A stretch of 64,000 nucleotides of DNA from the NCBI GenBank assembly GCA_963801905.1, contig CAWDGP010000014.1, positions 16,215 to 80,214 on the forward strand, given 5' to 3'. The first letter of the stretch is position 1; every line of letters begins with the position of its first letter. A program made the position numbers and the translations under genes. The notes under the pieces were generated by a model, which saw only the letters and a list, made by a program, of their open reading frames with translations, did not search any database and was not told where the DNA came from. Source of the stretch: an uncultured Actinomycetota bacterium. Its GTDB lineage: Bacteria > Actinomycetota > Thermoleophilia > Gaiellales > Gaiellaceae. This document shows positions 1 to 64,000 of this stretch, piece by piece.

Positions 1-2345
<2,345 letters not shown>

Positions 2346-2391
2346 CCCGACAGTCAAGCAGTTAACCGACGCTTAATCGGCGGCCTGCGGC

Positions 2392-3549
2392 GTGCCGGAT
2401 ATAACCGGGAGGGTGCAGCAGGGGGACGTCATCCGCGCAGGTGCGTGGGTCGCCGTGGCAGGAGCAGGCGCAGGGCTCGCGCTCGCAGGCGCCGCGCTGA
2501 CCGGCAAGCTCGGGAGCTCGACGACCCTCGAGCAGATCACACCCACGTCCGCCGCGGCCTCGACGCTCGCGACGCCCGGTCGCGGGCTGTCGGTACAGGA
2601 GATCTTCCGCCTCGACGCGCCCGGCGTCGTCCGGATCAGCGACTCGACCGGCCCTGCGCCGGCCGCCGTCCATCAATCGCTCGGGTCGGGCTTCGTCATC
2701 GACAAGGCCGGTCACATAGTCACCTCGAACCTCGTGGTCTCCGGCGCCCGCGCCCTCAAGGTGAGCTTCTCGGGCAGCGACGAGGTCGACGCATCGATCA
2801 TCGGACACGACCCCACCACCGACGTGGCCGTCCTCCAGGTCGATGCCCATTCGCGGTCACTCAGCCCGCTGCCGCTCGGCGACTCCGACCTCGTCCAGGT
2901 CGGCGATCCGATCGTCGCTATCGGCAACTCCCGCAACCTCGACCGCACCGCGACAGTCGGCATCGTCAGCGGCGTCCAGCACGGCATCGACACCGCCGAC
3001 CCGGCGGCCGGAGGCCACGCCATCCAGACGGACGCCACCGTCGAGCACTCCGGCTCCGGTGGGCCGGTCATCAACACCCTCGGCCAGGTCATCGGCGTCA
3101 GCTCCCGGGCCGGCACCGTCATGCCCGGCATGGGGCTGGCGATCCCGATCGACACGGTGAAGTCCGTCGTCGCGCAGCTCCTCGAGACCGGGACCGTCCA
3201 GCACGTCTACCTCGGCGTGCAGGCAGCCCCGCTCAGCGAGAGCATCGCTCGCGCCTACGCGCTGCCCTGCGACTACGGGCTCATCGTCCAGGCCGTCACG
3301 CCCGGAAGCGGCGCCGCCGTTGCCGGGCTCCGCGCCGGGCACACCTCCGTCGTCGTCGCAGGCGAGTCGTACCTGATCGGAGGCGACATCATCGTCGCCG
3401 CCAACGGGCGGCCGGTCACGACCGACAGCCAGCTCCGCAATGTCGTCCAGGCCATGAAGCCCGGCGATACCCTCGCCCTTCAGATCTGGAGGGGCGACCG
3501 GAAGGAGACAGTCCACGTCAAGCTCGGGCAGCCGCCCACGCCACGCTAA
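2392..3549 (+). CDS. HtrA/DegP-family trypsin-like serine protease with C-terminal PDZ domain (catalytic His position reads Leu)
   Basis: 385-aa ORF. GSGFVIDKAGHIVTSNLVV aligns to the canonical GSGFVI..G.IVTNNHVV. It also has DVAVLQV (Asp), SGSGGPV (Ser) and a PDZ-like tail. An N-terminal hydrophobic segment is present. Confidence 0.85.
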   Translation: MPDITGRVQQGDVIRAGAWVAVAGAGAGLALAGAALTGKLGSSTTLEQITPTSAAASTLATPGRGLSVQEIFRLDAPGVVRISDSTGPAPAAVHQSLGSGFVIDKAGHIVTSNLVVSGARALKVSFSGSDEVDASIIGHDPTTDVAVLQVDAHSRSLSPLPLGDSDLVQVGDPIVAIGNSRNLDRTATVGIVSGVQHGIDTADPAAGGHAIQTDATVEHSGSGGPVINTLGQVIGVSSRAGTVMPGMGLAIPIDTVKSVVAQLLETGTVQHVYLGVQAAPLSESIARAYALPCDYGLIVQAVTPGSGAAVAGLRAGHTSVVVAGESYLIGGDIIVAANGRPVTTDSQLRNVVQAMKPGDTLALQIWRGDRKETVHVKLGQPPTPR

Positions 3550-3626
3550 CCACAACGCTTGGGCCCCGACGGAGATGGGGCCCGGACCCGAGGGAGCCGT
3601 CTAGCCAGCGCGGCCCCTCGGATGAG

Positions 3627-3672
3627 ATGGCCGCGACCCGCATGCCTGCCCGGGTCGCGGCCATTCTTTTCT
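3627..3672 (+). terminator. Rho-independent terminator downstream of the HtrA-like gene
   Basis: 14-bp stem ATGGCCGCGACCCG / CGGGTCGCGGCCAT followed by TCTTTTCT. A weaker hairpin GGGCCCC-N9-GGGGCCC lies at 3561-3583. Confidence 0.6.
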
Positions 3673-3826
3673 CACGGGTGAAACCTCGCGGTTTTCCTCC
3701 GTGGGCCCCCTTTCCCTTACGAGGGCCCGAGATGCCTGGCTGGGTTCGGTGCGGGTTCTAGGTCCCGACCGTGGCTGGCGCGGGCTCGCCGCCTGAGCCG
3801 GCATCCCCGCCGGTAAACGCCTTCGG

Positions 3827-4395
3827 CTACGCCTCGGCGATCGGGCGGCCGACCAGGAGGGCCTCTCGTACTTCGTCGTCGAGCTCTGCGAAGTGCGGGT
3901 CTGGGCGGACGGCTAGGGCGTCGAGGGTCTTCGAGAAGAAGCATCTCGCCGTTGCGGCCAGGGTTACGTCGAGGATGTCCTTGTCGGTCAGACCGAGGGC
4001 TCTCAGCTGTCTCATGGTCCTGTCGCGTGATCGCGGCAGGCGTCGTCGACGATCTTCTCGGCGAAGTCCATGACGGCGACGTCGATCTCGTCGAGGCCCG
4101 CGGCTCGGTGGTCGAGGGCGATGTCACGGATCGGCTCGTTGAATTGCTCGAGGAGGATCTTCCCGTGGGCGAGGCAGCAGTAGCTCGAGCGGAGGCGCCG
4201 GGCGGCGGCCAGGGTGACGAGCTCGTATCGGCGGAGATCCATGCCCGCCTTGATCGACATGTTCAGCTGCACCCAGGCTGCGTAGACCTCGGGGCGCTCG
4301 GCGAAGGCACGCTCGTAGTTCGCGGTCACCTGGGTGATTGTGGCACCCTGTGCGCGTGGAGAGGGGCTCGATCGTGTTCGGGGAGAGCACGACAC
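3827..4395 (-). pseudogene. Carboxymuconolactone decarboxylase / AhpD-like family protein, reading frame broken near 4012-4045
   Basis: ORF 4012-4395 (..RRLRSSYCCLAHGKILLEQF..DFAEKIVDDA) and ORF 3827-4015 (MRQLRALGLTDKDILDVTLAATARCFFSKTLDAL) are consecutive halves of one CMD-family protein in different frames. Confidence 0.6.
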
Positions 4396-4706
4396 GGACC
4401 GAGGACCAGGAGCTCTGGCACGAGGACGACTCGGACGGGCGCGACGGCTGGTTCTGCGTCAAGACGGATCCGTTCCCCTGCCCGGCGAACGGGTGCACCT
4501 ACGTCGCCGACTTCATGACCGCCGCGCACCTGATCCTCGTCTGGGAGGAGCAGGACGACCCCAACCTCCTGCGGCACGCCGCGAAGGCCCGCGACGTCGG
4601 CCGCAACCCGCGCATCGTCGGCTACCAGTCCGAATTCGGGCCCTCCGCCTCCTACTACGCGTGGATCGCCGCCGGCCGGCCCGTCCACGGCGTCAGGGCT
4701 CAGTAA
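4338..4706 (+). CDS. Conserved-looking Cys-containing small protein of unknown function (start uncertain; GTG ~4372 is preceded by GAGAGGGG)
   Basis: 122-aa ORF with non-shadow composition (..GWFCVKTDPFPCPANGCTYVADFMTAAHLILVWEEQDDPNLL..). Its stop overlaps the next start as TAATG. Confidence 0.6.
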   Translation: MWHPVRVERGSIVFGESTTRTEDQELWHEDDSDGRDGWFCVKTDPFPCPANGCTYVADFMTAAHLILVWEEQDDPNLLRHAAKARDVGRNPRIVGYQSEFGPSASYYAWIAAGRPVHGVRAQ

Positions 4707-4921
4707 TGGCGGCCGTCACCGAGAGGATCCGGGTCAAGGGGATCCGGTGCGAACGCTGCATGGCCCGCCTTGGGCACGTGCTCAACGGACACGAAGGCCT
4801 CGAGTCGGCGAACGCCACACTCACGGGCGAGGTCACCCTCGCCTGGGACGACGAGGTCACCTCGCGCGAGGCGCTCCTCGCGGCGATGAAGCGTGGCGGC
4901 TTCAGCGAAGTCGCCGACTAG
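4706..4921 (+). CDS. Heavy-metal-associated (HMA)-like small protein with a CxxC motif
   Basis: MAAVTERIRVKGIRCERCMARLGHVLNGHEGLESANATLTGEVTLAWDDEV.. has a ferredoxin-like HMA pattern. ATG 4706 overlaps the upstream TAA. Confidence 0.7.
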   Translation: MAAVTERIRVKGIRCERCMARLGHVLNGHEGLESANATLTGEVTLAWDDEVTSREALLAAMKRGGFSEVAD

Positions 4922-4947
4922 GGAATCGCGGCGAACGGGTGGGCGTT
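4922..4947 (+). promoter_or_regulatory. SigR/SigH-type ECF promoter (GGAAT-N18-GTT) upstream of the ECF sigma gene
   Basis: GGAAT at 4922-4926, exactly 18 nt, then GTT at 4945-4947, ending 27 nt before the sigma ATG. Confidence 0.6.
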
Positions 4948-4973
4948 ATACCCATTGATAGGGTGGCCGCACG

Positions 4974-5564
4974 ATGAGCGAAGGCTCTCCGACGGCCGCG
5001 GAAACGAGGCGCATTGCAGAGGAGGCGCGTGACCGTGTTCGCTTCGAGGAGGAAGCGCTGGAGCTCAGCGATCAGGTTTACCGGGTCGCACGCCGCCTCG
5101 CCGGCTCGCGCGAGGAAGCAGAGGATCTAGTGCAGGACACCTACGCACGCGCATTCCGCGCCTGGCAGCAATACACGCCCGGGACCAATCTCCGCGCCTG
5201 GCTGCTCCGAATTCTCACGAACCTGAACATCGACCGCGGCCGGCGCGCGCAGCGCAGCCCTGACACCCAGCCGCTCGAGGAAGGCGACTACTTCCTCTAC
5301 AACAAGCTCGAGTCGACGCTGCCCGATGAGAACCCCGACGAGGAGCGCGTGATCGAGCGGCTCTCGCAGAACTCCGTCGTCGACGCACTCGCCGAGGTTC
5401 CTCACGACTTCCGCGACGTCATCGTTCTCGTCGACATCGGCGAGTTCTCCTACGCCGACGCCGCGCAGATCCTCGACATCCCCGTCGGCACCGTCATGTC
5501 GCGGCTCCACCGCGGCCGTCGAATCCTCAAGCAGCGGCTCGCTGACAAGGCGGTGACCGCCTGA
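4974..5564 (+). CDS. ECF RNA polymerase sigma factor, SigH/SigR-like
   Basis: Region 2 (DLVQDTYARAFRAW, RILTNLNIDRGRR) and region 4 (FSYADAAQILDIPVGTVMSRLHRGR). A ZAS anti-sigma follows with a 1-nt overlap. Confidence 0.9.
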   Translation: MSEGSPTAAETRRIAEEARDRVRFEEEALELSDQVYRVARRLAGSREEAEDLVQDTYARAFRAWQQYTPGTNLRAWLLRILTNLNIDRGRRAQRSPDTQPLEEGDYFLYNKLESTLPDENPDEERVIERLSQNSVVDALAEVPHDFRDVIVLVDIGEFSYADAAQILDIPVGTVMSRLHRGRRILKQRLADKAVTA

Positions 5565-5800
5565 TGGGCTGTGGCTGTGGAGACTGCGAGGAGATGATGC
5601 AGCCCTACATGGACGGCATGCTCTCGGACGAAGAGGTGATCGAGGCGCGCGAGCATCTGGAGCGCTGTCCCTGGTGCGACCGGCGCTACCGCTTCGAGTC
5701 GGATCTGCGCCACTTCGTCCGTGTCGCGACGGAGGAGCCCATGTCGCCCGGGCTCCGCGAGAGGCTCGAGAGCCTCCGGACCCCCGGCTCGGCCGCCTGA
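5564..5800 (+). CDS. Zinc-binding anti-sigma factor (ZAS), RsrA/RshA-like
   Basis: 78 aa with HLERCPWC (H-x3-C-x2-C) plus N-terminal Cys residues (GCGCGDCEE). Translationally coupled to the sigma gene. Confidence 0.85.
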   Translation: MGCGCGDCEEMMQPYMDGMLSDEEVIEAREHLERCPWCDRRYRFESDLRHFVRVATEEPMSPGLRERLESLRTPGSAA

Positions 5801-6417
5801 GAGGGGCGCTGGCAGCAGGAGCCGTGGCCGCAGCCGTAGTGATCGGCCACGCCCAGGGCGCCACCCCGCGGCCCGTCAGGGTGGTCGTCGTTGGCGACTC
5901 GATCGCGGCTGCGCTCGCCTACCAGCCCTCGATGGAACGCGCGATCGCCAAAGGCTTCAACGTCAAGTTCGACCTCCAGGTCTGTCGTCGCCTCGCAAGC
6001 GCCGGCTGCCCCTACAACGGCGGCGTCCCGTCCTCGGCTCTCGACGCCGTCAGGGCCGCCGGCCGCGGCATCGGCGACGTCCTCGTCGTCGACGTCGGCT
6101 ACAACGACGACCCGACGGTGTACGGCAGGCAGATGGCCGAGATCATCCGGACGGCCAAGGCCGGAGGCGTCAAGCAGATCGTCTGGGTCAACCTGCGCGA
6201 GACCGAGCCCGGCTTCACGCAGATCAACGCGGCGATCCGTGCCGAGGCGCAGCGCTTCCCGCTCGTGCAGGTCGCCGACTGGAGCTCCTGGAGCGACGGG
6301 AAGCCATGGTTCCGCTCGGACGGCCTCCATCTCACCGACGCCGGCGCCGACGGCCTCGCGCTGATGCTCCGCGTCTACATCGTGAGCGCCGCCCAGGCGG
6401 CAGCGGCTACCCCGTAG
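5674..6417 (+). CDS. Secreted SGNH/GDSL hydrolase (true start probably downstream, e.g. GTG 5824)
   Basis: VVVGDSIAA (block I), VDVGYNDD, SDGLHLT (block V). The first ~50 codons overlap the anti-sigma gene and are Arg-rich. Confidence 0.75.
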   Translation: MRPALPLRVGSAPLRPCRDGGAHVARAPREAREPPDPRLGRLRGALAAGAVAAAVVIGHAQGATPRPVRVVVVGDSIAAALAYQPSMERAIAKGFNVKFDLQVCRRLASAGCPYNGGVPSSALDAVRAAGRGIGDVLVVDVGYNDDPTVYGRQMAEIIRTAKAGGVKQIVWVNLRETEPGFTQINAAIRAEAQRFPLVQVADWSSWSDGKPWFRSDGLHLTDAGADGLALMLRVYIVSAAQAAAATP

Positions 6418-7468
6418 CCGTCGCGCTTCGCCGCCAGCTCGTCAGGTCGTAGGCCTCGTTCAGGTCCTTCAGCACCTGCCGGGCCACGATCGCGGCCCCC
6501 GCGGGCGAGAAGTGCACGCCGTCGGGAGCCCGCACGTCCTGCACCTCACCGGAGAGGGTCGTCAGGTACTCCGCGTAACCGCCGTCAGGCCCGGCCAGGA
6601 GCGAGTAGGTGTCGAGGTAGGCCGCCCCGCCCGGGCGCTTGTCGATCTCCTGCGCCACGACGCCGTTGATCGCGTCGAACCTGGCAGTCTGCGCGGGGTC
6701 CCGAGTGATTGGAAGCCCGACCCAGACGACATAGGCTCCGGCGCGGTTGATCAGGTCGATCAAGCCGCCGACGCGGCGAGCGTACTCGCGTCGCCACGCC
6801 GGGTCGTTGAACTCCGTGATCGTGACCCCGGACGGCAATCCCGTCATGTACTGCTTGTCGTCGTTGCCCCCGAACCCGAGGACGACGGCGTTCGGGTGCA
6901 GAGCCTTCAGCTCGCGGCGGATCTCGAGAAACCAGTTGAAGACGTCGGGCCGGTCGAGCCCGGTGCCGATCCTGCCGTCCACCCCGCCGACGCTCTTGAT
7001 CACAGGCGTCGCGAGCGCCGCACGCTGGAGCGCGTACCCCGTGTCGATGATCAGCGAGTCGCCGGCCACCCACAGCCGGAGCGGGTCCGAGGGCGTGAAT
7101 GCCTTCCGTACCACCGACGGGTCTCCCGGGACCGCGGCGTGCGTGGAGAGGACCGGCCGCGGTTGTGCGAGCGGGGCGACCGGAGGCGGGAGGGCGACGC
7201 GCGTGTCGATCGAGTCGTCACCCGACCGCCCGATCGCCTCCTTGAGCCAGGAGCGCGGCCGGTCGAGCCGGAGTGCGTCGCTCACGGTCGCAAGCCCGCC
7301 GGTGAGCGCCAGCGCCACCGTCCGCTCGGTTCCCGCCGGCTGGTTGAAGGCCGACTTGTGCAGGCCGCGGGCGTCGAGGAGGAGGCCGAAGACGAGCGCG
7401 AGCAGGATCACGGCGAGCGCCCGCCCTGCGGAGCTCAGCCTGCGTCCGTCGATCTCGGCGGCCCTCAT
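6407..7468 (-). CDS. Membrane-anchored SGNH hydrolase (DUF459-like), partner of the MBOAT acyltransferase
   Basis: MRAAEIDGRRLSSAGRALAVILLALVFGLLL.. TM anchor, then LWVAGDSLIID, GFGGNDD, PDGVHFS. ATG 7468 overlaps the MBOAT stop (ATGA). Confidence 0.8.
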   Translation of the reverse strand: MRAAEIDGRRLSSAGRALAVILLALVFGLLLDARGLHKSAFNQPAGTERTVALALTGGLATVSDALRLDRPRSWLKEAIGRSGDDSIDTRVALPPPVAPLAQPRPVLSTHAAVPGDPSVVRKAFTPSDPLRLWVAGDSLIIDTGYALQRAALATPVIKSVGGVDGRIGTGLDRPDVFNWFLEIRRELKALHPNAVVLGFGGNDDKQYMTGLPSGVTITEFNDPAWRREYARRVGGLIDLINRAGAYVVWVGLPITRDPAQTARFDAINGVVAQEIDKRPGGAAYLDTYSLLAGPDGGYAEYLTTLSGEVQDVRAPDGVHFSPAGAAIVARQVLKDLNEAYDLTSWRRSATATG

Positions 7469-8886
7469 CAGAAGCGGTAGTAGATGAAGGGAGCGACGCC
7501 TTGCGGGCCCATCGCGTTGGCGAGCATCAGCGCGGCGCCGAGCGCGGCCGCCTGCCCGACCACGGGCAGCCGCGAGAAGCGCGCCTGGAGGTCGAGCGGG
7601 AACCGCTTCGGCAGGTACTGCGAGCCGATCCCGACCACGATCCACAGGAGCACGCCCGCCGTCACGAGCGGCGAGGGCTCGCCCCAGCCTGTGACGAGGC
7701 CGCTGATCATCTCCCAGGCGCGCGACAGCGAGTCGGAGCGGAAGAAGATCCAGGCGAAGCAGACGACGTTGAACGTCACGAGCCGCTGCACCCAGATGCG
7801 CGCGGCGCCCGGCTCCTTCACGACCGCGCCGGCCCGGTCGCGCCGCCACCGCTCGAGCGCAAGTCCTGTCCCGTGGATGCCGCCCCACACGACGAACGTC
7901 CACGACGCCCCGTGCCACAGGCCGCCGAGGAGCATCGTCACCATCAGGTTCACGTACGTCCGGACGCGGCCCTTCCGGTTGCCGCCGAGCGGGATGTAGA
8001 GGTAGTCGCGCAGCCATCGCGAGAGCGTCATGTGCCAGCGTCGCCAGAAGGCCTGGAGGGACGTCGCCGCGTACGGTGAGTCGAAGTTCTGCGGGAAGGT
8101 GAACCCGAGGAGCAGCGCGATCCCGATTGCCATGTCGGTGTAGCCGGAGAAGTCGGCGTAGATCTGGACGGCGTAGGCGTAGGTCGCGACGAGGATCTCG
8201 AGCGACGAGTGGCTTCCCGGCACGGCGAAGACCTGGTCGGTGATGTGCGCCGCCAGGTAGTTCGCGATCACGACCTTCTTGAAGAGGCCGGTCGCGATCA
8301 GGTAGAAGGCGCGGCTCGTGTCGACGCGCCGCGGATCCCTGCGCACCTCCATCTGGGGGATCAGCTCGCTGCCCCGGACGATCGGTCCCGCGACGAGATG
8401 CGGGAAGAACGAGAGGTAGGCAGCGAACTTCCCGAGCGTCACCGGCTTGAAGTCGCGCCGGTAGGTGTCGACGACGTAGCTGATCGCCATGAAGGTGTAG
8501 AAGGAGATCCCGATCGGCAGGACGATCGAGCGCGTGTCGAGCGGTAGCCCGATCCCGACCTGCACGGCCAGGTTGTGCGACGAGCTGACGAAGAAGTCGT
8601 AGTACTTGAAGTAGCCGAGCACGGCCAGGTCGCCGGCCACCGCGATCCAGAGCAGCAGCTTCCGCGTCCGCTCCTCCGTGCTGCGGTCGATCCGCACCGC
8701 CAGGACGTGGTTCCAGATCGTGCACCCGGCGAGGAGGAAGACGAAGTGCCAGTCCCACCAGCCGTAGAAGACGTAGCTCGCGGCGATGATGAACACCCGC
8801 CAGCGCCGCATGTCGCTCATCGCAAGCCACGAGAGCGGCAACACGACGAGGAAAAAGATCGTGAAAGTGGCGGTCGGGAAGATCAT
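7468..8886 (-). CDS. MBOAT-family membrane O-acyltransferase (AlgI/DltB/PatA-like)
   Basis: 472 aa, multi-TM. Motifs SFYTFMAISYVVD, FWRRWHMTLSRWLRDYLYIPLGG, LGGLWHGASW (conserved His). Confidence 0.9.
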   Translation of the reverse strand: MIFPTATFTIFFLVVLPLSWLAMSDMRRWRVFIIAASYVFYGWWDWHFVFLLAGCTIWNHVLAVRIDRSTEERTRKLLLWIAVAGDLAVLGYFKYYDFFVSSSHNLAVQVGIGLPLDTRSIVLPIGISFYTFMAISYVVDTYRRDFKPVTLGKFAAYLSFFPHLVAGPIVRGSELIPQMEVRRDPRRVDTSRAFYLIATGLFKKVVIANYLAAHITDQVFAVPGSHSSLEILVATYAYAVQIYADFSGYTDMAIGIALLLGFTFPQNFDSPYAATSLQAFWRRWHMTLSRWLRDYLYIPLGGNRKGRVRTYVNLMVTMLLGGLWHGASWTFVVWGGIHGTGLALERWRRDRAGAVVKEPGAARIWVQRLVTFNVVCFAWIFFRSDSLSRAWEMISGLVTGWGEPSPLVTAGVLLWIVVGIGSQYLPKRFPLDLQARFSRLPVVGQAAALGAALMLANAMGPQGVAPFIYYRF

Positions 8887-8983
8887 CGGTAGTTATGTAG
8901 CTGCGACTCGTCGCCGGAGCCGGGCTCTGCCCGGCGGGAGGCTCTCTACGACCGTTGGATAGTCGCGGTTAAGGAGGGGGCAC

Positions 8984-9008
8984 GTGGGGGAACCCCGGGT
9001 TCCCCCAC
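8984..9008 (-). terminator. Perfect GC-rich hairpin between the mocA-like stop and the MBOAT start
   Basis: GTGGGGGAACC-CCG-GGTTCCCCCAC, a perfect 11-bp inverted repeat. No clear U-tract. Confidence 0.45.
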
Positions 9009-9044
9009 GATTAAGGTCGGGAAGATCACGTCCGACCTCTGTGG

Positions 9045-9569
9045 CTATAGGTCGCGGGCGAGGTCGGGCGTGTCGATGTCGCCCGGTGGGGTGAGGTCGT
9101 CGCAGGGGATCAGGAGGACATCGAGCCCGCGCCCGCCGTCATCGGGGATCTTGTCCCAGAGGCTTCGCGCGATCACCGCGGGATGGCTTCGCGTCCCGTC
9201 GTAGCTCGCGGCGACGAACTCGGCCTGGTCGCGGTGGGCGAGCACGCGCTCGACCGCGCGCGGATCGAGATACGGCCCGTCTGCGAGCACCACCAGCGCG
9301 GAGTCGGCGGTGTCGCCGAGGGCGGCAAGCCCGCAGCGGAGGCTCGCGCCGGGCCCGAGCGCCCAATCGGGGCACGAGACGACCCGTGCCTCTTCGAGCT
9401 CGATCGACTCGCTCTCCTCGATCGGATAGGCGCCCGACACGATCACGATCTCGTCGACCGGCGCGGCCCGAAGCCCGTCGAGCACGTATGGAAGCAGCAG
9501 CAACTGCTTCGGCGAGCCGAACCGTGTGGCGGCGCCGGCGGCGAGGACGACGGCGGAGATCATTGCCAT
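9045..9569 (-). CDS. MobA/MocA-like nucleotidyltransferase (molybdenum cofactor cytidylyltransferase-like)
   Basis: MAMISAVVLAAGAATRFGSPKQLL.. N-terminal NTP-transferase motif. Located beside a xanthine-dehydrogenase-family operon. Confidence 0.8.
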   Translation of the reverse strand: MAMISAVVLAAGAATRFGSPKQLLLLPYVLDGLRAAPVDEIVIVSGAYPIEESESIELEEARVVSCPDWALGPGASLRCGLAALGDTADSALVVLADGPYLDPRAVERVLAHRDQAEFVAASYDGTRSHPAVIARSLWDKIPDDGGRGLDVLLIPCDDLTPPGDIDTPDLARDL

Positions 9570-9676
9570 TTCCCGCGACCCTGCCTCGGCGGGCGTCTGG
9601 CATCGAGCGGGAAATGGCTAGAGAGAACCCTTTCTCTAGACACTTCCCGAGCGACGAGGCCGGCCCTGTTCAACGA

Positions 9677-10375
9677 TCAGCCGGGAAGTGTCTTGACAGT
9701 GGCGCGCTGGATCTCGACGACCTGCGTCGGCTGCTGTGAGGCGTCGCCGAGGGTGCCGATGCGGTCGACGACGCCGAGGCCCTTGATCACCGTGCCGATG
9801 ATCGCGTAGTCGGGAGGTAGCCCGGCGTTCTTCACCGTGACGATGAAGAACTGGCTGCCCGCCGTCCCGGCGGCCTCGGTGGCGGTCTTCGCCATTGCGA
9901 CGACGCCGTGCGTGTACGACGCGGTCTTCGGCGGGGTGTCGACGGTCGAGTAGCCGGGGCCGCCGGTGCCGGTCGCGGTCGGGTCGCCGCCCTGAATCAC
10001 GAACCCGGGGACGATCCGGTGGAAGATCGTCTCGTCGAAGAACCCCTTCTGCACGAGCGAGACGAACGACGCGGTGGCGTTCGGCGACTGCTTCTGATCC
10101 ATGCGGATCGTGAAGGCCCCGCAGTTGGTGATCATCGTGACGTCGTAGATCTTGCCCGGCGTGAGCTGCAGGCTCGGCTTCTCCTCCTTCCTCGGGGTGA
10201 GCGAAGATGGCGCAGCGACGGTGATGCACCCGTTCTGCTTGGCGGCCGTCGTGGTGGTCGAGGCAGCGGTGCTGGTGGTGGTCGTCGTCTCGGCCTTCTT
10301 GCCGCCGCCGCACGCCGCCAGCAGCGCGGGCAGGACGAGCGCCGCCGCGAGCGCAATCGTGATGCGGCCTCTCAT
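9677..10375 (-). CDS. Cyclophilin-type peptidyl-prolyl cis-trans isomerase, lipoprotein
   Basis: Signal peptide with lipobox ALLAAC, Thr-rich linker, and FHRIVPGFVIQGGDP..GSQFFI cyclophilin motifs. Confidence 0.9.
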   Translation of the reverse strand: MRGRITIALAAALVLPALLAACGGGKKAETTTTTSTAASTTTTAAKQNGCITVAAPSSLTPRKEEKPSLQLTPGKIYDVTMITNCGAFTIRMDQKQSPNATASFVSLVQKGFFDETIFHRIVPGFVIQGGDPTATGTGGPGYSTVDTPPKTASYTHGVVAMAKTATEAAGTAGSQFFIVTVKNAGLPPDYAIIGTVIKGLGVVDRIGTLGDASQQPTQVVEIQRATVKTLPG

Positions 10376-11206
10376 GCGGGCCGGATGCTAGCGAGCGCTC
10401 GGTCGACGAGCGCCCGGGCAACCTCCACCTTCCAGGCGCTCCCGGGAAGCGGCGTCGCCTCGTCGAAGCCCCCGTCGAGCACCCACGGGATCGGCGCGAC
10501 TCCGGCGAGCGCCACCGTGGTCGTCTCGCCGCGCCGCACCGCGGCCACCCCGACGAGCGGGAACCCGAAGCTCTTGCGGTCCATCGCCTTCAGGTAGGCG
10601 GAGGCGTCCGCGGGAGTGACCTCGAGCTCGAGGAGCACCTCACCGGGCTCGAGCACGATCGTTCGCGCGTCGGCGGCGTCGGGTAGCCGGTAGAGCTCGG
10701 TGAGCGCGACCTCGCGTTCCGTCGTCCGGACGCGCGCGCCGAGCGCGGCGAGCGCGGCAGCGACGTCCGACGGATGCGCCGACGCGCAGAAGCCGTTCGC
10801 GAAGATCGCGTGCTCGCGATGCTCGCCGTCTCGAGCATGACAGTCGTCTCCTCCGCGCAGCCGGCAGTCGTAGCCTGCCCTCCAGTACCAGCAGCGGGTC
10901 GACTGGAGCAGGTTGCCGCCGACCGTGCCCATCGACCGGAGCTGCGGCGACGCGGCGAGCCGGCAGGCCTCGCGGAGCGCCTCCGGGATCGCGTCGCTCG
11001 CCTCGAGCTCGGCAAGAGTCGTGCCCGCGCCTATCCGCGTGCCGTCGATCCCGCGCGGAACGAGGCGCGGAGACGTCGACGAGCGTCGTCGGCCGTCGAG
11101 CAGCCCCTCCTTGAGCTGCGGCACGACCTCGGTGCCGCCCGCGAGCAGCACGGCGTCCGACCGGAATGTCCTCGAGGCTCGCCGGCGTGACCAGCGCCGC
11201 TCTCAC
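10372..11206 (-). pseudogene. Xanthine dehydrogenase-family FAD-binding subunit (CoxM/XdhB-like), N-terminal frame break near 11151-11170
   Basis: GTG 11206 overlaps the large-subunit stop (GTGA) and encodes VRAALVTPASLEDI. The family continues in another frame as SDAVLLAGGTEVVPQLKEG..MGTVGGNL... Confidence 0.7.
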
Positions 11207-13455
11207 CCCGCAGCGACCTCCTCTAGCGCTTTCCGACGAGAGTCGGAAAGCGCCCGGAGCATCTCGGCCCTCGAGATCGGTAGCGACCTGACGTCGGCCC
11301 CGGTCGCGTCACGGATCGCGTTGGCGATCGCCGCGGCGACCGGGATGATCGGCGGCTCGCCGATCCCCTTCGAGCCGAGATTCGTCAGGTGCTCGTCGGG
11401 CACGTCGACGAGCTCGCTCACGATCTCGGGCACGTCCGCAATCGTCGGCATCCGATAGGCATCGAGCGAGCGAGTCAGGATCCGGCCGGTGCCCGGGTCG
11501 GCGAGCCGTTCCTCGGAGAGCGTGTGCCCGACGCCCTGGATGATTCCGCCCTCGACCTGGCTCGAGGCGGCGAGCGGGTTGACGACCCGGCCGACGTCGT
11601 GGATCGCGGCGACGCGCTCGACAGTCACCTCGCCGGTCTCGACGTCGACGGCGACCTCGGCGACCTGGACGCCGAAGGTGAGCACCTGCATCCCCGCCGG
11701 GTTCGGGCCTCGCGCGCCGGTGCCGAGGATCTGGCCGTTGCCGAGGAGGCCCACGATCTCCTCGAGCGGCCGGTGGTCCCCGCCCGGGAGCACGATCGAG
11801 CCGCGCTCGAGCGAGAGCTCGCCCACGTCGCCGCCGTATCGCTGGGCGGCGAGCTCGAGAATCTGGCGGCGAGCGTCGGACGCGGCGGCGCGCACGGCGG
11901 GGCCCATCGACGGCAGCGTCGAGGAGCCGGCCGAGAGCGTCGAGTACGGTCCGCGTGAGGTGTCGCCCACGGCGAAGGTCACATGCGCGAGCGGGATCCC
12001 GAGCTCCTCGGCGGCGATCTGCGAGAGAGCGGTCTTCGTGCCGGTGCCCACGTCCTGCGTCGCGGTGACGACCGCGGCGTGCCCGTCGGAACCGACCCTG
12101 ACCCAGGCGTAGCTCGGCGGCCCGCCGCCGCCCCACCAGACCTGCGAGGCCATGCCCACGCCCCGCTTCACCGTGGGGGTCGAACGGGCACGCACCTCAT
12201 GTCGGCGCTCCCAGTGCGGCTCGGCGCGCCGATAGCACTCGAGCAGGTTCTTGCCGGAGTACCTCCGGCCCTCGACGGGCTCCACATCGGCGTGGTTTCG
12301 CCGCCGCAGCTCGAGCGGGTCGAGTCCGAGCTTCGCGGCGACCTCGTCGAGAAGGCACTCGAGCCCGAAGGTGCCTTCGACGAAGCCCGGCGCGCGGAAT
12401 GCCTTCATCGGCGGCAGGTTGAGCTTCGCGCCGTTCGTGGTGGTGCGGACGTTCGGGCACGCGTAGAGCGTCTGCATCGGCCCCTCGACGAACGTGTTCC
12501 AGCCCGCGAACCCAACTGCGTTCACGAAGTCGCCGCCGAGCGCGGTGAGCGTCCCGTCGGCCTTCGCTCCGGCGACGAGCCGCTGGATCGTCGCGGCGCG
12601 GTTGCCGGCGGCGACGTGCTCCTCGCCGCGGGTCAGCGCGCACCGAACGGGGCGGCCCGAACGACGCGCGAGCTCGGCGCCGATGAACGTGTGGTCGTCG
12701 GGCCCGCTCTTCGAGCCGAAGCCGCCGCCCATGTAGTCGCAGACGACCCGGATCCGGTCCGGAGCGATCCCGAGCCCCTCGGCCAGCTCGTTGCGGACGC
12801 CCCAGATGTACTGGGTCGAGATGTGTACCTCGAGCTCCTCGCCCACCCACCGGCACACCGACTGGTGGGTCTCCATCGAGTTGTGGAGGACGACCTGCGT
12901 GCGATAGGTCGCCCCGACGACGACGTCGGCCTCGGCCAGGCCCCGCTCGAGATCGCCGCGCTCGCTGCGACGCGTGCCGTGGAGCGAGCCTCGGGCGACG
13001 GCTTCGTCGGGGTCGAGCAGCGGCTCGAGCTTCTCCCACTCGACCGCGACCAGGCGAAGCGCCGCGCGTGCCTCCTCGAGCGTATCGGCGCAGAGCGCTG
13101 CGACCGCCTGGCCCTCGTAGGCCGGCTCTTCTGTGAGCACCGGGATGTCGCCCGGGCCGATCGTCGCCCGCACGCCGGGCGCCTCGAGCGCCGCGGAGAG
13201 GTCGATCCGCTTCACCCGGGCCCGAGCGTGCGGGCTTCGGAGCACGGCGGTGTGGAGCATGCCGGGCAGCGCGATGTCGGCCGTGAAAAGCGCCTCTCCA
13301 CGTGCGCGGGCGAGGCCGTCGACACGAGCCGCCGGGCGGCCGACGACCTCGCGGGGCCCGGCCGGCCACTGCTCGAGCGCGTCCTCCTCGACGACGAGGA
13401 AGACCTCCTCGAACCGGCCCTCCACCTCCTTCTCGGTGCGGATCAGTCGCGCCAC
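11203..13455 (-). CDS. Xanthine dehydrogenase-family molybdopterin-binding large subunit
   Basis: From GTG 13455: VARLIRTEKEVEGRF.., VDGLARARGEALFTADI, DYMGGGFGSK, KAFRAPG, GIGEPPIIP. The listed 850-aa ORF extends spuriously upstream over the small subunit. Confidence 0.9.
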   Translation of the reverse strand: MARLIRTEKEVEGRFEEVFLVVEEDALEQWPAGPREVVGRPAARVDGLARARGEALFTADIALPGMLHTAVLRSPHARARVKRIDLSAALEAPGVRATIGPGDIPVLTEEPAYEGQAVAALCADTLEEARAALRLVAVEWEKLEPLLDPDEAVARGSLHGTRRSERGDLERGLAEADVVVGATYRTQVVLHNSMETHQSVCRWVGEELEVHISTQYIWGVRNELAEGLGIAPDRIRVVCDYMGGGFGSKSGPDDHTFIGAELARRSGRPVRCALTRGEEHVAAGNRAATIQRLVAGAKADGTLTALGGDFVNAVGFAGWNTFVEGPMQTLYACPNVRTTTNGAKLNLPPMKAFRAPGFVEGTFGLECLLDEVAAKLGLDPLELRRRNHADVEPVEGRRYSGKNLLECYRRAEPHWERRHEVRARSTPTVKRGVGMASQVWWGGGGPPSYAWVRVGSDGHAAVVTATQDVGTGTKTALSQIAAEELGIPLAHVTFAVGDTSRGPYSTLSAGSSTLPSMGPAVRAAASDARRQILELAAQRYGGDVGELSLERGSIVLPGGDHRPLEEIVGLLGNGQILGTGARGPNPAGMQVLTFGVQVAEVAVDVETGEVTVERVAAIHDVGRVVNPLAASSQVEGGIIQGVGHTLSEERLADPGTGRILTRSLDAYRMPTIADVPEIVSELVDVPDEHLTNLGSKGIGEPPIIPVAAAIANAIRDATGADVRSLPISRAEMLRALSDSRRKALEEVAAG

Positions 13456-13907
13456 GTGCGTATCGCCTCCTCGATCTTCGGGTAGGTGCCGCAGCGGCAG
13501 ATGTTCCCCGCCATGCGATGACGAATCTCCCCGGGGCTCGGGTCGGGCTTGTCCTCGACGAGCGCGACCGCCGACACGATCTGGCCCGGCGTGCAGTAGC
13601 CGCACTGGACGGCGTCGGCCCGGACGAACGCGCGGACCATCGGGTGGTCGCGCAGCCCCTCGATCGTCGTCACCTCGCGGCCCTCGAGCCGCTCGGCGAG
13701 CGTGATGCACGAGAGCGTGGGCGTTCCGTCGACGAGCACGGTGCACGCGCCGCAATGCCCCTCGTTGCAGGCGATCTTCGTCCCGGTGAGGCCGACCGTG
13801 CCGCGAAGAGCCTCTGCGAGAGTTGTTCCCGGCGCGGCTTCGATCTCGTGGCGCCCGCCGTTGATGACGAGCCTAGGAGACATCGGCGGAACGGCCCTCG
13901 TCGACAC
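13443..13907 (-). CDS. Xanthine dehydrogenase-family (2Fe-2S)-binding small subunit
   Basis: CNEGHCGACTVLVDG and QCGYCTPGQIV..NICRCGTYPKI motifs. 154 aa (alternative start at Met9, 13883). Confidence 0.9.
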   Translation of the reverse strand: MSTRAVPPMSPRLVINGGRHEIEAAPGTTLAEALRGTVGLTGTKIACNEGHCGACTVLVDGTPTLSCITLAERLEGREVTTIEGLRDHPMVRAFVRADAVQCGYCTPGQIVSAVALVEDKPDPSPGEIRHRMAGNICRCGTYPKIEEAIRTWRD

Positions 13908-15050
13908 CGGTCAGCGCCTCGATGTCGGCGATGTGGATCAGGCGCAGCGCGAGCCGGGTGCGGTCGAGCCGTTCGTTCTCGTCGTCGATGTCCGGCAGGC
14001 TTGCCCAGAGCGCGGTTGCGGTCTGGAGCAGCGAGGCGATCCTGTCGCTCGTCTCGGGCTGGCCGTCGCGCTCGGCGGCCGTGTTGAGCGCCAGACCGAG
14101 CGCGCCGATCGTCTCCTGCTGGCGCAACCAGAGGAGCGGCATCGCCATCGACAGGTACTGGTGGATGCGGGCGAGCTGGATCGGCTGCTGGAGCACGCCG
14201 CTCCCGACGGGGGTCGTCGGCTCCGGAAGCTCGCGGCCGTCGGCGAGGGCGTTGCACGTCTCGCCGAGCATCCAGCGGATCTGGGTCTCCGAGAGCCCGG
14301 CCCGGTACGCCGTCCGGAGGGCGATGAAGAGCGAGGCACGGCTGCTGGCCGTACGGGAAGTCGGAGGCGTAGACGACTTGCTCGGGCGGAACGCGCCGGT
14401 AGAGGTCGAGCAGGTCGATCGCGCCCCAGGTCGAGGTGTCGAAGAGGACGCCCTTCCGGCCGGCCATCTCGACCGAGAGGTGGGCGAGGTCGGCGATTCC
14501 TGCGTGGGCGATGATCAGCGTCACATCCGGGTTCGCCTCGACCAGGCGCGCGAGCCCGTCGGCGATCGGCGGCAGCCCGCGCCCGCCGTGGATCAGGATC
14601 GGGACGCGGCGCTCCCCCGCGAGCTCGAACACCGGCGCGAGCCGTCCGTCGGTCGCGTCGAACCGCTGCGCGCGCGGGTGCAGCTTGATCCCGCGTGCGC
14701 CCGCGTCGAGGCACCGCGTGGCCTCCTCGATCGGCGTCTCGTTCAGGTCGAGCCGCACGAACGGGATCAGGCGGCCCTCCGAGCGCTCCGCGAAGCGCGA
14801 GAGTGCGGTCGTTCGCGGCGCTGAAGGCGGGGTGGCGGTCCGGCTCGTCGAGGCAGAACACGAAGGCGCGGGAGATCCCGTACCCGGCCATCACCTCCTC
14901 GAGGTGGTCGTAGTCGCCGATCATCCCGTCGATGTCGGTGCCGAGGTGGAGATGCGAGTCGAAGATGTCGGCGCCCGTAGGCACCATCCCTCGCACCTCG
15001 CCGTCGTACAGCGCCGAGAGCTCGAGCGCCCTGTCCAGTACATGGGCCAC
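13873..15050 (-). pseudogene. Amidohydrolase-family metal-dependent hydrolase, two frame breaks (~14793-14800 and ~14333-14342)
   Basis: Three consecutive reverse-strand frame segments join into one protein. Segment 1: MAHVLDR..DIFDSHLHLG..AANDRTLA. Segment 2: FAERSEGRLIPFVRLDLNE..GIKLHP..ILIHGG..SDFPYGQQP. Segment 3: ASLFIALRTAYRAGLSETQIRWMLGETCNAL... Confidence 0.7.
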
Positions 15051-15086
15051 CCCCGAAAGCTAACGACAACTGGGTAGGGTGCGGCG

Positions 15087-16226
15087 GTGACCGACTTCCT
15101 GATCGTCGCCGACACGTTCCGCTCGCCAGAGCTTCGTCACGAGCTCCCCGCTCCGATCGGCGATCCGATCCTTTACGCCGAGGTCGACGGCAAGCGTCAC
15201 GTGATGGCGCCGAGCCACGAAGCGCCGATCATCGCTGCGGCAGGCGAGTACCACCTCCACGCCCCCGAGGAGTACGGGGTCGAGGAGCTGCGGCGCACAC
15301 TCACCTCCTACGACGAGATGTTCGAGGAGCTCATCGTCCGTGCCGTCCGGTCGTTCGGTGTCGAGCGAGCCCTCGTTCCCAGCACCTTCCCGATCTATGC
15401 GGCCGACCGTCTGCGCGCGGAAGGGTTCGTCCTCGAGACCGATCGCGAGTTCTTCACCGACCGCCGCCGGGTCAAGTCGGCTGCCGAGCTCGGGGGGATC
15501 AGGCGGGCCCAGGCCGCGGCCGACGCCGGAATGGAGCGTGCGCGCGAGCTGCTGGCGTCCTCCGTGCCCGGCGCCGGTGGGGTTCTCGAGATCAACGGGG
15601 CGCCGCTGACGAGCGAGGTCCTCCACGCCGAGATCGCCGCCGCCTTCGTCGAGAACGACTCTTCCTCGGATGTCTTCGTGGCATCGCACGGGCCGCAGAC
15701 GGCGATCGGCCATCATCTCGGCGAGGGGCCCATCCGCGCCGGCGAGCCGGTGATCGTGGACATCTGGCCGCGGGACAACAGGTCGGCCTGTTTCACGGAC
15801 ATGACGCGAACCTTCGTCGCCGGTGAGCCACCCGCCGAGGTCGCCGAATGGCACCGGCTCTCCCTCGAGTGGCTCGACCTCGCGCTCCGGCTCGTACGGC
15901 CGGGGGTGACCGCGAAGTCCGTCTACGACGCGATCTGCGACGAGGCCGAGGCTGCAGGCTTCCCGACGCAGCGCACCAAGGCCGACGGCGAGATCCTCGA
16001 CAGCGGCTTCATCTTCGCGCTCGGTCACGGCGTCGGGCTCGAGGTGCACGAGGAGCCGATCCTGGGCATGCTCGGCCACAGCGCGATCGTCGCGGGTGAC
16101 GTGCTCGCGATCGAGCCCGGCCTCTATCGCTCCGGCGACTACGGCGTCCGGGTCGAGGATCTCGTCCTCGTCACCGAGGACGGCTGCGAGAAGCTCGGCA
16201 GCTTCTCGTACGACCTCGTTGTCTAG
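15087..16226 (+). CDS. M24-family Xaa-Pro aminopeptidase
   Basis: 379 aa. VIVDIWPRD, FTDMTRT, GHGVGLEVHEEP, AIEPGLY, VRVEDLV motifs. GTG start. Confidence 0.9.
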   Translation: MTDFLIVADTFRSPELRHELPAPIGDPILYAEVDGKRHVMAPSHEAPIIAAAGEYHLHAPEEYGVEELRRTLTSYDEMFEELIVRAVRSFGVERALVPSTFPIYAADRLRAEGFVLETDREFFTDRRRVKSAAELGGIRRAQAAADAGMERARELLASSVPGAGGVLEINGAPLTSEVLHAEIAAAFVENDSSSDVFVASHGPQTAIGHHLGEGPIRAGEPVIVDIWPRDNRSACFTDMTRTFVAGEPPAEVAEWHRLSLEWLDLALRLVRPGVTAKSVYDAICDEAEAAGFPTQRTKADGEILDSGFIFALGHGVGLEVHEEPILGMLGHSAIVAGDVLAIEPGLYRSGDYGVRVEDLVLVTEDGCEKLGSFSYDLVV

Positions 16227-16250
16227 GTAGGGACGGCTACCGTCTCTACG

Positions 16251-17312
16251 GTGGCACGTTCGGGGGTCGGTCTTGTCGTAGCTGCAGTACTCGGGTTGGC
16301 GCTCTCCGGAGGGGCGCCGGCCGCGCGTGACGCCGGGCGCGCCGTGGCCCGGGAGCGGGCCGCGGACGCCTACTCGGCGATGCAGCGCTACTTCTACTCG
16401 GCCCCGGACCGCTCGTACGCGGGCGTCTACCCCGCCCGCGGCCACGCGCAGGCCTGGCCGTTCTCGCAAGCGCTCTGGGCGACCCTTGGAGCAGCCCCGG
16501 CCGATCTCCGGGCCCGACTGACCGGGCTCGCCGCCTACAGCCATCCTGAGCCCGGCCGGCCCTCGGAGTTCGCGCCGCGGTTCGGCGGCACCGGGGTCGT
16601 CTACAACGACGACAACCTCTGGATCGCGCTCGGGCTCGAGCGACTCGGCGACCCCGGTTCGCTGAAGACGGCGCGTGACATCTTCGACCTCGTCACCGAC
16701 AGCTGGGACTCGGACGGCGCCCATCCCTGCCCGGGCGGGATCTTCTGGACGCGGCTGGGGGCGAACCGCGACCGCAACACCGTTACGACCGCGAACGCAT
16801 CTTTGCTCGCCGTCGGCCTCTACGACCGCACCGGCTCGAAGGCGTACCTCGCGTTCGCCCGGAAGGCGTACGACTGGACGAAGCGCTGCCTCGGCCGGCC
16901 CGACGGGCTCGTCGCCGACCACATCGACCTCGCAGGGCGGATCGACGGGCACACGTGGAGCTACAACCAAGGGGCGATGATCGCCGCAGGCGTCCGGCTC
17001 TACAGGGCGACGGGGGAGCGCCGCTATCTCGCCGAAGCCGAGCGGACGGCGAACCGTGCGCTGGCGGCGATCGGCGACCCGTTGAGGTCCGGCGAGCCGC
17101 CGGTGTTCCTCGCGATCTTCTTCCGGGACCTTCGAGAGCTGACCGCGAGCGTCCCGCGCCGGACCGACCGCGCGGCGGAGGAGGCGTTCGCCGACGAGGC
17201 ATGGACACGCGCCCGCGACCCGAAGACGGGGCTCTTCCGGTTCGACGGCCGCCGGCCGACGCTGCTCGACCAGGCGGCGATGGTGCAGGTGTACGCCGAG
17301 CTCGGGTCCTAG
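16251..17312 (+). CDS. Secreted glycoside hydrolase family 76-like (alpha-1,6-mannanase-like)
   Basis: Signal peptide. VVYNDDNLWIALGL (DD pair), GGIFW, NTVTTANASLLAVGLY, SYNQGAMI. Confidence 0.7.
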   Translation: MARSGVGLVVAAVLGLALSGGAPAARDAGRAVARERAADAYSAMQRYFYSAPDRSYAGVYPARGHAQAWPFSQALWATLGAAPADLRARLTGLAAYSHPEPGRPSEFAPRFGGTGVVYNDDNLWIALGLERLGDPGSLKTARDIFDLVTDSWDSDGAHPCPGGIFWTRLGANRDRNTVTTANASLLAVGLYDRTGSKAYLAFARKAYDWTKRCLGRPDGLVADHIDLAGRIDGHTWSYNQGAMIAAGVRLYRATGERRYLAEAERTANRALAAIGDPLRSGEPPVFLAIFFRDLRELTASVPRRTDRAAEEAFADEAWTRARDPKTGLFRFDGRRPTLLDQAAMVQVYAELGS

Positions 17313-18577
17313 CTCAAGGCGTTCAGGAACCGCTCGTCGTCCTCGAACGGCCCGATCACGGCGAGGTGGAGCTTGTCGTGCGCGATCAGGTCGCGGGCGA
17401 CGCGCTGGACGTCCTCGGCAGTGACCGCGTCGATCTGGGCGAGAAGCTCCTCCGGCTCGAGCGTGTGGCCTTCGAGCACCTCGCGGTTCAGGCCGTACAT
17501 GATCAGCCCCTGAGGCGCCTCGGTCCGGAGGACGAAGCGGCCCTTGATCATCGAGCGGGACTTCTCGAGCTCGTCGGAGGGAACCTCCTCGTTCGCCATG
17601 CGGTTGAACTGCTCGACGATCACCTTGATCGCCTCGTCGATGCGCTTGATGTCGACCCCCGCCTGCGCGAGGAGCGAGCCCGCGTCCGTGTAGCTGTGGT
17701 TCATCCCGTGGACGTAGTAGGCGAGGCCGCGCCGCTCCCGCACCTCGAGGAAGAGGCGCGAGGACATCCCGGAGCCGAGGACGGCCGAGAGCATCTGGAG
17801 CGCGTAGCGGTCGGGGTGCTCGATCGGATAGCTCGGGACGCCCAGGACGAGGTGCGCCTGCTCGGCGTCCTTGTGGTGGACGGCGACGCGCGGCCCCGTG
17901 GGCCGGTCGAGCTGGGCGGGGGCGGGCTTCCGGGCGCCGTCCGGCTTCAGGTCGCCGAGCAGGTCGGCGAGCAGCGGGATCAGGTCCTCGCCGACCATGC
18001 CGCTGACTCCGACGACCATGCGCTCCGGCGTGTACCACTCGTCGACGTAGCTCGTGAACGTCTCCCGGTTCGCGGCCCGAATCGTCTCCTTCGTGCCGAG
18101 CGTCTCCCACCCGAGCGGGTTGTCGCCGAACATCAGCGTCTCGTAGACGGTGCCGATGTGGTCACGCGGGGTGTCCTGGTACATGTTCATCTCCTCCAGG
18201 ATCACGCCCTTCTCGCGCTCGATCTCCTCCGGGTCGAACCTCGAGTGGCGGAGCATGTCGAGGAGGACGTCGAGCGCGATGTCGCGGTCGGGGCCGGCGC
18301 AGCGGACGTAGTAGCCCGTGTACTCCTTCGAGGTGAAGGCGTTGAACTCGCCGCCGATCCCGTCGATCAGGGTCGTCAGGTCGCGGGAGCTCGGGCGGCG
18401 TTCGGTGCCCTTGAAGAACATGTGCTCGGCGAAGTGCGCAATGCCGCGGTTCTCGGCGCGCTCGTAGCGGCTGCCGGCGGCGAGCATGACGAAGCACGCG
18501 ACCGACTGTGCGTGCGGGAGTGGGGCGGTGAGCACCCGAAGCTTGTTCGGAAGGACCTCGCGCTCGAAGACGGCCAC
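17309..18577 (-). CDS. M16-family (pitrilysin/insulinase) zinc peptidase
   Basis: HFAEHMFFKGT (HxxEH), 422 aa. Its stop shares the CTAG tetranucleotide with the convergent GH76 gene. Confidence 0.9.
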   Translation of the reverse strand: MAVFEREVLPNKLRVLTAPLPHAQSVACFVMLAAGSRYERAENRGIAHFAEHMFFKGTERRPSSRDLTTLIDGIGGEFNAFTSKEYTGYYVRCAGPDRDIALDVLLDMLRHSRFDPEEIEREKGVILEEMNMYQDTPRDHIGTVYETLMFGDNPLGWETLGTKETIRAANRETFTSYVDEWYTPERMVVGVSGMVGEDLIPLLADLLGDLKPDGARKPAPAQLDRPTGPRVAVHHKDAEQAHLVLGVPSYPIEHPDRYALQMLSAVLGSGMSSRLFLEVRERRGLAYYVHGMNHSYTDAGSLLAQAGVDIKRIDEAIKVIVEQFNRMANEEVPSDELEKSRSMIKGRFVLRTEAPQGLIMYGLNREVLEGHTLEPEELLAQIDAVTAEDVQRVARDLIAHDKLHLAVIGPFEDDERFLNALS

Positions 18578-18601
18578 GCCGCGATGCTATAGAGGAAGGC
18601 C

Positions 18602-19459
18602 ATGTCCGGAGAGACACGTCGCACGGTGTTCGCCGAGCCCGATTGGCTGCGCTCCGTTCCGCGCGACCGGCGGCTGCCCGACGGGGCGCGGGTCGTGTTC
18701 ACCGGGTGCGGGACGTCGTTCCACGCCGCGCAGACCGGGGGATGGGCGGTCCAGGCTCTCGAGGCGGTGCTCTCGCCGCCCGAGGCCGACCTGATGGTGG
18801 TCGTCTCACACGAGGGCAGGACGCCGATGACGGTCGCGGCGGCCGAGGCGTTCTTCGGGCCCAAGTGGCTGGTGACCGGCGCGGCCGATTCGCCGCTGGC
18901 CGACCTGGCCGACGAGGTCGTCGTCGCGACGCCGGAGGTCGAGCAGTCGTGGTGCCACACCGCCAGCTACAACTGCGCGGTCGCGGCGATTGCCGCGCTG
19001 CGCGGCGAGGACATCGCGTGGCTCCCGGGGGCGGTCGAAGCGGCGCTGGCGTTCACCGAGCCGGTGCCTTCGCAGTCGAAGATCCTCGTCGCCGGCGCGG
19101 GGCCCGACTGGCCGACGGCTCAGGAGGCGGTGCTGAAGCTTCGCGAGGGCGCCTGGGTCTCGGCCGGCGCGCATCACACCGAGCAGCTCCTCCACGGCCA
19201 CCTGGCCGCGATCGACGAGTCCGTACGCGCCTACGTGCTGGAAGGCGAGGGCCGCGCCGCCGACCGCGCCCGTGACGCCGTCGCCGCGCTCGAGGTGCTC
19301 GGCTGCGAGACGACCCTCGTGCCGACGCTGCATCCGGCCGTGGACATCGTCCGCTTCCAGCTCCTGACGCTCGCGATTGCCGAGTCACGCGGCATCGACC
19401 CGGACTGGATCCACCGCGACGACGAGCGCTGGGCCCGTGCCCGCGCCGCGTACAGATAG
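18602..19459 (+). CDS. SIS-domain sugar-phosphate isomerase/deglycase-like protein
   Basis: VVFTGCGTSFHAA motif with a two-SIS-like layout. 285 aa. Confidence 0.8.
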   Translation: MSGETRRTVFAEPDWLRSVPRDRRLPDGARVVFTGCGTSFHAAQTGGWAVQALEAVLSPPEADLMVVVSHEGRTPMTVAAAEAFFGPKWLVTGAADSPLADLADEVVVATPEVEQSWCHTASYNCAVAAIAALRGEDIAWLPGAVEAALAFTEPVPSQSKILVAGAGPDWPTAQEAVLKLREGAWVSAGAHHTEQLLHGHLAAIDESVRAYVLEGEGRAADRARDAVAALEVLGCETTLVPTLHPAVDIVRFQLLTLAIAESRGIDPDWIHRDDERWARARAAYR

Positions 19460-19483
19460 GACGTGTCCCAAGGGAAGGACGCT

Positions 19484-19496
19484 GGTGTCAGACACC
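19484..19496. repeat. Palindromic motif GGTGTC-A-GACACC, copy 1 (within the direct repeat GGACG-CTGGTGTCAGACACC)
   Basis: Read directly. Identical to copy 2, 64 bp away, in the intergenic region before the methyltransferase gene. Confidence 0.7.
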
Positions 19497-19547
19497 GTTC
19501 AGTTCTCGGACAACGACCCAGGGTTCATGCGCCTTTGCGGGACGGCT

Positions 19548-19560
19548 GGTGTCAGACACC
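19548..19560. repeat. Palindromic motif GGTGTC-A-GACACC, copy 2
   Basis: Read directly. Ends 48 bp upstream of GTG 19608. Confidence 0.7.
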
Positions 19561-19607
19561 CGAGAATGTCCCTCGTGGGCCTGGCTCGTGCGGCGTAGGC
19601 TGAAAGC

Positions 19608-20369
19608 GTGACCTTCGAGGTTCCGGCCGAAGCCTACGACGCGTTCATGGGGCGCTACTCGCGGCACCTCGCGGCGCAGATGGCCGACCTCGCCGGGGTC
19701 GCCGCCGGGCAGGAGGCCGTCGACGTCGGGTGCGGGCCGGGCGCGCTGACGACCGAGCTCGTGCGTCGCCTCGGAGCCGACCATGTCACCGCCGTCGATC
19801 CGTCGGAGCGCTTTGTCGAGGCGATCCGGAGCCGTCTTCCCGGCGTTACCGTCGAGCGGGCGTCCGCCGAGAGCCTGCCGCTCGCCGACGACCGGTTCGA
19901 CGCCGCGCTCGCCCAGCTCGTCGTCCACTTCATGACCGACCCCGTCGCCGGCCTCCGGGAGATGGGGCGCGTGACGAAGCCGGGCGGCGCCGTCGCCGCC
20001 TGCGTGTGGGATCACGCCGCAGGCGGGAGGGGGCCGATGTCGGTCTACTACGAGGCGCTCCATGAGGTCGACCCGTCTCGGCCGAACGAGTCCGAGCGAC
20101 CCGGCACGCGGCCGGGCCACCTCGCCGAGCTCTTCGGCACGGCGGGATTCGAGGAGATCGAAGAGGCGACGCTGATCGCCCGCGTCGAGCATCCGACCTT
20201 CGAGGAGTGGTGGGCGCCCTTCGAGCTGGGCGTCGGCCCGATCGCGGACGTGTTCGCCGAGCTCGGCCCCGAGCGGGTGGCACAGCTCCGCGAGCTCTGC
20301 CGGGAGGCCCTTCCGCCGGCCCCGTTCACGGTCGAGGCCCGAGCCTGGGCCGTCAGCGCCCGGGCCTAA
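19608..20369 (+). CDS. Class I SAM-dependent methyltransferase
   Basis: VDVGCGPGALT motif I, PGGAVAACVWD. 253 aa. Confidence 0.85.
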   Translation: MTFEVPAEAYDAFMGRYSRHLAAQMADLAGVAAGQEAVDVGCGPGALTTELVRRLGADHVTAVDPSERFVEAIRSRLPGVTVERASAESLPLADDRFDAALAQLVVHFMTDPVAGLREMGRVTKPGGAVAACVWDHAAGGRGPMSVYYEALHEVDPSRPNESERPGTRPGHLAELFGTAGFEEIEEATLIARVEHPTFEEWWAPFELGVGPIADVFAELGPERVAQLRELCREALPPAPFTVEARAWAVSARA

Positions 20370-20680
20370 CGGTCGCTCAACCGGTACACGAACCGCAGCG
20401 CCTGCCAGCTCTCGTCGATCGAGCAGCTCTTGTTGTCGACGAGCCCCGCGGCGAGCCCTGCTGCCTGCACCGCCCCGAAGTCGAGGTCGGTCTCGAGCTT
20501 CGCGGCCTTCTTCGGCCACGCGATCCAGAGCCCGTCGGCGGGCCCGAGCGTCGCCTTCAGTGCCGGCAGCCGCGCATCGAGCTCCACGCGGCGCGTCGTG
20601 AAGAACATCACCACCTCGGCGCCCGGCTTCGCGCCGAGCTTCTTCGAGAGCGGCGTTCCGGAGTAGTCCTTGCCGGCCAC
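20366..20680 (-). CDS. DUF3052-like small protein
   Basis: From GTG 20680: VAGKDYSGTPLSKKLGAKPGAEVVMFF..LWIAWPKK... The start overlaps the upstream TAG (TAGTG). Confidence 0.75.
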   Translation of the reverse strand: MAGKDYSGTPLSKKLGAKPGAEVVMFFTTRRVELDARLPALKATLGPADGLWIAWPKKAAKLETDLDFGAVQAAGLAAGLVDNKSCSIDESWQALRFVYRLSDR

Positions 20681-21855
20681 TACTGCCGCGGCAGCGCGGC
20701 GAGCAGGCGGTCGACCTCGTTCTCCATCGTGTAGTGGACGATCCCGATCCGCACGGCTCCGTCGGGTAGCCCGAGGTGCTCGAAGACCTCGATCGCGTAG
20801 TAGTTCCCGTCCCACACGGCGAACCCCGCCGCGCCGAGCCGGGCCGCCGCCTCCGACGGCGTCTCGTCCGGCGGCGAGACGCAGAACGTCGGCACGCGCC
20901 CCTCCATGGTCGGGGGCCCGTGCAGTGCCCACCCGTCCGGGAGCCCGTCGAGGAACCTCTGCCCGAGCTTGCGCTCGTGGTCCGTGATGAACTTCCAGCC
21001 CACGCCGTGCAGGTACTCGACGCACGCGACGAACCCGCACAGCAGCTCGTGCGCGAGCGTCCCCGTCTCGTGGCGCTGGCCGGGGGAATCGACCTGTGGC
21101 CGCACCTTGTAGGGCCGCCACCCCTCGGACACCTCGCGGCGAACCCAGGCCAGGCCCAGGTGCGGCCCGAAGAACTTGTACGGCGAGCACAGCAGGACGT
21201 CGCAGCCGATCTCGGGGATCTCGACGTCCCCGTGCGGCGCGTAGTGCACGGCGTCGACCCAGGCGAGCGCGCCGGCGGAGTGGGCGATCTCGACGATCTC
21301 CTTCACCGGCGTGACCGTCCCGACTGAGTTCGCGGCCATCGGGAACGCCACGACCTTCGTCCGCTCCGTGACGAGGGAGCGCAGGTGGTCGAGGTCGATC
21401 CGGCACTCCGCGTCGAGGTCGGCCAGCTTCACGACCACGCCCTTGTCGTGGGCGATCTCGAGCCACGGGGAGATGTTCGCGTCGTGGTCGAGCTTCGTCG
21501 CCACGACCTCGTCGCCGGCGACCCAGTCGCGTGACGCAGTCCGCGAGAGCGCGAAGTTGAGCGTGGTCATGTTCTGCCCGAACGTGACCTCGTCCGTCAT
21601 GACGCCGAGCAGGTCCGAGGCCGCCGCACGCGCCGACGCGATCACGTCGTCGGTCACCATCGAGGTGAGGAACTTGCCGCCGCCGTTCGCGTTGGCCGCG
21701 AGCATGTATCCCGACACGGCCTCGAGCACCGAGTCCGGCACCTGCGTCCCGGCCGGGCCGTCGAAGTAGGCCAGCGGGACGTTCAACGTGTGGAAGCGGT
21801 CCCGGACCGCCTCGATCGTGACGTCGAGGATCTGCTCGCCCTCGTGGTGCCCCAT
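20680..21855 (-). CDS. Class V aminotransferase-fold PLP enzyme (cysteine desulfurase-like)
   Basis: FDGPAGTQVP, DHDANISPW, CSPYKFFGPHLG (PLP Lys). Met at 21855 is preferred over the Arg-rich extension to 21927. Confidence 0.85.
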   Translation of the reverse strand: MGHHEGEQILDVTIEAVRDRFHTLNVPLAYFDGPAGTQVPDSVLEAVSGYMLAANANGGGKFLTSMVTDDVIASARAAASDLLGVMTDEVTFGQNMTTLNFALSRTASRDWVAGDEVVATKLDHDANISPWLEIAHDKGVVVKLADLDAECRIDLDHLRSLVTERTKVVAFPMAANSVGTVTPVKEIVEIAHSAGALAWVDAVHYAPHGDVEIPEIGCDVLLCSPYKFFGPHLGLAWVRREVSEGWRPYKVRPQVDSPGQRHETGTLAHELLCGFVACVEYLHGVGWKFITDHERKLGQRFLDGLPDGWALHGPPTMEGRVPTFCVSPPDETPSEAAARLGAAGFAVWDGNYYAIEVFEHLGLPDGAVRIGIVHYTMENEVDRLLAALPRQ

Positions 21856-21907
21856 CGACGGAGACCGTATACGACGCCGTCCGGACCGGGACCTACAGTG
21901 AGGCTCC

Positions 21908-22075
21908 GTGAGGCTGAGGCCGCTCACGGAAGCCGAGTGCTACGCCCGCTGCTACGGCGGGCGCAGCGAGGAGTCCGTCGCCCTCCTCTGGGTCGAGCCC
22001 CGCGAGAGCGAGCCGGCGCCCGACCCACGGGAGGCGAAGCGCGCCGACGCCGCGGAAGGGAGGGAAGCCGCCTGA
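21908..22075 (+). CDS. Candidate 55-aa ORF (VRLRPLTEAECYARCYGGRSEESVALLWVEPRESEP..), function unknown
   Basis: High GC3 over 55 codons in a 330-bp intergenic gap. Below the ORF-track size cutoff. No recognisable RBS. Confidence 0.3.
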   Translation: MRLRPLTEAECYARCYGGRSEESVALLWVEPRESEPAPDPREAKRADAAEGREAA

Positions 22076-22186
22076 CCCCGACCTGCCGCAGTTGGACGTC
22101 CCGCCGCCGCTTCGGCCCGCCTGCCCGCGGGCGCCCGCGCGTCGCGCTCCCGAGCGCGTGGATGTGCACGGCGACCTGGACCTCGC

Positions 22187-23137
22187 GTGTGCCACGCTGT
22201 CGACCGCGTGGCCGACTCCGCCTCAAGTAGCGCAGTCCCCGACGTCCTCGGCCCGAACCTCCGCTGCGTCTTCTGCGGCATCAACCCCGGTCGGGTCTCG
22301 GCCGCAGCGCACGCGCATTTCGCCAACCCGCGCAACGACTTCTGGCGGCTGCTCCACGACGCCGGCTTCACGCCGCGCCTCTACGCGCCCGAGGAAGCGT
22401 TCGAGCTGCTGAAGCTCGGCCTCGGCGTGACCAACGCCGCCTACCGTACGACCCCGGGCTCGGGCGACCTGCGCCGCGGCGACTTCGACGCCGGTCGCCT
22501 CGAGCAGATGGCCCGCGACCTCCGCCCGCACGCGATCGCGTTCGTCGGCAAGGAGGCCTACCGCGGCGTGTTCGGCGAGCGCCCCGAGCTCGGCCCGCAG
22601 ACACGGGAGCTCCACGACACCTCGCTCTTCGTCCTCCCGTCGACCTCGCCGGCGAACGCCGCCGTCCCGTATGCCGAACGGCTTCGCTGGTTCCGTGCGC
22701 TCCACGACTGGCTCGAGCCGGTTCCGCGCGCCGCGGTGCGCGCCCTGCTCGTCGACGAGGCGCAGCGCGCGCTCCTGATGCGCTGGCAGCGTCCGGGAGC
22801 CGAGTGGTGGATCTGCCCCGGCGGCGGCGTCCAGGAAGGTGAGACCGAGACGCAGGCCCTGCACCGCGAGCTCCTCGAGGAGGTCGGGCTGCGAGACGTC
22901 GAGCTCGGCGAGCGGGTCCACGAGCGCACCCACATCCTCCCGGGCCCGGGCCGCCTCCGGATCCAGCACGACAGCTTCTATGTCGTCCGCGTCGCCTCGA
23001 TCGAGGTGGAGCCGACGATCGACCTCGAGGCCGAGAACGTGACCGGCCACCGCTGGTGGACGATCGACGAGCTCGAGACGACCGACGAGCGCTACTCGCC
23101 TCCCGAGCTGATCGATCTCCTGCGCGCCGTTATTTAG
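22187..23137 (+). CDS. Fusion protein: G/U mismatch-specific (Mug/TDG family 2) DNA glycosylase N-domain plus NUDIX hydrolase C-domain
   Basis: VFCGINPG and VLPSTSPAN (Mug motifs) in residues 1-170. A perfect Nudix box GGVQEGETETQALHRELLEEVGL lies in the C-terminal half. Confidence 0.8.
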   Translation: MCHAVDRVADSASSSAVPDVLGPNLRCVFCGINPGRVSAAAHAHFANPRNDFWRLLHDAGFTPRLYAPEEAFELLKLGLGVTNAAYRTTPGSGDLRRGDFDAGRLEQMARDLRPHAIAFVGKEAYRGVFGERPELGPQTRELHDTSLFVLPSTSPANAAVPYAERLRWFRALHDWLEPVPRAAVRALLVDEAQRALLMRWQRPGAEWWICPGGGVQEGETETQALHRELLEEVGLRDVELGERVHERTHILPGPGRLRIQHDSFYVVRVASIEVEPTIDLEAENVTGHRWWTIDELETTDERYSPPELIDLLRAVI

Positions 23138-23158
23138 TGCACCCACTAGCCTGAGCCG

Positions 23159-23611
23159 ATGGAGGTCGTCGTCATCATCCACCTGCTCGCCGCCATGGTT
23201 TGGGTCGGCGGCTCCGTCGCGCTCGTCTTCGCCGGCGTCCCTGCGATCCGGGTGCTCGAGGGCGAGCCGCGCGGACGCGCGTTGAAGGAGCTGGGCCTCC
23301 GCTGGCGCCCGCTCGGCTACGGCGCGCTCCTCGTCGCCGTGCTCACAGGCGTCGTTCTCGCGAGCCATGACCGCGACGAGGGCCGCTCGCCGTTCGACAC
23401 GGTGCTCTGGGTGAAGGTCGGGCTGACGGGCGCGCTCGTCGTCGTCTCGTACCTCCACAACTACGTCTACGGGCCCCGCCTGCAGGCCGAGGTCGAGGAG
23501 GGCCGCCCTCAGAAGAGTCGTCCGACGCTCGTCGCCGTGGGTTGGACGAGCCTCGCGCTGACGATCACGGTGCCGATCCTCGGCGCGATCCTCGCCGATC
23601 TCGCGAGCTAG
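23159..23611 (+). CDS. Integral membrane protein (about 4 TM helices), function unknown
   Basis: 150-aa hydrophobic ORF. Its stop shares CTAG with convergent nadE. Confidence 0.7.
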   Translation: MEVVVIIHLLAAMVWVGGSVALVFAGVPAIRVLEGEPRGRALKELGLRWRPLGYGALLVAVLTGVVLASHDRDEGRSPFDTVLWVKVGLTGALVVVSYLHNYVYGPRLQAEVEEGRPQKSRPTLVAVGWTSLALTITVPILGAILADLAS

Positions 23612-25324
23612 TCCCGCCAGCGGTTGGTGATCGGCGTCCGCCGGTCGCGGCCGAAGGCCTTCGGGTGGAGCTTGACGCCCGGCGGGGCCTGGCGGCGCTT
23701 GTACTCGGCGCGGTCGATCATCGCGATCGCGCGCTCGACCACCTCCGGCTCGAAGCCGTCGTCCGCGAGCTCGTCGCGCGACCGGTCTCCCTCGACGTAG
23801 GCCTCGAGCACCGGGTCGAGCTTCGCGTAGGGCGGCAGGGAGTCCTCGTCGCGCTGGTCGTCGCGGAGCTCGGCGCTCGGAGCGCGCGAGATGATGCTCT
23901 CCGGGATCAGCTCACGGCCGGCGCGCTCGTTGAGGCGGCGCGCCAGGCGGAACACGTCGGTCTTGTAGACGTCCTTCAGCAGCGCGAATCCGCCGGCGAG
24001 GTCGCCGTAGAGCGTCGAGTAGCCGACCGAGAGCTCGGACTTGTTGCCGGTGGCGATCACGAGCCATCCGAACTTGTTCGAGAGCGCCATCAGGAGCGTC
24101 CCCCGCACCCGCGCCTGGACGTTCTCCTCGGTCAGGTCGGGCGAGCGCTCCGCGAACGAAGGCGCGAGGCCGGTGCCGAACGCCTCGACCATCGGCTCGA
24201 TCGGAATCTCGCGGAAGTCGATCCCGAGCGACTCGGCGAGCCGCCGCGCGTCGGTCTGCGTTCCCTCGGAGGAGAAGCGGGACGGCATCGAGACACCGTG
24301 GACGCGGTCGGCGCCGAGCGCCCCGACGGCGATCGCGGCGGTGAGTGCCGAGTCGATCCCGCCGGAGAGGCCGATCACGACATTCCCGAAGCCGTTCTTC
24401 AGGACGTAGTCACGCAGGCCGAGCTCGAGCGCGAGTTGCATCTGCTCGAGGTCGTCGAGCGGCTCGGCCGGGACGGGGCGCAGGAGCCCAGCGTGCTGCG
24501 CAGGTGCCGCGAAGCTCACCTCCGCCGGCGGTTCGCTCGCCCCTCGTTCGCGCGCCAGCGCGCGGCGCCGCACGTCGCGAAGCCGCCGGCCGACGGCCGC
24601 CGCCGGGTCGAGGTCGACGACGAGGAGCTCTTCCACGAAGCTCTCTGCCCGCGCCACGACCTCGCCCTCGTCGTCGAGAATGAGCGACGCGCCGTCGAAG
24701 ATCAGCTCGTCCTGGCCGCCGACCATGTTGCAGTAGGCGATGAAGCAGGAGTTGTCTCGGGCCCGCACTCGCAGCATCTCCTCGCGCTCGCGGTCCTTGC
24801 CGACGTGGAAGGGCGAGGCCGAGATGTTGAGGACGATCTGCGCGCCCGCGAGCGCCAGGTCGGTCGTCGGCGGGCCGGGCTGCCAGATGTCCTCGCAGAT
24901 CGTCGGGCCGGCGACCACGTCGCCGAAGCGCAGGAGCAGCAGGTCGGACCCCGAGGCGAAGTAGCGGTTCTCGTCGAAGACGCCGTAGTTCGGCAGGAAG
25001 CGCTTGCGGTAGACGGCCTGGACCTCGCCGTCGGAGAGTACGTAGCAGGCGTTGTAGAGATCCGTGTCGAGGTGCGGGGTGCCGACGAGTGCGACCGTCC
25101 CCTCGACCGCCGCCGCGATCTCCTCGACGGTCTTGCGCGCAGCACGGACGAACGCCGGGCGCAGCAGCAGGTCCTCGGGCGGGTAGCCGGTCACGGCGAG
25201 CTCGGGGAAGAGGACGAGGTCGGCGCCGGCGCCGCGTGCCTCGGCGAAGCAGCTCGAGGATGCGGTTTCGGTTGCCGTCGAGGTCGCCGACGACGCTGTT
25301 CATCTGTGCGAGCGCGAGTCTCAT
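23608..25324 (-). pseudogene. nadE: Glutamine-dependent NAD+ synthetase, frame break near 25240-25248
   Basis: ATG 25324 gives MRLALAQMNSVVGDLDGNRNRILELLR. The protein then continues in another frame: EARGAGADLVLFPELAVTGYPPEDLL.., TICEDIW, GLSGGIDS (PP-loop). Confidence 0.85.
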
Positions 25325-25351
25325 CCCAGGTTTTATCCTATCAGTCGAAAA

Positions 25352-25519
25352 CTAGTCGCGCTTCGCTGCTCGCCAGCGGAAGAAGGCCGAGACGCCGAGG
25401 AGGAACAGTCCCGCGCCGAGGCCCACGAGCAACCGGTTGCCACTCGAGCGGCCGACGCCGACGAGGACGGCTGCGCCCGCGAAGGCGACGATCGCGAGGG
25501 CGCGCATCCCCCCGAGCAT
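25352..25519 (-). CDS. Candidate 55-aa two-TM membrane peptide
   Basis: MLGGMRALAIVAFAGAAVLVGVGRSSGNRLLVGLGAGLFLLGVSAFFRWRAAKRD. High GC3. Below the ORF-track cutoff. Confidence 0.4.
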   Translation of the reverse strand: MLGGMRALAIVAFAGAAVLVGVGRSSGNRLLVGLGAGLFLLGVSAFFRWRAAKRD

Positions 25520-25525
25520 AGGGGG

Positions 25526-25581
25526 TTGACGCCTCGGTTAGTGGCGGCTAAGCTAGCGCGAACTAACTTAGTGGAAGCTAA
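25526..25581 (+). promoter_or_regulatory. Putative promoter (TTGACG-N17-TAAGCT) and two TTAGTGG-NNG-CTAA operator-like repeats upstream of the MFS gene
   Basis: TTAGTGGCGGCTAA at 25538-25551 and TTAGTGGAAGCTAA at 25568-25581, in a locally AT-richer stretch. A TetR gene lies downstream of the pump. Confidence 0.45.
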
Positions 25582-25595
25582 CAAGAGAAGAGGGT

Positions 25596-27045
25596 GTGGG
25601 AATGAGGGCAAGGCTCTTCGCAGAGGAGAACAAGAAGTGGTGGACGCTGGTCGCGGTCTCGTTCGGCCTCTTCATGATCATGCTCGACAACACGATCGTG
25701 AACGTCGCGCTGCCGTCGATCCAGCGCTCGCTCGGGCTCAAGGTGTCCGAGCTCGAGTGGGTCGTGACAGGCTACGCGCTGACGTTCGGCGCGTTCATGC
25801 TGATGGGAGGCAAGCTCGCCGACCTGTTCGGTCGGCGCCGCATCTTCGTCGCCGGCCTCATCGTGTTCACGGCGGCCTCGCTGGCCTGTGGGCTCGCGGG
25901 CGGCGCGACCGTGCTGATCGGCGCCCGGGTCGTTCAGGGCCTCGGCGCGGCGATGATGAACCCGGCGACGCTCTCGATCATCACCGTCACGTTCCCGCCG
26001 CACCAGCGCGGCAGGGCGATCGGGATCTGGGCGGGAGTCTCTGCCCTTGCGCTTGCGATCGGCCCCCTCGTCGGCGGCATCCTCACGGAGCGCGTGAACT
26101 GGAACTGGATCTTCTTCATCAACGTCCCGATCGGCGTCCTCGCGGTCGTCGCTGCCTACATGTTCATCACCGAGTCGCGCGACAACTCCCGTGAGCAGCG
26201 GCCCGACATTCCGGGCCTCGTCACCTCGACGCTCGGGCTGTTTGCGCTGACCTACGCCCTGATCGAGGCCAACAACTACGGCTGGACGTCGACCCGGATC
26301 CTGCTGTCGTTCGCGGTCGCGGCAGCGTCGCTGGGGTCCTTCGTCTTCCTCGAGCTGCACCAGCGTCTGCCGATGCTCGACCTCTCGCTCTTCAAGAACC
26401 GTGTCTTCGCGGGCGCGAACACGGTGATGCTTCTCGTCGGCCTCGCGATGTTCGGCGTGTTCTTCTTCGTCTCGCTCTACCTCCAGGACGTCCTGGGCTA
26501 CTCGCCGATCCAGGCGGGCGCCTCGTTCCTGCCGTGGACGCTCCTGATCGTCCTGCTCGCGCCGCGGGCGGGGCAGCTGAACGACCGCACCGGCCCGCGA
26601 TGGCTCGTCACGGGTGGGATGCTCGTCATCGCCGTCCTCGCTCTTCGTTTTCTCCCGGTTCGGCACGGGCGCGACATTCTGGGACTTGCTCCCCGGGATG
26701 CTCCTCGGCGGGGTCGGCATGGCGGCGGTGATGGCTCCGGTGACGGCGACGGCGATGGGCTCCGTCCCGCGTGACAAGGCGGGCGTCGGCTCGGCGGTCC
26801 TGAACAGCATGCGCCAGGTCGGCGGCTCCATCGGGCTCGCGCTGCTCGGTGCGATCGTCGCGCAGTCGGTTCCCTCGACGGGCCGGCCGTCTCCGTCGGA
26901 CTTCGTGACCGGCTACCACCATGCCCTCGAGGTCGCGACGCTGATCGCCCTCAGCGGCGCGCTGATCGCGGCGCTCACGCTCCGCAAGGTGCAGCACGCG
27001 CCGGAGCCCGCCAGGGCCTCGGCCGCAGCCGTCGAGGCGGCATGA
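25596..27045 (+). pseudogene. MFS transporter, DHA2 (EmrB/QacA-like, 14-TM) family, frame break near 26636-26642
   Basis: MLDNTIVNVALPSIQ.., GGKLADLFGRRR. ORF 25596-26774 is plausible up to ..GMLVIAVL. The protein continues in ORF 26614-27045 as LFVFSRFGTGATFWDLLPGMLLGGVGMA... Confidence 0.85.
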
Positions 27046-27067
27046 GCGTCCAACCGCAGGTTGGCCT

Positions 27068-27673
27068 ATGAGCGTCGAGCCGGTCGGCGCCGTCAGGCCC
27101 CGTCTCTCCGCGGAGCTCCGCCGCGCGGCGGTGCTGGACACGGCCTGCGCGGTGTTCTTCCGCAAGAGTTACCGTGGCGCCACGACAGCCGAGATCGCCC
27201 GCGAGGCAGGTATCACCGAGCCCATCCTCTACCGGCACTTCGGCTCCAAGCGCGATCTCTATCTCGCCTGCCTCGAGGAGGCCCAGCGCCAGTTCCGCGA
27301 GTTCTCGGAGGAGGCGATCGAGAAGGATCCGCACGGCTGCCTGGGCGCGATCGCCGACGCCTACATGGCCAAGCGCTCTCGGCTCCGCCTGGTCGACCTG
27401 TGGATCCAGGCGCTCACGGAGGCCTCCGAGGACGAGGTGATCGCGAAGGCCGTGCGCGCTCAGGTCCGCGATATCCACGAGTTCTTCGCCGACGTGATCC
27501 GGCGCGGGCAGGCGGGCGGCGTCGTGAACCCGGACCGCGACCCGGTCGCCGAGGCGTGGATCTTCATCGCCGGCGGCCTGCTCGCGACGATGGACCACCG
27601 TCTCGGCGGCCTCCTCGGCGGCGATCTCGACCGCGTTCGAGCCTCGCGCCGCACCTGGATGACCCCGGACTAG
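27068..27673 (+). CDS. TetR/AcrR-family transcriptional regulator
   Basis: HTH ATTAEIAREAGITEPILYRHFGSKRDLY. 201 aa. Confidence 0.9.
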   Translation: MSVEPVGAVRPRLSAELRRAAVLDTACAVFFRKSYRGATTAEIAREAGITEPILYRHFGSKRDLYLACLEEAQRQFREFSEEAIEKDPHGCLGAIADAYMAKRSRLRLVDLWIQALTEASEDEVIAKAVRAQVRDIHEFFADVIRRGQAGGVVNPDRDPVAEAWIFIAGGLLATMDHRLGGLLGGDLDRVRASRRTWMTPD

Positions 27674-27762
27674 AGCGGGCCACAAATGTAAGACCCGCGC
27701 CTGCGCGAGCAACGGCGACCGCCGCTGCGACTGCGCCCGAGCGTGATCCTGATGGAGGCGGC

Positions 27763-27792
27763 TTGACACTGCCGCAAAGGGTGAATTATGGT
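27763..27792 (+). promoter_or_regulatory. Sigma-70-like promoter of the ABC/catabolic operon (TTGACA-N18-TATGGT)
   Basis: TTGACA at 27763-27768 and TATGGT at 27787-27792, read directly. Confidence 0.5.
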
Positions 27793-27808
27793 CCTGCTCC
27801 TTGCCCCA

Positions 27809-27823
27809 TGGGAACGATTCCAA
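27809..27823. promoter_or_regulatory. LacI-type operator candidate TGGGAACGATTCCAA
   Basis: Inverted arms TGGGAA/TTCCAA between the -10 element and the RBS. Shares TGGGAACG-TTCC with the perfect palindrome at 43490-43502. Confidence 0.5.
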
Positions 27824-27856
27824 CAGGCTTCGGCCTAATAGTGCAGAGGAGATGAA

Positions 27857-28981
27857 ATGAGCGAAGGACAGCGCAGCCCTCTCAGGGCTCGCACGTTTGT
27901 CAGCCTCAGCCTCATAGTTGTGCTCGGGGCGGCAGTGATCGCGATGCTCGCGTCAGGCGCAGGCGCGACGAAGTCGTCGAGGACCGCTGCACACAGCGGG
28001 CCGTACACGTTCGTGCTGAGCAACAACTTCCTCGGGAACGACTGGCGGCCCCAGGTCGAGCGCCTCGCCACGTTGACTTCCGGTGTCGCGCCGTTCAAGG
28101 GCAAGGTCACGATGAAGATCGTGAACTCCCAGAACACCAACCAGGCGCAGATCTCCGACCTCAACAACATCATTCAGACGAAGCCGGACGCGATCTTCCT
28201 CATCCCCGGCTCGACGACCGCGTTGAACCCGACGATCCAGCGCGCGTGTGACGCCGGGATCCTCGTGTTCACGCTGTCGGCGCCGGTGAACGTTCCGTGC
28301 GTCTACAACCTGAACGAGAGCTTCTACAACGGGAACTACGCGATGGGCGAGTGGATGGCGAAGGCTCTCGGCGGGAAGGGCAGCATCTTCCTCGACCAGG
28401 GGATCGCCGGGCTCGCGATCTCGAAGCAGATCGAGAACGGCTTCCTGGCCGGCCTGAAGAAGTACGGACCGAACATCAAGGTTGTCGGGAAGTACACGGG
28501 CCAGTACGCAGCCGGCCCCGAGCAGTCGGGCATCAGCAGCCTCCTCGCCTCGCATCCTGACGTGAACGGCGTGATGACGCAGGGCTACTGCACTCCCGTG
28601 TTCAACGCACTCAAGGCGGCCGGCAAGTCCGCGGTTCCCGCGGTTTGCTACGGCTACAACGGTGAGATGACCGCCTGCGCGCAGGGCCATCAGTGCGCCA
28701 TCCTCACCAACACCCCGGGCGAGGTCCAGCTCGCGATGAAGATGGCGCTGGACATCCTCAACGGGAAAGCCGCCCCGAAGCACGGCAACACGATCATCCC
28801 GTACCCGATGTACCTGTACGTCACGGCCTCGCCGCACGTGAAGCTCAACAGCACGGTGCCGGCGCAGGTGCTCAAGCAGAACGTGAACTACTTCCCGAAG
28901 CTCGCCGCGGGCCTGTCCCTTCCGTACACGTTGCCGCAGTACGCGAAGCAGATCACTCCGCAGCAGGCAGCAGGAAAGTAG
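27857..28981 (+). CDS. ABC transporter periplasmic sugar-binding protein (CUT2/RbsB-like)
   Basis: 374 aa with an N-terminal TM/signal segment and periplasmic-binding-protein type I pattern. GAGGAG RBS. Confidence 0.85.
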   Translation: MSEGQRSPLRARTFVSLSLIVVLGAAVIAMLASGAGATKSSRTAAHSGPYTFVLSNNFLGNDWRPQVERLATLTSGVAPFKGKVTMKIVNSQNTNQAQISDLNNIIQTKPDAIFLIPGSTTALNPTIQRACDAGILVFTLSAPVNVPCVYNLNESFYNGNYAMGEWMAKALGGKGSIFLDQGIAGLAISKQIENGFLAGLKKYGPNIKVVGKYTGQYAAGPEQSGISSLLASHPDVNGVMTQGYCTPVFNALKAAGKSAVPAVCYGYNGEMTACAQGHQCAILTNTPGEVQLAMKMALDILNGKAAPKHGNTIIPYPMYLYVTASPHVKLNSTVPAQVLKQNVNYFPKLAAGLSLPYTLPQYAKQITPQQAAGK

Positions 28982-29099
28982 CCAGACCAGGTAGAGAGCC
29001 AGGAGTCGTGACTCATGCAGCGCTGCCGGCGGGCCCCCAACCGCGGGGGCACGCCGGCAGGGCGTGCTACCGCTCGTCAGCGTTCGCGGGCGGGTCACC

Positions 29100-30617
29100 A
29101 TGAGCAACCCGGGCCCGCTCGTCATCACCGGCCTACAGAAGTCGTTCGGCGGTGTTCAGGCGCTGAGGGGAGCGAGCCTCACGTGCAAGCCGTCCGAGGT
29201 TCACGCGCTCATCGGTGAGAACGGCGCCGGCAAGAGCACACTCGTCAAGGTGCTCTCCGGCGCCCTGCGTGCGGACAGCGGCGAGATCGTCCTCGACGGG
29301 AGGCCCGTGCGACCGGAGTCGCCGCGCGAGGCGCGCGCAGCCGGAATCGGGACCGTCTTCCAGGAGCTCAGCCTCATTCCGGACCTCTCGGTAGCGAGCA
29401 ACCTCTTCTACGCGATCGAGCCCAAGGTCAGAGCCGGACGGATCGATCGTCGCGCGCTACGGCGCGCAGCCGCGGCCGCGCTCGACCGGTTCGGCGTCGT
29501 CCAGATCAAGACCGACGCCAACGTCCGTGAGCTCGCGCTGGGGGAGCGGCAGATCCTCGAGGTCTGCAAGGCCTTGCTGCGCGAGCCGTCGGTCCTGATC
29601 CTCGACGAGCCGACGTCAGCGCTCCTTCCCGAGCAGGTGGAGTGGCTGTTCGCAAAGGTGCGCGAGTTCGCCGCGGGCGGCGGCATCGCGCTCTTCATCT
29701 CGCACCGACTCGAGGAGATAGAGAGCCTCAGCGATCACGTGACGGTGCTGCGCGGAGGCGTCGATGTCGGCTCGGGCCCGATCGCCGAGATGTCCGAGGC
29801 GCGGCTGGTCGAGCTCATGCTCGGCCGCTCGGTGGACAGGGTCTTCCCCGCAGCCTCCCAGGATGCCAAGTCGGATGAGGTCGTCTGTGAGATCAGCAAC
29901 CTCGCATCGCCCCCTCGCCTCAAGGATGTCTCGCTCTCGATTCGCAAAGGCGAGATCGTCGGGGTGGGTGGGCTCCAGGGCCAGGGTCAGCTGCCGATGT
30001 TCCTCGCGCTCTTCGGCGTCATCCCGTCGAGCGGAAAGGTCGTCGTCGACGGCCGCACCGTCCGCCTGCGCCACCCGAGAGCAGCCCTCGACGCGGGGAT
30101 CGCACTCATTCCCGAGGACCGGGCGACCGAGGGGCTGTGCATGACGCTCAGCATCCGCGACAACATCTCGCTCGGCAGCCTCACCGAGCTCTCGTCGGGC
30201 GGGCTCGTGAATCCGACGCGGGAGCGGCGCGTGCTCGACTCGGCGGTCTCGAAGCTTCGGATCGCGCTCAAGGACGTCCGCCAGGAGGTCGCGGCGCTGT
30301 CCGGCGGGAACCAGCAGAAGGTGATTCTGGCACGGGTGCTCGCGCAGAAGCCTTCGCTCCTCTTGATGTACGACGCCACGCGCGGCGTCGACGTCGGCAC
30401 GAAGGCCGAGATCTACCGACTGATGCGCGAGCAGTGCGACGCGGGCAACTCGATCCTCTTCTACTCGACCGACGCCCAGGAGCTCGTCAACATGGCCGAC
30501 CGCGTCGTCGTTCTCCACGACGGCCGCATTCGTGCGCATCTCGAGGGGGTCGAGATCACGGAGAGCCGCATCGTCGCCGAGTCGGTCGGGGGCGGCGCCA
30601 GGAGCCAGGCCCGATGA
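29100..30617 (+). CDS. Sugar ABC transporter ATP-binding protein (duplicated ATPase, RbsA-like)
   Basis: GENGAGKST Walker A, second-domain signature LSGGNQQK, ILDEPTS. Confidence 0.9.
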   Translation: MSNPGPLVITGLQKSFGGVQALRGASLTCKPSEVHALIGENGAGKSTLVKVLSGALRADSGEIVLDGRPVRPESPREARAAGIGTVFQELSLIPDLSVASNLFYAIEPKVRAGRIDRRALRRAAAAALDRFGVVQIKTDANVRELALGERQILEVCKALLREPSVLILDEPTSALLPEQVEWLFAKVREFAAGGGIALFISHRLEEIESLSDHVTVLRGGVDVGSGPIAEMSEARLVELMLGRSVDRVFPAASQDAKSDEVVCEISNLASPPRLKDVSLSIRKGEIVGVGGLQGQGQLPMFLALFGVIPSSGKVVVDGRTVRLRHPRAALDAGIALIPEDRATEGLCMTLSIRDNISLGSLTELSSGGLVNPTRERRVLDSAVSKLRIALKDVRQEVAALSGGNQQKVILARVLAQKPSLLLMYDATRGVDVGTKAEIYRLMREQCDAGNSILFYSTDAQELVNMADRVVVLHDGRIRAHLEGVEITESRIVAESVGGGARSQAR

Positions 30618-31612
30618 CCGGCTCGCCCGAAGCCTTCACGGACACCGGCCGGCCGGAGTGGGTCGATCGGCTGAAGATCAACCCGGCGAAGCTGCCGTTG
30701 CTGATGCCGTACGTCTATGTCGCGGTGCTCACCGCGGCCGTGCTGATCCTCGAGCCCTCGCTCATCGACGGCCCGGGCGCGCTCACCGCGAACTTCGCGC
30801 TCGTGGTGCCGCTCGCGCTCGTCAGCTTCGGACAGACCCTCGTGATGCTCACCCGCGGTATCGACCTCTCGATCGGCGGCGTGATCAGCGTGAGCTCGGC
30901 GCTCCTTGCGACCCATCTCGCTGCGACGGGCTGGCTCCTCCTCCCGGAGCTCCTCCTTGTCGTTGCGCTCGGCGTTGCGATCGGCTTCCTCAACGGCGCG
31001 ATCATCGCCTTCACTCCGATCCAGCCCTTCATCGTGACGCTCGCGACCTGGTCGATCTGGGATGGCGTCGCGTTCGCGATCCTGCCGGTCGAAGGCGGGA
31101 CTGTCTCGCCGACGCTCATCTCGGCCGTGTCCGGGAGCCTGTTCGGCGTGCCGAAGTCGGTGTGGATCGTCATCGCACTCCTCCTGCTCTGGCGCTGGCT
31201 TCGCGCGACACGGCTCGTGGACGACCTCGTCGCGATCGGGAGCGACGAGAATCGCGCCCGCCTGCTGGGCGTCAGGACCGGGAGGCGAAAGCTCCAGGTC
31301 TACGCCATCTCCGGGCTTCTCGCGGCGCTCGCCTCCATCTGGGTGACGGGCCAGACTCAGGCCGGGTCGCCGAACGGCGGCGACCAGTTCATCCTCAGCT
31401 CGATCGCAGCGGTTGTGATCGGCGGCACGAGCATCTTCGGAGGCAAGGGCTCTGCGGCGAGCTCGATCATGGGCGCGATCGCGTTCCTGCTGATCCCGAT
31501 TCTCGTCTTCGCTCTCAACCTCACCTCGTTCTGGAGCATCTTCTTCCAGGGCCTGATCCTGATCGTGGCCGTCACGTTCAACTCGATCATCCAGACGAGG
31601 GCCCGCGGATGA
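30614..31612 (+). CDS. Sugar ABC transporter permease 1
   Basis: ATGA overlap with the ATPase stop. Hydrophobic RbsC-like protein (GIDLSIGG). Confidence 0.9.
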   Translation: MTGSPEAFTDTGRPEWVDRLKINPAKLPLLMPYVYVAVLTAAVLILEPSLIDGPGALTANFALVVPLALVSFGQTLVMLTRGIDLSIGGVISVSSALLATHLAATGWLLLPELLLVVALGVAIGFLNGAIIAFTPIQPFIVTLATWSIWDGVAFAILPVEGGTVSPTLISAVSGSLFGVPKSVWIVIALLLLWRWLRATRLVDDLVAIGSDENRARLLGVRTGRRKLQVYAISGLLAALASIWVTGQTQAGSPNGGDQFILSSIAAVVIGGTSIFGGKGSAASSIMGAIAFLLIPILVFALNLTSFWSIFFQGLILIVAVTFNSIIQTRARG

Positions 31613-32562
31613 TCGACTCGGCCATCGGCATCGCCCGGCGCAACATGTCGATCCTCCTCGCCTACGTCGTCGCCCTGATCCTCTTCGTGGTCGGAACCGC
31701 CCAGGCGACCGGGTTCGCGAGCTACGCGCACACGCGGACGGTCCTGATCACGGCGGCATTCGTCGGCCTCGTCGGCTTCGGGCAGACGCTCTGCATGCTC
31801 ACCGGCGGCATCGACCTCTCGATCCCGGCGAACGTCGCCGGAGCAGCCGTTCTCACGGCGTTCCTGGCGAACGGGGTCTCGAACCACCTCTACTGGATCG
31901 TTCCGATGGTCCTCGGATTCGGAGTGGTCGTGGGGCTGGTGAACGGGGTCGGCGTTGCCTACGCAGGCGTTCCGCCGATCATCATGACGCTCGGAATGAA
32001 CAGCGTCATCCAGGGCATCCTCCTCATCTACACGAACGGCGGGTTCGCGTCCGCGGCGCCGCCCGGACTCGTCGACTTCGTCAACGGCGACACCTTCGGC
32101 ATGTCGACGATGCTCCTGATCTGGGTCGGTGTCACGGTCGTCGCGACCGTGCTCCTCAGCCTGAGCACCTTCGGCCGGAGGCTCTACGCCGTCGGGACGA
32201 ACCCGACGGCAGCGCTCCTCGCGGGCGTTCGCGTCAAGCGCGTCACGGTCGTGCCGTACGTCGTCTCGGGTCTCGGGGCGGCACTGACCGGTGTCCTGCT
32301 CCTCGGCTTCCTCGGGCAGGCGTTCGTCAACATGGGCGACGAGTACCTCTTCGCCTCGGCCGTGGCCGTTGCCGTGGGGGGCGCCTCGATCCTGGGCGGC
32401 AAGGGCCACTACCTGGGGACAGTCGCCGGCGCCATCGTCCTGACTCTGATCGCCGCCAACCTCAACCTGCTTTCACTCGGCCAGTCGGCGATCCAGATCT
32501 CGTACGGCCTGATCCTGCTCGCAGCCGTGTACCTGGCGACGATCCAGCTCGGGAGGAGATGA
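31609..32562 (+). CDS. Sugar ABC transporter permease 2
   Basis: ATGA overlap. GGIDLSIPA. 317 aa, multi-TM. Confidence 0.9.
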   Translation: MIDSAIGIARRNMSILLAYVVALILFVVGTAQATGFASYAHTRTVLITAAFVGLVGFGQTLCMLTGGIDLSIPANVAGAAVLTAFLANGVSNHLYWIVPMVLGFGVVVGLVNGVGVAYAGVPPIIMTLGMNSVIQGILLIYTNGGFASAAPPGLVDFVNGDTFGMSTMLLIWVGVTVVATVLLSLSTFGRRLYAVGTNPTAALLAGVRVKRVTVVPYVVSGLGAALTGVLLLGFLGQAFVNMGDEYLFASAVAVAVGGASILGGKGHYLGTVAGAIVLTLIAANLNLLSLGQSAIQISYGLILLAAVYLATIQLGRR

Positions 32563-32563
32563 C

Positions 32564-33361
32564 GTGGGAGCGCTGGACGGAAAGGTGTGCGTCCTGGTCG
32601 GCGGGGGCGGCGGCATCGGCGAGGCGACCGCTGTCGCCTATGCCCGTGCCGGCGCTGCGGCCGTCATCGTTGCGGACATTCAGCCGGACCTCGCGGAGTC
32701 GGTCAGCGCGAGGGTCGGTGACCTTGGAACCGAGGCCTGGAGCACCCGAGTCGATGCGCTCGAGGAAGGCGCGCTCGACGCGCTCCTCGACGACGTCGTT
32801 CACCGGCACGGCCGCGTCGACGTCATGCACAACCTGACGAGCACCACCGTCCTGGTTGCGTCGACCGAGCTCCCACTCGCCGAGTTCGAGAAGGTCTTCC
32901 GCGCAACCGTGGTCGGCCAGTTCGCCGGGGCGCAGGCCGCGGCGCGCCGGATGATCTCGGACGGTCGAGGCGGCTCGATCATCAACATGAGCTCGATCGG
33001 CGGGCACGGCGGCCTCCCGCGGCGCGCCGCGTACACGGCAAGCGCTGCGGCGATCGTCAATCTCACGAAGACGCTGGCGGTGGAGTGGGCTCCGCACGCG
33101 ATCCGCGTGAACGCGATCGCGCCCGCCTGGATCCTCACCGACGCGCTCCGGGGCTACAACGCTGCCTTTCCGGGCGTCCTCGACTTCGACGCCCTCCGGG
33201 AGCGCGTCCCACTCGGACGGTTCGGCGAGCCGGAGGAGGTTGCCTCCGTCGCCGTCTTCCTGGCGAGCGACGCCAGCAGCTTCGTGACGGGCACCACGAT
33301 CCTCGCCGACGGCGGGGTCGTCGCGTACATCGGGCCCGGAGGGAGACCCAGCGACCAGTGA
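32564..33361 (+). CDS. SDR-family oxidoreductase with an atypical active site (YTASA instead of YxxxK)
   Basis: VLVGGGGGIGEA Rossmann motif, NMSS, AAYTASAAAIVNLTK, IRVNAIAP. Confidence 0.85.
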   Translation: MGALDGKVCVLVGGGGGIGEATAVAYARAGAAAVIVADIQPDLAESVSARVGDLGTEAWSTRVDALEEGALDALLDDVVHRHGRVDVMHNLTSTTVLVASTELPLAEFEKVFRATVVGQFAGAQAAARRMISDGRGGSIINMSSIGGHGGLPRRAAYTASAAAIVNLTKTLAVEWAPHAIRVNAIAPAWILTDALRGYNAAFPGVLDFDALRERVPLGRFGEPEEVASVAVFLASDASSFVTGTTILADGGVVAYIGPGGRPSDQ

Positions 33362-33388
33362 ACGAATGCGAAGAAGGGGCGTGAGAGC

Positions 33389-34525
33389 ATGAAGGTGTTC
33401 GGCAGCGAGATCGCCAGATCGGAGCTGCTCCGGCGGGTCGGGAACCTGGCCCAGGTCGGGAGCGTGGAGCTCCTCTCCCATGAGCAGGGCTACGCCCGCG
33501 GAGCCAGGTTCCTCGACTTCCGTACGGGGAGCGGATTCCGGTTCACCGTCAACGTCGATCGGGGCATGGATCCCGGGTACGCGGAGTTCAACGGCGCCTC
33601 GCTCGCGTGGCTGCCTCCGAAGATCTTCCCGGCGCCGTCCTTCTGGGAGAACGACGACCACGCCTGGGTCCGCTTCGTCCTCGGCGGCCTCTGCAACACC
33701 GCGGGGCTCGTCACGATCGGCAACCCGCAGACGGTGGATGTCTCGCACTTCAAGTTCCACTCGAGGAACGACGATCGTTACGGGACCCACGATCGCGTCG
33801 CCATCCTCCCGGCGAGCCACTTCAACTTCGGGGAGCGCTGGGAGGGGGATCGCTGCTTCCTCTGGGCCGAGGGCACCGTCCGGCAGGAGATCACCTACGG
33901 AGAGAACCTTCTGTTGACGAGGCGCTACGAGACGGAGCTCGGCGCGAGCTCGTTCTCGCTCCGGGACGTCGTCCGCAACGACGGCTTCTACCCGGCGCCG
34001 CATCAGCTCCTCTACCACTTCAATATCGGCTATCCGGTCGTGGACGACGGGGCGGAGCTGCTCGCCGCGGCCGCAGGTACGGTCGGAGGCTCGATCTTCG
34101 AGGAGGAGCAGAAGGCGCCGGACCGGTACCGGCAGTTCACCGGGCCCGAGCAAGGGTTCTTCGCGGAAGGGTTCGAGATCCCGATGCTCACGGGCACGGA
34201 CGGCCTCGTCGGAGCGGCGGTCGTGAACCGCGGCTTCGGCGGTCTCGACGGCGGCCTCGGCGTCTACGTCCGCTACGACCCGTCGACGCTGCCCGTCTAT
34301 CTCGAGTGGCGGATGATGGGAGAGGGGTTGTACGCGGTGGGGATGGAACCTTCGACAAACCCCTTCAAGGCGATCCCGGAACTGGTCGAGGAGGGCTATC
34401 CCGTGATGCTGGAGCCGGGCGAGGAGCGCGTGTACGCGCTCGAATTCGGGGTTCTCGCGGGCGGGAGCGAGATCGATGCGTTCGCCCGGTCTCTTCCCGT
34501 CGCCGATGCGAGGTCGCTCTCATGA
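33389..34525 (+). CDS. DUF4432 / aldose-1-epimerase-like (mutarotase-fold) protein
   Basis: 378 aa. DRGMDPGYAEFNG, LLYHFNIGYP, EWRMMGEGLYAVGMEP pattern. Confidence 0.65.
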   Translation: MKVFGSEIARSELLRRVGNLAQVGSVELLSHEQGYARGARFLDFRTGSGFRFTVNVDRGMDPGYAEFNGASLAWLPPKIFPAPSFWENDDHAWVRFVLGGLCNTAGLVTIGNPQTVDVSHFKFHSRNDDRYGTHDRVAILPASHFNFGERWEGDRCFLWAEGTVRQEITYGENLLLTRRYETELGASSFSLRDVVRNDGFYPAPHQLLYHFNIGYPVVDDGAELLAAAAGTVGGSIFEEEQKAPDRYRQFTGPEQGFFAEGFEIPMLTGTDGLVGAAVVNRGFGGLDGGLGVYVRYDPSTLPVYLEWRMMGEGLYAVGMEPSTNPFKAIPELVEEGYPVMLEPGEERVYALEFGVLAGGSEIDAFARSLPVADARSLS

Positions 34526-35598
34526 CGGACATCGTGATTCCCTCGGCGGGCATCGCGATGGAGGAAGCCATGGTGGTCAAATGGCACAAGGCGCCCGGCG
34601 ACACCGTCGCGGCCGACGAGCCGGTCGTCGAGATCGAGACGGACAAGGCGACGATGGACGTCGTCAGTCCGGTCGCCGGCCGGCTGGGCCCTCATCTCGC
34701 CGAGCCCGGCGATGTGGTGGCCGTAGGCGCGGCGATCGTGCGTGTTCTGACCGAAGAGGCGGTGCCCGAGCCGGCCCGCGCACCCGAGCCCGACGAGTTG
34801 GCTTCCTCGACCGGTGCGAGCTCACCGTCGTTCGACGAGCCCGAGCCGGAGCGTGCCTCGACCGGCGGCGGGAGCGACGCTCTCGCCCGCGCGCCTCATG
34901 CGCTCAGCCCGAGAGCGCGCCGGCTCGAGCGGGAGCGGACGGACCACCCGCCGCAGGCCGCTCCGTCCCGGGGACGCTTTCGCGGCCTGATCGCGACGAA
35001 GGTCGCCGAGTCGTGGCGAGAGATCCCGCACTTCACGGTCTCGAGGGAGATCGACGCGGAGGAGATGTCCGTCGCGCTCGAGCAGGAACGGGCACGTGGA
35101 ATCGAGCCCCTCCCGTCCTTCACGGACATGCTCTTGCGTGCACTCGCCGAGGCGCTGCAGGAGAACGGCGCGGACGGTGCGGTCGACCTCGGGCTCGCTG
35201 TCGCGACTCCCGACGGGGTCGTCGTCCCGGTGGTCCAGGATGTCCTCGGCCACAGCCTCGCGGAGCTTGCAGCCGCCCGGCAGGCAGCGGTCACGCGGGC
35301 GCGAACCGGACGGCTCGCGTCGGAAGACCTGAACGTCACGCCGATGTCGACGCTCTCGAACCTCGGGTCGTTCGGCGTCGACCGCTTCACCGGGATCGTT
35401 GCGCTCGGGCAGACGACGCTGCTCACCGTGGGCCGGGCGCGGCCGCGGGTCGTCGCCGACGATCGCCGGGCCATCAGCGTGCGTCTCACGTTCGACGCCA
35501 CCGTCAACTCGGATCACCGGGCACTGGACGGTGCAGACGCGGCGCGGCTGCTCTCCTCCTTCGCCGCCGCGGTCGAGCGAACCACCTCACCCACCTAG
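34522..35598 (+). CDS. Dihydrolipoamide acyltransferase (E2) component of a 2-oxoacid/acetoin dehydrogenase-type complex
   Basis: Lipoyl domain VEIETDKATMDV. The subunit-binding region is short and degenerate (LSPRARRLERERTD). Catalytic VNSDHRALDG. ATGA overlap with the upstream gene. Confidence 0.85.
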   Translation: MTDIVIPSAGIAMEEAMVVKWHKAPGDTVAADEPVVEIETDKATMDVVSPVAGRLGPHLAEPGDVVAVGAAIVRVLTEEAVPEPARAPEPDELASSTGASSPSFDEPEPERASTGGGSDALARAPHALSPRARRLERERTDHPPQAAPSRGRFRGLIATKVAESWREIPHFTVSREIDAEEMSVALEQERARGIEPLPSFTDMLLRALAEALQENGADGAVDLGLAVATPDGVVVPVVQDVLGHSLAELAAARQAAVTRARTGRLASEDLNVTPMSTLSNLGSFGVDRFTGIVALGQTTLLTVGRARPRVVADDRRAISVRLTFDATVNSDHRALDGADAARLLSSFAAAVERTTSPT

Positions 35599-35616
35599 AC
35601 AGGAGAGTCGACGACC

Positions 35617-36663
35617 ATGGACGAACCCGGAACGACCACTGCGCTGTCCGAGTCGGCGTTCGAGGTGCGACTCGACGGCGTCCCGCAGGACGAGCTGGTG
35701 GAGTGGCTCGGGACGATGCTGGTGATCCGCGAGTTCGAGGAGTCCCTCGAGTCGCTGACCGCGAGCGGAAAGATCCCCGGCTCCGTCCACCAGGCCTCGG
35801 GCCAGGAGGCGGTCGCCGTCGGGGCGATGCGCGCTCTGCTCGACGGTGACATCGTCGCCAGTCCTCACCGTCCCCACCATCACGCTCTCGCCAAGGGCAT
35901 GACGCCGAACGCCGCCATGGCAGAGCTCTGGGGACGGCGAGACGGTTGCGCAGGCGGCCGCGGCGGAACGATGCACCTGAACGACTTCGACCTCGGCTAC
36001 TACGGCTCCAACGGCATCGTCGGCGCATCGCTCGGGATCGCCATGGGCGCGGCCCTCGCGGCCAAGCTCCGCGTCACCGGCCAGGTGTGCGTCGGGTTCT
36101 TCGGTGAGGGCGGGGCGAACACGGGGAGAACGTGGGAGTTCGTGAACTTCGCGGCCACGCACGCGCTCCCGCTGATCGTGTTCTGCGAGAACAACCAGTA
36201 CGCGGTCGAGACCTTCATCGGCCGGGCGATGACGGGAGGCTCGATCGCCGACCGGGCGTCAGGGTTCGGGCTGCCCAGCGTGCAAGTCGACGGTCAGGAC
36301 GTCTGCGCCGTCTACCGCGCGACACGTGAGGCTCGTGACCGAGCGGCGAGCGGAGAGGGGCCGACCTTCATCGAGGCGATCACCTACCGCTACAACGGCC
36401 ACAACACCGGCGAGATCGCTGCGTATCGCACTCAGGACGAGATCGAGGAGTGGCGCAGGACACGGGACCCGATCGAGGGTCTCAGGCGGGCGCTCGAGTC
36501 CGGAGGTCGTCTCACCGGCACCGGGTTCGCCGAGCTCGCCGACCGAGCCCGCCAGACCGTCGCCGACGCGATCGCTTTCTCCGAGAGCTCGCCTCTCCCC
36601 GACCCGCAGACCGCCACCGCAGGGGTGGTCGGGATTCCCTTCGACCCGAGAGGACCAGCATGA
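35617..36663 (+). CDS. TPP-dependent dehydrogenase E1 alpha subunit (AcoA/PdhA-like)
   Basis: GQEAVAVG, GRGGTMHL, FFGEGGANTG, YRYNGHN. Confidence 0.9.
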   Translation: MDEPGTTTALSESAFEVRLDGVPQDELVEWLGTMLVIREFEESLESLTASGKIPGSVHQASGQEAVAVGAMRALLDGDIVASPHRPHHHALAKGMTPNAAMAELWGRRDGCAGGRGGTMHLNDFDLGYYGSNGIVGASLGIAMGAALAAKLRVTGQVCVGFFGEGGANTGRTWEFVNFAATHALPLIVFCENNQYAVETFIGRAMTGGSIADRASGFGLPSVQVDGQDVCAVYRATREARDRAASGEGPTFIEAITYRYNGHNTGEIAAYRTQDEIEEWRRTRDPIEGLRRALESGGRLTGTGFAELADRARQTVADAIAFSESSPLPDPQTATAGVVGIPFDPRGPA

Positions 36664-37649
36664 CCGCCATGGTGACCGTGGGGCAGGCCTTCCAGCAGGG
36701 CCTGCGCGAGGAGATGGCCCGCGACGACAAGATCTTCGTCCTGGGAACAGACCTCTTCGAACGCGGCGGCCATTTCGCGCAGGTCAAGGGGATCGGGCCG
36801 GAGTTCGGCCACGATCGGGTGATCGACGCACCGATCTCCGAGGCGGCGATGATCGCCGCCGGCGTGGGCGCCGCGATGAACGGGATGCGCCCGCTGATCG
36901 ACCTCAACTTCATCGACTTCTCGTTCGGTGCCATGGACGAGATCGCGAATCAGGCGGCGAAGGCCCGCTACCTGTGGGGCAAGCCGGTTCCGCTGCTGAT
37001 CCGTGCCTCCTCGGGCGTTGCGCTCTACGCCGCGCAGCACAACAACAGCCTCGAGGCATGGTTCATGCACATGCCGGGGCTGGTGGTCGTGATGCCGTCG
37101 AATGCCCGGGACACGAAGGGAATCCTGAAGTCGGCCCTCCGGAGCGACGACCCGGTCATCTTCTTCATGCACAAGCGCCTGACCGGCGCACGCGGGGAGA
37201 TCGGAGGCCCCGAGGAGCTCATCCCGATCGGAAGCGCGAACGTCGTGCGCTCCGGGCGGAAGGCGACCGTGATCACCGGCGGGATCGTGCTCGGCAAGGC
37301 GCTCAAGGCCGCCGACGCCCTGCTGGCGGAGGGCATCGACGTCGACGTCATCGATCTCCGCACGATCTTCCCGCTGGACTTCGAGACCATCATCACGTCG
37401 GTGCGCAAGACCGGCCGTGCGGTCGTCGTCACGGAGGAGCCTCCGTACGCGAGTGTCGCCTCGGAGATCGCAGCCACGATCCAGGAGGAGGCGTTCGAGT
37501 ACCTCGACGCCCCGGTTGCGAGGATCACCGCGGCGCATGCGCCGATCCCACATGCCCCCAACCTGATGGAGGCGCTGATCCCTCAGGTCGATCACATCGT
37601 CGACGCCGTCCGTGGCTCGATCGGCCGCTGGCCGCCGTCAGAGCCGTGA
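36660..37649 (+). CDS. TPP-dependent dehydrogenase E1 beta subunit (AcoB/PdhB-like)
   Basis: MTAMVTVGQAFQQGLREEMARDDKIFVLGTD.., DAPISEAA. ATGA overlap with E1 alpha. Confidence 0.9.
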   Translation: MTAMVTVGQAFQQGLREEMARDDKIFVLGTDLFERGGHFAQVKGIGPEFGHDRVIDAPISEAAMIAAGVGAAMNGMRPLIDLNFIDFSFGAMDEIANQAAKARYLWGKPVPLLIRASSGVALYAAQHNNSLEAWFMHMPGLVVVMPSNARDTKGILKSALRSDDPVIFFMHKRLTGARGEIGGPEELIPIGSANVVRSGRKATVITGGIVLGKALKAADALLAEGIDVDVIDLRTIFPLDFETIITSVRKTGRAVVVTEEPPYASVASEIAATIQEEAFEYLDAPVARITAAHAPIPHAPNLMEALIPQVDHIVDAVRGSIGRWPPSEP

Positions 37650-37659
37650 CGCTCCGGGG

Positions 37660-38640
37660 TCAGACCTGCGGCAACCCGAGCGCAGCGAGCGCAGTGTTCT
37701 CGCGTTCATAGCTCCGCAGCTCCGGCTTCGGGTCGAGGAGCTCCCACCAACCGGCGTATTCCTCGATCATGCGGCGGTTGCCGGTGGTCATCTCCACGCC
37801 GAGCTCCCTGCTCAGCTTCGCTCCGTCGATCGCGTAGTGCTCTGCGGGATAGGGGAACACGATGTTCGTCAGATCGACCACGTCGGACGCGACGCCGAGC
37901 TCGGCCTCGTCGACCGGCACGATCCGGGCCTCGACGCCGAGGACGTCGGCGCACAGCTCGACCCAGCCCCGATTCGTGATCACCGGCTGGTGCGTGCAGT
38001 TGTAGACCTGTCCCGCCGCGGCGGTCGGGCGCTCGAGGGTGGCGACCAGGGCTCGCGCGACGTCGTCGGCGTAGACGAACTGGTTGACCGCCGTCCCGCC
38101 ACCGGGGAGCAGGATCGGCCGATCCTGTGCGAGCCGGCCGAACACGAACGACTCCCGGTCGGCGAAATTCCCCGGGCCGAGGATGAAGGGCAGGCGAACT
38201 GTCGTGACGGCGAAGCTTCCTGCGGCATGGGCCTCCCAGAGCAGATCCTCCGAGGCGACCTTCTCTCTGCCGTACCCACCCCAGATCGGATTCGGCCCGA
38301 GCGGCGTGGACTCGCTCCACGGGAGCTCGGGAGCGGGCCGGTACACGGCGCCGCTCGAGATGAAGACGTACTGGCCGACCCGTCCGGCGAGTGCCTGCGC
38401 GGTGGCAGCAGTCCAGTCCGAGAAGTAAGCCGACATGTCGATCACGGCGTCGAAGCGCTCCTGGCCGAGGCCCGCGAGCCCGTCGGGCTCGGAGCGGTCG
38501 CCCGTGACGGATCGTGCTCCGGCCACGCCCTCCCCGGTGATGCCCCGGTGAAGGAGGGTGACCGCGGCGTCCGCGTCGAGCAGACGGCGCGCGACGAGGC
38601 GGCCGACGAAGCGCGTGCCGCCGAGAATCAGTACCTTCAT
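37660..38640 (-). CDS. NAD-dependent epimerase/dehydratase family protein
   Basis: MKVLILGGTRFVGRLV (GxxGxxG). 326 aa. Confidence 0.85.
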   Translation of the reverse strand: MKVLILGGTRFVGRLVARRLLDADAAVTLLHRGITGEGVAGARSVTGDRSEPDGLAGLGQERFDAVIDMSAYFSDWTAATAQALAGRVGQYVFISSGAVYRPAPELPWSESTPLGPNPIWGGYGREKVASEDLLWEAHAAGSFAVTTVRLPFILGPGNFADRESFVFGRLAQDRPILLPGGGTAVNQFVYADDVARALVATLERPTAAAGQVYNCTHQPVITNRGWVELCADVLGVEARIVPVDEAELGVASDVVDLTNIVFPYPAEHYAIDGAKLSRELGVEMTTGNRRMIEEYAGWWELLDPKPELRSYERENTALAALGLPQV

Positions 38641-39482
38641 TCGCGCTCTCCCTCGGGTCTCGTGAGCTCGCTGACGGCTGGTGGCCGGCCCTTCGTCCCG
38701 CCTGCATTCATCGCCAGGTTCCCCCCGTCGACGGGCAGGAGCACGCCGGTGACCATCGACGCCGCGTCGGAGACGAGGAAGATCACGGGCCCTACCATCT
38801 CGCGCGGCTCACCGAGCCGGTTCAGCGGGATGCCCGAGAGGAACTTCTCGCGGATCGCACCGAGCGACGGGTCGTCGAGCCGGTGGCGAAGGCCCGGCGT
38901 GAGGAACTGGCAGGGCTGGATGGCGTTCACTCGTATCCCGTGGCCGGCCCACTCGACGGCGAGCTCCTTCGTCATCGTTGCGATGGCGCCCTTGGACGCG
39001 CTGTAGGGAAATGACCCTCGGCCCACTCCGGAGGTCCCGGCGATCGAGCACATGTTCATGATCGAGCCGCCGCGCCCGCTCGCGATCATGCGCCGCCCCG
39101 CCTCGCGACAGCAGAGGAAATAGCTCGTGGTGTTGATGCGGAATGCCTTCTCCCAATCGTCGAGCGTGAGCTCCTCCGGGGCCCCGAACGTCGGGGTATA
39201 GGCGAGGTTGACGAGGATGTCCACCCGGCCGAAGCGCTCGTCCACCGCTGCGAAGGCCTCGGTGACGGCTCGCTCGTCCGATGCATCGGCGGGGAGCACG
39301 AGCGCCGCCCGTCCCTCGGCCTCGACCCCCGCCGACGAGGCGTTCAGCGTCTCCTCGTCGATGTCCAGCAGCGCGACGTCCGCGCCGAACGCGGCAAGCC
39401 CGGTGCAGATCGGCGTACCCAGCCCACCGCCGGCCCCCGTCACGACGGCGACCCGCCCGGTGAGGTCGAAGAGGTCGTTCAT
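38637..39482 (-). CDS. SDR-family oxidoreductase (canonical YxxxK)
   Basis: From ATG 39482: MNDLFDLTGRVAVVTGAGGGLG.., PYSASKGAI, IRVNAIQP. The start overlaps the upstream stop. Confidence 0.9.
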   Translation of the reverse strand: MNDLFDLTGRVAVVTGAGGGLGTPICTGLAAFGADVALLDIDEETLNASSAGVEAEGRAALVLPADASDERAVTEAFAAVDERFGRVDILVNLAYTPTFGAPEELTLDDWEKAFRINTTSYFLCCREAGRRMIASGRGGSIMNMCSIAGTSGVGRGSFPYSASKGAIATMTKELAVEWAGHGIRVNAIQPCQFLTPGLRHRLDDPSLGAIREKFLSGIPLNRLGEPREMVGPVIFLVSDAASMVTGVLLPVDGGNLAMNAGGTKGRPPAVSELTRPEGERE

Positions 39483-40447
39483 CACGCGCCTTCCGAGAGC
39501 TCGCCGGCGTTCACGATCGTCGGGACGGGGTCGCCGTTCAGGTAGGCGCTGCATCTCTCCGCGAGGAGCCGTCTGACCATGACGAGGGCCGTCTCGGAGT
39601 ACCACGCATCGTGGTTCGTCAGCACGAGGTTGGGTGCGGAGAGAATCGGATCGGAAGGGTCGGGCGGCTCGACCGGGAGCACGTCGAGCGCGGCGCCTGC
39701 GATCACTCCCCCGTGGAGCGCCGTGGCGAGGGCCGCAGTGTCGACGAGGCCGCCGCGAGAGACGTTGATGAGATATGCCGTCCGTTTCATCGAGCCCAGA
39801 CGGTTCCGATCGACCAGGTTGGCGGTCTCGGCGGTGAGTGGGCAGTGAAGGGACACCACGTCGGCTTCCGAGAACAACTCTTCGAGCGAGACCATCTGGA
39901 CCCCGGTCGGGGAGGAAGCCACGTCGTGGGCGATCACCCGGTCGAAGAAGGGCCCGAGCAGGCGGGCGACCTCGGCCCCGATCCTTCCGACGCCGACGAG
40001 CCCGAGCGTGCAGGTGGAGAGCCGCTCGACCGGACGAAGGTCGCTCCACGCGCCCCAGCGGCCGTCGTCGATGAGCTCACGGGAGCGGAGGACCCGGCGC
40101 ACCAGGGCGAGCGCCACGGCTGCGGTGTGGGTGGCGACTTCCTCGATGCAGTAGTCGGGGACGTTGATGACGGCGATCCCGCGGCGGCTCGCGGCTGCAA
40201 CGTCGACGTTGTCGACACCGACGCCGTATCGGCCGATCACTCGCCATCCCGGGCATCGCTCGATCACGCTCTCGTCGATGCGACCGTACTGGACGAGCAC
40301 GCCGTCGGCATCCCCGGCAGCACCTACGATCGCGTCGCCCGACACGCCTCCGGCGTCCTCGACCATGACACCGTGTGCCGCCGCCGCTTCCGATTCGATC
40401 GTGATGTCGGCAAAAGGCGCGTCCAACACGACGAGGCGCCCGCTCAA
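39482..40447 (-). CDS. D-isomer-specific 2-hydroxyacid dehydrogenase family protein
   Basis: TTG 40447 is preceded by GGAGGA. GLVGVGRIGAEVA, INVSRGGLVD, LDVLPVEP, TNHDAW. TTGA overlap with the upstream stop. Confidence 0.85.
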   Translation of the reverse strand: MSGRLVVLDAPFADITIESEAAAAHGVMVEDAGGVSGDAIVGAAGDADGVLVQYGRIDESVIERCPGWRVIGRYGVGVDNVDVAAASRRGIAVINVPDYCIEEVATHTAAVALALVRRVLRSRELIDDGRWGAWSDLRPVERLSTCTLGLVGVGRIGAEVARLLGPFFDRVIAHDVASSPTGVQMVSLEELFSEADVVSLHCPLTAETANLVDRNRLGSMKRTAYLINVSRGGLVDTAALATALHGGVIAGAALDVLPVEPPDPSDPILSAPNLVLTNHDAWYSETALVMVRRLLAERCSAYLNGDPVPTIVNAGELSEGA

Positions 40448-41250
40448 CGCACGTCCTCCGCCAGGTAGTCGTGCAGTATGCGGCCGGCGACGAGCGTGAA
40501 GTCTGCCCGCCAGAAGAACCCCTCCAGCGGCTCGACGACGGGCAGCCGCCAGACCGGCGCCTGGACGTTCGGCCGCAGCTCGACGCTGCACGGTCCGGTC
40601 CAGCACTCGTGGACGACCACGTCGGTCAAGCGCCGCGCCGTCAGCTGGCGAATCCCCGGCGTCCCGTCGATCTGCGGGATGAGCTTGTAGTTCAGGTTCT
40701 CGGTGAAGTCGAAGTGGCGCTTCATGTCGGCGGGGTCGGCCGCCCGCTGTTTGTACGGAAAGGTTGCCCTGAGGATCGTGATGCCGTTCCGCTCGACCTC
40801 GCCGACGATCAGGTCGCCGCGCGCTTCGAGCTCGAGCGCGGCGAGCTTCTTCGGCTGCCCGTGCACCTCGCGCCCATGGGCCACCCCGACGTCGGAATCG
40901 AGGTAGAGCGCGGTCGAGTAGCCGCCGTCGACGACGAGGCCGTCGCGGCTGAAGCGGGCCCCGACCATCACATTGCACTCGAGAGCCTGACCGACGAAGT
41001 CCGTGTCGGGCATCCGGTAGATGTGGGCCAGAACGACGTCCCCCAGGGGCTCCAGCGGAGGTGGGAGCAGCCGCTCGACTGCGGCTCGGTCCGTGCGCCA
41101 CGCCACCGTCAGGATGGAAACGTCTCGAAAGGCCAACGGGAACGGCGGGACGAGCGGCGCGTCCCACGGGAAGGAGAAGGGCCCGGAACCGGTGCCCGCG
41201 TCGACGAGGGGCTCGCCCGCGAAGGGTGCCCCGCGCCAGGGGCTATCCAT
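40444..41250 (-). CDS. Acetoacetate decarboxylase (ADC)-family protein
   Basis: From ATG 41250: MDSPWRGAPFAGEPLVDAG..PFPLAFRDVSILTVAWRTD..YLDSDVGVAHGREVHGQPKK... ADC-family length and pattern. Confidence 0.75.
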   Translation of the reverse strand: MDSPWRGAPFAGEPLVDAGTGSGPFSFPWDAPLVPPFPLAFRDVSILTVAWRTDRAAVERLLPPPLEPLGDVVLAHIYRMPDTDFVGQALECNVMVGARFSRDGLVVDGGYSTALYLDSDVGVAHGREVHGQPKKLAALELEARGDLIVGEVERNGITILRATFPYKQRAADPADMKRHFDFTENLNYKLIPQIDGTPGIRQLTARRLTDVVVHECWTGPCSVELRPNVQAPVWRLPVVEPLEGFFWRADFTLVAGRILHDYLAEDVR

Positions 41251-42394
41251 TGGCGAACCTGGCGACGGTGTCCCAGTTCCAGACGAGCCCGAGCCCGGGC
41301 CGATCGGGCAGCACGGCCCGGCCGTCGCGAATCTCCAGGGGCTCGTCGAGCAGCGTTTCCAGGGCATCGAGCCCCGAGTCCGGGGGCATGTACTCGAGCC
41401 CGGCGGGGTGCAGGTTCGAGAGGGCGGCTCCGAAGTGGACGTGCACGTTCGCGTGAACGTGCATGGACACAGGAAGCGCGCGAGCCGAAGCCAGAGCGGT
41501 TGCAGCCATGAGCTCTCGCACGCCGCCGGCCACCGTTGCGTCGCACCTGACGACGTCGACTGCGTCAGAGTCCAGAAGGTCGCGAAAGGCCCGGTGGCCG
41601 GTGAGGTTCTCGCCGAGCCCGATGGACATGCCCGACCGGCGCCGCAGGTCGCGAACGAGCGGCGCCGCCGTCTCCGAGAACGGATCCTCGACGTACGACA
41701 GGTCGTAAGGCTCGAGGAGGCGCAACCTGTGGAGCGCGTCCTCCAGGCCGCGGAACGTTCGGAAGGCGTCGACGACGAGCAGGGTGTCGTCGCCGACCAC
41801 CTCGCGGACGGCTTCGAGCCTCGAGGCGTCCAGCTGGGGTGAGCCGGCACCCACTGTCACCTTGACGGCGGTGCACCCGAGCTGCATGAAGGCGCCCATC
41901 TCCTCCTGAAGCCCCTCGAGCGGAGAGATTCCCTGGCGTACGTAGCCTCCCACGGCGCAGACCGGAACCTCGCTGCGCGACCTCCCGAGGAGATCGGCGA
42001 GCGGGAGCCCCGCCCGCTGTCCGAGGATGTCCCAGAGGGCGAGGTCGATCGCGCTGGCCGCGACTGTGAACAGGCCGCGCTCGGCGTAGGGCCAGTAGGC
42101 TCCCGCGAGCCGCGCGCGAATCGATTCGGGCTCCGTCGCGTCGGCGCCCACCAGGAGTGGTGCGAGTGAGCCCTCGACGATCGCGGCGACGGGGAGGCCC
42201 CGTGCGAATGCGTACGCGGCTCCGTCGAGCCCTGTCTCCGTCCGGATGCGTACGACCGCGTATGAGCGGCGGTCCACCACCGCGTCGCCGACGAGCAGCG
42301 GCCGCGGAAGCGGGACACTGCAGTCGAAGCACGCGACCTCCCGGATCGGGTCCGGGTCGAGGACGCGCGGTGCTTCGATGCCCTCGGGCCTCAC
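41243..42394 (-). CDS. Enolase-superfamily enzyme (mandelate racemase/muconate lactonizing family; probable acid-sugar dehydratase)
   Basis: From GTG 42394 (GTGA overlap with the lacI stop): ..AIDLALWDILGQRAG, VKVTVG, LVVDAF, YVEDPF, VRCDAT. Confidence 0.85.
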   Translation of the reverse strand: MRPEGIEAPRVLDPDPIREVACFDCSVPLPRPLLVGDAVVDRRSYAVVRIRTETGLDGAAYAFARGLPVAAIVEGSLAPLLVGADATEPESIRARLAGAYWPYAERGLFTVAASAIDLALWDILGQRAGLPLADLLGRSRSEVPVCAVGGYVRQGISPLEGLQEEMGAFMQLGCTAVKVTVGAGSPQLDASRLEAVREVVGDDTLLVVDAFRTFRGLEDALHRLRLLEPYDLSYVEDPFSETAAPLVRDLRRRSGMSIGLGENLTGHRAFRDLLDSDAVDVVRCDATVAGGVRELMAATALASARALPVSMHVHANVHVHFGAALSNLHPAGLEYMPPDSGLDALETLLDEPLEIRDGRAVLPDRPGLGLVWNWDTVARFANG

Positions 42395-43449
42395 GACAGA
42401 CTGAGCACACCGGCCGGGGCGGCTGTGGATCCTTCTACCTTCAGGGTCATGCGCACCACCTCCGTGCGCGGGGGGCGGCCGGGCGTCTCGAGACGGGATG
42501 TGATCATGCGAGCGGCCCTGAGTGCGAGCTCGTCGATGGGTCGCGAGATGACCGTGAGCTGGGGCCGCTTGACCGATGCGAGCTCGCTCTCGTCGAAGGC
42601 GACGAGCGAGACATCTTCGGGGACGCGCAGGCCCTTGTTGTCGAGGTATTCGAGGACTCCCGCGGTGATCGAGTTCGGGACACAGCAGAGTATCGCCGTC
42701 GCGCGCCTGTCCAGCATCTGCTCGGCGATCTCCCATCCCGATCCTCGGTCGATCCGGTGATACGGGACGACGACCTCGATCGCCGGCATGAGCCCGAGGC
42801 GCTCGACAGAGTCGCTGAACGCGGAGATCGCCTCGCGCCCCGGTCGCACGTCCTGGCTGATCGTGGCGATACCCACCATGCGGTGCCCGAGCGCAGCGAG
42901 GTGCTCGAGGGCACGCTCGATCCCGGCGCGCTGATCCGTCAGCACCACGTCCGCGACGACGCCCGGAATCTCGCGATCGAGGAGGACGAGCGGCCGCGAG
43001 AACGACGCCAGGCGGGCGGACAGCCCCGGCTCGTGCTCGTTGATCAACGACACGAGCAGCCCATCGACGCTTCGCTCGCGAAGGGACTCGAGCGACAACT
43101 GCTCCCCCGCGACGTCCCAGCCGGAGCTCGCGATCACGAGGCCGATGCCCGACCGGCGGAGGTCTTCCTCGATCACCTCCGCGATCTTGCTGAAGACGTC
43201 GTTGCTGATTGCGGGGACGAGAAGCCCGACGAGCCGGCTGCGCGTCGTGCGGAGGCCGCGAGCTGCGTTGTTGGCGCGGAAATCGAGGCGCGCGACAGCC
43301 TCGAGAACCCGCTCCCGGGTCACGCCGGCGACGTGAGGGGAGCCGTTCAGGACACGCGAGACCGTGGACTTCGAGACGTGCGCCTCCCGCGCCACGTCGA
43401 GAATGGTTGAGTCCCTGTCGCCGCGCGCACGTGTCGCGCTCATCGTCAC
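42391..43449 (-). CDS. LacI-family transcriptional regulator
   Basis: HTH ILDVAREAHVSKSTVSRVLNG plus a periplasmic-binding-fold effector domain. 352 aa. Confidence 0.9.
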   Translation of the reverse strand: MTMSATRARGDRDSTILDVAREAHVSKSTVSRVLNGSPHVAGVTRERVLEAVARLDFRANNAARGLRTTRSRLVGLLVPAISNDVFSKIAEVIEEDLRRSGIGLVIASSGWDVAGEQLSLESLRERSVDGLLVSLINEHEPGLSARLASFSRPLVLLDREIPGVVADVVLTDQRAGIERALEHLAALGHRMVGIATISQDVRPGREAISAFSDSVERLGLMPAIEVVVPYHRIDRGSGWEIAEQMLDRRATAILCCVPNSITAGVLEYLDNKGLRVPEDVSLVAFDESELASVKRPQLTVISRPIDELALRAARMITSRLETPGRPPRTEVVRMTLKVEGSTAAPAGVLSLS

Positions 43450-43488
43450 GCCTCTCGTCCGACCTCGTCACCGCACGGTCCACCGCTC

Positions 43489-44562
43489 GTGGGAACGTTC
43501 CCTACCATACGATGCCGAGTCGGGGAGCGCAAGCGAGCACCGATCTTGACGACAGGACGGACGGACAGTGACGAGGAGTTCCTCACGACCGAGACGGTCG
43601 GTCCCTACCTCGTCGACCGTGGCGTCTTCTCGCCTGCAGATGAGTTGAGGATCGCAGAGCTCGGCGGAGGTGTCTCGAACATCGTCCTGCGCGCTGAGAG
43701 CCCGGCCCGAGCTGTCGTCCTCAAGCAGGCGCTCCCACGCCTTCGCGTCGCCGACGAGTGGCTTGCCAACCGCGAGCGAGCGATCAACGAGGCCGAGGCG
43801 CTGCGTCTCGTCGGCGGGATCACCCCGGATCGTGTCCCTGTGCTCGTCGATCTCGACCGCGAGCGGTGTGCGCTCGTCACGAGTGCCGCACCGGTGGGAT
43901 CGACGAGCTGGAAGAGCAGGTTGTTGGACGGCGATGCGGATCCTCGGATCGCCCGGAGTCTCGGCGAGATCCTCGCCCGCTGGCACGCGACCACCCTCCT
44001 CGACGAGCAGGTCCGCGCCCTCTTCCCGGATACGGTCTTGTTCGACCAGCTGAGAGTCGACCCCTATTACCGTGCGACCGCAGCGCGCCGGCCCGACCTC
44101 GCGCGTCACATCGAGGGGTACGTCGAGCGAATGCAGCGCATCCGTCTCTGCCTCGTGCACGGCGACTTCTCGCCGAAGAACGTGCTCGTCGGCGATGGCA
44201 TCTGGGTGATCGACTTCGAGGTCGCGCACGTCGGCGACCCCTTGTTCGACGTCGCGTTCATGCTGACTCACTTGCTGCTGAAACGAGTACACATGCCCGG
44301 GATTCGCAACGTCGAGCAGAGCGTCCGAGCGTTCTGGGCTGGATATGAGGGAGCTGTGCCGGAGGCCCTTCGTCCCGACCGGCGATACCTCTTCGGGCAG
44401 CTCGGATGCCTCATGGTCGCCCGCATCGACGGGAAGTCCCCGGTCGAGTATCTCTCCGATCGCGAGCGGGTCACAGTCGCCGAGCTCGGCTCATCGCTCC
44501 TCAGGGATCCGCCCGACTCGATCGATGCCGTCCTCCGTCTCGTCGGTGCGAGCCTCACATGA
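43489..44562 (+). CDS. APH-fold (aminoglycoside/methylthioribose-kinase-like) small-molecule kinase; true start may be TTG 43546
   Basis: ELGGGVSNIVLR, LVHGDFSPKNVL (HxDxxxxN), VIDFEVA. GTG 43489 lies inside the operator palindrome. Confidence 0.75.
   Translation: MGTFPTIRCRVGERKRAPILTTGRTDSDEEFLTTETVGPYLVDRGVFSPADELRIAELGGGVSNIVLRAESPARAVVLKQALPRLRVADEWLANRERAINEAEALRLVGGITPDRVPVLVDLDRERCALVTSAAPVGSTSWKSRLLDGDADPRIARSLGEILARWHATTLLDEQVRALFPDTVLFDQLRVDPYYRATAARRPDLARHIEGYVERMQRIRLCLVHGDFSPKNVLVGDGIWVIDFEVAHVGDPLFDVAFMLTHLLLKRVHMPGIRNVEQSVRAFWAGYEGAVPEALRPDRRYLFGQLGCLMVARIDGKSPVEYLSDRERVTVAELGSSLLRDPPDSIDAVLRLVGASLT
43490..43502. promoter_or_regulatory. LacI-type operator: perfect 12-bp palindrome GGGAACGTTCCC (T-GGGAAC|GTTCCC)
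   Basis: Read directly in the 40-100 bp divergent region between lacI and the kinase gene. CG centre, as in LacI/GalR operators. Confidence 0.6.
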
Positions 44563-45869
44563 CGCTCTCGATCCGCGACCTGCGGGCACACGAGATCCTC
44601 GACTCGGGAGGCCGTCCCACGATCGAGGCGGAGGTAGAGCTCGCCGACGGGACGACCGCCCGCGCGAGCGTGCCGGCCGGGACGTCGACCGGTCAGCACG
44701 AGGCGCATGAGCTCCGCGATGGGGACAGGAGCCGCTACGACGGGCAGGGTGTCCTTCGGGCGGTGGCAGCCGTCGAGGAGACGATTCGCCCGGCCGTCCT
44801 GGGTCTCGATCCGCTCGATCAAGCCGGTCTCGACGCCACGCTCATCGAGCTCGACGGCACCGAGAGCCGCTCACGTCTCGGCGCGAACGCCATGCTCGCA
44901 GTCTCCACCGCCGTCGCCCGCGCTGCAGCCGCAGCGAGCCACATTCCGCTGTGGCGCCACCTGGGGGGCGGGACGTTGCTCCCGACGCCGATGGTCAACA
45001 TCATCAGCGGCGGCCTTCATGCCGAGGGAGAGCTGCCGTTCCAGGATTTCATGGTGATGCCGCTCCGAGGATCGACCTTCCGTGAGGCGCTCGAGACGGT
45101 CGCCGCCGTCCGCACCGCCACCGGCCGCCTGCTCGCCGAGCGCGGCCTGTCGACGTTGAAGGCGGCCGAAGGAGGATTCGGGCCGGCACTCGCGAGTCCC
45201 GCGAGCGCCCTCGAGATCCTCGTCGAGGCCATCGAACGCGCCGGGCTCACCCCCGGCGTCGACGTCTCGATCGCGATCGATGTCGCCGCAACCCATTTCT
45301 ACGACGGAACCGCGTACAGGCTTCCAGGTTCGACCGGGAACGTCGACTCGGATGCGATGATCGAGCTGCTCGCCCAGCTTGTCGAGGCGTATCCGATCGG
45401 GTCGATCGAGGACGGCCTGGCCGAGGACGACTGGGGTGGGTGGGCCAGGCTGACGGAGCGTCTGGCCTCCCGGGTTCAGCTCGTCGGCGACGACCTCTTC
45501 ACCACACGGGCCGAGCGGCTCTCGCGCGGCATCGAGAGCGGGGTCGCGAATGCCGTGCTCGTGAAGATGAATCAGATCGGGACGGTGACCGAGACGATCG
45601 CCATCGTCGGCCAGGCGCGGGCGGCCGGCTACGCGACGGTCGTCTCGGCGCGCTCCGGCGAGACCGAGGACGACTTCATCGCCGACCTTGCCGTCGCCGT
45701 GTCAGCCGGCCAGATCAAGATCGGATCGCTGGCGCAGTCCGAGCGCCTCGCGAAGTACAACCAGCTGCTGCGAATCGAGAGGTCGCTCGGCGCCACGGGA
45801 AGGTTCGCGGGGAGCGAGGCCATCGCGCCGTCGGGCACGTCGACGCCGAGGCCGAGCTCGCGGTCGTAG
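44559..45869 (+). CDS. eno: Enolase-family protein (phosphopyruvate hydratase paralogue with SARSGETED instead of SHRSGETED)
   Basis: ILDSGGRPTIEAEV, PAGTSTGQHEAHELRDGD, KMNQIGT, GQIKIGSLAQSERLAKYNQLLRIE. ATGA overlap with the kinase stop. Confidence 0.85.
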   Translation: MTLSIRDLRAHEILDSGGRPTIEAEVELADGTTARASVPAGTSTGQHEAHELRDGDRSRYDGQGVLRAVAAVEETIRPAVLGLDPLDQAGLDATLIELDGTESRSRLGANAMLAVSTAVARAAAAASHIPLWRHLGGGTLLPTPMVNIISGGLHAEGELPFQDFMVMPLRGSTFREALETVAAVRTATGRLLAERGLSTLKAAEGGFGPALASPASALEILVEAIERAGLTPGVDVSIAIDVAATHFYDGTAYRLPGSTGNVDSDAMIELLAQLVEAYPIGSIEDGLAEDDWGGWARLTERLASRVQLVGDDLFTTRAERLSRGIESGVANAVLVKMNQIGTVTETIAIVGQARAAGYATVVSARSGETEDDFIADLAVAVSAGQIKIGSLAQSERLAKYNQLLRIERSLGATGRFAGSEAIAPSGTSTPRPSSRS

Positions 45870-45900
45870 CCGTGTCACCGTTTGCATCCAGGAAAATGAA

Positions 45901-45934
45901 AGAGCCCCGGCTGCGGCACCCGGGGCTCTTTCTT
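45901..45934 (+). terminator. Rho-independent terminator after the enolase-family gene
   Basis: AGAGCCCCGG-N9-CCGGGGCTCT followed by TTCTT. Confidence 0.7.
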
Positions 45935-46199
45935 GAGGTGGAGCTTCGTCGCCGACCCTGCGGCTCGGTCGGCTCGCGCTCCCCGCACTAGCCTTTTCGG
46001 CCGGTGCAGTTGTAGGCGCCACTGTAGAAGCACGAGCTCGTTCTGTCAAGTGGACAGGTCAAGCGGATTGTGCAACTCTACTTCACCGCAAATCTGTCGC
46101 TCGGGACTCGAGTCTCGCCCCGTGCGGCCGATATCGCTCGTAACTTCTGGTCCTGTCCCCTTTGGGGGATTGCGCGCCGAAAGGTGGTATTGCAGACTC

Positions 46200-47550
46200 A
46201 TGGAACCGCTGGCTATGGAGGCAACCCGGACACAGCAGGCGACCGCGAGAGCACCACGGCTCGGCGACCGCGTGCGCCAGCTTCGCATCGCCGCGGGCAT
46301 GACACAGACCGATCTCGCCGCCGACCGGTTCTCGAAGGAGTACATCTCGCAGATCGAGCGCGGCAAGACGCGCCCGACCTCCGGGACGGTCGAGTGGCTC
46401 GCGGCCAGGCTGGGCGTCGATGCCACCTTCCTCGCCTCGGGCGTCTCCACCGACGACCGCGCCCGCGCAGAGGCCGTCCTTGCCCGCGCCGAGGCGCTCG
46501 TCGAGAAGCTCGAGTTCGGCGAGGCCGTCGACGAGTACGGCCGCGCGCTCTCGCCGGTCGCCTCGAGCGGATCGGTCGAGCTCCAGGTCCGGCACTTGTC
46601 CGGCGAGGCGTGGGCCCGGATGCACAACGGCGACGTTCGCGCCGGCATCGAGCTGCTCGGCCGCGCCCGCGCTCTCGTCGAGGGCCCCGCGTTCTCCGAC
46701 ACGGACCGCGCAGAGGTCGTCTTCCGCCTCGGCGTCGGCCGCTACCTGATCTCGAGCATCGCCACCGCCGTCGCGCTTTTCGGCGAGGCGCTCGCGCTGA
46801 TCGATCGCTCCCCGCTCCCTTCCGACCTCCTGCGCGCGAGCATCCTCACGTGGCGCGCGCGCTGCTACCGCCGCCAGCGCGACTACGAGGCAGCCCGGGA
46901 GGACATCGAGGGCGCCCTCGAGCTGGCCGAAGGCGATCGAGGATCCGCACACCCTCGGCGAGGCGTATCTCCAGGCCTCGCTCGTCGCCGAGCGCGACGG
47001 CCACTGGGTTCTCGCGCGCACCTACGCGGAGCGCGCCAAGGCGCAGTACGAGGAGGCGTCCGAAGTCGCCAACGTCGGGCGGCTGCTCAACAACCTCGGA
47101 GGCCTCGAGTTCCTGCTCGGCCGGCCGGAGAAGGCGATCGCGCGCCTGAAAGAGGCGTTCGCGGTCGCCCTCGACCACGGCACGGAGGACGACGTGGCGA
47201 CGGTGGTCTCGTCGCTCGCACAGGTGTACTTGAAGACCGGCGATCCGGCTGGGGCCGAGAGCCAGGCGCGTGACGCCTTGCGGCGGCTCGAAGGACGGGA
47301 GGATCGCATGGACGAGATCGGGAACGCGCGGCTCGTGCTGGGCCGTGCGCTTCTCGAGCAGGAGCGGCTCGACGAAGCCGAGGTGGCGCTGGGCGAGGCG
47401 GAAGACGCCCTCTCTCAGCTCTCCTCGGGCCCGCATCGGGCTGCGGCGTGGGTTGCGCAAGGCGATCTTGCTCGTCGACGTGGCGATGACCGCCAGGCCG
47501 CCGTGCTCTATCGGCGTGCGGCTGAGGCACTGCAGGACTTCAGGTTCTAA
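46200..47550 (+). pseudogene. XRE-family HTH + TPR-repeat regulator (paralogue of 58260-59582), frame break near 46931-46937
   Basis: LGDRVRQLRIAAGMTQTDLAADRFSKEYISQIERGKTRP (HTH_XRE). The protein is plausible up to ..EGALELAEG, then continues in another frame as IEDPHTLGEAYLQASL..LLNNLGGLEFLLGRPEKAI.. through to ..AAEALQDFRF. Confidence 0.8.
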
Positions 47551-47573
47551 CGGGAAGGGGGTGACAACCTACT

Positions 47574-47687
47574 GTGGCAAAGCTTTTCATTCATCTGACC
47601 GGCAAGCGTGCGCTGGTGATGGCTATTGCCGCCATCGGCGCAGTGCTCAACGCGAGGGGCTACGGCTTCTTCGACGGCGGGCACTGA
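47574..47687 (+). CDS. Candidate 37-aa secreted propeptide-like ORF VAKLFIHLTGKRALVMAIAAIGAVLNARGYGFFDGGH
   Basis: GTG lies 3 codons after an in-frame stop and 23 nt after the regulator stop. GGAAGGGGGTGA RBS-like sequence 10-12 nt upstream. Signal-peptide-like n/h regions, then a 10-12 aa polar tail. GC3 about 78%. Confidence 0.4.
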   Translation: MAKLFIHLTGKRALVMAIAAIGAVLNARGYGFFDGGH

Positions 47688-47811
47688 CGCAGGCGAGCCG
47701 CCCAACTGTGGCAAGCAACACCTGACATGGCCTGATCTGCGGAGCTCGGCTCCCACGGCCGCGTCTAGGGCGCCAAGCGTCCACCTACAACTCAGAGCCA
47801 TACCCCCCACA

Positions 47812-47857
47812 GACGGCGGGCCTGCGGCAGCCATGCCTTGGGTTCGCCGTCTTTTCC
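47812..47857 (+). terminator. Hairpin plus T-tract (GACGGCG..CGCCGTC-TTTTCC)
   Basis: Read directly. Lies downstream of the 37-aa ORF. Confidence 0.5.
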
Positions 47858-47921
47858 GTGCCAGAAGGAATCGGTGACCGCGGAGCGAACACGGCGTCAC
47901 TCAACAAGTACCTCTCCCCTC

Positions 47922-47955
47922 GGGCGGCGGCCTTCCCCAAGGCCGCCGCCCCCGT
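47922..47955 (+). terminator. GC-rich hairpin GGGCGGCGGCC-N8-GGCCGCCGCCC
   Basis: Perfect 11-bp stem with a weak GTTT tail. Lies just upstream of ctaA. Confidence 0.5.
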
Positions 47956-47964
47956 TTAACCCCC

Positions 47965-48876
47965 GTGGGTACAGTTGGATCGATGGATGTGCCGCTGCCG
48001 CGCGTGCGCCGGTTCGCGGTCTCGAGGGGGACGTTCAGGCGATTCGCCCTTGCGAGCGCGGTGATGCTCGTCGTGATCGTCGCCTCCGGCGCGACGGTGA
48101 GGGTGTCCGGTTCGGGGCTCGGGTGCGAGCACTGGCCGGGCTGCCAGGCCGGCGATCCGTTCCCGAAGACCGGGTACCACTCCTACGTCGAGTTCTCGAA
48201 CCGGATCATCGCGAGCTTCGCGATCATCGCCACGCTCGCGACGTTCGTCTCCTCGCTCCTCGTGACCGGAGTGAAGCGCTGGACCCGCTGGGTCGCAGGG
48301 CTCGCGTTCCTCGGGACGTTCCTGCAGGCGCCGCTCGGCGCGATCACCGTCTACTACAAGCTGAACCCCTGGCTCGTGGGCACGCACTTCCTGCTCTCGA
48401 TCGTGGTGCTCACCCTCGGCGTGCTGGTGGCGCTCGAGGCGTGGGACATCCGCGGAGAGCGCGTGTCGGCGGGGCTTCGCGGCCTCGCCCTCGCCGCCGG
48501 CGTCGCCTGCGCCGCCCTGCTCGTGTCGGGCATCACCGCCACCGCCGCCGGGCCTCACTCCGGTGGGGTGAAGGTCCCCCGGGTGTGGTCGTTCCAGCCC
48601 GCCGTCTACGTTCACGTCCGCGCCACCGCGGTGTTCGCGATCACCTTCGCGCTCCTCGTCACCCTGCTCGGCTGGCGTGGAAGCAAGCACCTGCGAGGGG
48701 CCCTCGTCGTGCTCGGCCTCCTGATCGCGCAGATGATCGTCGGCGAGATCCAGTACCGCACCCACCTACCGCTCGGGCTCGTCATCCTCCACGTCACGCT
48801 CTCGTCTGTTGTCTGGGCTGCAACCGTCGTGGTCGTCGCCACAATGTGGCGCCCCAGCCGGGAGGGCGCTCAGTAG
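47965..48876 (+). CDS. ctaA: Heme A synthase (COX15/CtaA family)
   Basis: Multi-TM. SGSGLGCEHWPGC motif and conserved His residues in TM helices. The start may be Met 47983. Confidence 0.85.
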   Translation: MGTVGSMDVPLPRVRRFAVSRGTFRRFALASAVMLVVIVASGATVRVSGSGLGCEHWPGCQAGDPFPKTGYHSYVEFSNRIIASFAIIATLATFVSSLLVTGVKRWTRWVAGLAFLGTFLQAPLGAITVYYKLNPWLVGTHFLLSIVVLTLGVLVALEAWDIRGERVSAGLRGLALAAGVACAALLVSGITATAAGPHSGGVKVPRVWSFQPAVYVHVRATAVFAITFALLVTLLGWRGSKHLRGALVVLGLLIAQMIVGEIQYRTHLPLGLVILHVTLSSVVWAATVVVVATMWRPSREGAQ

Positions 48877-48882
48877 GATGGA

Positions 48883-49764
48883 TTGATGGGGGCGGAGGAG
48901 CTACGAATCGAGCGCAGGCCCGAGCTCGATCGCCCGGTGGTGGTGTGCGCGTTCCGAGGCTGGAACGACGGAGGCCAGGGCGCCTCGCTCGCCTGCACCT
49001 ACCTGGCGCGCACGTGGCACGCCGAGCCGTTCGCCGCCATCGACCCCGAGGAGTTCTTCGACTTCCAGATGACGCGGCCGACGGTCGCGCGGGTCTCCGG
49101 CGAGCGTCGCATCGAGTGGCCGGAGAACTCGTTCCAACATGCGCGCGTGGGCTCCCGCGACGCCGTGCTGCTCATCGGCACCGAGCCGAGCCTGCGCTGG
49201 AAGGCCTTCACCCGTCTCGTCGTCGAGCTTGCGACCGATCTCGATGCTTCGATGCTGGTCACACTCGGCTCGCTGCTCGCCGACGTTCCGCATACGCGTC
49301 CCGCGCCGGTGACGGCCAGCGCGACCGACCCGGAACTGCTCGAGCGGCTCGGGCTCTCGCCGTCCCGTTACGAGGGCCCCACCGGAGTCATCGGCGTCCT
49401 GCTCGATGCCTGCCGGGAGGCGGCGATCCCGTCCGTGTCGCTCTGGGCCGCCGTGCCCCACTACGTCCAGCTCACCCCCTCGCCGCGCGCGGCCAAGGCG
49501 CTCTGCGACCGGCTCGCGTCGCTGCTCGATCTCCCTATCGACACGACCGAGCTCGACGAGGCCAGCGAGGCGTATATCCAGCAGGTGAGCGAGGCTGTCG
49601 CCTCCGACGAGGAGACAGCCGCCTACGTCGAGGAGCTCGAGTCGCGGTCGGAGGAGCTCGACGACGACCTGCCCTCGGGCGACTCGCTCGCAGCCGAGCT
49701 TACGCGCTACCTGCGCGAGCGCGAGCAGGGCGGCGAGGGGCCGCCGCCTCCGGGCGAGCAGTAG
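48883..49764 (+). CDS. PAC2-family (proteasome assembly chaperone-like) protein
   Basis: VVVCAFRGWNDGGQGAS.., YEGPTGVIGVL, acidic C-terminal tail. Typical actinobacterial PAC2 pattern. Confidence 0.8.
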   Translation: MMGAEELRIERRPELDRPVVVCAFRGWNDGGQGASLACTYLARTWHAEPFAAIDPEEFFDFQMTRPTVARVSGERRIEWPENSFQHARVGSRDAVLLIGTEPSLRWKAFTRLVVELATDLDASMLVTLGSLLADVPHTRPAPVTASATDPELLERLGLSPSRYEGPTGVIGVLLDACREAAIPSVSLWAAVPHYVQLTPSPRAAKALCDRLASLLDLPIDTTELDEASEAYIQQVSEAVASDEETAAYVEELESRSEELDDDLPSGDSLAAELTRYLREREQGGEGPPPPGEQ

Positions 49765-49767
49765 CGG

Positions 49768-51390
49768 CTACCCGAAGGTGAAGGCGTACGCCTGCACGCC
49801 GGGCGTGAAGCGCAGCTTCAGGAGGCCGTCGGAGATCGCGTCCGAGCTCCTGAGGGTGTAGAGCCTGTACGCGTCGACCTTCACGTCCGTCGCGGGCCGG
49901 CCGGCGACGGCGGTGCTCACCGTCCCGTTCCCGCCCAGCACGAGGTAGACGTCCCGGGCGTGGTAGTGGAGGGTCAGTGCCGCGCCCGAGCCGGCGACGG
50001 CCCGCTCACCCTCGACCCGCCAGGAGCCGGAGTAGGTGAGGCTGTTGCGCGGCACGGTTGCGGCGGCGGCGTAGGTCTTCAGCTTGTCGCCGGTCACCGG
50101 CGTGCCGACATAGCGCGAGGGGTCGATCCGCTCGAAGCCGAGGTACGACTCGGGAGTGATCGGCTGGGCCGGAAGGGTGTCCGAAACCGTCCGCGGGTTC
50201 GGGCCGAGGCCGAGGAGGGTGCGGATGTTCTGCTCGCTCGTGCCGTAGTCGCCCTCGCCGAAGTGGTAGGCGCGGATGTGGCCGGAGCGGTCGATGAGGT
50301 ACTCGGCCGGCCAGTAGGAGTTGGAGTAGTTGTTCCAGGTGCCGTACGCGTTGTCCTGGACGACCGGGTAGCGGATCCCGAGGCGCTTGACGGCCGCGCC
50401 GACGTTCGACGCGACGTGCTCGAAGGCGAACTCGGGGGTGTGAACGCCGACGATGACGAGCCCGTCGCGGTGGTAGCTGCGATACCAGGCCTCGAGGTGG
50501 GGAAGCGTGCGCAGGCAGTTGATGCAGGAATACGTCCAGAAGTCGATCAGGACGACCTTGCCGCGGAGGGCCTTCAGCGTGAGCGGCGCCGTGTTGAACC
50601 AGCGGCCGTCCGGCGCGAGCGGCGGGGCCTCGCCGTAGAACGGGAGCGAGGAGCCCTTCCTGGTCACCGGCGCGGCGCGCTCCTTCGCCCCGGTCACCTT
50701 CGCGAGCGCACGCTGCGCCGTGCCGGTCTCCTCGACGTGCTTCTGGAGCGCCTGGGTGTAGCCGGGGAGCGCGGTCTGGAACCGAGTGTCGGCGTTGAAG
50801 GCAATCGCGAGGGCGACGGCGCCGATGAGGAGCCCGGACGCGAACCTGAGCTTCGGTGCGTCGACTCGGATCCGTTTCGCCATCGACTGCCCGCCGTAGG
50901 CGACGAGCAGCATCGGCACCGCGGCACCGAGCGCGTAGGCCAGGGTGACCGCGACCGCGCGGAACGTGACGTTGTTCGTCGCGGCGACGGTGGCGATCGC
51001 GGCCAGCACCGGCCCTGCGCACGGGACGAAGACGAGCCCGAGCGAGGCGCCGAGCAGGAAGCCCCCGCCTCCCGCGCGGTAGCGCGTAAGCCGAGCGAAG
51101 GGCCGTTCGAGCCAGGTCGCGAGCGGCGGGAAGAGCAGCGTCGCCGCGACGACGAAGAGCAGCGCGATCGCGATGTTGCGCAGCAGGTCGTCGGGCAGGC
51201 CGAGCTTGTTCAGCAGCCAGGTCGCAAACAGCGTGAACACGACGAAGCTCGTGACGAGCCCGGCGATGATCCTCAGCGGTTTGCGTCCCGACGCGCCGCC
51301 CGCGAGCAACACCGGGAGCACCGGCAGCACGCACGGGGAGATCGCTGTGATCAGACCGGCGAGGAACCCGATCCCGAGCAGCACGAGCAC
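49768..51390 (-). CDS. dipZ: Cytochrome c biogenesis/thiol-disulfide interchange protein DipZ-like (CcdA membrane domain plus thioredoxin-like domain)
   Basis: ISPCVLPVLP and VPCAGPVL (CcdA), FWTYSCINC (CxxC redoxin). 540 aa. Confidence 0.85.
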   Translation of the reverse strand: MLVLLGIGFLAGLITAISPCVLPVLPVLLAGGASGRKPLRIIAGLVTSFVVFTLFATWLLNKLGLPDDLLRNIAIALLFVVAATLLFPPLATWLERPFARLTRYRAGGGGFLLGASLGLVFVPCAGPVLAAIATVAATNNVTFRAVAVTLAYALGAAVPMLLVAYGGQSMAKRIRVDAPKLRFASGLLIGAVALAIAFNADTRFQTALPGYTQALQKHVEETGTAQRALAKVTGAKERAAPVTRKGSSLPFYGEAPPLAPDGRWFNTAPLTLKALRGKVVLIDFWTYSCINCLRTLPHLEAWYRSYHRDGLVIVGVHTPEFAFEHVASNVGAAVKRLGIRYPVVQDNAYGTWNNYSNSYWPAEYLIDRSGHIRAYHFGEGDYGTSEQNIRTLLGLGPNPRTVSDTLPAQPITPESYLGFERIDPSRYVGTPVTGDKLKTYAAAATVPRNSLTYSGSWRVEGERAVAGSGAALTLHYHARDVYLVLGGNGTVSTAVAGRPATDVKVDAYRLYTLRSSDAISDGLLKLRFTPGVQAYAFTFG

Positions 51391-51431
51391 GTGGGCCAGG
51401 GTAGCGCCGAGGTTCTGTCCGGACGCTTAAC

Positions 51432-54017
51432 TCAGACGTCGAGAGCGGTGTCGGAAACCGTCTGCCCTGCGTCTTCGGGCTGAGGCCCGGAGGCAGTGTC
51501 GGACACCGGGGCCGGCTTGCGGCGGCGGCGCCTGCGAGGGCGCGGCTCGGTTGCCGGAGCGTCGCCGTTCGTCGACTGCTCGCCGGTTCCTTCGGCCACG
51601 CCCTCCGGGGCCGCGGCGCCGCTCTCACCCGGCTTCTTCTTGCGCCGTCGCCGCCGGCGCGAGCGCGAGGGCCCCGTCTTCGGCGCCGGCAGGTCGTCGG
51701 CGAGAGCCGCGGCGATCTCCTCGATCGACCCGAGTTGCTCGCGGGCCTCGTCGAGCATGTTCGTCGCGCGCGGCGTGTAGCCCTCGGCCGTCGCGAGCAG
51801 CGCCGCGCCGACCTCCGGCGGCATCTCGAGCGCCGCCTTCACGAGCCGCGCGGTGTTCTCCTCGTGCCGACTCCCGCGCGAGTTCGCGAGCGCCCCGAGG
51901 AGCCGCTTCGCGTCGGGGTACTCCTGCGACGCCTTCCGGTCGAGCGTCTTGCGCACCGCCCGCGCGAGCCGCCACGTCCAGCGCGCCAGGATCTGCTCCG
52001 GGGCGTCGGGCTTGCCCTCGGCGACGGCGCGAAGCAGGATCCGTACGCCTGCCGCGCGATCCTTCTCCCACGGCGGCGCCTGCGAGACGAGCGTCACCAG
52101 GTCGTCGAAGTCGGCACGGTCGACCCGCATCGACACCCGGTCCGCGAGCGCGATCAGCCGCAGCCGGCGGTTCGGGTTCTGCGCCGCGCAGGTCGACAGG
52201 AACGTCTCGAGCGCGCCCTTCGAGGCGCCGCGCTCGGTGAACTTCTGCACGAAGGCCTGCCGCTCGTCGAACCGCATCTGACGGCCGGCGATCGTCGCCC
52301 AGAACCGCTGCTCGTCGTCGTCGAGGTACTTCGGGTCGATCCGCTGCCACTCGCGCTGGATCACCGCGAGCCGTCTCGCGACGTCCGGGGTGACCGGGAC
52401 GAGCCAGTTCGCCGGCGTCAGCTTCCGCCGCGCGCGCCGCTGGGTCCGCCGCCGCGGCGCAGGCGTGACCCGCGCGCCCTCGCGGTAGAAGTCGGCGCCG
52501 AGCAGCGAGTGGAGGGAGACGACGCGATCGCTGTGCGTCGCCGCCTTCGGGACGAAGTCGACGACGATGCCCGCCTCCTTGCGCGGGTGGATGCGCATGA
52601 TGCGCCCGATCCGCTGCTGGTAGACGCGCTTCGAAGCGGTCGGTGCGAGGTGCATCACGACGGTCGCGCGCGGTGAGTTCCAGCCCTCGGCGAGCAGCAT
52701 CGCGTTGATCAGGACGTCGATCTCGCCGCGCTCGTACGCCGCCAGGATCGCGGCGAGCTTGACCGGCGGCGTGCGGCCCGACACCGCCTCGGCCTTCACC
52801 CCGGCGGCCCTGAACGCGGTTGCGAGGTTGTAGGCGTGGTCGACGCCGGCCGCGTAGACGATCCCGGGCGTGTCGTCGAAGCGCTCGCGATACAGCGTCG
52901 CCGCCGCCATGTTCAAAGCCTCGTGGTCGAGGGCTGCGGCCAGGGCGCGCTCCTCGAAGTCTCCGCCGACGATCGGGACGGAGTTGATCGCGGCGACGGG
53001 CGGGACGCGCAGGCAGCGCAGCGGCGCGATGAGCCCGCGGCGAGCGGCGTCGGCGAGCGGGAGGTCGTCGACCGAGGCCGGGAAGACGTCCGAGACCTGC
53101 TTCGCGATCAGCTCTTCCGTCGCGGTCATGCCGATGTAGATCGGGTTGCTGAGGCTGCGGATCGCGGCGGAGGTCTTTTCACCGAGCGCGGTGTGCGCCT
53201 CGTCGCAGATGACGAGCTGGTAGGCGTCACGCGACACCTCGCCGACGTGCCGGGCGAACCAGGCGTAGGTCTGGATCGTGATCGCGTTCGAGCGGTGGTG
53301 GCGGCTTCCCTCGAGGATCACGTCGGTCAGCCGGTCGCCGTAGCCGTGATCGGTGAGCTCGCGCGTGAACTGGGTCACGAGCAGCCGGCGGTGGGTGAGG
53401 ATCAGGACGCCCTCGGTTCGTGCCGCCTCGACGAACCCGGCCGCTGCGATCGTCTTCCCGGACGCGGTCGGATGACGGAAGCGGTAACGGCGCTCGGCGC
53501 CCGGGTCGTGGGCGGGAGGCGGCGGAAGGTCGTCGTGGCCGTCGTCCTCGAACTCGGCGGTGAACTCGAGCGAGGTCTCGTCCTCCTCCTCGTACTCGCT
53601 CTCGATCACCTCGTCGGCCACGGCGCCGTTGCCGTTGCCGTTCATGTCCGCGCTCGATTTCTCGATCGCCGCGATCAGCTCCGTGAGCATCCCGGCGAGG
53701 GCGTCGATCTGGTGGCGGCGGAGCTCCGTGCCCGACGCGAGGCGCGGCGGTTTCTCCGACAGCACCCGCTCCAGCCCGAGCATCAGCGCGTAGCGCGTCT
53801 TCCAGGCGGGCGACGGCCCGGTCAGCCCGGCGTCGATCTCGACGAGCGCGTCCTCGAGCGCCTTCCGCATCGCCGACCCGGGCCGGACAACCTCGAGCGG
53901 ATCGTCGTCTGGCTCGAGGAAGGGCTCACCAGCCCAGGCTTCGGCCCGGAGAGCCGCGGCTCTGATGCCGTCGGGCGTCTCCCATAGCGCCGGAGATTGC
54001 GTGAGCATTTCGTGCAT
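51432..54017 (-). CDS. SF2 DEAD/DEAH-box (ResIII-type) helicase with a long C-terminal extension and poly-Arg/Lys tail
   Basis: HPTASGKT (Walker A), ICDEAH, GMTATE, QRIGRIMR. The C-terminal ~330 aa has no recognised motif and ends in SRSRRRRRRKKKPG..PRRRRRRKP. Confidence 0.85.
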   Translation of the reverse strand: MHEMLTQSPALWETPDGIRAAALRAEAWAGEPFLEPDDDPLEVVRPGSAMRKALEDALVEIDAGLTGPSPAWKTRYALMLGLERVLSEKPPRLASGTELRRHQIDALAGMLTELIAAIEKSSADMNGNGNGAVADEVIESEYEEEDETSLEFTAEFEDDGHDDLPPPPAHDPGAERRYRFRHPTASGKTIAAAGFVEAARTEGVLILTHRRLLVTQFTRELTDHGYGDRLTDVILEGSRHHRSNAITIQTYAWFARHVGEVSRDAYQLVICDEAHTALGEKTSAAIRSLSNPIYIGMTATEELIAKQVSDVFPASVDDLPLADAARRGLIAPLRCLRVPPVAAINSVPIVGGDFEERALAAALDHEALNMAAATLYRERFDDTPGIVYAAGVDHAYNLATAFRAAGVKAEAVSGRTPPVKLAAILAAYERGEIDVLINAMLLAEGWNSPRATVVMHLAPTASKRVYQQRIGRIMRIHPRKEAGIVVDFVPKAATHSDRVVSLHSLLGADFYREGARVTPAPRRRTQRRARRKLTPANWLVPVTPDVARRLAVIQREWQRIDPKYLDDDEQRFWATIAGRQMRFDERQAFVQKFTERGASKGALETFLSTCAAQNPNRRLRLIALADRVSMRVDRADFDDLVTLVSQAPPWEKDRAAGVRILLRAVAEGKPDAPEQILARWTWRLARAVRKTLDRKASQEYPDAKRLLGALANSRGSRHEENTARLVKAALEMPPEVGAALLATAEGYTPRATNMLDEAREQLGSIEEIAAALADDLPAPKTGPSRSRRRRRRKKKPGESGAAAPEGVAEGTGEQSTNGDAPATEPRPRRRRRRKPAPVSDTASGPQPEDAGQTVSDTALDV

Positions 54018-54158
54018 GGATGCGGTACACCCTCGGTACCGCCTTCACAGGTCAAACTCGCGGGTACCTCCTCGCGAGCTGCTTCGTTAAGAATAGCTCA
54101 TGAGGCGGCTCGTATGCGTAGCAAGAGTGCGTCGGCGTGGGAGGAGTGTGTCTGCCTA

Positions 54159-55259
54159 CTAGCCCTTGTTTGCAAACACCTGCGATTGCGCGCGCACCAC
54201 CGAGACCAGCTCGGTCAGTGCGATGTTGACGTCGAAGAGGTGAAGTCCCCAGCCCGGGCCGAGCGTGGGCCGCACCACCGGCCGCGTGTCGCCGGGGACG
54301 TGGATGCGCGTGATCTGCAGCCAGCTCGCGTTGCCGGAGCTCTCGCAGCGGGCGGTGTAGAGGCCCGGGTACGCGACCCACGGCGTCGTCGCGTCGACAG
54401 ACTCGCCGTTGAACCGGAGGACCGTTGCCGGGAAGAGGGGGGTCACGGGCTCGGTCGCGCGCGATCCCGGGACGGCCGGGTTGACGCAGACGATGTGCGT
54501 CCCCGGGATGCGCGAGCGTCCGAACATCGCGCCGACGGGCGGCGTCCGGTCGAAGCTCGAGTAGGCGATGACGCATCCGGTCGCCCTGGGAGAGGCGCAC
54601 GGCGGCACGTGGCCGATGTCGCCGCCACGACTCCCCTCATGCACCTGCCCACCGAGGAGGATCGCCGACACGAGCAGCCGACGCTCTGCGGTCGACCGGT
54701 CGATGACGGTCGCGACGAGATGCTTGAGGAGGTACGCGCCCTGCGAGTGGCCGATCAGCACGACGCCCCGACCGTGATTCCAGTGCGCGAGGTAGTCGCG
54801 CCAGGCATGGAGGACGTCGCCGTAGGCGAGCTCGGGCTTCGCGTGGAGCGACGGGGTGACGAGGCCGCGGTTCGTGATCTGCCGGTAGACCGGTGCGTAG
54901 ACCTTGCAGACCTGCGAGAACTGCGCCGCCTGGGTCTCGGCCACCAGGATCTGAGGGAAGCCGACGCTGAGGTCGGCGTTGCCGGTCGGTTCGTCGCTGA
55001 CCGTCGGATAGACGTAGAAGCAGTCGATCGGCGGGCTCGCCGTCCGGGCCGGGCGGACGATCGTCTTCGACCCGTTCGCGCGGATGACGGTGGTCGCGAG
55101 GCTCGTGCTACACGGGTCGGCGTTGCGGCCGGGGAAGCAGAGCCACTTCGTCTTGCTCGCGGCGCCGGCCGTCGTCGTGGTCGTCGTCGCGGCTCGGTGG
55201 CCCCCGCAGCCCGCGAGAAGGCCTACGAGGAGCAGCGCCACGAGCGCTCGAAGTCGCAT
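54159..55259 (-). CDS. DUF3089-like alpha/beta-hydrolase lipoprotein
   Basis: Lipobox LLAGC. IGHSQGA nucleophile elbow. 366 aa. Confidence 0.75.
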   Translation of the reverse strand: MRLRALVALLLVGLLAGCGGHRAATTTTTTAGAASKTKWLCFPGRNADPCSTSLATTVIRANGSKTIVRPARTASPPIDCFYVYPTVSDEPTGNADLSVGFPQILVAETQAAQFSQVCKVYAPVYRQITNRGLVTPSLHAKPELAYGDVLHAWRDYLAHWNHGRGVVLIGHSQGAYLLKHLVATVIDRSTAERRLLVSAILLGGQVHEGSRGGDIGHVPPCASPRATGCVIAYSSFDRTPPVGAMFGRSRIPGTHIVCVNPAVPGSRATEPVTPLFPATVLRFNGESVDATTPWVAYPGLYTARCESSGNASWLQITRIHVPGDTRPVVRPTLGPGWGLHLFDVNIALTELVSVVRAQSQVFANKG

Positions 55260-55288
55260 GCCGACACGGTACGTGTAGAACGCGTCCG

Positions 55289-55912
55289 GTGGACTTCGAG
55301 GAGCTCTTCGACCGCGAGCGGAGGCGATACGAGGACGGGATCGCGCGTCTCGATCCGGAGCAGCTCGTGCGGACGGGCAACGCGGCGTGGGGAGCCGGGC
55401 TCTCGCTGCTCATGCTCGGGCGAGACGCGGAGGCAGCCGAGTGGCTCGACCGCGCGGCGAGGCGCTGGCGCGAGAGCTGGGAGCACGCGACCGAGACGTC
55501 GTGGGGCCGGCCGATCGGCGCGATCAAGGCCGAGCTGATCGCGGGCCGCGACGAAGCGGCGGCCGGATACGCGGGCTGGGCGCTCGAGCTCGGAACGGTC
55601 GAGGCCGAGTCGCCGATCGGGCGCTACGCCGCGACGCTCGCGCTGCTCACACTCGAGCGGTGGGGCGACGCGGCGGAGCTTGCCGCCACCCTCGTCGGCT
55701 TCCCACCGGACGTGGCGGCCGCGCTTGCTGCGATCGCGGGGGGCGACCTGGCCGCGTGTAACGCGGCCGTCGAGTTGGTCCTCGTCTCGTTCGAGACCCG
55801 GGACGAGTTCCTCGAGGACGTCCCGGTCGCGGACACGGTGATCGTGCTCGACCGGCTTGCGCAACGCCGCGGTCTCGGGACGAGCCTCCGGCGTTCGGCG
55901 CTCCTACCCTGA
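55289..55912 (+). CDS. Hypothetical helical protein
   Basis: 207-aa ORF with a GTG start and non-shadow composition. No motif recognised. Confidence 0.55.
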   Translation: MDFEELFDRERRRYEDGIARLDPEQLVRTGNAAWGAGLSLLMLGRDAEAAEWLDRAARRWRESWEHATETSWGRPIGAIKAELIAGRDEAAAGYAGWALELGTVEAESPIGRYAATLALLTLERWGDAAELAATLVGFPPDVAAALAAIAGGDLAACNAAVELVLVSFETRDEFLEDVPVADTVIVLDRLAQRRGLGTSLRRSALLP

Positions 55913-56578
55913 CGCGGCCTGGTCGACGTAGACGTCGAGCGGTGAGTGTCCGGTCCGCAGGAGGCTCGCCGGCGCCGCCTCGTCGATCGGTCCCCTGAAG
56001 GCGCGGTCGACCGCCTCGGCCTTCGAGGCGCCCGGCGTGAGGACGACCGTCCGCCTGGCGGCGAGTAGGGCTGGAAGCGTCAGAGTCACGCGGTCGACGA
56101 ACGGCTCGAGCCCGGATGGCCCGGAGACGACCAACCGCTCTCGCTCGGCGAGCTGAGGCGATCCCGGGAAGAGCGAGGCCATGTGCGCGTCAGGCCCGAG
56201 GCCGAGCAGGAGCAGGTCGAGCGTCACCCCCTGGAGCTCGCGGTCGTATTCTGCGGCCGCCTCGAGCGGCGGCAGCTCCCCGCGCATCCGGTGGACGGTC
56301 GGCAGCTTCGCCAGCCGGTCGAGGAGCGTCCGCCGGGCGAGGCCGTAGTTCGAGCGCTCGTCGTCGGGCGGCACGCATCGCTCGTCGCCCCAGTAGACGG
56401 TGGCGGCGCTCCAGTCGGGCTCGAGAACGGCCGCGAGCTCGTACGCCCGCTCCGGCGCCGAGCCGCCGGTGAGCACGATCGCCCCGCCGCGCCGTGCCTC
56501 GGCGGCGAGCAGGTCGGCAACGGCTGCGGCGGGATCGTCGGAGACGTGGAGCCGCGGCTCACTCATCGCCGCGCGCAA
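55904..56578 (-). CDS. pgl: 6-phosphogluconolactonase
   Basis: LTGGSAP, YWGDERCVPPDD, LLGLGPDAHMASLFP. Confidence 0.9.
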   Translation of the reverse strand: MRAAMSEPRLHVSDDPAAAVADLLAAEARRGGAIVLTGGSAPERAYELAAVLEPDWSAATVYWGDERCVPPDDERSNYGLARRTLLDRLAKLPTVHRMRGELPPLEAAAEYDRELQGVTLDLLLLGLGPDAHMASLFPGSPQLAERERLVVSGPSGLEPFVDRVTLTLPALLAARRTVVLTPGASKAEAVDRAFRGPIDEAAPASLLRTGHSPLDVYVDQAASG

Positions 56579-57359
56579 GCTCCTTGCTTCGCTCCATCGC
56601 GGCGCTGATCGCGTTCAGGAAGGCGGCGCGGACGCCGGCTTGCTCGAGCTCCCGGATCGCCCGGATCGTCGTCCCGCCCGGCGACGTGACGCTCTCCCGC
56701 AGCTCCACGGGATGCACCTTCTCGTCGCGCAGGAGCTTCGCCGTGCCGAGCATCGTCTGCACGACGAGCTTCGTGGAGATCTCCCGCGAGAGGCCGAGGA
56801 GGATCCCGGCCTCGATCATCGCCTCGGCGAGGAGGGCGTAGTACGCGGGCCCGGATCCGGAGACGGCCGTGATCGCGTCCATCTGGTCCTCCGGCACCTC
56901 GACGACGTCGCCGACCGCGCGCAGCACCGTGCCGGCGCGGTCGAGATGCTCCCGCCCGGCGTGCCGCCCCGAGCACATGCCGGCGATCCCCTCGTGGACG
57001 GTCGACGGCGTGTTCGGCATCGCCCGTACGACCGGGACGTCCGCGGCGACGTGACGCTCGATCCTCGCGGTCGTGATCGCCGCGGCGATCGAGAGCACCG
57101 TCTGCTCCGGCGAGAGCAGATGCCCGATCTCGCCGAGCAGGGTCTCGATGTCTTGCGGCTTCACCGCGAGCACGACGACGTCGGCGCCGCGAATGGCGTC
57201 GGTGTTGGAAGTCGTGGTCTCGACGCCGTGTCGCTCGTGGAGCTCGTCGGCTCGCTCCTGCCGCCGCGAGGTCGCGACGATGTCGGCCCAGTCCGAGCTA
57301 CGCAGCCCGGCGAGGAGCGACTCGCCGATCTTGCCGGTTCCGAGGATCGCGATTCTCAT
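56559..57359 (-). CDS. proC: Pyrroline-5-carboxylate reductase
   Basis: MRIAILGTGKIGESL.., VTSPGGTTIRAIRELE. Confidence 0.9.
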   Translation of the reverse strand: MRIAILGTGKIGESLLAGLRSSDWADIVATSRRQERADELHERHGVETTTSNTDAIRGADVVVLAVKPQDIETLLGEIGHLLSPEQTVLSIAAAITTARIERHVAADVPVVRAMPNTPSTVHEGIAGMCSGRHAGREHLDRAGTVLRAVGDVVEVPEDQMDAITAVSGSGPAYYALLAEAMIEAGILLGLSREISTKLVVQTMLGTAKLLRDEKVHPVELRESVTSPGGTTIRAIRELEQAGVRAAFLNAISAAMERSKELARGDE

Positions 57360-58197
57360 GACGCAAGCCTACGAGTCCGGAGCCGTATCCCGCCAGGAGG
57401 TACACGCTCGCGATCCCGGCCCACTCGCCGTAGGGCTCGAGGAGGGCATCGGTCTCCTCAGCCTCGACGCGCCGTCCCCAGAGCTCTGACGCGAGCTTGA
57501 CCAGGCCGAGGTCGCGCGCCAGGCCTCGCTCGTAGCGGCCGAGGCCCTGCAGGCAGATCACGCCGGCCGACCAGGGGCCGAGGCCGCGCTCGCGCTCGAG
57601 CCGCGCCGCGGCGACCTCGGTCGGGACCCCCTTCAACAGCTCGAGGTCGGTACCGCGGCAGAGCCGGACGAGCGTCGCGCCGCGCCGGGCTCCGAGCCCG
57701 AAGCGGCAGAGCTCGGCGGGTGCGTACCGCGCGAGGTCGGCGGAGGTCGGCGCGCCGTGGAGCTCGCCGAGCTGCCGGGTCGAGGCCCGGACGACGCGCC
57801 GCTCGATCGCCCGAGCCTCGCGCGAGGTGATCAGCTGGCCCGCCACCGCCCGCAGCAGCGCGTGGGCGACCGTGGCCGTCCGCAGCGGGCGCATCCCGCG
57901 CAGGTGACGGGTCGCACGCCCCACCAGCGGATCGTCGGCGAACCGGCGCAGGAACTCGGAGTGGTCGTCGTCGACCGCGAGGACGAATCGCATCCGTGAC
58001 AGACCCTCCTCGCTCGCGGCCTGGACGCATACCGCGCCGTCGGGCCGCTGCCACGCCCGCGCCTGCTCGAGGCCGCCGGCGCAGGGGATGGTCGCCGTGA
58101 GCACTCCGTCGCGAACCGAGCGGGTGGCGTCGCTCCCGTGCCGGGCCGAGAGCCTGAGCGAGTAGGGCCCTGCGGGCCTGACGACGTCCTCGACCAC
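57298..58197 (-). CDS. DNA-3-methyladenine glycosylase II (AlkA-like, HhH-GPD)
   Basis: GLGPWSAGVICLQGLG..ARDLGL. The last ~20 codons overlap proC by 61 nt and look unnatural, so the 3' end is uncertain. Confidence 0.8.
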   Translation of the reverse strand: MVEDVVRPAGPYSLRLSARHGSDATRSVRDGVLTATIPCAGGLEQARAWQRPDGAVCVQAASEEGLSRMRFVLAVDDDHSEFLRRFADDPLVGRATRHLRGMRPLRTATVAHALLRAVAGQLITSREARAIERRVVRASTRQLGELHGAPTSADLARYAPAELCRFGLGARRGATLVRLCRGTDLELLKGVPTEVAAARLERERGLGPWSAGVICLQGLGRYERGLARDLGLVKLASELWGRRVEAEETDALLEPYGEWAGIASVYLLAGYGSGLVGLRHENRDPRNRQDRRVAPRRAA

Positions 58198-58259
58198 GGG
58201 CCGCGACTCTAGCCGCCGGAGCGGCGTGCTCTCGTGGAGCGCGCAGGGCGGGTGCTGTG

Positions 58260-59582
58260 TCAGACGCCGCTGGCCGACCCGGCCTGCAGGTTCGATGCGA
58301 CCTCGGCGGCCCGTTCGAAGACGTCGAGCGCCTCGCGCTCGCGCCCGGAGTCCCGCAGGAAGCGGCCGTACGACCGCAAGGCGGCGGCGTGCTGGCGTAC
58401 GGTGCCGTGGTCGGCAAGAAGCTGGAGCGCCTCGCGGAATGCCTCGTCTGCGCCGTCCGCGTCCCCGCTCCCGGCGCGGGCCTCGGCGACGACGAGCCAG
58501 GCGGCGCCGCGCTCGTTCGGCAGGTCCTCGGCCAGTTGCAGAGCGGCCGAGGCGAGGTGCTCGGCCCCGATCCAGTCACCCGAGACCGCTGCGCACATCG
58601 CCTGCAGCCGCCGGATCGTCGCGAGGTCCTCGGCCGCCGGCGCGGGGCCGAGCAGCCGTTCGGCCTCGTCGAGGTGGTGAAGCGCCCCACCGAGGTCGTC
58701 GTCGGCGCTGATCGTCGCGTCGGCGCATGCCACGTGTGCCCGCGCCAGATGCACGGTGTCCTCGGTCGCTTCGAGGAGCGCGACCGCCCGGCGGAAGCTG
58801 TCCAGCGCCGCGAGCGGCTTCGCCTGCTCGAGCGACAGCCGTCCGAGCGACCAGTACAGCCGCACGCGGGTGTACCGGTCGGCGCCGTCACCCCCGCCCG
58901 CGAAGAGCTCGCCGACCACGGCCTTCGCCCGCTGGAGCTCCCCGAGGTCGGTGAGCGCGTAGCTCAGGTAGGTGCTGTAGCGGACGCGGGCGTGCATGTT
59001 CTCGGGCTCCACCCGGGCGACCTCGTCGAGCGCCCGCTCGAACAGCGTCACCGCCTCGCGCGGCGAGCCCGCCGCTGCGTACGCGCGGCCGAGTGTCGAG
59101 AAGACGTCGGGTCGTGACGGGGCCGTGACGAGCTCGGAGCCGACGACCTCCGAGAGCTCGGCGATCGTCCCCGCGTGATCGCCCCGCGCTGCGGCCTCGA
59201 GCCCGAGGACGATCCGGGCGCGGGTCGCCGCCGCGACGTCGGCGGCCGCTTCGGCGTCGGCCAGAAGCTCGCTCACCGCCTCGGCATCGGCCTCCCCGTC
59301 GAGCCTCAGCCGGAGCTCCTGCTCGGCGAGGCGCAGCTCGCGGAGCTCCGAGGCGTCGAGCTCCGACCCTGTCTCCAGATACTCGGGCGTGACGCCGAGC
59401 TTGCTCGCGAGCATCCGAAGCGCCTTCATCGACGGCGTCCGTGCTCCGGCCTCGATTCGCGAGATGTAGGCGTACGTGACCCCCGGCGCCGACAGGTCCC
59501 GCTGGGACGCCCCGCGCTCGAGCCGGAGGCGGCGCAGCCGTCCTCCGATCGTCTCCCCGCTCGGCTCCGACCCGCCCGCCAT
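58260..59582 (-). CDS. XRE-family HTH + TPR-repeat regulator (RRNPP-like architecture)
   Basis: IGGRLRRLRLERGASQRDLSAPGVTYAYISRIEAGARTPS (HTH_XRE), followed by ~350 aa of TPR-like repeats. 440 aa, intact. Confidence 0.85.
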   Translation of the reverse strand: MAGGSEPSGETIGGRLRRLRLERGASQRDLSAPGVTYAYISRIEAGARTPSMKALRMLASKLGVTPEYLETGSELDASELRELRLAEQELRLRLDGEADAEAVSELLADAEAAADVAAATRARIVLGLEAAARGDHAGTIAELSEVVGSELVTAPSRPDVFSTLGRAYAAAGSPREAVTLFERALDEVARVEPENMHARVRYSTYLSYALTDLGELQRAKAVVGELFAGGGDGADRYTRVRLYWSLGRLSLEQAKPLAALDSFRRAVALLEATEDTVHLARAHVACADATISADDDLGGALHHLDEAERLLGPAPAAEDLATIRRLQAMCAAVSGDWIGAEHLASAALQLAEDLPNERGAAWLVVAEARAGSGDADGADEAFREALQLLADHGTVRQHAAALRSYGRFLRDSGREREALDVFERAAEVASNLQAGSASGV

Positions 59583-59643
59583 CCGTGGATCTTGCCCGCC
59601 TTGTTCGCCAACGTCAATCAGTCCATGTCTTCAGGTGACAGGA

Positions 59644-59661
59644 TTGACAACAAAAGAATTC
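59644..59661 (+). promoter_or_regulatory. TTGACA hexamer followed by the perfect 8-bp palindrome AGAATTCT in the regulator/peptide divergent region
   Basis: TTGACA at 59644-59649 and AGAATTCT at 59654-59661, in a locally AT-rich patch. No convincing -10 found on the + strand. Confidence 0.35.
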
Positions 59662-59717
59662 TCGTGTCTTCTCCCGGGGTGGGCTCTTGCTCTCGTCGAG
59701 GAAGGAGGTGCTTCCGA

Positions 59718-59813
59718 ATGAGACTCGTCTCTCCCCGCATCCAGCTTGCGGTGGTGGCGGTCGGCGCCGTGATCGCCGCCGCGCTGCTCGGCGGTTGCCC
59801 CTGGGGCCCGTAG
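59718..59813 (+). CDS. Candidate 31-aa mini-lipoprotein / pheromone-precursor-like ORF MRLVSPRIQLAVVAVGAVIAAALLGGCPWGP
   Basis: GGAAGGAGG RBS 9 nt upstream of the ATG. Lipoprotein-type signal peptide (lipobox LLGGC) with only 5 residues after cleavage. A 12-bp hairpin follows immediately downstream. Confidence 0.45.
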   Translation: MRLVSPRIQLAVVAVGAVIAAALLGGCPWGP

Positions 59814-59828
59814 CCCCGGCCGGCGTAC

Positions 59829-59858
59829 GCGGGCGGAGGCAGCCGCGCCTCCGCCCGC
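59829..59858 (+). terminator. Strong hairpin GCGGGCGGAGGC-N6-GCCTCCGCCCGC after the 31-aa ORF (terminator/attenuator)
   Basis: Perfect 12-bp GC stem, read directly. Weak U-tract (GCCGTTAGTCT). Confidence 0.55.
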
Positions 59859-59875
59859 GCCGTTAGTCTCGATCG

Positions 59876-60487
59876 ATGCTGAACGGCGCCGCGGCTCGCG
59901 TCTCCCTGCGGAGCCGGGAGCGGAAGCTCCGCCTCTTCATCGACCTCTTCCAGCCCGGCCCGGAGACGACGGTCGTCGACCTCGGCGTCACCGACGCGCC
60001 CTTCGGTGCGGGGTCGAGTGACAACTTCTTCGAGGCGCTCTACCCGTGGCCGGGGCAGATCACCGCCGTCGGCCCCACCGAGCTCGACCGCTTCTCCGCG
60101 GCGTTCCCGCGAGTGACGACGGTCCGCGCCGACGGCCGCGAGCTTCCGTTCGTCGACGGCCAGTTCGACCTCGGCTTCTCGAACGCGGTCGTCGAGCACG
60201 TCGCGGGCGGCCGGGACGGCCAGCGCCGCTTCGTCGCGGAGCTCTGCCGGGTCGCGGAGCGCGTCTTCGTCACGACCCCGAACCGGCTGTTCCCGATCGA
60301 CCCGCACTCGCTGCTGCCGTTCGTCCACTGGCTTCCCGACGGAGACCTGCGCCGCCGCGCCCTCCGCGCCCGCGGCTTCGACGACGTCCTCGAACCGCTC
60401 GGGCCGCGCGAGCTCGCTTCGCTCTTCCCGTACCCGGTTCGGATCGTCGGCCGGGGGATGACCCTCGTCGCGGCCGGCCCTGCATGA
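59876..60487 (+). CDS. Class I SAM-dependent methyltransferase (Methyltransf_11-like)
   Basis: VVDLGVTDAP.., PFVDGQFDLGFSNAVVEHV. 203 aa. Confidence 0.8.
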   Translation: MLNGAAARVSLRSRERKLRLFIDLFQPGPETTVVDLGVTDAPFGAGSSDNFFEALYPWPGQITAVGPTELDRFSAAFPRVTTVRADGRELPFVDGQFDLGFSNAVVEHVAGGRDGQRRFVAELCRVAERVFVTTPNRLFPIDPHSLLPFVHWLPDGDLRRRALRARGFDDVLEPLGPRELASLFPYPVRIVGRGMTLVAAGPA

Positions 60488-61850
60488 AGCGCTCTCCTGT
60501 CTGGATTCTCCACGTGTTCATCGTGGGGCTCGCGCTCCACAACCTCGTCGCGGCGGAGCTCTACGGCGCCGGCGTCCGCGGCACGGCGCTCGACGTCGTC
60601 TCCGCGTGGAAGGAGGTGCTGCTGGCGGTCGGGCTCGTGCTCGTCTACCGCCACGGCCTCGGGTTCCGCCCGGCACTCGTCGACTGGCTCGCGCTGGCCT
60701 TCGCCGCCGTCGTCATCGTCTACGCGCTGATCCCGCAGCACGTCCTCGGCGGCGGAGCGACCCATCACGGCGTCCTCCTCGGCGTTCGCCACGACGCTGC
60801 TCCCGGTCGCGGCGTACTTCTTCGGGCGCGGGCTCGATCTCAGCGTGCGCGACGTGCGCCGTCTGGGAGCGACGCTCCTCGCGTCGGCTTCGGCGGTCGC
60901 CGCCTTCGGCCTGGTCGACATCTATACGATCCCGCTCTCCTGGTGGCGCAGCTCGGGCGCACCGGGCTGGTTCTCGAATCAGCTCGGGTTCGGCTACACC
61001 GGCCTCTCCGGGCTCCCGGAGAACTTCGTCTACAACACGGGGAACGAGCATCCGCTGCGGCGCCTCGTCTCGACGTTCCTCTCACCGCTCGCGACGTCGT
61101 ACATGCTCGTGACCGCGCTCCTGCTCTGCGCAGCGTGGCTCCTGCGTGCCCACGCCCGCCTCGCCGCGTGGATCCCGGTGACGGCGCTCCTCTTCGCCGG
61201 TCTCCTCTGGACGCACTCCCGCTCCTCGTACATCGCGCTGGCCCTCGGCCTCGTCGTGTACGCGGCGCTCCGGCCGCAGTGGCGCTGGGGCCTCCTCGGG
61301 AGTGCTGCGGCGGTGGTCGTCGTCGGGCTCGTCTTCGTGAAGGCCTACCCGCACATCGCCCCGGTGACGAGCTTCACGCCCAAGGAGCTCATCCAGCAGC
61401 GGCAGCACGCGCACTCGCAGGCCGGCGGGCCGGCCGTGAGCGCGGGCGGCTTCGAGGATGCGAGCACCTCGAGTCATCTCCGGAGCCTGCGCGACGGTAT
61501 CGAGACCGTGCTCCGCCACCCGCAGGGGTACGGGCCCGGCAACGCCGGCTCGACCGCCGCCCGCACCGGGGTGCAGATCAAGGCAGGCGAGTCCACGTAC
61601 ACCGAGCTCGGCGTCGACGCCGGCCTCGTCGGCGGTCTTCTCTTCGTCGCCTGGTCGCTCGCCGTCCTCTGGCGGCCTCGTTCGCTGCCGTGACGCCTGG
61701 CTCGCCGCGGTTCTGGTGGCGATGCTCGCGCTCGCCCTGCAGACGGACATCATCGGCGTCCCCTGGGTGGTGTACGTGATCTGGCCACTGGCCGGCTGGC
61801 GTATGTCCCACCCCGACACTTGGCCGAAAGAGCGTCTTGCGCCGCCGTGA
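60484..61850 (+). pseudogene. O-antigen ligase/polymerase (Wzy_C)-like membrane protein, two frame breaks (~60765-60795 and ~61668-61676)
   Basis: Three frame segments join into one multi-TM protein. Segment 1: MKRSPVWILHVFIVGLALHNL... Segment 2: ..ATTLLPVAAYFFGRGLDLSVRDVRRLG..LLWTHSRSSYIALALG... Segment 3: ..DAWLAAVLVAMLALALQTDIIGVPWVVYVIWPLAGW... ATGA overlap with the methyltransferase. Confidence 0.75.
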
Positions 61851-61853
61851 TTC

Positions 61854-62345
61854 GTGCCTACGCTGGACCGGGTGCGGATCACGCTCCTGGACGTCGCCGT
61901 CGCCATCCTCGTGCTCGGCCTCGTCGCCCTCTCGGTCGTTCACTCGAGCGGCTCCGAGGCGCCGGCCGTGCTCGCCAGCCCGACGCTGACTCCGGGCTCG
62001 CTGAACCCCGACGTCACCCAGGCGACGATCGGATCGACGATCTGCGTGCGCGGCTGGACGGCGACCGTCCGCCCGCCGACCGAGTACACGAACGCGCTCA
62101 AGCTCGAGCAGATGCCGGAGTACGGTGAGACGGGCGCGCCGTCGGGCTTCCAGGAGGACCACCTGATCAGCCTCGAGCTCGGCGGGAGCCCGACCGACCC
62201 GTCCAACCTCTGGCCCGAGCCCTACCCGCGGGCAGCCGACGTCGACAAGATCGAGAACGAGCTGAACGACAAGGTCTGCTCGGGCGAGCTCGCCCTGGCC
62301 GAGGCGCAGCGGCAGGAGTCCGCGTTGAAGCACGAGCACGGGTGA
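61854..62345 (+). CDS. Membrane-anchored HNH/His-Me-finger nuclease-like protein
   Basis: N-terminal TM helix. ICVRGWTATVRPP, FQEDHLISLELGGSPTDPSNLWPE, KIENELNDKVC. Confidence 0.7.
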   Translation: MPTLDRVRITLLDVAVAILVLGLVALSVVHSSGSEAPAVLASPTLTPGSLNPDVTQATIGSTICVRGWTATVRPPTEYTNALKLEQMPEYGETGAPSGFQEDHLISLELGGSPTDPSNLWPEPYPRAADVDKIENELNDKVCSGELALAEAQRQESALKHEHG

Positions 62346-64000
62346 GGCCGGTACGGTTGGCGGACGCGCGCGTGGCTTCCCCTCGTCGCGGCCCTGGCCG
62401 CACTCGTCCTCCCCGTTGCCGCCGGCGCGGGTCTCGTCGTGGGCGTCAACGACGACGCCGCGAAGGACTCCGGCGTGGTCGGCTGGTTCTACCCCACGAT
62501 GGGCGCCGAGGGCCTCCAGGCGAGCACGCTCACGCTGCGCTGGGACGAGGCCTCGCCGACCGCGATCCCGGACGAGGACGCGGTCACTCGCGCGATCGCC
62601 GCCGCGGCGGCGAACGGCCAGTCGGTCGAGCTCGACCTGTATCCGCTTCACTCGATGGCCTTCACCGGCGGCGCGAAGTGCACGCCGTCGACCGACCCGA
62701 ACGGCTGCGGCTCGACGCCCCAGATCCAGGCGTACGCCTCGTGGGTGGGCCAGGTCGCCCGCGCGTTTCCGACGGTCCACCAGTTCGTGGTGATGAACGA
62801 GTGCAACCAGCCGCTCTTCGTCAACCCGCAGTTCGACACGTCTGGCGCGAACCAGTCGGCGGCGATCTGCGGCCGGGCGCTGGCCGCCGGCTACGACGCG
62901 CTCAAGGCGGTCAGCACCCGGAACTTCGTCTGGGGCGTCGGCCTCTCGCCGCGCGGAAACGACCTCCCGAATGCTGCGAGCAACGTCTCCACCTCGCCCG
63001 TCAAGTTCCTCCAGGCGCTCGGCGCATGGTTCAAGGCCTCGGGACGTTCGAAGCCGATCATGGACGGGCTCGACTTCCACCCGTACCCGATCCCCCAGTC
63101 CCTCCCGTTCGCAAGCGGATATCCGCAGGTGGTCGACGCCAGCGTCTCGAACCTTCCGCGTATCTACCAGGCCTTCTACGACGGGTTCAACGGCTCCGCG
63201 CAGCCGACGATCGGCCAGCAGGCGGGCGGCGGCCTGCCGCTCTCCCTCAACGAGGTGGGGATCCAGACCGACTCGACCGGGAAGCCCGGCTACGTCGGCA
63301 CCGAGACCGCGGCGAACGCGGCCGGCGGCGTGCTCGGCGCGACCGCGACGGAGGCCTACCAGGCCTCGTGGTACCTCCAGATGCTCCAGCTCGTGGCGTG
63401 CGACCCGAACGTGAAGCTCGTCAACATCTACCACCTGATCGACGAGGCATCGCTCGCGGGCTGGCAGAGCGGCCTCTACTACGTCGACCGGACTGCGAAG
63501 CAGAGCGCCGCCGCGGTTCACGACTGGATCGCCTCCACCGGCGGGGTGTGCGTCGGGGCCGTGCGCCCGTGGACGCCCCCCGGCGTCCCTGCGAAGCCGA
63601 CAACGCCGGCCCCGGCGACGCCGCCATCCGCCGGCCGAACCGTCGTCACGTCGGGCGGGCGTGTTCGTGTCTTCGATGCCGTGACGCACGTGCTTCGTCG
63701 CGTGATCGCGCCGTTCGGCTCGGCCTTCACGGGTGCGATGCCGATCGCGGTCGGAGACGTCAACCGCGACGGCGTCGCCGATTACGCGGCCGCGCGGAAG
63801 CGGTGCGGTGAAGATCCTCAACGGCAAGTCGGGCGGCGTACTCGCGACGTACTCGGTCGCGGCGGTGTCCGTCGCGCTCGCCGACGTGAACGGCGACAGG
63901 CGGGCGGATCTCGTCGTCGGGACGAAGAGCCAGGTGAAGGTCTTCGACGCGAAGACGCACGCGCTGCTCGAGACGCTGTCGCCCTTCGCGGCGTACTCCG
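62342..64000 (+). pseudogene. Secreted clan GH-A-like glycoside hydrolase with C-terminal FG-GAP/VCBS repeats (partial at the window end; frame breaks ~62365-62375 and ~63790-63797)
   Basis: GTG 62342 overlaps the upstream stop (GTGA) and gives VRPVRLADAR. Signal peptide WLPLVAALAALVLPVAAGA is in the next frame. Then VVMNECNQP and LSLNEVGIQTD (NE..E pattern). The tail has VGDVNRDGVADYAAA / GSGAVKILNGKSGG..LADVNGDRRADLVVG. Not in the ORF track because it runs off the window. Confidence 0.7.

Follow-up and report, generated by a model that had tools for sequence, protein, structure and literature searches.

The window, a stretch of 64,000 nucleotides from an uncultured member of the Actinomycetota, carries 17 clustered genes between positions 27763 and 45869, and these fall into three units. 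A transporter operon on the plus strand encodes a sugar-binding protein (SBP), an ATPase, two permeases, an SDR (SDR1), a DUF4432 protein and the E2, E1 alpha and E1 beta proteins; a second unit on the minus strand runs lacI-MR/MLE-ADC-2HADH-SDR2-epimerase; and a kinase-enolase pair on the plus strand diverges from lacI. Pfam recovered every family named in an earlier sequence-only reading: the Peripla_BP_4 SBP, double ABC_tran ATPase, two BPD_transp_2 permeases, SDR, DUF4432, E2 (lipoyl and 2-oxoacid_dh), E1 alpha and E1 beta in the first unit; NAD epimerase/dehydratase, a second SDR, D-2-hydroxyacid dehydrogenase, ADC, MR/MLE and LacI in the second; and APH and enolase in the third. The positions which that reading gave for the two palindromes, the promoter and the 17 gene families are all correct. 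Its statement that the combination matches no described pathway also stands, as NCBIfam cut-offs are passed only by the enolase and by the ADC subfamily model, and a name for the pathway is absent from curated family models and from the full-text literature searched. Several of the enzymes, above all the kinase and the altered enolase, fall in families without a described function.

The transporter operon is preceded by the plus-strand promoter proposed for it (27763..27792), consisting of TTGACA (27763-27768), an 18-nt spacer and TATGGT (27787-27792), which was read directly; a promoter scan also picked it up with 10/12 matches, where shuffles gave an expectation of 0.1. Orthologous loci have TTGAC(A/T) and TAT/TAG-type hexamers as well. 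Roughly 17 nt downstream of the -10 element and upstream of the ribosome binding site lies candidate operator O1 (TGGGAACGATTCCA, 27809..27822), read directly as TGGGAACGATTCCAA at 27809-27823, where a near-copy of the palindrome had been reported. A small 5'-UTR hairpin, AGGC-UUCG-GCCU (27825..27836, plus strand), separates O1 from the GAGGAG ribosome binding site (27846-27851), and 'ggcttcggcc' from this hairpin also occurs in loci L001-L004, L013 and L028. The ATG at 27857 begins the gene of a CUT2-type SBP (27857..28981) with a signal/anchor-like N-terminus, whose nearest solved structure (4pe6, E 5e-31) is listed as 'Putative ABC transporter' without ligand information and which scores 43 bits against the RbsB model (cut-off 337). 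The ATPase (29100..30617) and the two permeases (30614..31612 and 31609..32562, coding frames by GC3) follow on the same strand.

The LacI-family repressor is encoded on the minus strand at 42391..43449, probably starting at ATG 43443. Its promoter (43504..43532, minus strand), read directly as TTGCGC (43532-43527), a 17-nt spacer and TATGGT (43509-43504), is too weak for detection by the consensus scan, and its hexamers, TTG...TAT(G/T)(G/C)T, are conserved in register across orthologues. The second candidate operator, O2 (TGGGAACGTTCCCT, 43490..43503), begins 2 nt past the -10 element; it was read directly as TGGGAACGTTCCC at 43490-43502, and its perfect 12-bp core (43491-43502) is the palindrome that had been noted between lacI and the kinase-enolase pair. 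From the end of O2 to the kinase start codon there are 43 nt, taking TTG 43546 as most likely the start (338 aa, as in homologues); GTG 43489, which would overlap the operator, is disfavored. The consensus scan detected no promoter for the kinase.

Within the window, TGGGAACGNTYCC with at most one mismatch occurs in two places only, O1 and O2, compared with 0.5 matches in shuffles, 1/100 of which reached the observed count. The query GGGANCGNTCCC has one perfect and three one-mismatch matches in the 64 kb, and those upstream of cluster genes are O1 and O2 only. The significance of the two sites from the window alone is thus modest, and it is conservation in other genomes that strongly supports them and is decisive. 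In 13 non-redundant loci, GGGAACGTTCCC directly follows the -10 element of the lacI promoter, with a column conservation of 0.99 against 0.45-0.46 in the flanks, and it is perfectly kept, just past a conserved -10 element, in orthologous loci down to 55% LacI identity; the stretch from the transporter promoter to the ribosome binding site contains GGGAACG(A/G)T(T/C)CC in 11 non-redundant loci (0.95 against 0.47-0.49). Both sites are conserved islands amid diverged intergenic DNA. Wherever the LacI orthologue is at least 55% identical (15/15 loci), the operator is found 27-134 nt upstream of lacI, and the repressor's recognition helix (VSKSTVSRVLN) and its hinge (AARGLRT) are conserved among orthologues; even in the distant orthologues of L024 (41%) and L078 (38%) recognition helix and motif are both kept. 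In two Acidimicrobiales variants (L006 and L008), whose fetched stretches carry no LacI orthologue, no site was found upstream of the more distant SBP gene.

The palindromes might instead be bound by another regulator, or not be operators at all. Genes for a TetR protein (27068-27673) and an XRE-TPR protein (~45.9-47.3 kb) flank the cluster upstream and downstream, and the chance expectation of such sites within one window is not negligible. However, both sites have the CG-centered TGnnAAC|GTTnnCA layout usual for the LacI family, in which a Leu from the conserved AAR(G/S)LRT hinge touches the central CG of the operator; the motif accompanies LacI orthologues into loci of other gene content (L024 and L027), and it is promoter-proximal in all compared loci. 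We regard this explanation as extremely improbable. The conserved islands and a motif that tracks LacI orthologues support the earlier suggestion that one repressor may control all three units.

Under this scheme, the LacI repressor (42391-43449) would bind both 14-bp CG-centered operators. Bound at O2, it would block transcription of lacI-MR/MLE-ADC-2HADH-SDR2-epimerase and so be autoregulated. Control of the kinase-enolase pair is suggested by a single feature, the position of O2 43 nt upstream of the start codon, where it overlaps any promoter of the pair; the divergent operator region is common to lacI and the kinase-enolase pair in at least eight loci. O1, just downstream of the strong transporter promoter, would act as a roadblock, and release would presumably be by a sugar or a pathway intermediate. 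With LacI/GalR-family sugar regulons, for instance those of GalR (galOE GTGTAAACGATTCCAC), RbsR and CcpA-cre, the proposed system shares an HTH_LacI domain with a periplasmic-binding-protein-type effector domain, a 14-bp CG-centered palindrome that overlaps promoters or lies shortly behind them, autoregulation, divergent-promoter control and a CUT2 ABC transporter as first target. In contrast, the half-site TGGGAAC is particular to this LacI orthologue group, and the repressor reaches no NCBIfam equivalog (RbsR, 190 bits; cut-off 382).

The 17 genes remain clustered despite rearrangement in about 15 Actinomycetota metagenome-assembled genomes (MAGs) and in proteobacterial contigs. The same 15-17 genes stand in the same order in L001-L005, L010, L012, L013, L016, L017, L028 and L031, and are rearranged yet clustered in L007, L009, L015, L006, L040, L082 and L096, which agrees with the proposal that the three units form one functional set. 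Two sub-modules, ADC-2HADH and kinase-enolase, are also present in cultured bacteria and archaea.

The remaining plus-strand genes of the transporter operon begin with SDR1 (32564..33361), which has a GGGGGIG nucleotide motif and had been called atypical; its catalytic YxxxK is indeed replaced, by YTASA in this protein and every actinobacterial orthologue and by YTxSR in one Devosia and one planctomycete orthologue. Without the catalytic Lys, SDR1 may not be a dehydrogenase. The DUF4432 protein (33389..34525; Pfam, 225 bits) has a galactose-mutarotase-like fold and matches PDB 3ty1 (E 3e-18), and its predicted model (pLDDT 65) matches 3ty1 and then GalM structures. Elsewhere this family keeps company with CUT2 ABC systems, MR/MLE dehydratases, Gfo/Idh/MocA enzymes, 2HADHs and SGL lactonase. 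The E2 acyltransferase (34522..35598) has lipoyl (ETDKA) and catalytic (DHRALDG) domains; the TPP-dependent E1 alpha (35617..36663; nearest structure, human PDH E1 alpha) scores 304 bits against TIGR03182 (cut-off 394); and E1 beta (36660..37649) scores 316 bits against NF006667, just under the cut-off of 321.

What had been described as a TPP/lipoyl C-C cleavage module may be nothing more than a dedicated pyruvate dehydrogenase. The proteins share with pyruvate and acetoin dehydrogenases the E1 alpha and E1 beta subunits and an E2 with lipoyl-Lys and DHRxxDG, but all three subunits fall under curated PDH cut-offs, the cluster has no E3 gene, and across phyla E1/E2 sit in a sugar operon beside SDR1 and DUF4432. 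Moreover, the SDR1, DUF4432, E1 alpha and E1 beta genes stand side by side even in a Devosia MAG, and on one proteobacterial-type contig E1 alpha itself carries a fused lipoyl domain, while gene calling over the ~20 kb fetched gave no E2. This adjacency and this fusion hint at a TPP step specific to the pathway and not at an ordinary pyruvate dehydrogenase.

On the minus strand, an extended-SDR protein of the NAD epimerase/dehydratase family (37660..38640) is preceded by SDR2 (38637..39482), a classical SDR with an intact YSASK motif whose best models are of the gluconate-5-DH, KduD and glucose-1-DH types, all under cut-off. The MR/MLE enolase-superfamily enzyme (41243..42364), of acid-sugar dehydratase type, has L-talarate/galactarate dehydratase as its best NCBIfam match (171 bits against a cut-off of 500) and 3msy, 4h83, 5xd7 and 2pp0 as PDB neighbors. 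Between them lie the D-2-hydroxyacid dehydrogenase (2HADH; 39482..40432), whose relatives in cultured strains carry the name 'C-terminal binding protein', and the ADC-fold protein (40444..41250), both likewise on the minus strand. The latter shares with the acetoacetate decarboxylase family, CaADC and CvADC included, the full-length ADC fold, the Schiff-base Lys-Lys motif (PKK) and E76, and its score of 165 clears the cut-off of 150 for the NCBIfam subfamily; it differs from clostridial CaADC in lacking R29 and E61, replaced by V and H, and from known ADCs in its genomic context of sugar-acid catabolism, always beside a 2HADH. The divergent members Sbi00515 and MppR are only distant kin (E 0.003-0.05). 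On Chelativorans and Shinella plasmids, ADC orthologues with 62% identity adjoin CtBP-type 2HADH genes (~41% identical to the 2HADH of the cluster), and the neighbors there are another MR/MLE enzyme (26% identity), a RhaM mutarotase and a rhamnose-type ABC system. Across the compared loci, the presence of ADC and that of FAH are more or less mutually exclusive, and neither a lactonase nor an FAH hydrolase is present in the window cluster, so that a hydrolase-type step leans on the role proposed for the ADC fold. Against such a hydrolase-type step, the closest solved relatives of this protein are true acetoacetate decarboxylases.

The kinase (43546..44562, plus strand) belongs to the APH family and has the MtnK fold, with intact catalytic HGDxSPKN and DFE motifs; its predicted model (pLDDT 92) superimposes on MtnK with TM 0.80-0.84 at ~20% identity. 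Its stop codon overlaps the start of the enolase paralogue (Eno*; 44559..45869, plus strand). The kinase and Eno* genes are adjacent in 11/11 independent contexts examined in bacteria and haloarchaea, often beside FAH hydrolases, and kinase-Eno* and FAH-kinase fusion proteins exist. In keeping with a route to PEP, enzymes that use it (ppc, PPDK and a PEP_mutase-family protein) are encoded near the pair. Eno* keeps the metal ligands, K345, E211, K396 and R374/S375, and enolase chemistry is therefore likely retained; its active site carries the changes E168D, H373A and T397I. In enolases, E168 and H373 surround the substrate's C3-OH. D168 is present in all 16 kinase-linked enolases that were checked at both positions, and His373 in none of them (residue 373 being A, C or G), whereas E and H occupy these positions in the two aligned canonical enolases, and the conserved E168D and H373A changes argue for a phospho-intermediate other than ordinary D-2-phosphoglycerate.

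These substitutions weigh against a reading with the same regulation and ordinary chemistry, in which a common hexose is degraded by a variant of a known non-phosphorylative (Entner-Doudoroff-like or diketo-hydrolase) route, E1/E2 are a dedicated pyruvate dehydrogenase, the kinase is a D-glycerate 2-kinase of new fold and Eno* acts on 2-phosphoglycerate as a normal enolase does. Eno* does pass TIGR01060 (544 against 300), E1 beta almost reaches its PDH cut-off, and FAH beside or fused to the kinase is expected if FAH yields pyruvate and glycerate; ALDH, SGL lactonase, IlvD/UxuA and MR/MLE dehydratases also surround the kinase-Eno* pair, and ppc and PPDK adjoin it. Yet a D-2-phosphoglycerate product needs no dedicated enolase, while Eno* accompanies the kinase in every context, and known routes hold no role for the ADC fold. 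We consider ordinary chemistry possible but unlikely.

A second reading, which we judge improbable, separates the kinase, Eno* and 2HADH as an independent C3-acid assimilation module merely beside an unrelated sugar cluster. The kinase-Eno* pair does occur outside sugar contexts: in Rhizobium N324 and Rhodococcus its neighbors are acyl-CoA dehydrogenases and 3-hydroxybutyryl-CoA dehydrogenase, and in Azospirillum they are a TRAP transporter, PhyH and Fe-ADH. The Shinella and Chelativorans ADC-2HADH clusters have no such pair within 14 kb. Through independent rearrangements (L006, L015, L040, L082 and L096), however, the pair keeps with MR/MLE, E1/E2, epimerase, SDR2 and 2HADH, and it shares its operator region with lacI as described above.

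An enlarged C3 pocket in Eno* could also be accounted for by sulfoquinovose degradation, in which the kinase would phosphorylate 3-sulfolactate and Eno* would eliminate sulfite to give PEP, the reverse of the coenzyme M steps of ComA and ComB. A mutarotase-like protein, dehydrogenase and dehydratase would fit such a route, and a GH31 gene stands beside the pair in L084, but this GH31 lacks the sulfonate-binding residues R301, W304 and Y508 of E. coli YihQ, and the literature searched holds no description of the route. No sulfite exporter or sulfite-oxidising gene was found in the window flanks or was evident in the neighbor gene tables of other kinase-Eno* contexts. The pathway is thus not supported, and we rate it as highly improbable.

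We therefore favor, as rather likely, the reading in which 27763-45869 is a single catabolic regulon whose 17 genes, in three transcription units, are all under LacI control. The host, a soil actinobacterium, would use this cluster for sugar breakdown, probably switched by one LacI-type repressor through two conserved operator sites. We infer that the cluster serves the import and oxidative, non-phosphorylative breakdown of a monosaccharide to pyruvate or acyl-CoA, plus PEP, with substrate, step order and each individual reaction being putative. An oxidative sugar route is suggested by the families present (CUT2 ABC system, mutarotase-like fold, SDRs and MR/MLE dehydratase) and by the company that DUF4432 keeps elsewhere. 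A neutral monosaccharide would be taken up by the CUT2 ABC system and converted to an aldonate by the mutarotase-like DUF4432 protein and an SDR or extended-SDR dehydrogenase; MR/MLE dehydration would give a 2-keto-3-deoxy acid, which SDR2 may oxidize further; and the ADC-fold enzyme may then perform a Schiff-base-dependent C-C cleavage or decarboxylation, a step taken by the FAH hydrolase in related clusters. A C3 hydroxy-acid product would reach PEP via the 2HADH, the MtnK-fold kinase and Eno*, while the PDH-like E1/E2 would make an acyl-CoA from pyruvate or else from a 2-oxo acid or acyloin specific to the pathway.

This scheme resembles the non-phosphorylative L-rhamnose/L-fucose diketo-hydrolase pathways (LRA1-3, 5 and 6; mutarotase, 1-dehydrogenase, lactonase, MR/MLE dehydratase, SDR 4-dehydrogenase and FAH hydrolase) in its mutarotase-type protein, SDR dehydrogenases, MR/MLE dehydratase and ABC uptake, and FAH, SGL lactonase and RhaM are present in clusters related to that of the window. 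Unlike these pathways, the window has no lactonase or FAH, its MR/MLE enzyme is far under every equivalog cut-off, and it adds the ADC-fold enzyme, CtBP-type 2HADH, E1/E2, MtnK-fold kinase and enolase paralogue. As in the non-phosphorylative Entner-Doudoroff branch and the glucarate/galactarate pathway, where glycerate 2-kinase precedes enolase, a C3 hydroxy acid would be phosphorylated and an enolase-family conversion would follow, most likely to PEP. The kinase of the cluster, in contrast to those routes, has the MtnK/APH fold and is not of the GarK, MOFRL or plant-type glycerate kinase families, and the enolase beside it is a dedicated paralogue that carries the E168D and H373A changes.

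Gene calls by GC3 frame analysis and Pfam searches confirmed all 17 genes of the cluster and the families that the sequence-only reading had named for them. These form three units: the transporter unit (sugar-binding protein, SBP, and other ABC genes, the short-chain dehydrogenase SDR1, DUF4432, E2, E1 alpha and E1 beta), the lacI unit (LacI, an MR/MLE dehydratase-type enzyme, an acetoacetate decarboxylase-fold protein, ADC, a D-2-hydroxyacid dehydrogenase, 2HADH, SDR2 and an epimerase) and a kinase-enolase pair (Kin and Eno*). Just 10 nt separate the ends of the convergent E1 beta and epimerase genes (37649-37660), with no terminator-like structure in between. We fetched 80 genomic loci around DUF4432 homologues and mapped the 17 proteins of the window onto them. 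About 12 Actinomycetota MAGs, labeled as Solirubrobacterales, Conexibacteraceae, Thermoleophilia and Gaiellales, share the full set with unchanged gene order at 55-96% protein identity, the closest loci being L028 and L001. The gene set persists through rearrangements: locus L009 has its lacI and transporter units in divergent orientation, L015 has Eno-Kin and lacI-MLE-ADC-2HADH after E1 beta, and gene order is scrambled in L006, L040, L082 and L096, where LacI or ADC is partly missing. Carriage of the cluster is common among uncultured soil Actinomycetota (MAGs of Solirubrobacterales and Gaiellales type) and is relevant to the question of which sugars, of plant or microbial origin, these abundant bacteria consume. 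Housekeeping genes surround the cluster in the window, together with a TetR gene at one end and an XRE-TPR regulator at the other; we saw no link between the cluster and the flanking GH76 (alpha-1,6-mannanase family) and 6-phosphogluconolactonase-type genes (16251-17312; 55904-56578). L009, L010, L016 and L017 have a PhyH gene after E1 beta, and L026 has one separating the ABC genes from E2.

Direct reading of the sequence places both previously reported palindromes where they had been described, one (TGGGAACGTTCCC, 43490-43502; O2) between the divergent lacI and kinase genes, and the other (TGGGAACGATTCCAA, 27809-27823; O1) downstream of TTGACA-N18-TATGGT and ahead of the binding-protein RBS and ATG. 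This promoter (27763-27792) was recovered by a promoter scan with 10 of 12 matches. In the 64 kb of the window, with a G+C content of 70%, TGGGAACGNTYCC occurs at no more than one mismatch in only these two places (0.5 expected), and the cluster holds no further operator at that threshold. The lacI promoter (TTGCGC-17-TATGGT, 43532-43504, minus strand) is a proposal based on its conserved hexamers only; a consensus scan for lacI or Kin promoters returned nothing at threshold. O2 starts 2 nt past the lacI -10 and ends 43 nt ahead of the probable kinase start, TTG 43546, a spacing at which a single bound dimer would cover both the lacI start site and any kinase promoter. The TTG start matches the homologue length (338 aa), and the longest kinase ORF, from GTG 43489, would overlap the operator; among the alternatives for lacI within 43443-43449, ATG 43443, with GAGAGG 7 nt upstream, is the more likely start. 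Between the transporter-side palindrome and the RBS of the binding-protein gene lies a 4-bp stem with a UUCG tetraloop (AGGC-TTCG-GCCT, 27825-27836), which may act as a 5'-UTR stabilizer and is also conserved upstream of the SBP gene in L001-L004, L013 and L028, with two copies in L003.

Both sites are conserved across orthologous loci, which upholds the proposal of a shared LacI-type palindrome. The 12-mer GGGAACGTTCCC stands upstream of lacI, directly past a conserved TAT(G/T)(G/C)T -10, in 13 non-redundant loci whose LacI orthologues range from 41 to 100% identity, one locus carrying GGGATCGTTCCC in its place; the commonest base has a mean frequency of 0.99 over the 12 columns versus 0.45-0.46 in the 45-nt flanks on both sides. 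Similarly, GGGAACG(A/G)T(T/C)CC is kept upstream of the binding-protein gene in 11 loci (0.95 versus 0.47-0.49 in the flanks), always with a TTGAC(A/T)-type promoter ahead of it. The CG-centred LacI/GalR layout is seen in the consensus, TGGGAAC|GTTCCCA; for genome-wide searching the motif takes the form TGGGAACGNTYCCA, and the closest loci, L028 (CAVTYN01) and L001 (CAVRQF01), were covered over 21 kb each. The LacI protein itself combines an N-terminal HTH_LacI domain (PF00356, 57 bits) with a C-terminal Peripla_BP effector domain (PF13377, 91 bits). Its recognition helix, VSK(S/T)TVSRVLN, and hinge, AAR(G/S)LRT (AARGLRT in the window), are kept in orthologues down to 38-41% identity, and the loci of these distant orthologues still carry the operator motif. 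As in LacI/GalR family members, the sites are palindromic, have a central CG and lie at or near the regulated promoters. This comparative evidence argues strongly that the palindromes are operators of LacI, in a regulatory design that is ordinary LacI biology. Extra operator-like sites, with no counterparts in the window, are found in three loci: L005 (4110 and 10979) and L012 (4096 and 10980) have them some 230 nt ahead of the SBP gene and within the DUF4432 3' end, at a distance of 156 nt from E2, and L009 (9932) has one 69 nt ahead of DUF4432.

Curated models do not name the pathway: among the cluster proteins only the enolase and the ADC subfamily reach NCBIfam cut-offs. The enzyme set is absent from curated models and from the literature searched, in agreement with the earlier impression that it matches no described pathway; full-text searches on DUF4432, ADC with the enolase superfamily, MtnK with enolase, and the ADC-like superfamily returned nothing relevant. 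Judged by protein families, the make-up is nevertheless the apparent signature of oxidative, non-phosphorylative sugar catabolism, a general class that we consider likely, each individual step proposed below being tentative at best. The LRA-type diketo-hydrolase pathway uses an MR/MLE aldonate dehydratase and an SDR that oxidizes the 2-keto-3-deoxy acid; the window has members of both families, neither of which reaches an equivalog. That pathway includes a lactonase and an FAH-family 2,4-diketo-3-deoxy-acid hydrolase, both of which are missing from the window and present in related loci. In the proposed route, sugar uptake would be followed by handling of anomers by DUF4432 and oxidation to an aldonate, dehydration by the MR/MLE enzyme, further oxidation by SDR2, and Schiff-base C-C cleavage or decarboxylation by the ADC-fold enzyme; a C3 acid might then pass through 2HADH, the kinase and Eno* to PEP, with E1/E2 forming an acyl-CoA.

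The transporter is, at the family level, a CUT2 sugar ABC system; the closest structure to its SBP, 4pe6, is listed merely as 'Putative ABC transporter', so that no ligand can be read from the match. DUF4432 has a galactose-mutarotase-like fold (the model, with a moderate pLDDT of 65, was used for fold class only) and is accompanied elsewhere by CUT2 ABC systems, MR/MLE dehydratases, Gfo/Idh/MocA proteins, 2HADHs and SGL lactonase. The MR/MLE enzyme is nearest to L-talarate/galactarate dehydratases, arabinonate dehydratase and 3,6-anhydro-L-galactonate cycloisomerase, and is remote from all of them. SDR1 (32564-33361) is indeed atypical: it lacks the classical-SDR Ser-Tyr-Lys set, the catalytic Lys being absent from its YxxxK motif, which reads YTASA in the window and in all actinobacterial orthologues and YTxSR, with Arg for Lys, in orthologues from a Devosia and a planctomycete. 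Its gene is always found beside DUF4432. All that the Ltn3D paper (PMC12994016) shows in this respect is that an SDR is able to make 3-keto aldonates, which are beta-keto acids.

E1 alpha, E1 beta and E2, the last with its lipoyl-Lys and DHRxxDG motif, are all present, and could constitute a plain pyruvate dehydrogenase because E1 beta scores 316 against a curated cut-off of 321; E1 alpha (304 versus 394) and E2 (149 versus 722) miss theirs as well. No cognate E3 (dihydrolipoamide dehydrogenase) is encoded in 27.7-45.9 kb or the flanking ORFs scanned; another part of the genome could carry its gene. SDR1, DUF4432 and E1 are adjacent across phyla, and in proteobacterial-type variants (L096 15228-16640; L040 10070-11479) a lipoyl domain is fused to E1 alpha, with no separate E2 gene found in the fetched stretches (about 20 kb and 13 kb, respectively); this adjacency and fusion leave room for a possible pathway-specific TPP step. 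A GDG to GEG change in the TPP motif of E1 alpha was rejected as a signature, as D and E both occur among orthologues.

The ADC carries the Schiff-base Lys115 and Lys116 in its GQPKKL motif and keeps E76 in alignment with CaADC, and has V and H where CaADC has R29 and E61, residues common to three solved ADCs. R29 of CaADC probably has a role in binding the substrate carboxylate. ADC orthologues with 62% identity directly precede a CtBP-type 2HADH (41% identical to that of the window) on Chelativorans and Shinella plasmids, in surroundings that include a different MR/MLE enzyme (26% identity), a RhaM mutarotase, a rhamnose-type ABC system and Gfo/Idh/MocA, AP_endonuc_2 and SDR genes; additional ADC contexts are similar. 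ADC and FAH hydrolase tend to substitute for one another across the loci examined.

The kinase-Eno* pair is the most promising lead. Kin has the MtnK fold (model pLDDT 92; Foldseek TM 0.80-0.84 to 2pyw and 2olc at about 20% identity), scores 70 bits against MtnK TIGR01767, below the cut-off of 275 and over its N-terminal part only, and belongs to a family with about 740 representatives (50% identity clustering; E 1e-30 or better). It adjoins an enolase paralogue in every context read, from soil contigs to Halomarina, Haladaptatus, Rhodococcus, Rhizobium, Burkholderia, Methylobacterium, Paracoccus and Azospirillum, often beside an FAH hydrolase and with PEP-using neighbors (ppc, PPDK and a PEP-mutase-family protein). 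In five metagenome proteins (P0362, P0485, P0396, P0395 and P0473), Kin is fused to an enolase, FAH hydrolase, PfkB, FGGY kinase or PEP_hydrolase-like domain, fusions that may be gene-call artefacts. Eno* (44559-45869, plus strand) scores 544 bits against enolase TIGR01060, above the cut-off of 300. The catalytic set of enolase comprises, in yeast numbering, S39, H159, E168, E211, D246, E295, D320, K345, H373, R374, S375 and K396. This set is incomplete in Eno*, with E168 changed to D and H373 to A, along with T397 to I, and the rest kept. All kinase-linked enolases examined, including those of the window, L006, L015, L040, L081, L082, L084, L086-L088 and P0362, have E168D, H373A/C/G and T397I/V and retain the metal ligands, K345, E211, K396 and R374/S375. 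This altered subfamily extends from Actinomycetota to Alphaproteobacteria and haloarchaea, always alongside the MtnK-fold kinase.

The retained enolase residues serve proton abstraction and carboxylate and phosphate binding, and the altered positions surround the C3 hydroxymethyl group; from this pattern we infer that Eno* would carry out the same beta-elimination on a 2-phospho acid differing from D-2-phosphoglycerate at the C3 side, yielding PEP or an analogue. D-glycerate remains the simplest candidate kinase substrate, yet it leaves a dedicated, altered enolase unexplained. A sulfoquinovose-type route, from sulfolactate through phosphosulfolactate to PEP and sulfite, would account for the residue changes, but sulfoquinovose clusters have a GH31 sulfoquinovosidase and sulfite handling genes, and here the GH31 adjoining Kin-Eno in L084 lacks the R-W-Y sulfonate triad of YihQ (R301/W304/Y508), no sulfite genes occur in the window flanks or, in the contexts read, beside the Kin-Eno* module, and no literature on such a route was found. 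Support for it was thus not found; full-text searches on glycerate 2-kinase with an enolase paralogue, sulfolactate, and glycerate kinase with APH likewise returned nothing relevant.

The cluster is probably an oxidative sugar catabolic regulon with new enzyme functions. A joint reading, which we put forward as speculative, combines a new route from a 2-hydroxy acid to PEP with a Schiff-base ADC enzyme and an E1/E2 acting on a sugar-derived substrate. Kinase and Eno* would form a two-step route, in bacteria and haloarchaea, from a 2-hydroxy acid other than D-glycerate (candidates are L-glycerate, a 3-substituted lactate or a C4 2,3-dihydroxy acid) to PEP or an analogue, ADC would act in sugar-acid catabolism by cleaving C-C bonds or decarboxylating, and E1/E2 would cleave a sugar-derived 2-oxo acid or acyloin. 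If this is true, the oxidative sugar pathway encoded in the window is new and includes three or more new enzyme activities. Families without assigned function are grouped here (DUF4432, the Lys-less SDR, the sugar-context ADC-fold enzyme, the MtnK-fold kinase and the modified enolase), and the pipeline names 'aminoglycoside phosphotransferase', 'phosphopyruvate hydratase' and 'acetoacetate decarboxylase' are probably misleading for these genes. Two sub-modules are also carried on plasmids of cultured Rhizobium, Shinella, Chelativorans, Paracoccus, Rhodococcus, Burkholderia, Azospirillum and haloarchaea, and their functions are therefore directly testable. On plasmid p1 of Azospirillum brasilense Sp7 (L099, about 2-11.3 kb of the locus), Kin-Eno* stands in a non-sugar context, with a PEP_mutase-family protein, an Fe-ADH, a TRAP DctPQM transporter, a PhyH dioxygenase and GntR as neighbors.

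Follow-up and report, generated by a model that had tools for sequence, protein, structure and literature searches.

Does a bacterium outside the Firmicutes use peptide signalling of the RRNPP type? This question was raised by a locus of an uncultured member of the Gaiellaceae (Actinomycetota; Thermoleophilia), in which the gene of an XRE-type helix-turn-helix (HTH) regulator with TPR-like repeats lies divergent to an ORF of 31 codons. The window analysed here is the whole stretch of 64,000 nucleotides that contains this locus (assembly GCA_963801905.1, contig CAWDGP010000014.1, positions 16,215 to 80,214). RRNPP or RRNPPA systems are treated as a trait of Firmicutes, their phages and plasmids, and actinobacterial signalling as small-molecule based (PMC10075063, PMC9765709). 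The literature searched contained no RRNPP-type system outside Firmicutes, which bears out the statement of an initial annotation of the window that such systems are described essentially only in Firmicutes and their phages. Because about 70 related species keep the regulator and a mini-gene ending in PWGP together, we consider the pair a credible but unproven candidate for peptide signalling.

Elements of the locus

Reading of the sequence and of the ORF list recovered all elements named in the initial annotation, i.e. the regulator, the 31-aa ORF, the 135-bp gap between the two divergent genes (59583-59717), the ribosome binding site, the TTGACA hexamer, the AGAATTCT palindrome and the 12-bp hairpin. 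Their coordinates are collected in Table 1. The ribosome binding site had been called the best in the window. The Shine-Dalgarno sequence (SD) GGAAGGAGG is indeed present before the ATG and is among the best, but it is found three times in the window when both strands are counted and is thus not uniquely the best.

The product of the small ORF consists of a basic N-terminus (R2, R7), 17-18 apolar residues and the tail GGCPWGP. Exactly this 31-aa product has already been annotated as ‘hypothetical protein’ by public gene callers on 14 metagenome contigs. No Pfam or NCBIfam family matched the peptide, a full-text literature search for ‘PWGP’ gave nothing relevant, and an exhaustive phmmer search with the single 31-mer returned only 11 relatives at E <= 1e-3.

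Table 1. Features of the regulator/small ORF locus, in positions of the window.
Feature	Position	Strand	Basis
Regulator gene, 440 aa: XRE-type HTH and TPR superhelix	58260..59582	-	ORF and Pfam
TPR-like domain, residues about 100-436, candidate ligand-binding part	58275..59285	-	AF2 secondary structure
HTH DNA-binding domain, residues 12-69	59376..59549	-	Pfam coordinates; aligns with the PlcR HTH
Putative regulator promoter: -35 TTGACG (+ strand 59612-59617), 17-nt spacer, -10 CAAGAT (59589-59594)	59589..59617	-	sequence read
Putative promoter/control block of the small ORF, conserved GGTGACAGGATTGACAACAAAAGAAT	59634..59672	+	intergenic alignment
-35 TTGACA of the small ORF	59644-59649	+	sequence read
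AGAATTCT palindrome	59655-59662	+	sequence read
Poor -10-like TCTTCT of the small ORF	59667-59672	+	sequence read
SD GGAAGGAGG, 9 nt before the ATG of the small ORF	59700..59708	+	GGAGG(T) SD in 71/71 small ORFs
Small ORF, 31 aa, MRLVSPRIQLAVVAVGAVIAAALLGGCPWGP, stop TAG	59718..59813	+	conserved in at least 68 species
Last 11 codons, AALLGGCPWGP, most constrained part, candidate mature/functional peptide	59778..59810	+	column conservation, tandem paralogues
GC-rich hairpin, perfect 12-bp stem, 8-nt loop, 15 nt after the stop	59828..59859	+	59828-59839 paired with 59848-59859
Boundary: -10-like TAGTCT, 6 nt, then methyltransferase ATG	59864..59878	+	sequence read

The regulator and known receptor families

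The RRNPP-like layout proposed for the regulator was confirmed by Pfam and by an AF2 model. Residues 12-69 match HTH_3 (E-value 8.6e-10) and HTH_31 (7.4e-9), and the remainder is covered by TPR_2 (7e-13), TPR_12 (1.6e-11) and TPR_MalT, with TPR_8 matching as well. The AF2 model (pLDDT 91.6) places 18 helices, i.e. about 9 helix pairs, after the HTH, so that the regulator is confidently modelled as an HTH followed by about 9 TPRs. Orthologues have a length of 429-470 aa. Among 79 of them, residues 15-72 are nearly invariant, and in the TPR part one helix face is conserved (Y237, R241, W244, R248). In total 295 related genomic loci of the regulator were found, all in Gaiellaceae/Thermoleophilia-type MAGs.

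Regarding kinship to known receptors, the full-length family profile had PlcR as its top PDB sequence match (E = 1e-10), with residues 8-203 aligned to PlcR 2-201 in a single collinear stretch over the HTH, the linker helix and the first TPRs. A single-sequence search of the regulator against PlcR gave E = 1.7e-5. The bulk of the match score is contributed by the HTH. When a TPR-only profile was used, generic TPR proteins and Streptomyces AfsR were the only matches, and no RRNPP receptor, PlcR included, appeared in the top 60; at this sequence level no kinship of the TPR domain to the NprR/NprX, AimR/AimP or Rap/Phr families was detectable. RRNPP-specific Pfam and NCBIfam models, including the Rgg C-terminal TIGR01716 and other Rgg/PrgX-specific ones, gave no match at E <= 0.01. 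In Foldseek searches with the AF2 model, the top matches were generic TPR superhelices such as LGN and CTPR, with PlcR at rank 16, and the highest target-normalised TM-scores belonged to Rap-Phr structures (phage Rap, TMt 0.64-0.67). Of the proposed kinship to RRNPP receptors, the confident HTH-TPR model and PlcR as the best full-length PDB match thus stand, whereas the TPR part taken alone resembles TPRs in general; by sequence it is a generic canonical TPR domain and not a specifically RRNPP one.

Conservation and linkage of the gene pair

Among the 79 species-level Gaiellaceae genomes that have sequence upstream of the orthologous regulator, at least 68 carry a small ORF divergently upstream of it. 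The 71 copies at these 68 loci are mostly 25-33 aa long, with one call of 39 aa, and the 3' end of the SD lies mostly 6-12 nt (range 3-14) from the start codon. The small ORF is more than a chance frame because an in-frame ORF, an SD, a fixed length and a following hairpin recur in at least 68 of the 79 species.

The genes on the far side of the small ORF vary between loci: a methyltransferase with Wzy, Wzy alone, VOC/glyoxalase and others. The methyltransferase is missing from most of the distant loci, and a Wzy-like membrane protein is found downstream in about half of all loci. In a paralogue clade (L065, L070/L073, L091, L092) the pair stands in unrelated neighbourhoods with convergent flanking genes. 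As the pair outlasts changing neighbours and relocated paralogues, it is therefore a two-gene module and not a leader peptide with its downstream gene. The small ORF is bound to the regulator through speciation, duplication and relocation, as the initial annotation implied by pairing them. The methyltransferase, Wzy-like, HNH-like and GH/FG-GAP envelope genes, which had been suggested as the regulated output, find no support in this role: they are not conserved as neighbours, and the genes around the paralogous modules are convergent.

About 8 species have an intact and still-conserved regulator with no small ORF beside it. All 7 peptide-less loci examined keep the conserved residues of the regulator, so that no relaxation after loss of the ORF is visible.

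Selection on the peptide

The C-termini of the family follow the motif AA[LFM][NLV]G[GSA]xPWGP-stop. The PWGP tail is almost invariant family-wide, with PWPP and PWPPM as variants, and the residue just before it varies freely between species. The codons of the conserved P-W-G-P vary synonymously, and every one of the four Pro codons and of the four Gly codons occurs at the conserved positions. Together with a dN/dS of about 0.4 and the presence in at least 68 of 79 species, this agrees with the purifying selection on the peptide frame that had been put forward as a check, and on these comparative grounds the small ORF is a real, translated gene whose protein product is under selection.

Four genomes with 2-3 small-ORF copies in tandem, each with its own SD, allowed a finer comparison. 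Between these copies the last 11 codons differ by 21 synonymous and 0 nonsynonymous changes, and the preceding 18 codons by 18 and 36, respectively (Fisher p = 3e-8; 5e-5 with independent pairs only). Judged by this contrast, the C-terminal 11 residues are the constrained part of the peptide. The N-terminal motif S-x-R-[IV]-[QK] is fairly conserved, and from the Arg to the C-terminus the alignment is ungapped, the number of residues from Arg to P-W being identical in nearly all sequences.

The basic N-terminus comprises one or two residues, and the median length of the longest apolar run is 16. The best window of 19 residues scores a median of +2.1 kcal/mol on the Hessa scale, with only 10% of the sequences below 0. 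Column counts showed no position that satisfies the -1/-3 rule of cleavage sites in all sequences. Mirror-tree and partial-correlation analysis found no co-evolution of peptide and TPR domain beyond shared phylogeny; there is no specific signal because the peptide tail tracks ProC and AlkA equally well as the TPR domain.

Promoter region and transcription units

The regulator may be transcribed from the hexamers at 59589-59617, whose -10 lies 6 nt from the regulator ATG. Because there are only 6 nt between the two, a leaderless regulator mRNA is suggested. CGTCAA and a (G)ATCATGCC-type element are kept in the aligned intergenic regions. On the side of the small ORF, TTGACAACAAA[AT]G is kept in nearly all loci, and members of the close clade share a block of 26 bp. 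At the hexamer 17 nt downstream, no clade has an A at position 2. The peptide promoter thus combines a consensus -35 with a defective -10, and therefore probably needs the regulator, which may act through the block at 59634-59672.

The AGAATTCT palindrome, which the initial annotation had pointed out, is not conserved even in close relatives. A search of the intergenic alignments for an operator found no inverted repeat common to all clades, though the HTH is invariant; a compensated palindrome, TACCC-N5-GGGTA, occurs in the distant clade only. Promoter and terminator scans of the locus with E. coli-type models found nothing canonical, and Rfam gave no family and one sub-threshold chance match.

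In most loci a hairpin of different sequence stands at an equal position, starting about 11 nt past the stop, with a median uninterrupted stem of 13 bp and a median z of -2.4 against dinucleotide shuffles. The hairpin at 59828-59859 is the probable terminator of a small transcription unit. Beyond it, TANNNT followed after 6-8 nt by a start codon recurs in many loci, and no SD precedes the methyltransferase ATG. A leaderless mRNA of the downstream gene is suggested because a -10-like box lies 6-8 nt before a start codon without SD, and the methyltransferase gene probably has its own leaderless promoter. The small ORF forms a transcription unit of its own, monocistronic as had been supposed, with a strong SD in every copy and the hairpin in most loci.

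A possible peptide/receptor loop and its alternatives

We tentatively prefer the possibility that the pair works as an RRNPP-like peptide/receptor loop. The module would then consist of a cytoplasmic XRE-HTH/TPR transcription factor and a divergent, strongly translated mini-gene, whose product of 25-33 aa would join an export signal (one or two basic and 16-18 apolar residues) to a constrained tail G-[G/S/A]-x-P-W-G-P-COOH. Its geometry would be like that of Rgg/SHP, its receptor size like NprR/AimR and its C-terminal mature peptide like Phr/AimP. The pre-peptide would be inserted into or exported across the membrane and then cut, which would set free a C-terminal peptide of 5-11 residues, with Pro at position 2 and at the C-terminus as a possible shield against exopeptidases. 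In RRNPP(A) systems the mature peptide is taken back by Opp and occupies the concave face of the TPR domain. Here, too, the peptide would be re-imported and bound by the TPR superhelix, and would then alter the action of the HTH at the 135-bp promoter region between the two divergent genes. The parts of this scheme that we infer are export, the site of cleavage, re-import, binding and the direction of regulation.

Four points of the five-point RRNPP(A) signature of Bernard et al. 2023 (PMC10075063) are found in the pair: a propeptide of 10-100 aa, a receptor of 250-500 aa, TPRs and direct neighbourhood. The fifth is an export signal, either Sec/SPI by SignalP or SHP/PrgQ-type for PptAB; here the basic N-terminus and the short apolar run of marginal hydrophobicity look signal-peptide-like. 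The split of the tandem copies into a variable signal part and a fixed C-terminal part speaks for the loop. So do the pairing of the two genes in at least 68 of 79 species and in relocated paralogues, the protein-level selection on the peptide, the strong SD and conserved hairpin, and the HTH-TPR receptor with its PlcR and Rap-Phr matches. Several findings count against it: the absence of a position that fits the -1/-3 rule in all sequences, the generic top matches of the TPR-only profile and of Foldseek, the null mirror-tree result, the regulators of about 8 species without adjacent ORF, the failure to find an operator, and the near-invariance of the PWGP tail where RRNPP systems usually show pherotype diversity. 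In addition, the fixed spacing from Arg to PWGP suits a helix that spans the membrane no less well than a signal that is cleaved off.

In Rgg/SHP and ComR/XIP of streptococci, the peptide has a basic N-terminus and is hydrophobic, its C-terminal few residues are active, and its promoter lies in the shared intergenic region. The Gaiellaceae pair is similar in the type of regulator, the divergent tiny peptide gene, the basic and hydrophobic make-up of its product and the putative peptide promoter between the two genes. As a family, Rgg/SHP systems combine a cytoplasmic regulator of XRE-HTH and TPR type with a divergent, very short peptide gene (PMC10075063). In contrast to Rgg, of about 280 aa with 5 TPR pairs, the Gaiellaceae receptor has 440 aa and about 9, does not match TIGR01716, belongs to a thermoleophilial actinobacterial host and goes with a nearly invariant PWGP tail.

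In the case of NprR/NprX, AimR/AimP and Rap/Phr, the likeness concerns receptor size and repeat number (an HTH and about 9 TPRs in NprR and AimR) and the place of the mature signal. In these systems it is formed by the 5-7 residues at the very C-terminus of a small pre-peptide that is exported, to which the candidate mature tail of the Gaiellaceae peptide would correspond. Additional peptide gene copies occur in Rap-Phr as well (PMC9765709). The propeptide gene of these systems is normally downstream and co-directional and encodes 38-50 aa with a pro-region between signal and mature peptide, whereas the Gaiellaceae small ORF is divergent, encodes 25-33 aa and has no pro-region. PlcR/PapR of the Bacillus cereus group is close in that PlcR is the best PDB match of the regulator family profile, but PlcR has 285 aa with 5 TPRs, and PapR has 48 aa and is encoded downstream.

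The main rival of the RRNPP-like loop, which we consider somewhat less probable than the loop, is an uncleaved membrane miniprotein. It would cross the membrane once as an N-in/C-out helix, with Arg marking the inner interface and PWGP the outer one. With the few cytoplasmic residues of its N-terminus it would either tether the regulator or act as its antagonist, like Prli42, or else it would be the main target of the regulator with a function in the envelope. At helix ends, Trp and Pro are typically interfacial, and the ungapped alignment with its constant number of residues from Arg to P-W points the same way. So do the fairly conserved N-terminal motif, the Wzy-like membrane protein downstream in about half of the loci, the tail devoid of pherotype-like diversification, the undetectable peptide-TPR co-evolution and the regulators persisting without the ORF. 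However, the apolar stretch is short and only marginally hydrophobic, the cytoplasmic N-terminus has only 3-8 residues, the strictest constraint falls on the extracytoplasmic C-terminal tail and neither on the helix nor on the cytoplasmic end, and tandem arrays of 2-3 copies with identical tails are more typical of secreted peptide genes. Prli42 of Listeria is a 31-aa membrane miniprotein that partners with a cytoplasmic signalling complex. It shares with the small ORF product a size of about 30 aa, a single hydrophobic helix and a short cytoplasmic N-terminus; there is no sequence kinship, and here it is the extracytoplasmic tail that is constrained and the gene is linked to an HTH-TPR regulator.

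A lipoprotein signal peptide with the lipobox LLGG|C, which was the proposal of the initial annotation, is very improbable. The signal would then be a CPWGP lipopeptide left after cleavage, or a fragment like cCF10 or cAD1 sensed by a PrgX/TraA-like receptor. The tail L-[LM]-G-G-C-P-W-G-P of the window and of its 11 closest relatives does resemble a lipobox. At family level, however, of the 59 sequences with a WGP end only 12 have the Cys. The others have T, S, L, V, M, E, N, D, G, W or F at this position and still keep PWGP, so that no lipobox is conserved and the lipoprotein reading was rejected. The parallel to pheromones that enterococci excise from the signal peptides of lipoproteins falls with it, as the hydrophobic part is the least constrained one, taking 36 of 36 nonsynonymous changes between tandem paralogues and the tail none. 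Likewise, a regulator of 440 aa with about 9 TPR pairs and no match to Rgg/PrgX-specific models is unlike a PrgX/TraA-type receptor of roughly 300 aa.

Highly improbable, and also rejected, is a cis-acting leader or arrest peptide (TnaC or SecM type), on which the ribosome would pause at a poorly terminating PWGP-stop, cover the 5' arm of the hairpin and control terminator formation and read-through into the downstream genes by TnaC-type attenuation. A conserved C-terminus that contains a Trp and ends in Pro directly at the stop, with PWPP and PWPPM as variants, would suit such a peptide, as would a hairpin 5-25 nt past the stop in most loci. TAG and TAA are also over-represented among the stop codons, at 66 of 71 compared with about 47% for neighbouring genes, but as evidence of termination stalling this is weak, each neighbouring gene family having its own lineage-fixed stop codon. 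Against attenuation, there is no constant co-directional downstream gene: the gene differs between clades, and the ORF follows the regulator and not its neighbour. At L091 and L092 read-through would lead nowhere, because the genes that follow are in convergent orientation. In the clade with the methyltransferase, the gene downstream carries a -10-like box of its own and no SD, and tandem arrays of 2-3 ORFs with an SD each do not fit either.

Finally, a chance frame in GC-rich intergenic DNA or a decayed lipoprotein remnant, conceivable since high-GC DNA has many spurious ORFs and the peptide has no known family, is refuted and next to impossible: at least 68 species keep its frame, length, SD and C-terminal motif while the codons turn over synonymously, dN/dS is about 0.4, and the ORF has been duplicated and relocated together with the regulator.

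Significance

If the RRNPP-like loop were real, the pair could be the first RRNPP-like peptide signalling between cells in Actinomycetota, with a cytoplasmic HTH-TPR receptor and a ribosomally made pre-peptide, a possibility that we hold with slightly more reserve than the loop itself. It would be a vertically inherited, sometimes duplicated core-genome module of all Gaiellaceae and of related Thermoleophilia, with a minimal pre-peptide made of a signal and an x-PWGP tail, in which the variable residue x could set specificity. A recent structural phylogeny of RRNPPA names the missing outgroup as an open problem (PMC12700828), and a non-Firmicutes HTH-9TPR/peptide pair could either root the family as this outgroup or be an independent invention. 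With a candidate ligand of 5-11 residues, a defined receptor and a control region of 135 bp, the pair is a test case, and it has been kept, copied and moved together in a soil lineage that is abundant yet hardly studied.

Should the peptide be the ligand, such systems would gain in phylogenetic range and in breadth of minimal design. Should it instead be a membrane miniprotein partner, the two genes would form a regulator/miniprotein pair that is new and very widely distributed. In both cases, a gene of 31 codons that is ‘hypothetical’ or missed in most pipelines is under selection.

Conservation of the small ORF

The locus was found to be laid out as the initial annotation had described it, with the regulator, the divergent 31-aa ORF, the Shine-Dalgarno sequence (SD), the TTGACA box, the AGAATTCT palindrome and the hairpin all in place. 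The small ORF had also been credited with the best ribosome binding site in the window, which is borne out only in part: its site is among the best, and the string GGAAGGAGG occurs three times in the window, counting both strands. Neither a promoter nor a terminator was called at the small-ORF locus by simple E. coli-type scanners, and an Rfam search of the locus returned no family.

Coordinates of features in the window and of tandem small ORFs in related regulator loci (L-numbers)
Feature	Coordinates	Strand	Remarks
Regulator gene, 440 aa	58260-59582	-	ORF; Pfam HTH_3/HTH_31 at residues 12-69, several TPR families across the remainder
Small ORF MRLVSPRIQLAVVAVGAVIAAALLGGCPWGP, stop TAG	59718-59813	+	ORF 135 bp from the regulator ATG
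Shine-Dalgarno GGAAGGAGG	59700-59708	+	5' of small ORF
TTGACA	59644-59649	+	Farther 5' of small ORF
AGAATTCT	59655-59662	+	Farther 5' of small ORF
Perfect 12-bp GC stem	59828-59839 paired with 59848-59859	+	3' of small ORF
TAGTCT, then methyltransferase ATG	59864-59869; ATG 59876	+	-10-like, 6 nt gap, no SD
Putative regulator promoter	59589-59617	-	-35 TTGACG, 17 nt, -10 CAAGAT, 6 nt, ATG; read from sequence
207-aa protein	55289-55912	+	Weak TPR_16 match only; four genes from regulator
AlkA-like gene, 299 aa	57298-58197	-	Directly downstream of regulator; weak NCBIfam match to DNA-3-methyladenine glycosylase 2 (AlkA), E = 6e-6
Wzy_C protein, 454 aa	60484-61848 (approximate)	+	Public gene calls on identical contigs; overlaps methyltransferase stop
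Tandem small ORFs, 2 copies	L016 3590-3831		Each copy with own SD
Tandem small ORFs, 2 copies	L018 3531-3841		Each copy with own SD
Tandem small ORFs, 2 copies	L019 3639-3879		Each copy with own SD
Tandem small ORFs, 3 copies	L074 3483-3869		Each copy with own SD

Relatives of the regulator were collected by a pattern-plus-tblastn scan with one genome per species, which gave 295 loci. The best 80 of these (46-79% identity) all come from MAGs labelled Gaiellaceae, Gaiellales, Thermoleophilia or Actinomycetota. By tblastn and frame-by-frame inspection, a homologous ORF in the same position and orientation was detected in at least 68 of the 79 loci with upstream sequence. Every copy carries a GGAGG(T) Shine-Dalgarno whose 3' end lies mostly 6-12 nt (range 3-14) from the start codon, nearly all copies encode 25-33 aa, and from a conserved Arg onwards the products can be aligned as far as their C-termini without a gap. 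The Pro, Gly and Pro codons around an invariant Trp make use of all four synonymous forms (preceding Pro: CCC 33, CCG 17; following Gly: GGC 37, GGG 13, GGT 7, GGA 2; terminal Pro: CCG 45, CCC 7, CCA 5, CCT 2), thus it is the amino acids that are conserved and not the nucleotides. Together with a pairwise dN/dS of about 0.4, this answers positively the question, raised at the outset, of whether the ORF is conserved and under purifying selection in relatives. A chance ORF is excluded by the conservation of frame, SD and length along with the synonymous codon variation across loci. On this comparative evidence, the small ORF is a real gene.

The exact 31-aa product is present on 14 soil-metagenome contigs, where the gene caller labels it ‘hypothetical protein’, and an exhaustive phmmer search of 1.84 billion representatives returned only 11 relatives of the 31-mer (E <= 1e-3). 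The peptide matched no Pfam or NCBIfam family, and a full-text literature search for its C-terminal motif, PWGP, gave nothing relevant. In the related locus L006 the small ORF (3748-3840, minus strand) has no stop after PWGP and continues ...CPWGPVGLRSG, which may reflect a mutation, a misassembly or a genuine extension.

The C-terminal tail

The last 11 residues follow the consensus A-A-[LFM]-[NLV]-G-[GSA]-x-P-W-G-P-stop. The product had been read initially as a lipoprotein signal peptide with a lipobox. A Cys at position x, directly before PWGP, is present in just 12 of 59 sequences and is limited to the closest relatives of the window; outside these, x is T, S, L, V, M, E, N, D, G, W or F. 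As this Cys is not conserved, the lipoprotein reading fails at the level of the family, and so does the analogy to pheromones derived from lipoproteins. Rarer tails are HWGP, FWGP, GWGP, DWGP, PHGP, PWPP, PWW, PWN and PWVP, and a few sequences have one additional residue after PWGP.

Four loci carry tandem small ORFs (L016, L018, L019 and L074). Copies within a genome share identical final 11-15 residues while their hydrophobic parts diverge. From one species to another the tail does vary, for the most part at x and at -6, -8 and -9. Comparing the tandem paralogues of these four genomes, the last 11 codons contain 21 synonymous and 0 nonsynonymous differences, against 18 synonymous and 36 nonsynonymous differences in the preceding 18 codons (Fisher p = 3e-8; 5e-5 with independent pairs only). 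The synonymous differences between the tandem tails rule out recent gene conversion. Judged from these codon patterns, the C-terminal tail is the most constrained and the probable functional part of the product. Its contrast with the hydrophobic part is what one would expect if a pre-peptide combined an exchangeable export segment with a mature part of defined sequence.

Association with the regulator and its neighbours

On the regulator side, the order regulator, AlkA-like protein, ProC, 6-phosphogluconolactonase and 207-aa TPR protein is kept in nearly every locus, which marks the regulator as a vertically inherited core gene. What lies beyond the small ORF varies by clade. The close clade has the methyltransferase, the Wzy-like gene and the 163-aa protein; other loci have only the Wzy-like gene, a VOC/glyoxalase-type gene or something else. 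A paralogous clade of relocated regulator copies, with tails ending EGWGP or MDWGP, retains the divergent small ORF amid unrelated neighbourhoods. One MAG, CAVXZG01, contains both an orthologous, syntenic regulator copy (L032) without small ORF and a relocated paralogue (L065) with a small ORF ending EGWGP. In the case of L091 and L092, two metagenome contigs of the paralogue clade, the genes beyond the small ORF are convergent, so that nothing downstream is available for regulation in cis. From gene neighbourhoods, the small ORF goes with the regulator and not with the gene on its other side. Intact regulators without an adjacent small ORF were seen in about 8 species, which are confined to a few subclades in the tree of the regulator; these regulators keep almost all of the family-conserved residues (7 loci examined).

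Regarding the neighbours themselves, the paralogue clade (L065, L070, L073, L091, L092) is abundant in soil metagenomes and adjoins a DyP peroxidase, an aldo-keto reductase and a PAS protein. The 207-aa protein is syntenic in most loci, with 43-84% identity. The AlkA-like gene had no match in Pfam; it overlaps proC by 62 nt, so the regulator may head a single operon that also includes the AlkA-like gene, proC and pgl. Public calls on identical contigs place the 163-aa protein and then a 673-aa FG-GAP protein after the Wzy_C protein. The mechanical ORF list has just a 282-aa ORF (60845-61693) in the Wzy_C region as compared to the 454-aa public call, so the true start is probably farther upstream.

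Transcription units and control region

Across loci, the small-ORF stop is followed by a GC-rich hairpin that begins a median 11 nt further on and has an uninterrupted stem of 13 bp (median). The stem stays paired although the sequence varies by locus, and against dinucleotide shuffles the folding energy gives a median z of -2.4. In the VOC clade the hairpin is followed by a T-run. In the methyltransferase clade TANNNT comes after it, and the following gene starts 6-8 nt later without SD, as in the window and in L001-L003, L007, L008, L011, L016, L018, L020, L024, L027, L038 and L074. This arrangement corresponds to the usual actinobacterial signature of leaderless mRNA, and both the regulator and the methyltransferase genes appear to be leaderless. 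The small ORF, lying between these two leaderless-type genes, is preceded by a long 5' UTR in which the SD is near-perfect.

The putative small-ORF promoter contains TTGACAACAAA[AT]G in nearly all loci. The hexamer 17 nt downstream of it has no A at position 2 in any clade (e.g. TCTTCT, TTGGGT), which suggests that this promoter depends on an activator. The AGAATTCT palindrome, pointed out initially in the upstream patch, is not conserved. No inverted repeat common to all clades was found in the control region, although the HTH is invariant. In the distant clade only, the spacer of the small-ORF promoter contains a palindrome, TACCC-N5-GGGTA, about 10-25 nt downstream of the TTGACA box. Comparing L026, L030, L044, L047, L050, L053 and others to L031, L037, L067 and L049, both arms change together, to TACGC-N5-GCGTA and GACCC-N5-GGGTC, a pattern that marks the palindrome as a candidate protein-binding site. 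The clade of the window does not have it and shows the non-conserved AGAATTCT instead.

Small-ORF stops are TAG 51, TAA 15 and TGA 5 (L001-L080 plus window 59811-59813), compared to TAG 174, TGA 222 and TAA 24 in eight neighbouring gene families pooled. This difference is nominally significant on samples that are not independent, because each neighbouring family has its own lineage-fixed stop.

Structure of the regulator

An AlphaFold2 model of the regulator (75-sequence alignment; pLDDT 91.6, pTM 0.81) starts with a five-helix HTH and continues with a long linker helix (77-95), after which 17 helices make up about nine TPR-like pairs. Searching the PDB with Foldseek gave mostly generic TPR superhelices (LGN/Pins, consensus TPRs, OGT, APC subunits), with PlcR-PapR-DNA (3u3w) at rank 16. 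The best target-normalised TM-scores, 0.64-0.67, were those of phage phi3T Rap-pheromone complexes. By sequence, the best PDB match of the family profile was PlcR (E = 1e-10; single sequence E = 1.7e-5), in one collinear stretch of query 8-203 and PlcR 2-201 that covers HTH, linker and first repeats. A TPR-only profile matched consensus TPRs, LGN, Streptomyces AfsR, OGT and LapB, with no receptor of the RRNPP family (the Firmicutes peptide-signalling family of Rgg, Rap, NprR, PlcR, PrgX and AimR) among its 60 best matches, and no RRNPP-specific Pfam or NCBIfam model matched the regulator. The receptor layout proposed initially, an HTH followed by TPR-like repeats, stands; by sequence, the TPR part on its own is generic. 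In architecture the regulator therefore resembles RRNPP receptors, especially the HTH-9TPR type, and its sensor domain is at most a candidate homologue of theirs.

Polar and aromatic residues that are invariant in the family cluster on one face of helix 236-252 (Y237, R241, W244, R248), with more on neighbouring helices (R201, D212, D235, R264, D275). This cluster would suit a ligand site, which we only infer. The highest query-normalised TM-score (0.63) was that of human APPBP2, a TPR protein whose structure was determined in complex with an RxxGP C-terminal degron (8jal). TPR superhelices of such size are thus able to read short C-terminal ...GP tails, but at an rmsd of 12-15 Å the likeness is only a curiosity.

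Possible mechanism and relation to known systems

An RRNPP-like loop of peptide and receptor is the best-supported explanation, which we put forward tentatively. The mini-gene would be transcribed from a regulator-dependent promoter and efficiently translated, and its product would be exported and then cut. A short C-terminal peptide ending PWGP would build up outside the cell, where its second-position and C-terminal prolines should shield it from exopeptidases. Once re-imported, it would bind the TPR domain, and the HTH would then alter expression from the divergent promoter pair. Several observations count against such a loop. Firstly, no single cleavage site obeys the -1/-3 rule in every sequence. 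Secondly, a mirror-tree test found no co-evolution of peptide and TPRs beyond phylogeny. Furthermore, the tail shows much less variation than RRNPP pherotypes usually do, and the regulator occurs alone in some species.

The product might instead stay in the membrane as a miniprotein that tethers or modulates the regulator, or is simply its target. The rigid Arg-to-PW spacing would fit a helix of fixed length. However, the hydrophobic segment is short, with a median apolar run of 16 residues, and marginal, the best 19-residue window having a median of +2.1 kcal/mol (Hessa scale) and falling below 0 in only 10% of sequences. This favours a signal peptide over a stable anchor. The miniprotein is the main rival explanation, somewhat less probable than the loop. 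A pheromone cut from a lipoprotein is very improbable in a family that does not conserve the Cys. What makes an arrest peptide or attenuator attractive is that the tail ends ...WGP-stop, has PWPP variants, lies close to a hairpin and is biased to TAG/TAA stops, but variable or convergent downstream genes and tandem small-ORF arrays contradict this explanation and leave it hardly credible.

Membership in RRNPP was judged by the five-point signature of Bernard et al. 2023 (PMC10075063). Four of the five points were found, namely a small propeptide, a receptor of 250-500 aa, TPRs and direct adjacency; as to the fifth, the likeness of the product to an export signal is only qualitative. The pair is not an Rgg, as the regulator lacks the Rgg C-terminal domain and has the wrong size, nor is it PrgX-type, as the small ORF lacks a conserved lipobox, nor a leader-peptide attenuator. 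With four of five points and a possible homology to a described subfamily, we describe the pair as RRNPP-like in its working and do not file it as a member.

No description of the regulator/small-ORF pair or of a PWGP peptide family was found in the papers retrieved. In agreement with the initial annotation, which confined RRNPP-type systems essentially to Firmicutes and their phages, RRNPP/RRNPPA systems are described there in Firmicutes and their mobile elements, in contrast to the small-molecule signalling of Actinomycetota (PMC10075063, PMC9765709). That the family has no outgroup is named as an open question in a structural phylogeny of 2025 (PMC12700828). Comparison across genomes lends solid support to the two-gene module itself; support for peptide signalling as its candidate mechanism is moderate at most.
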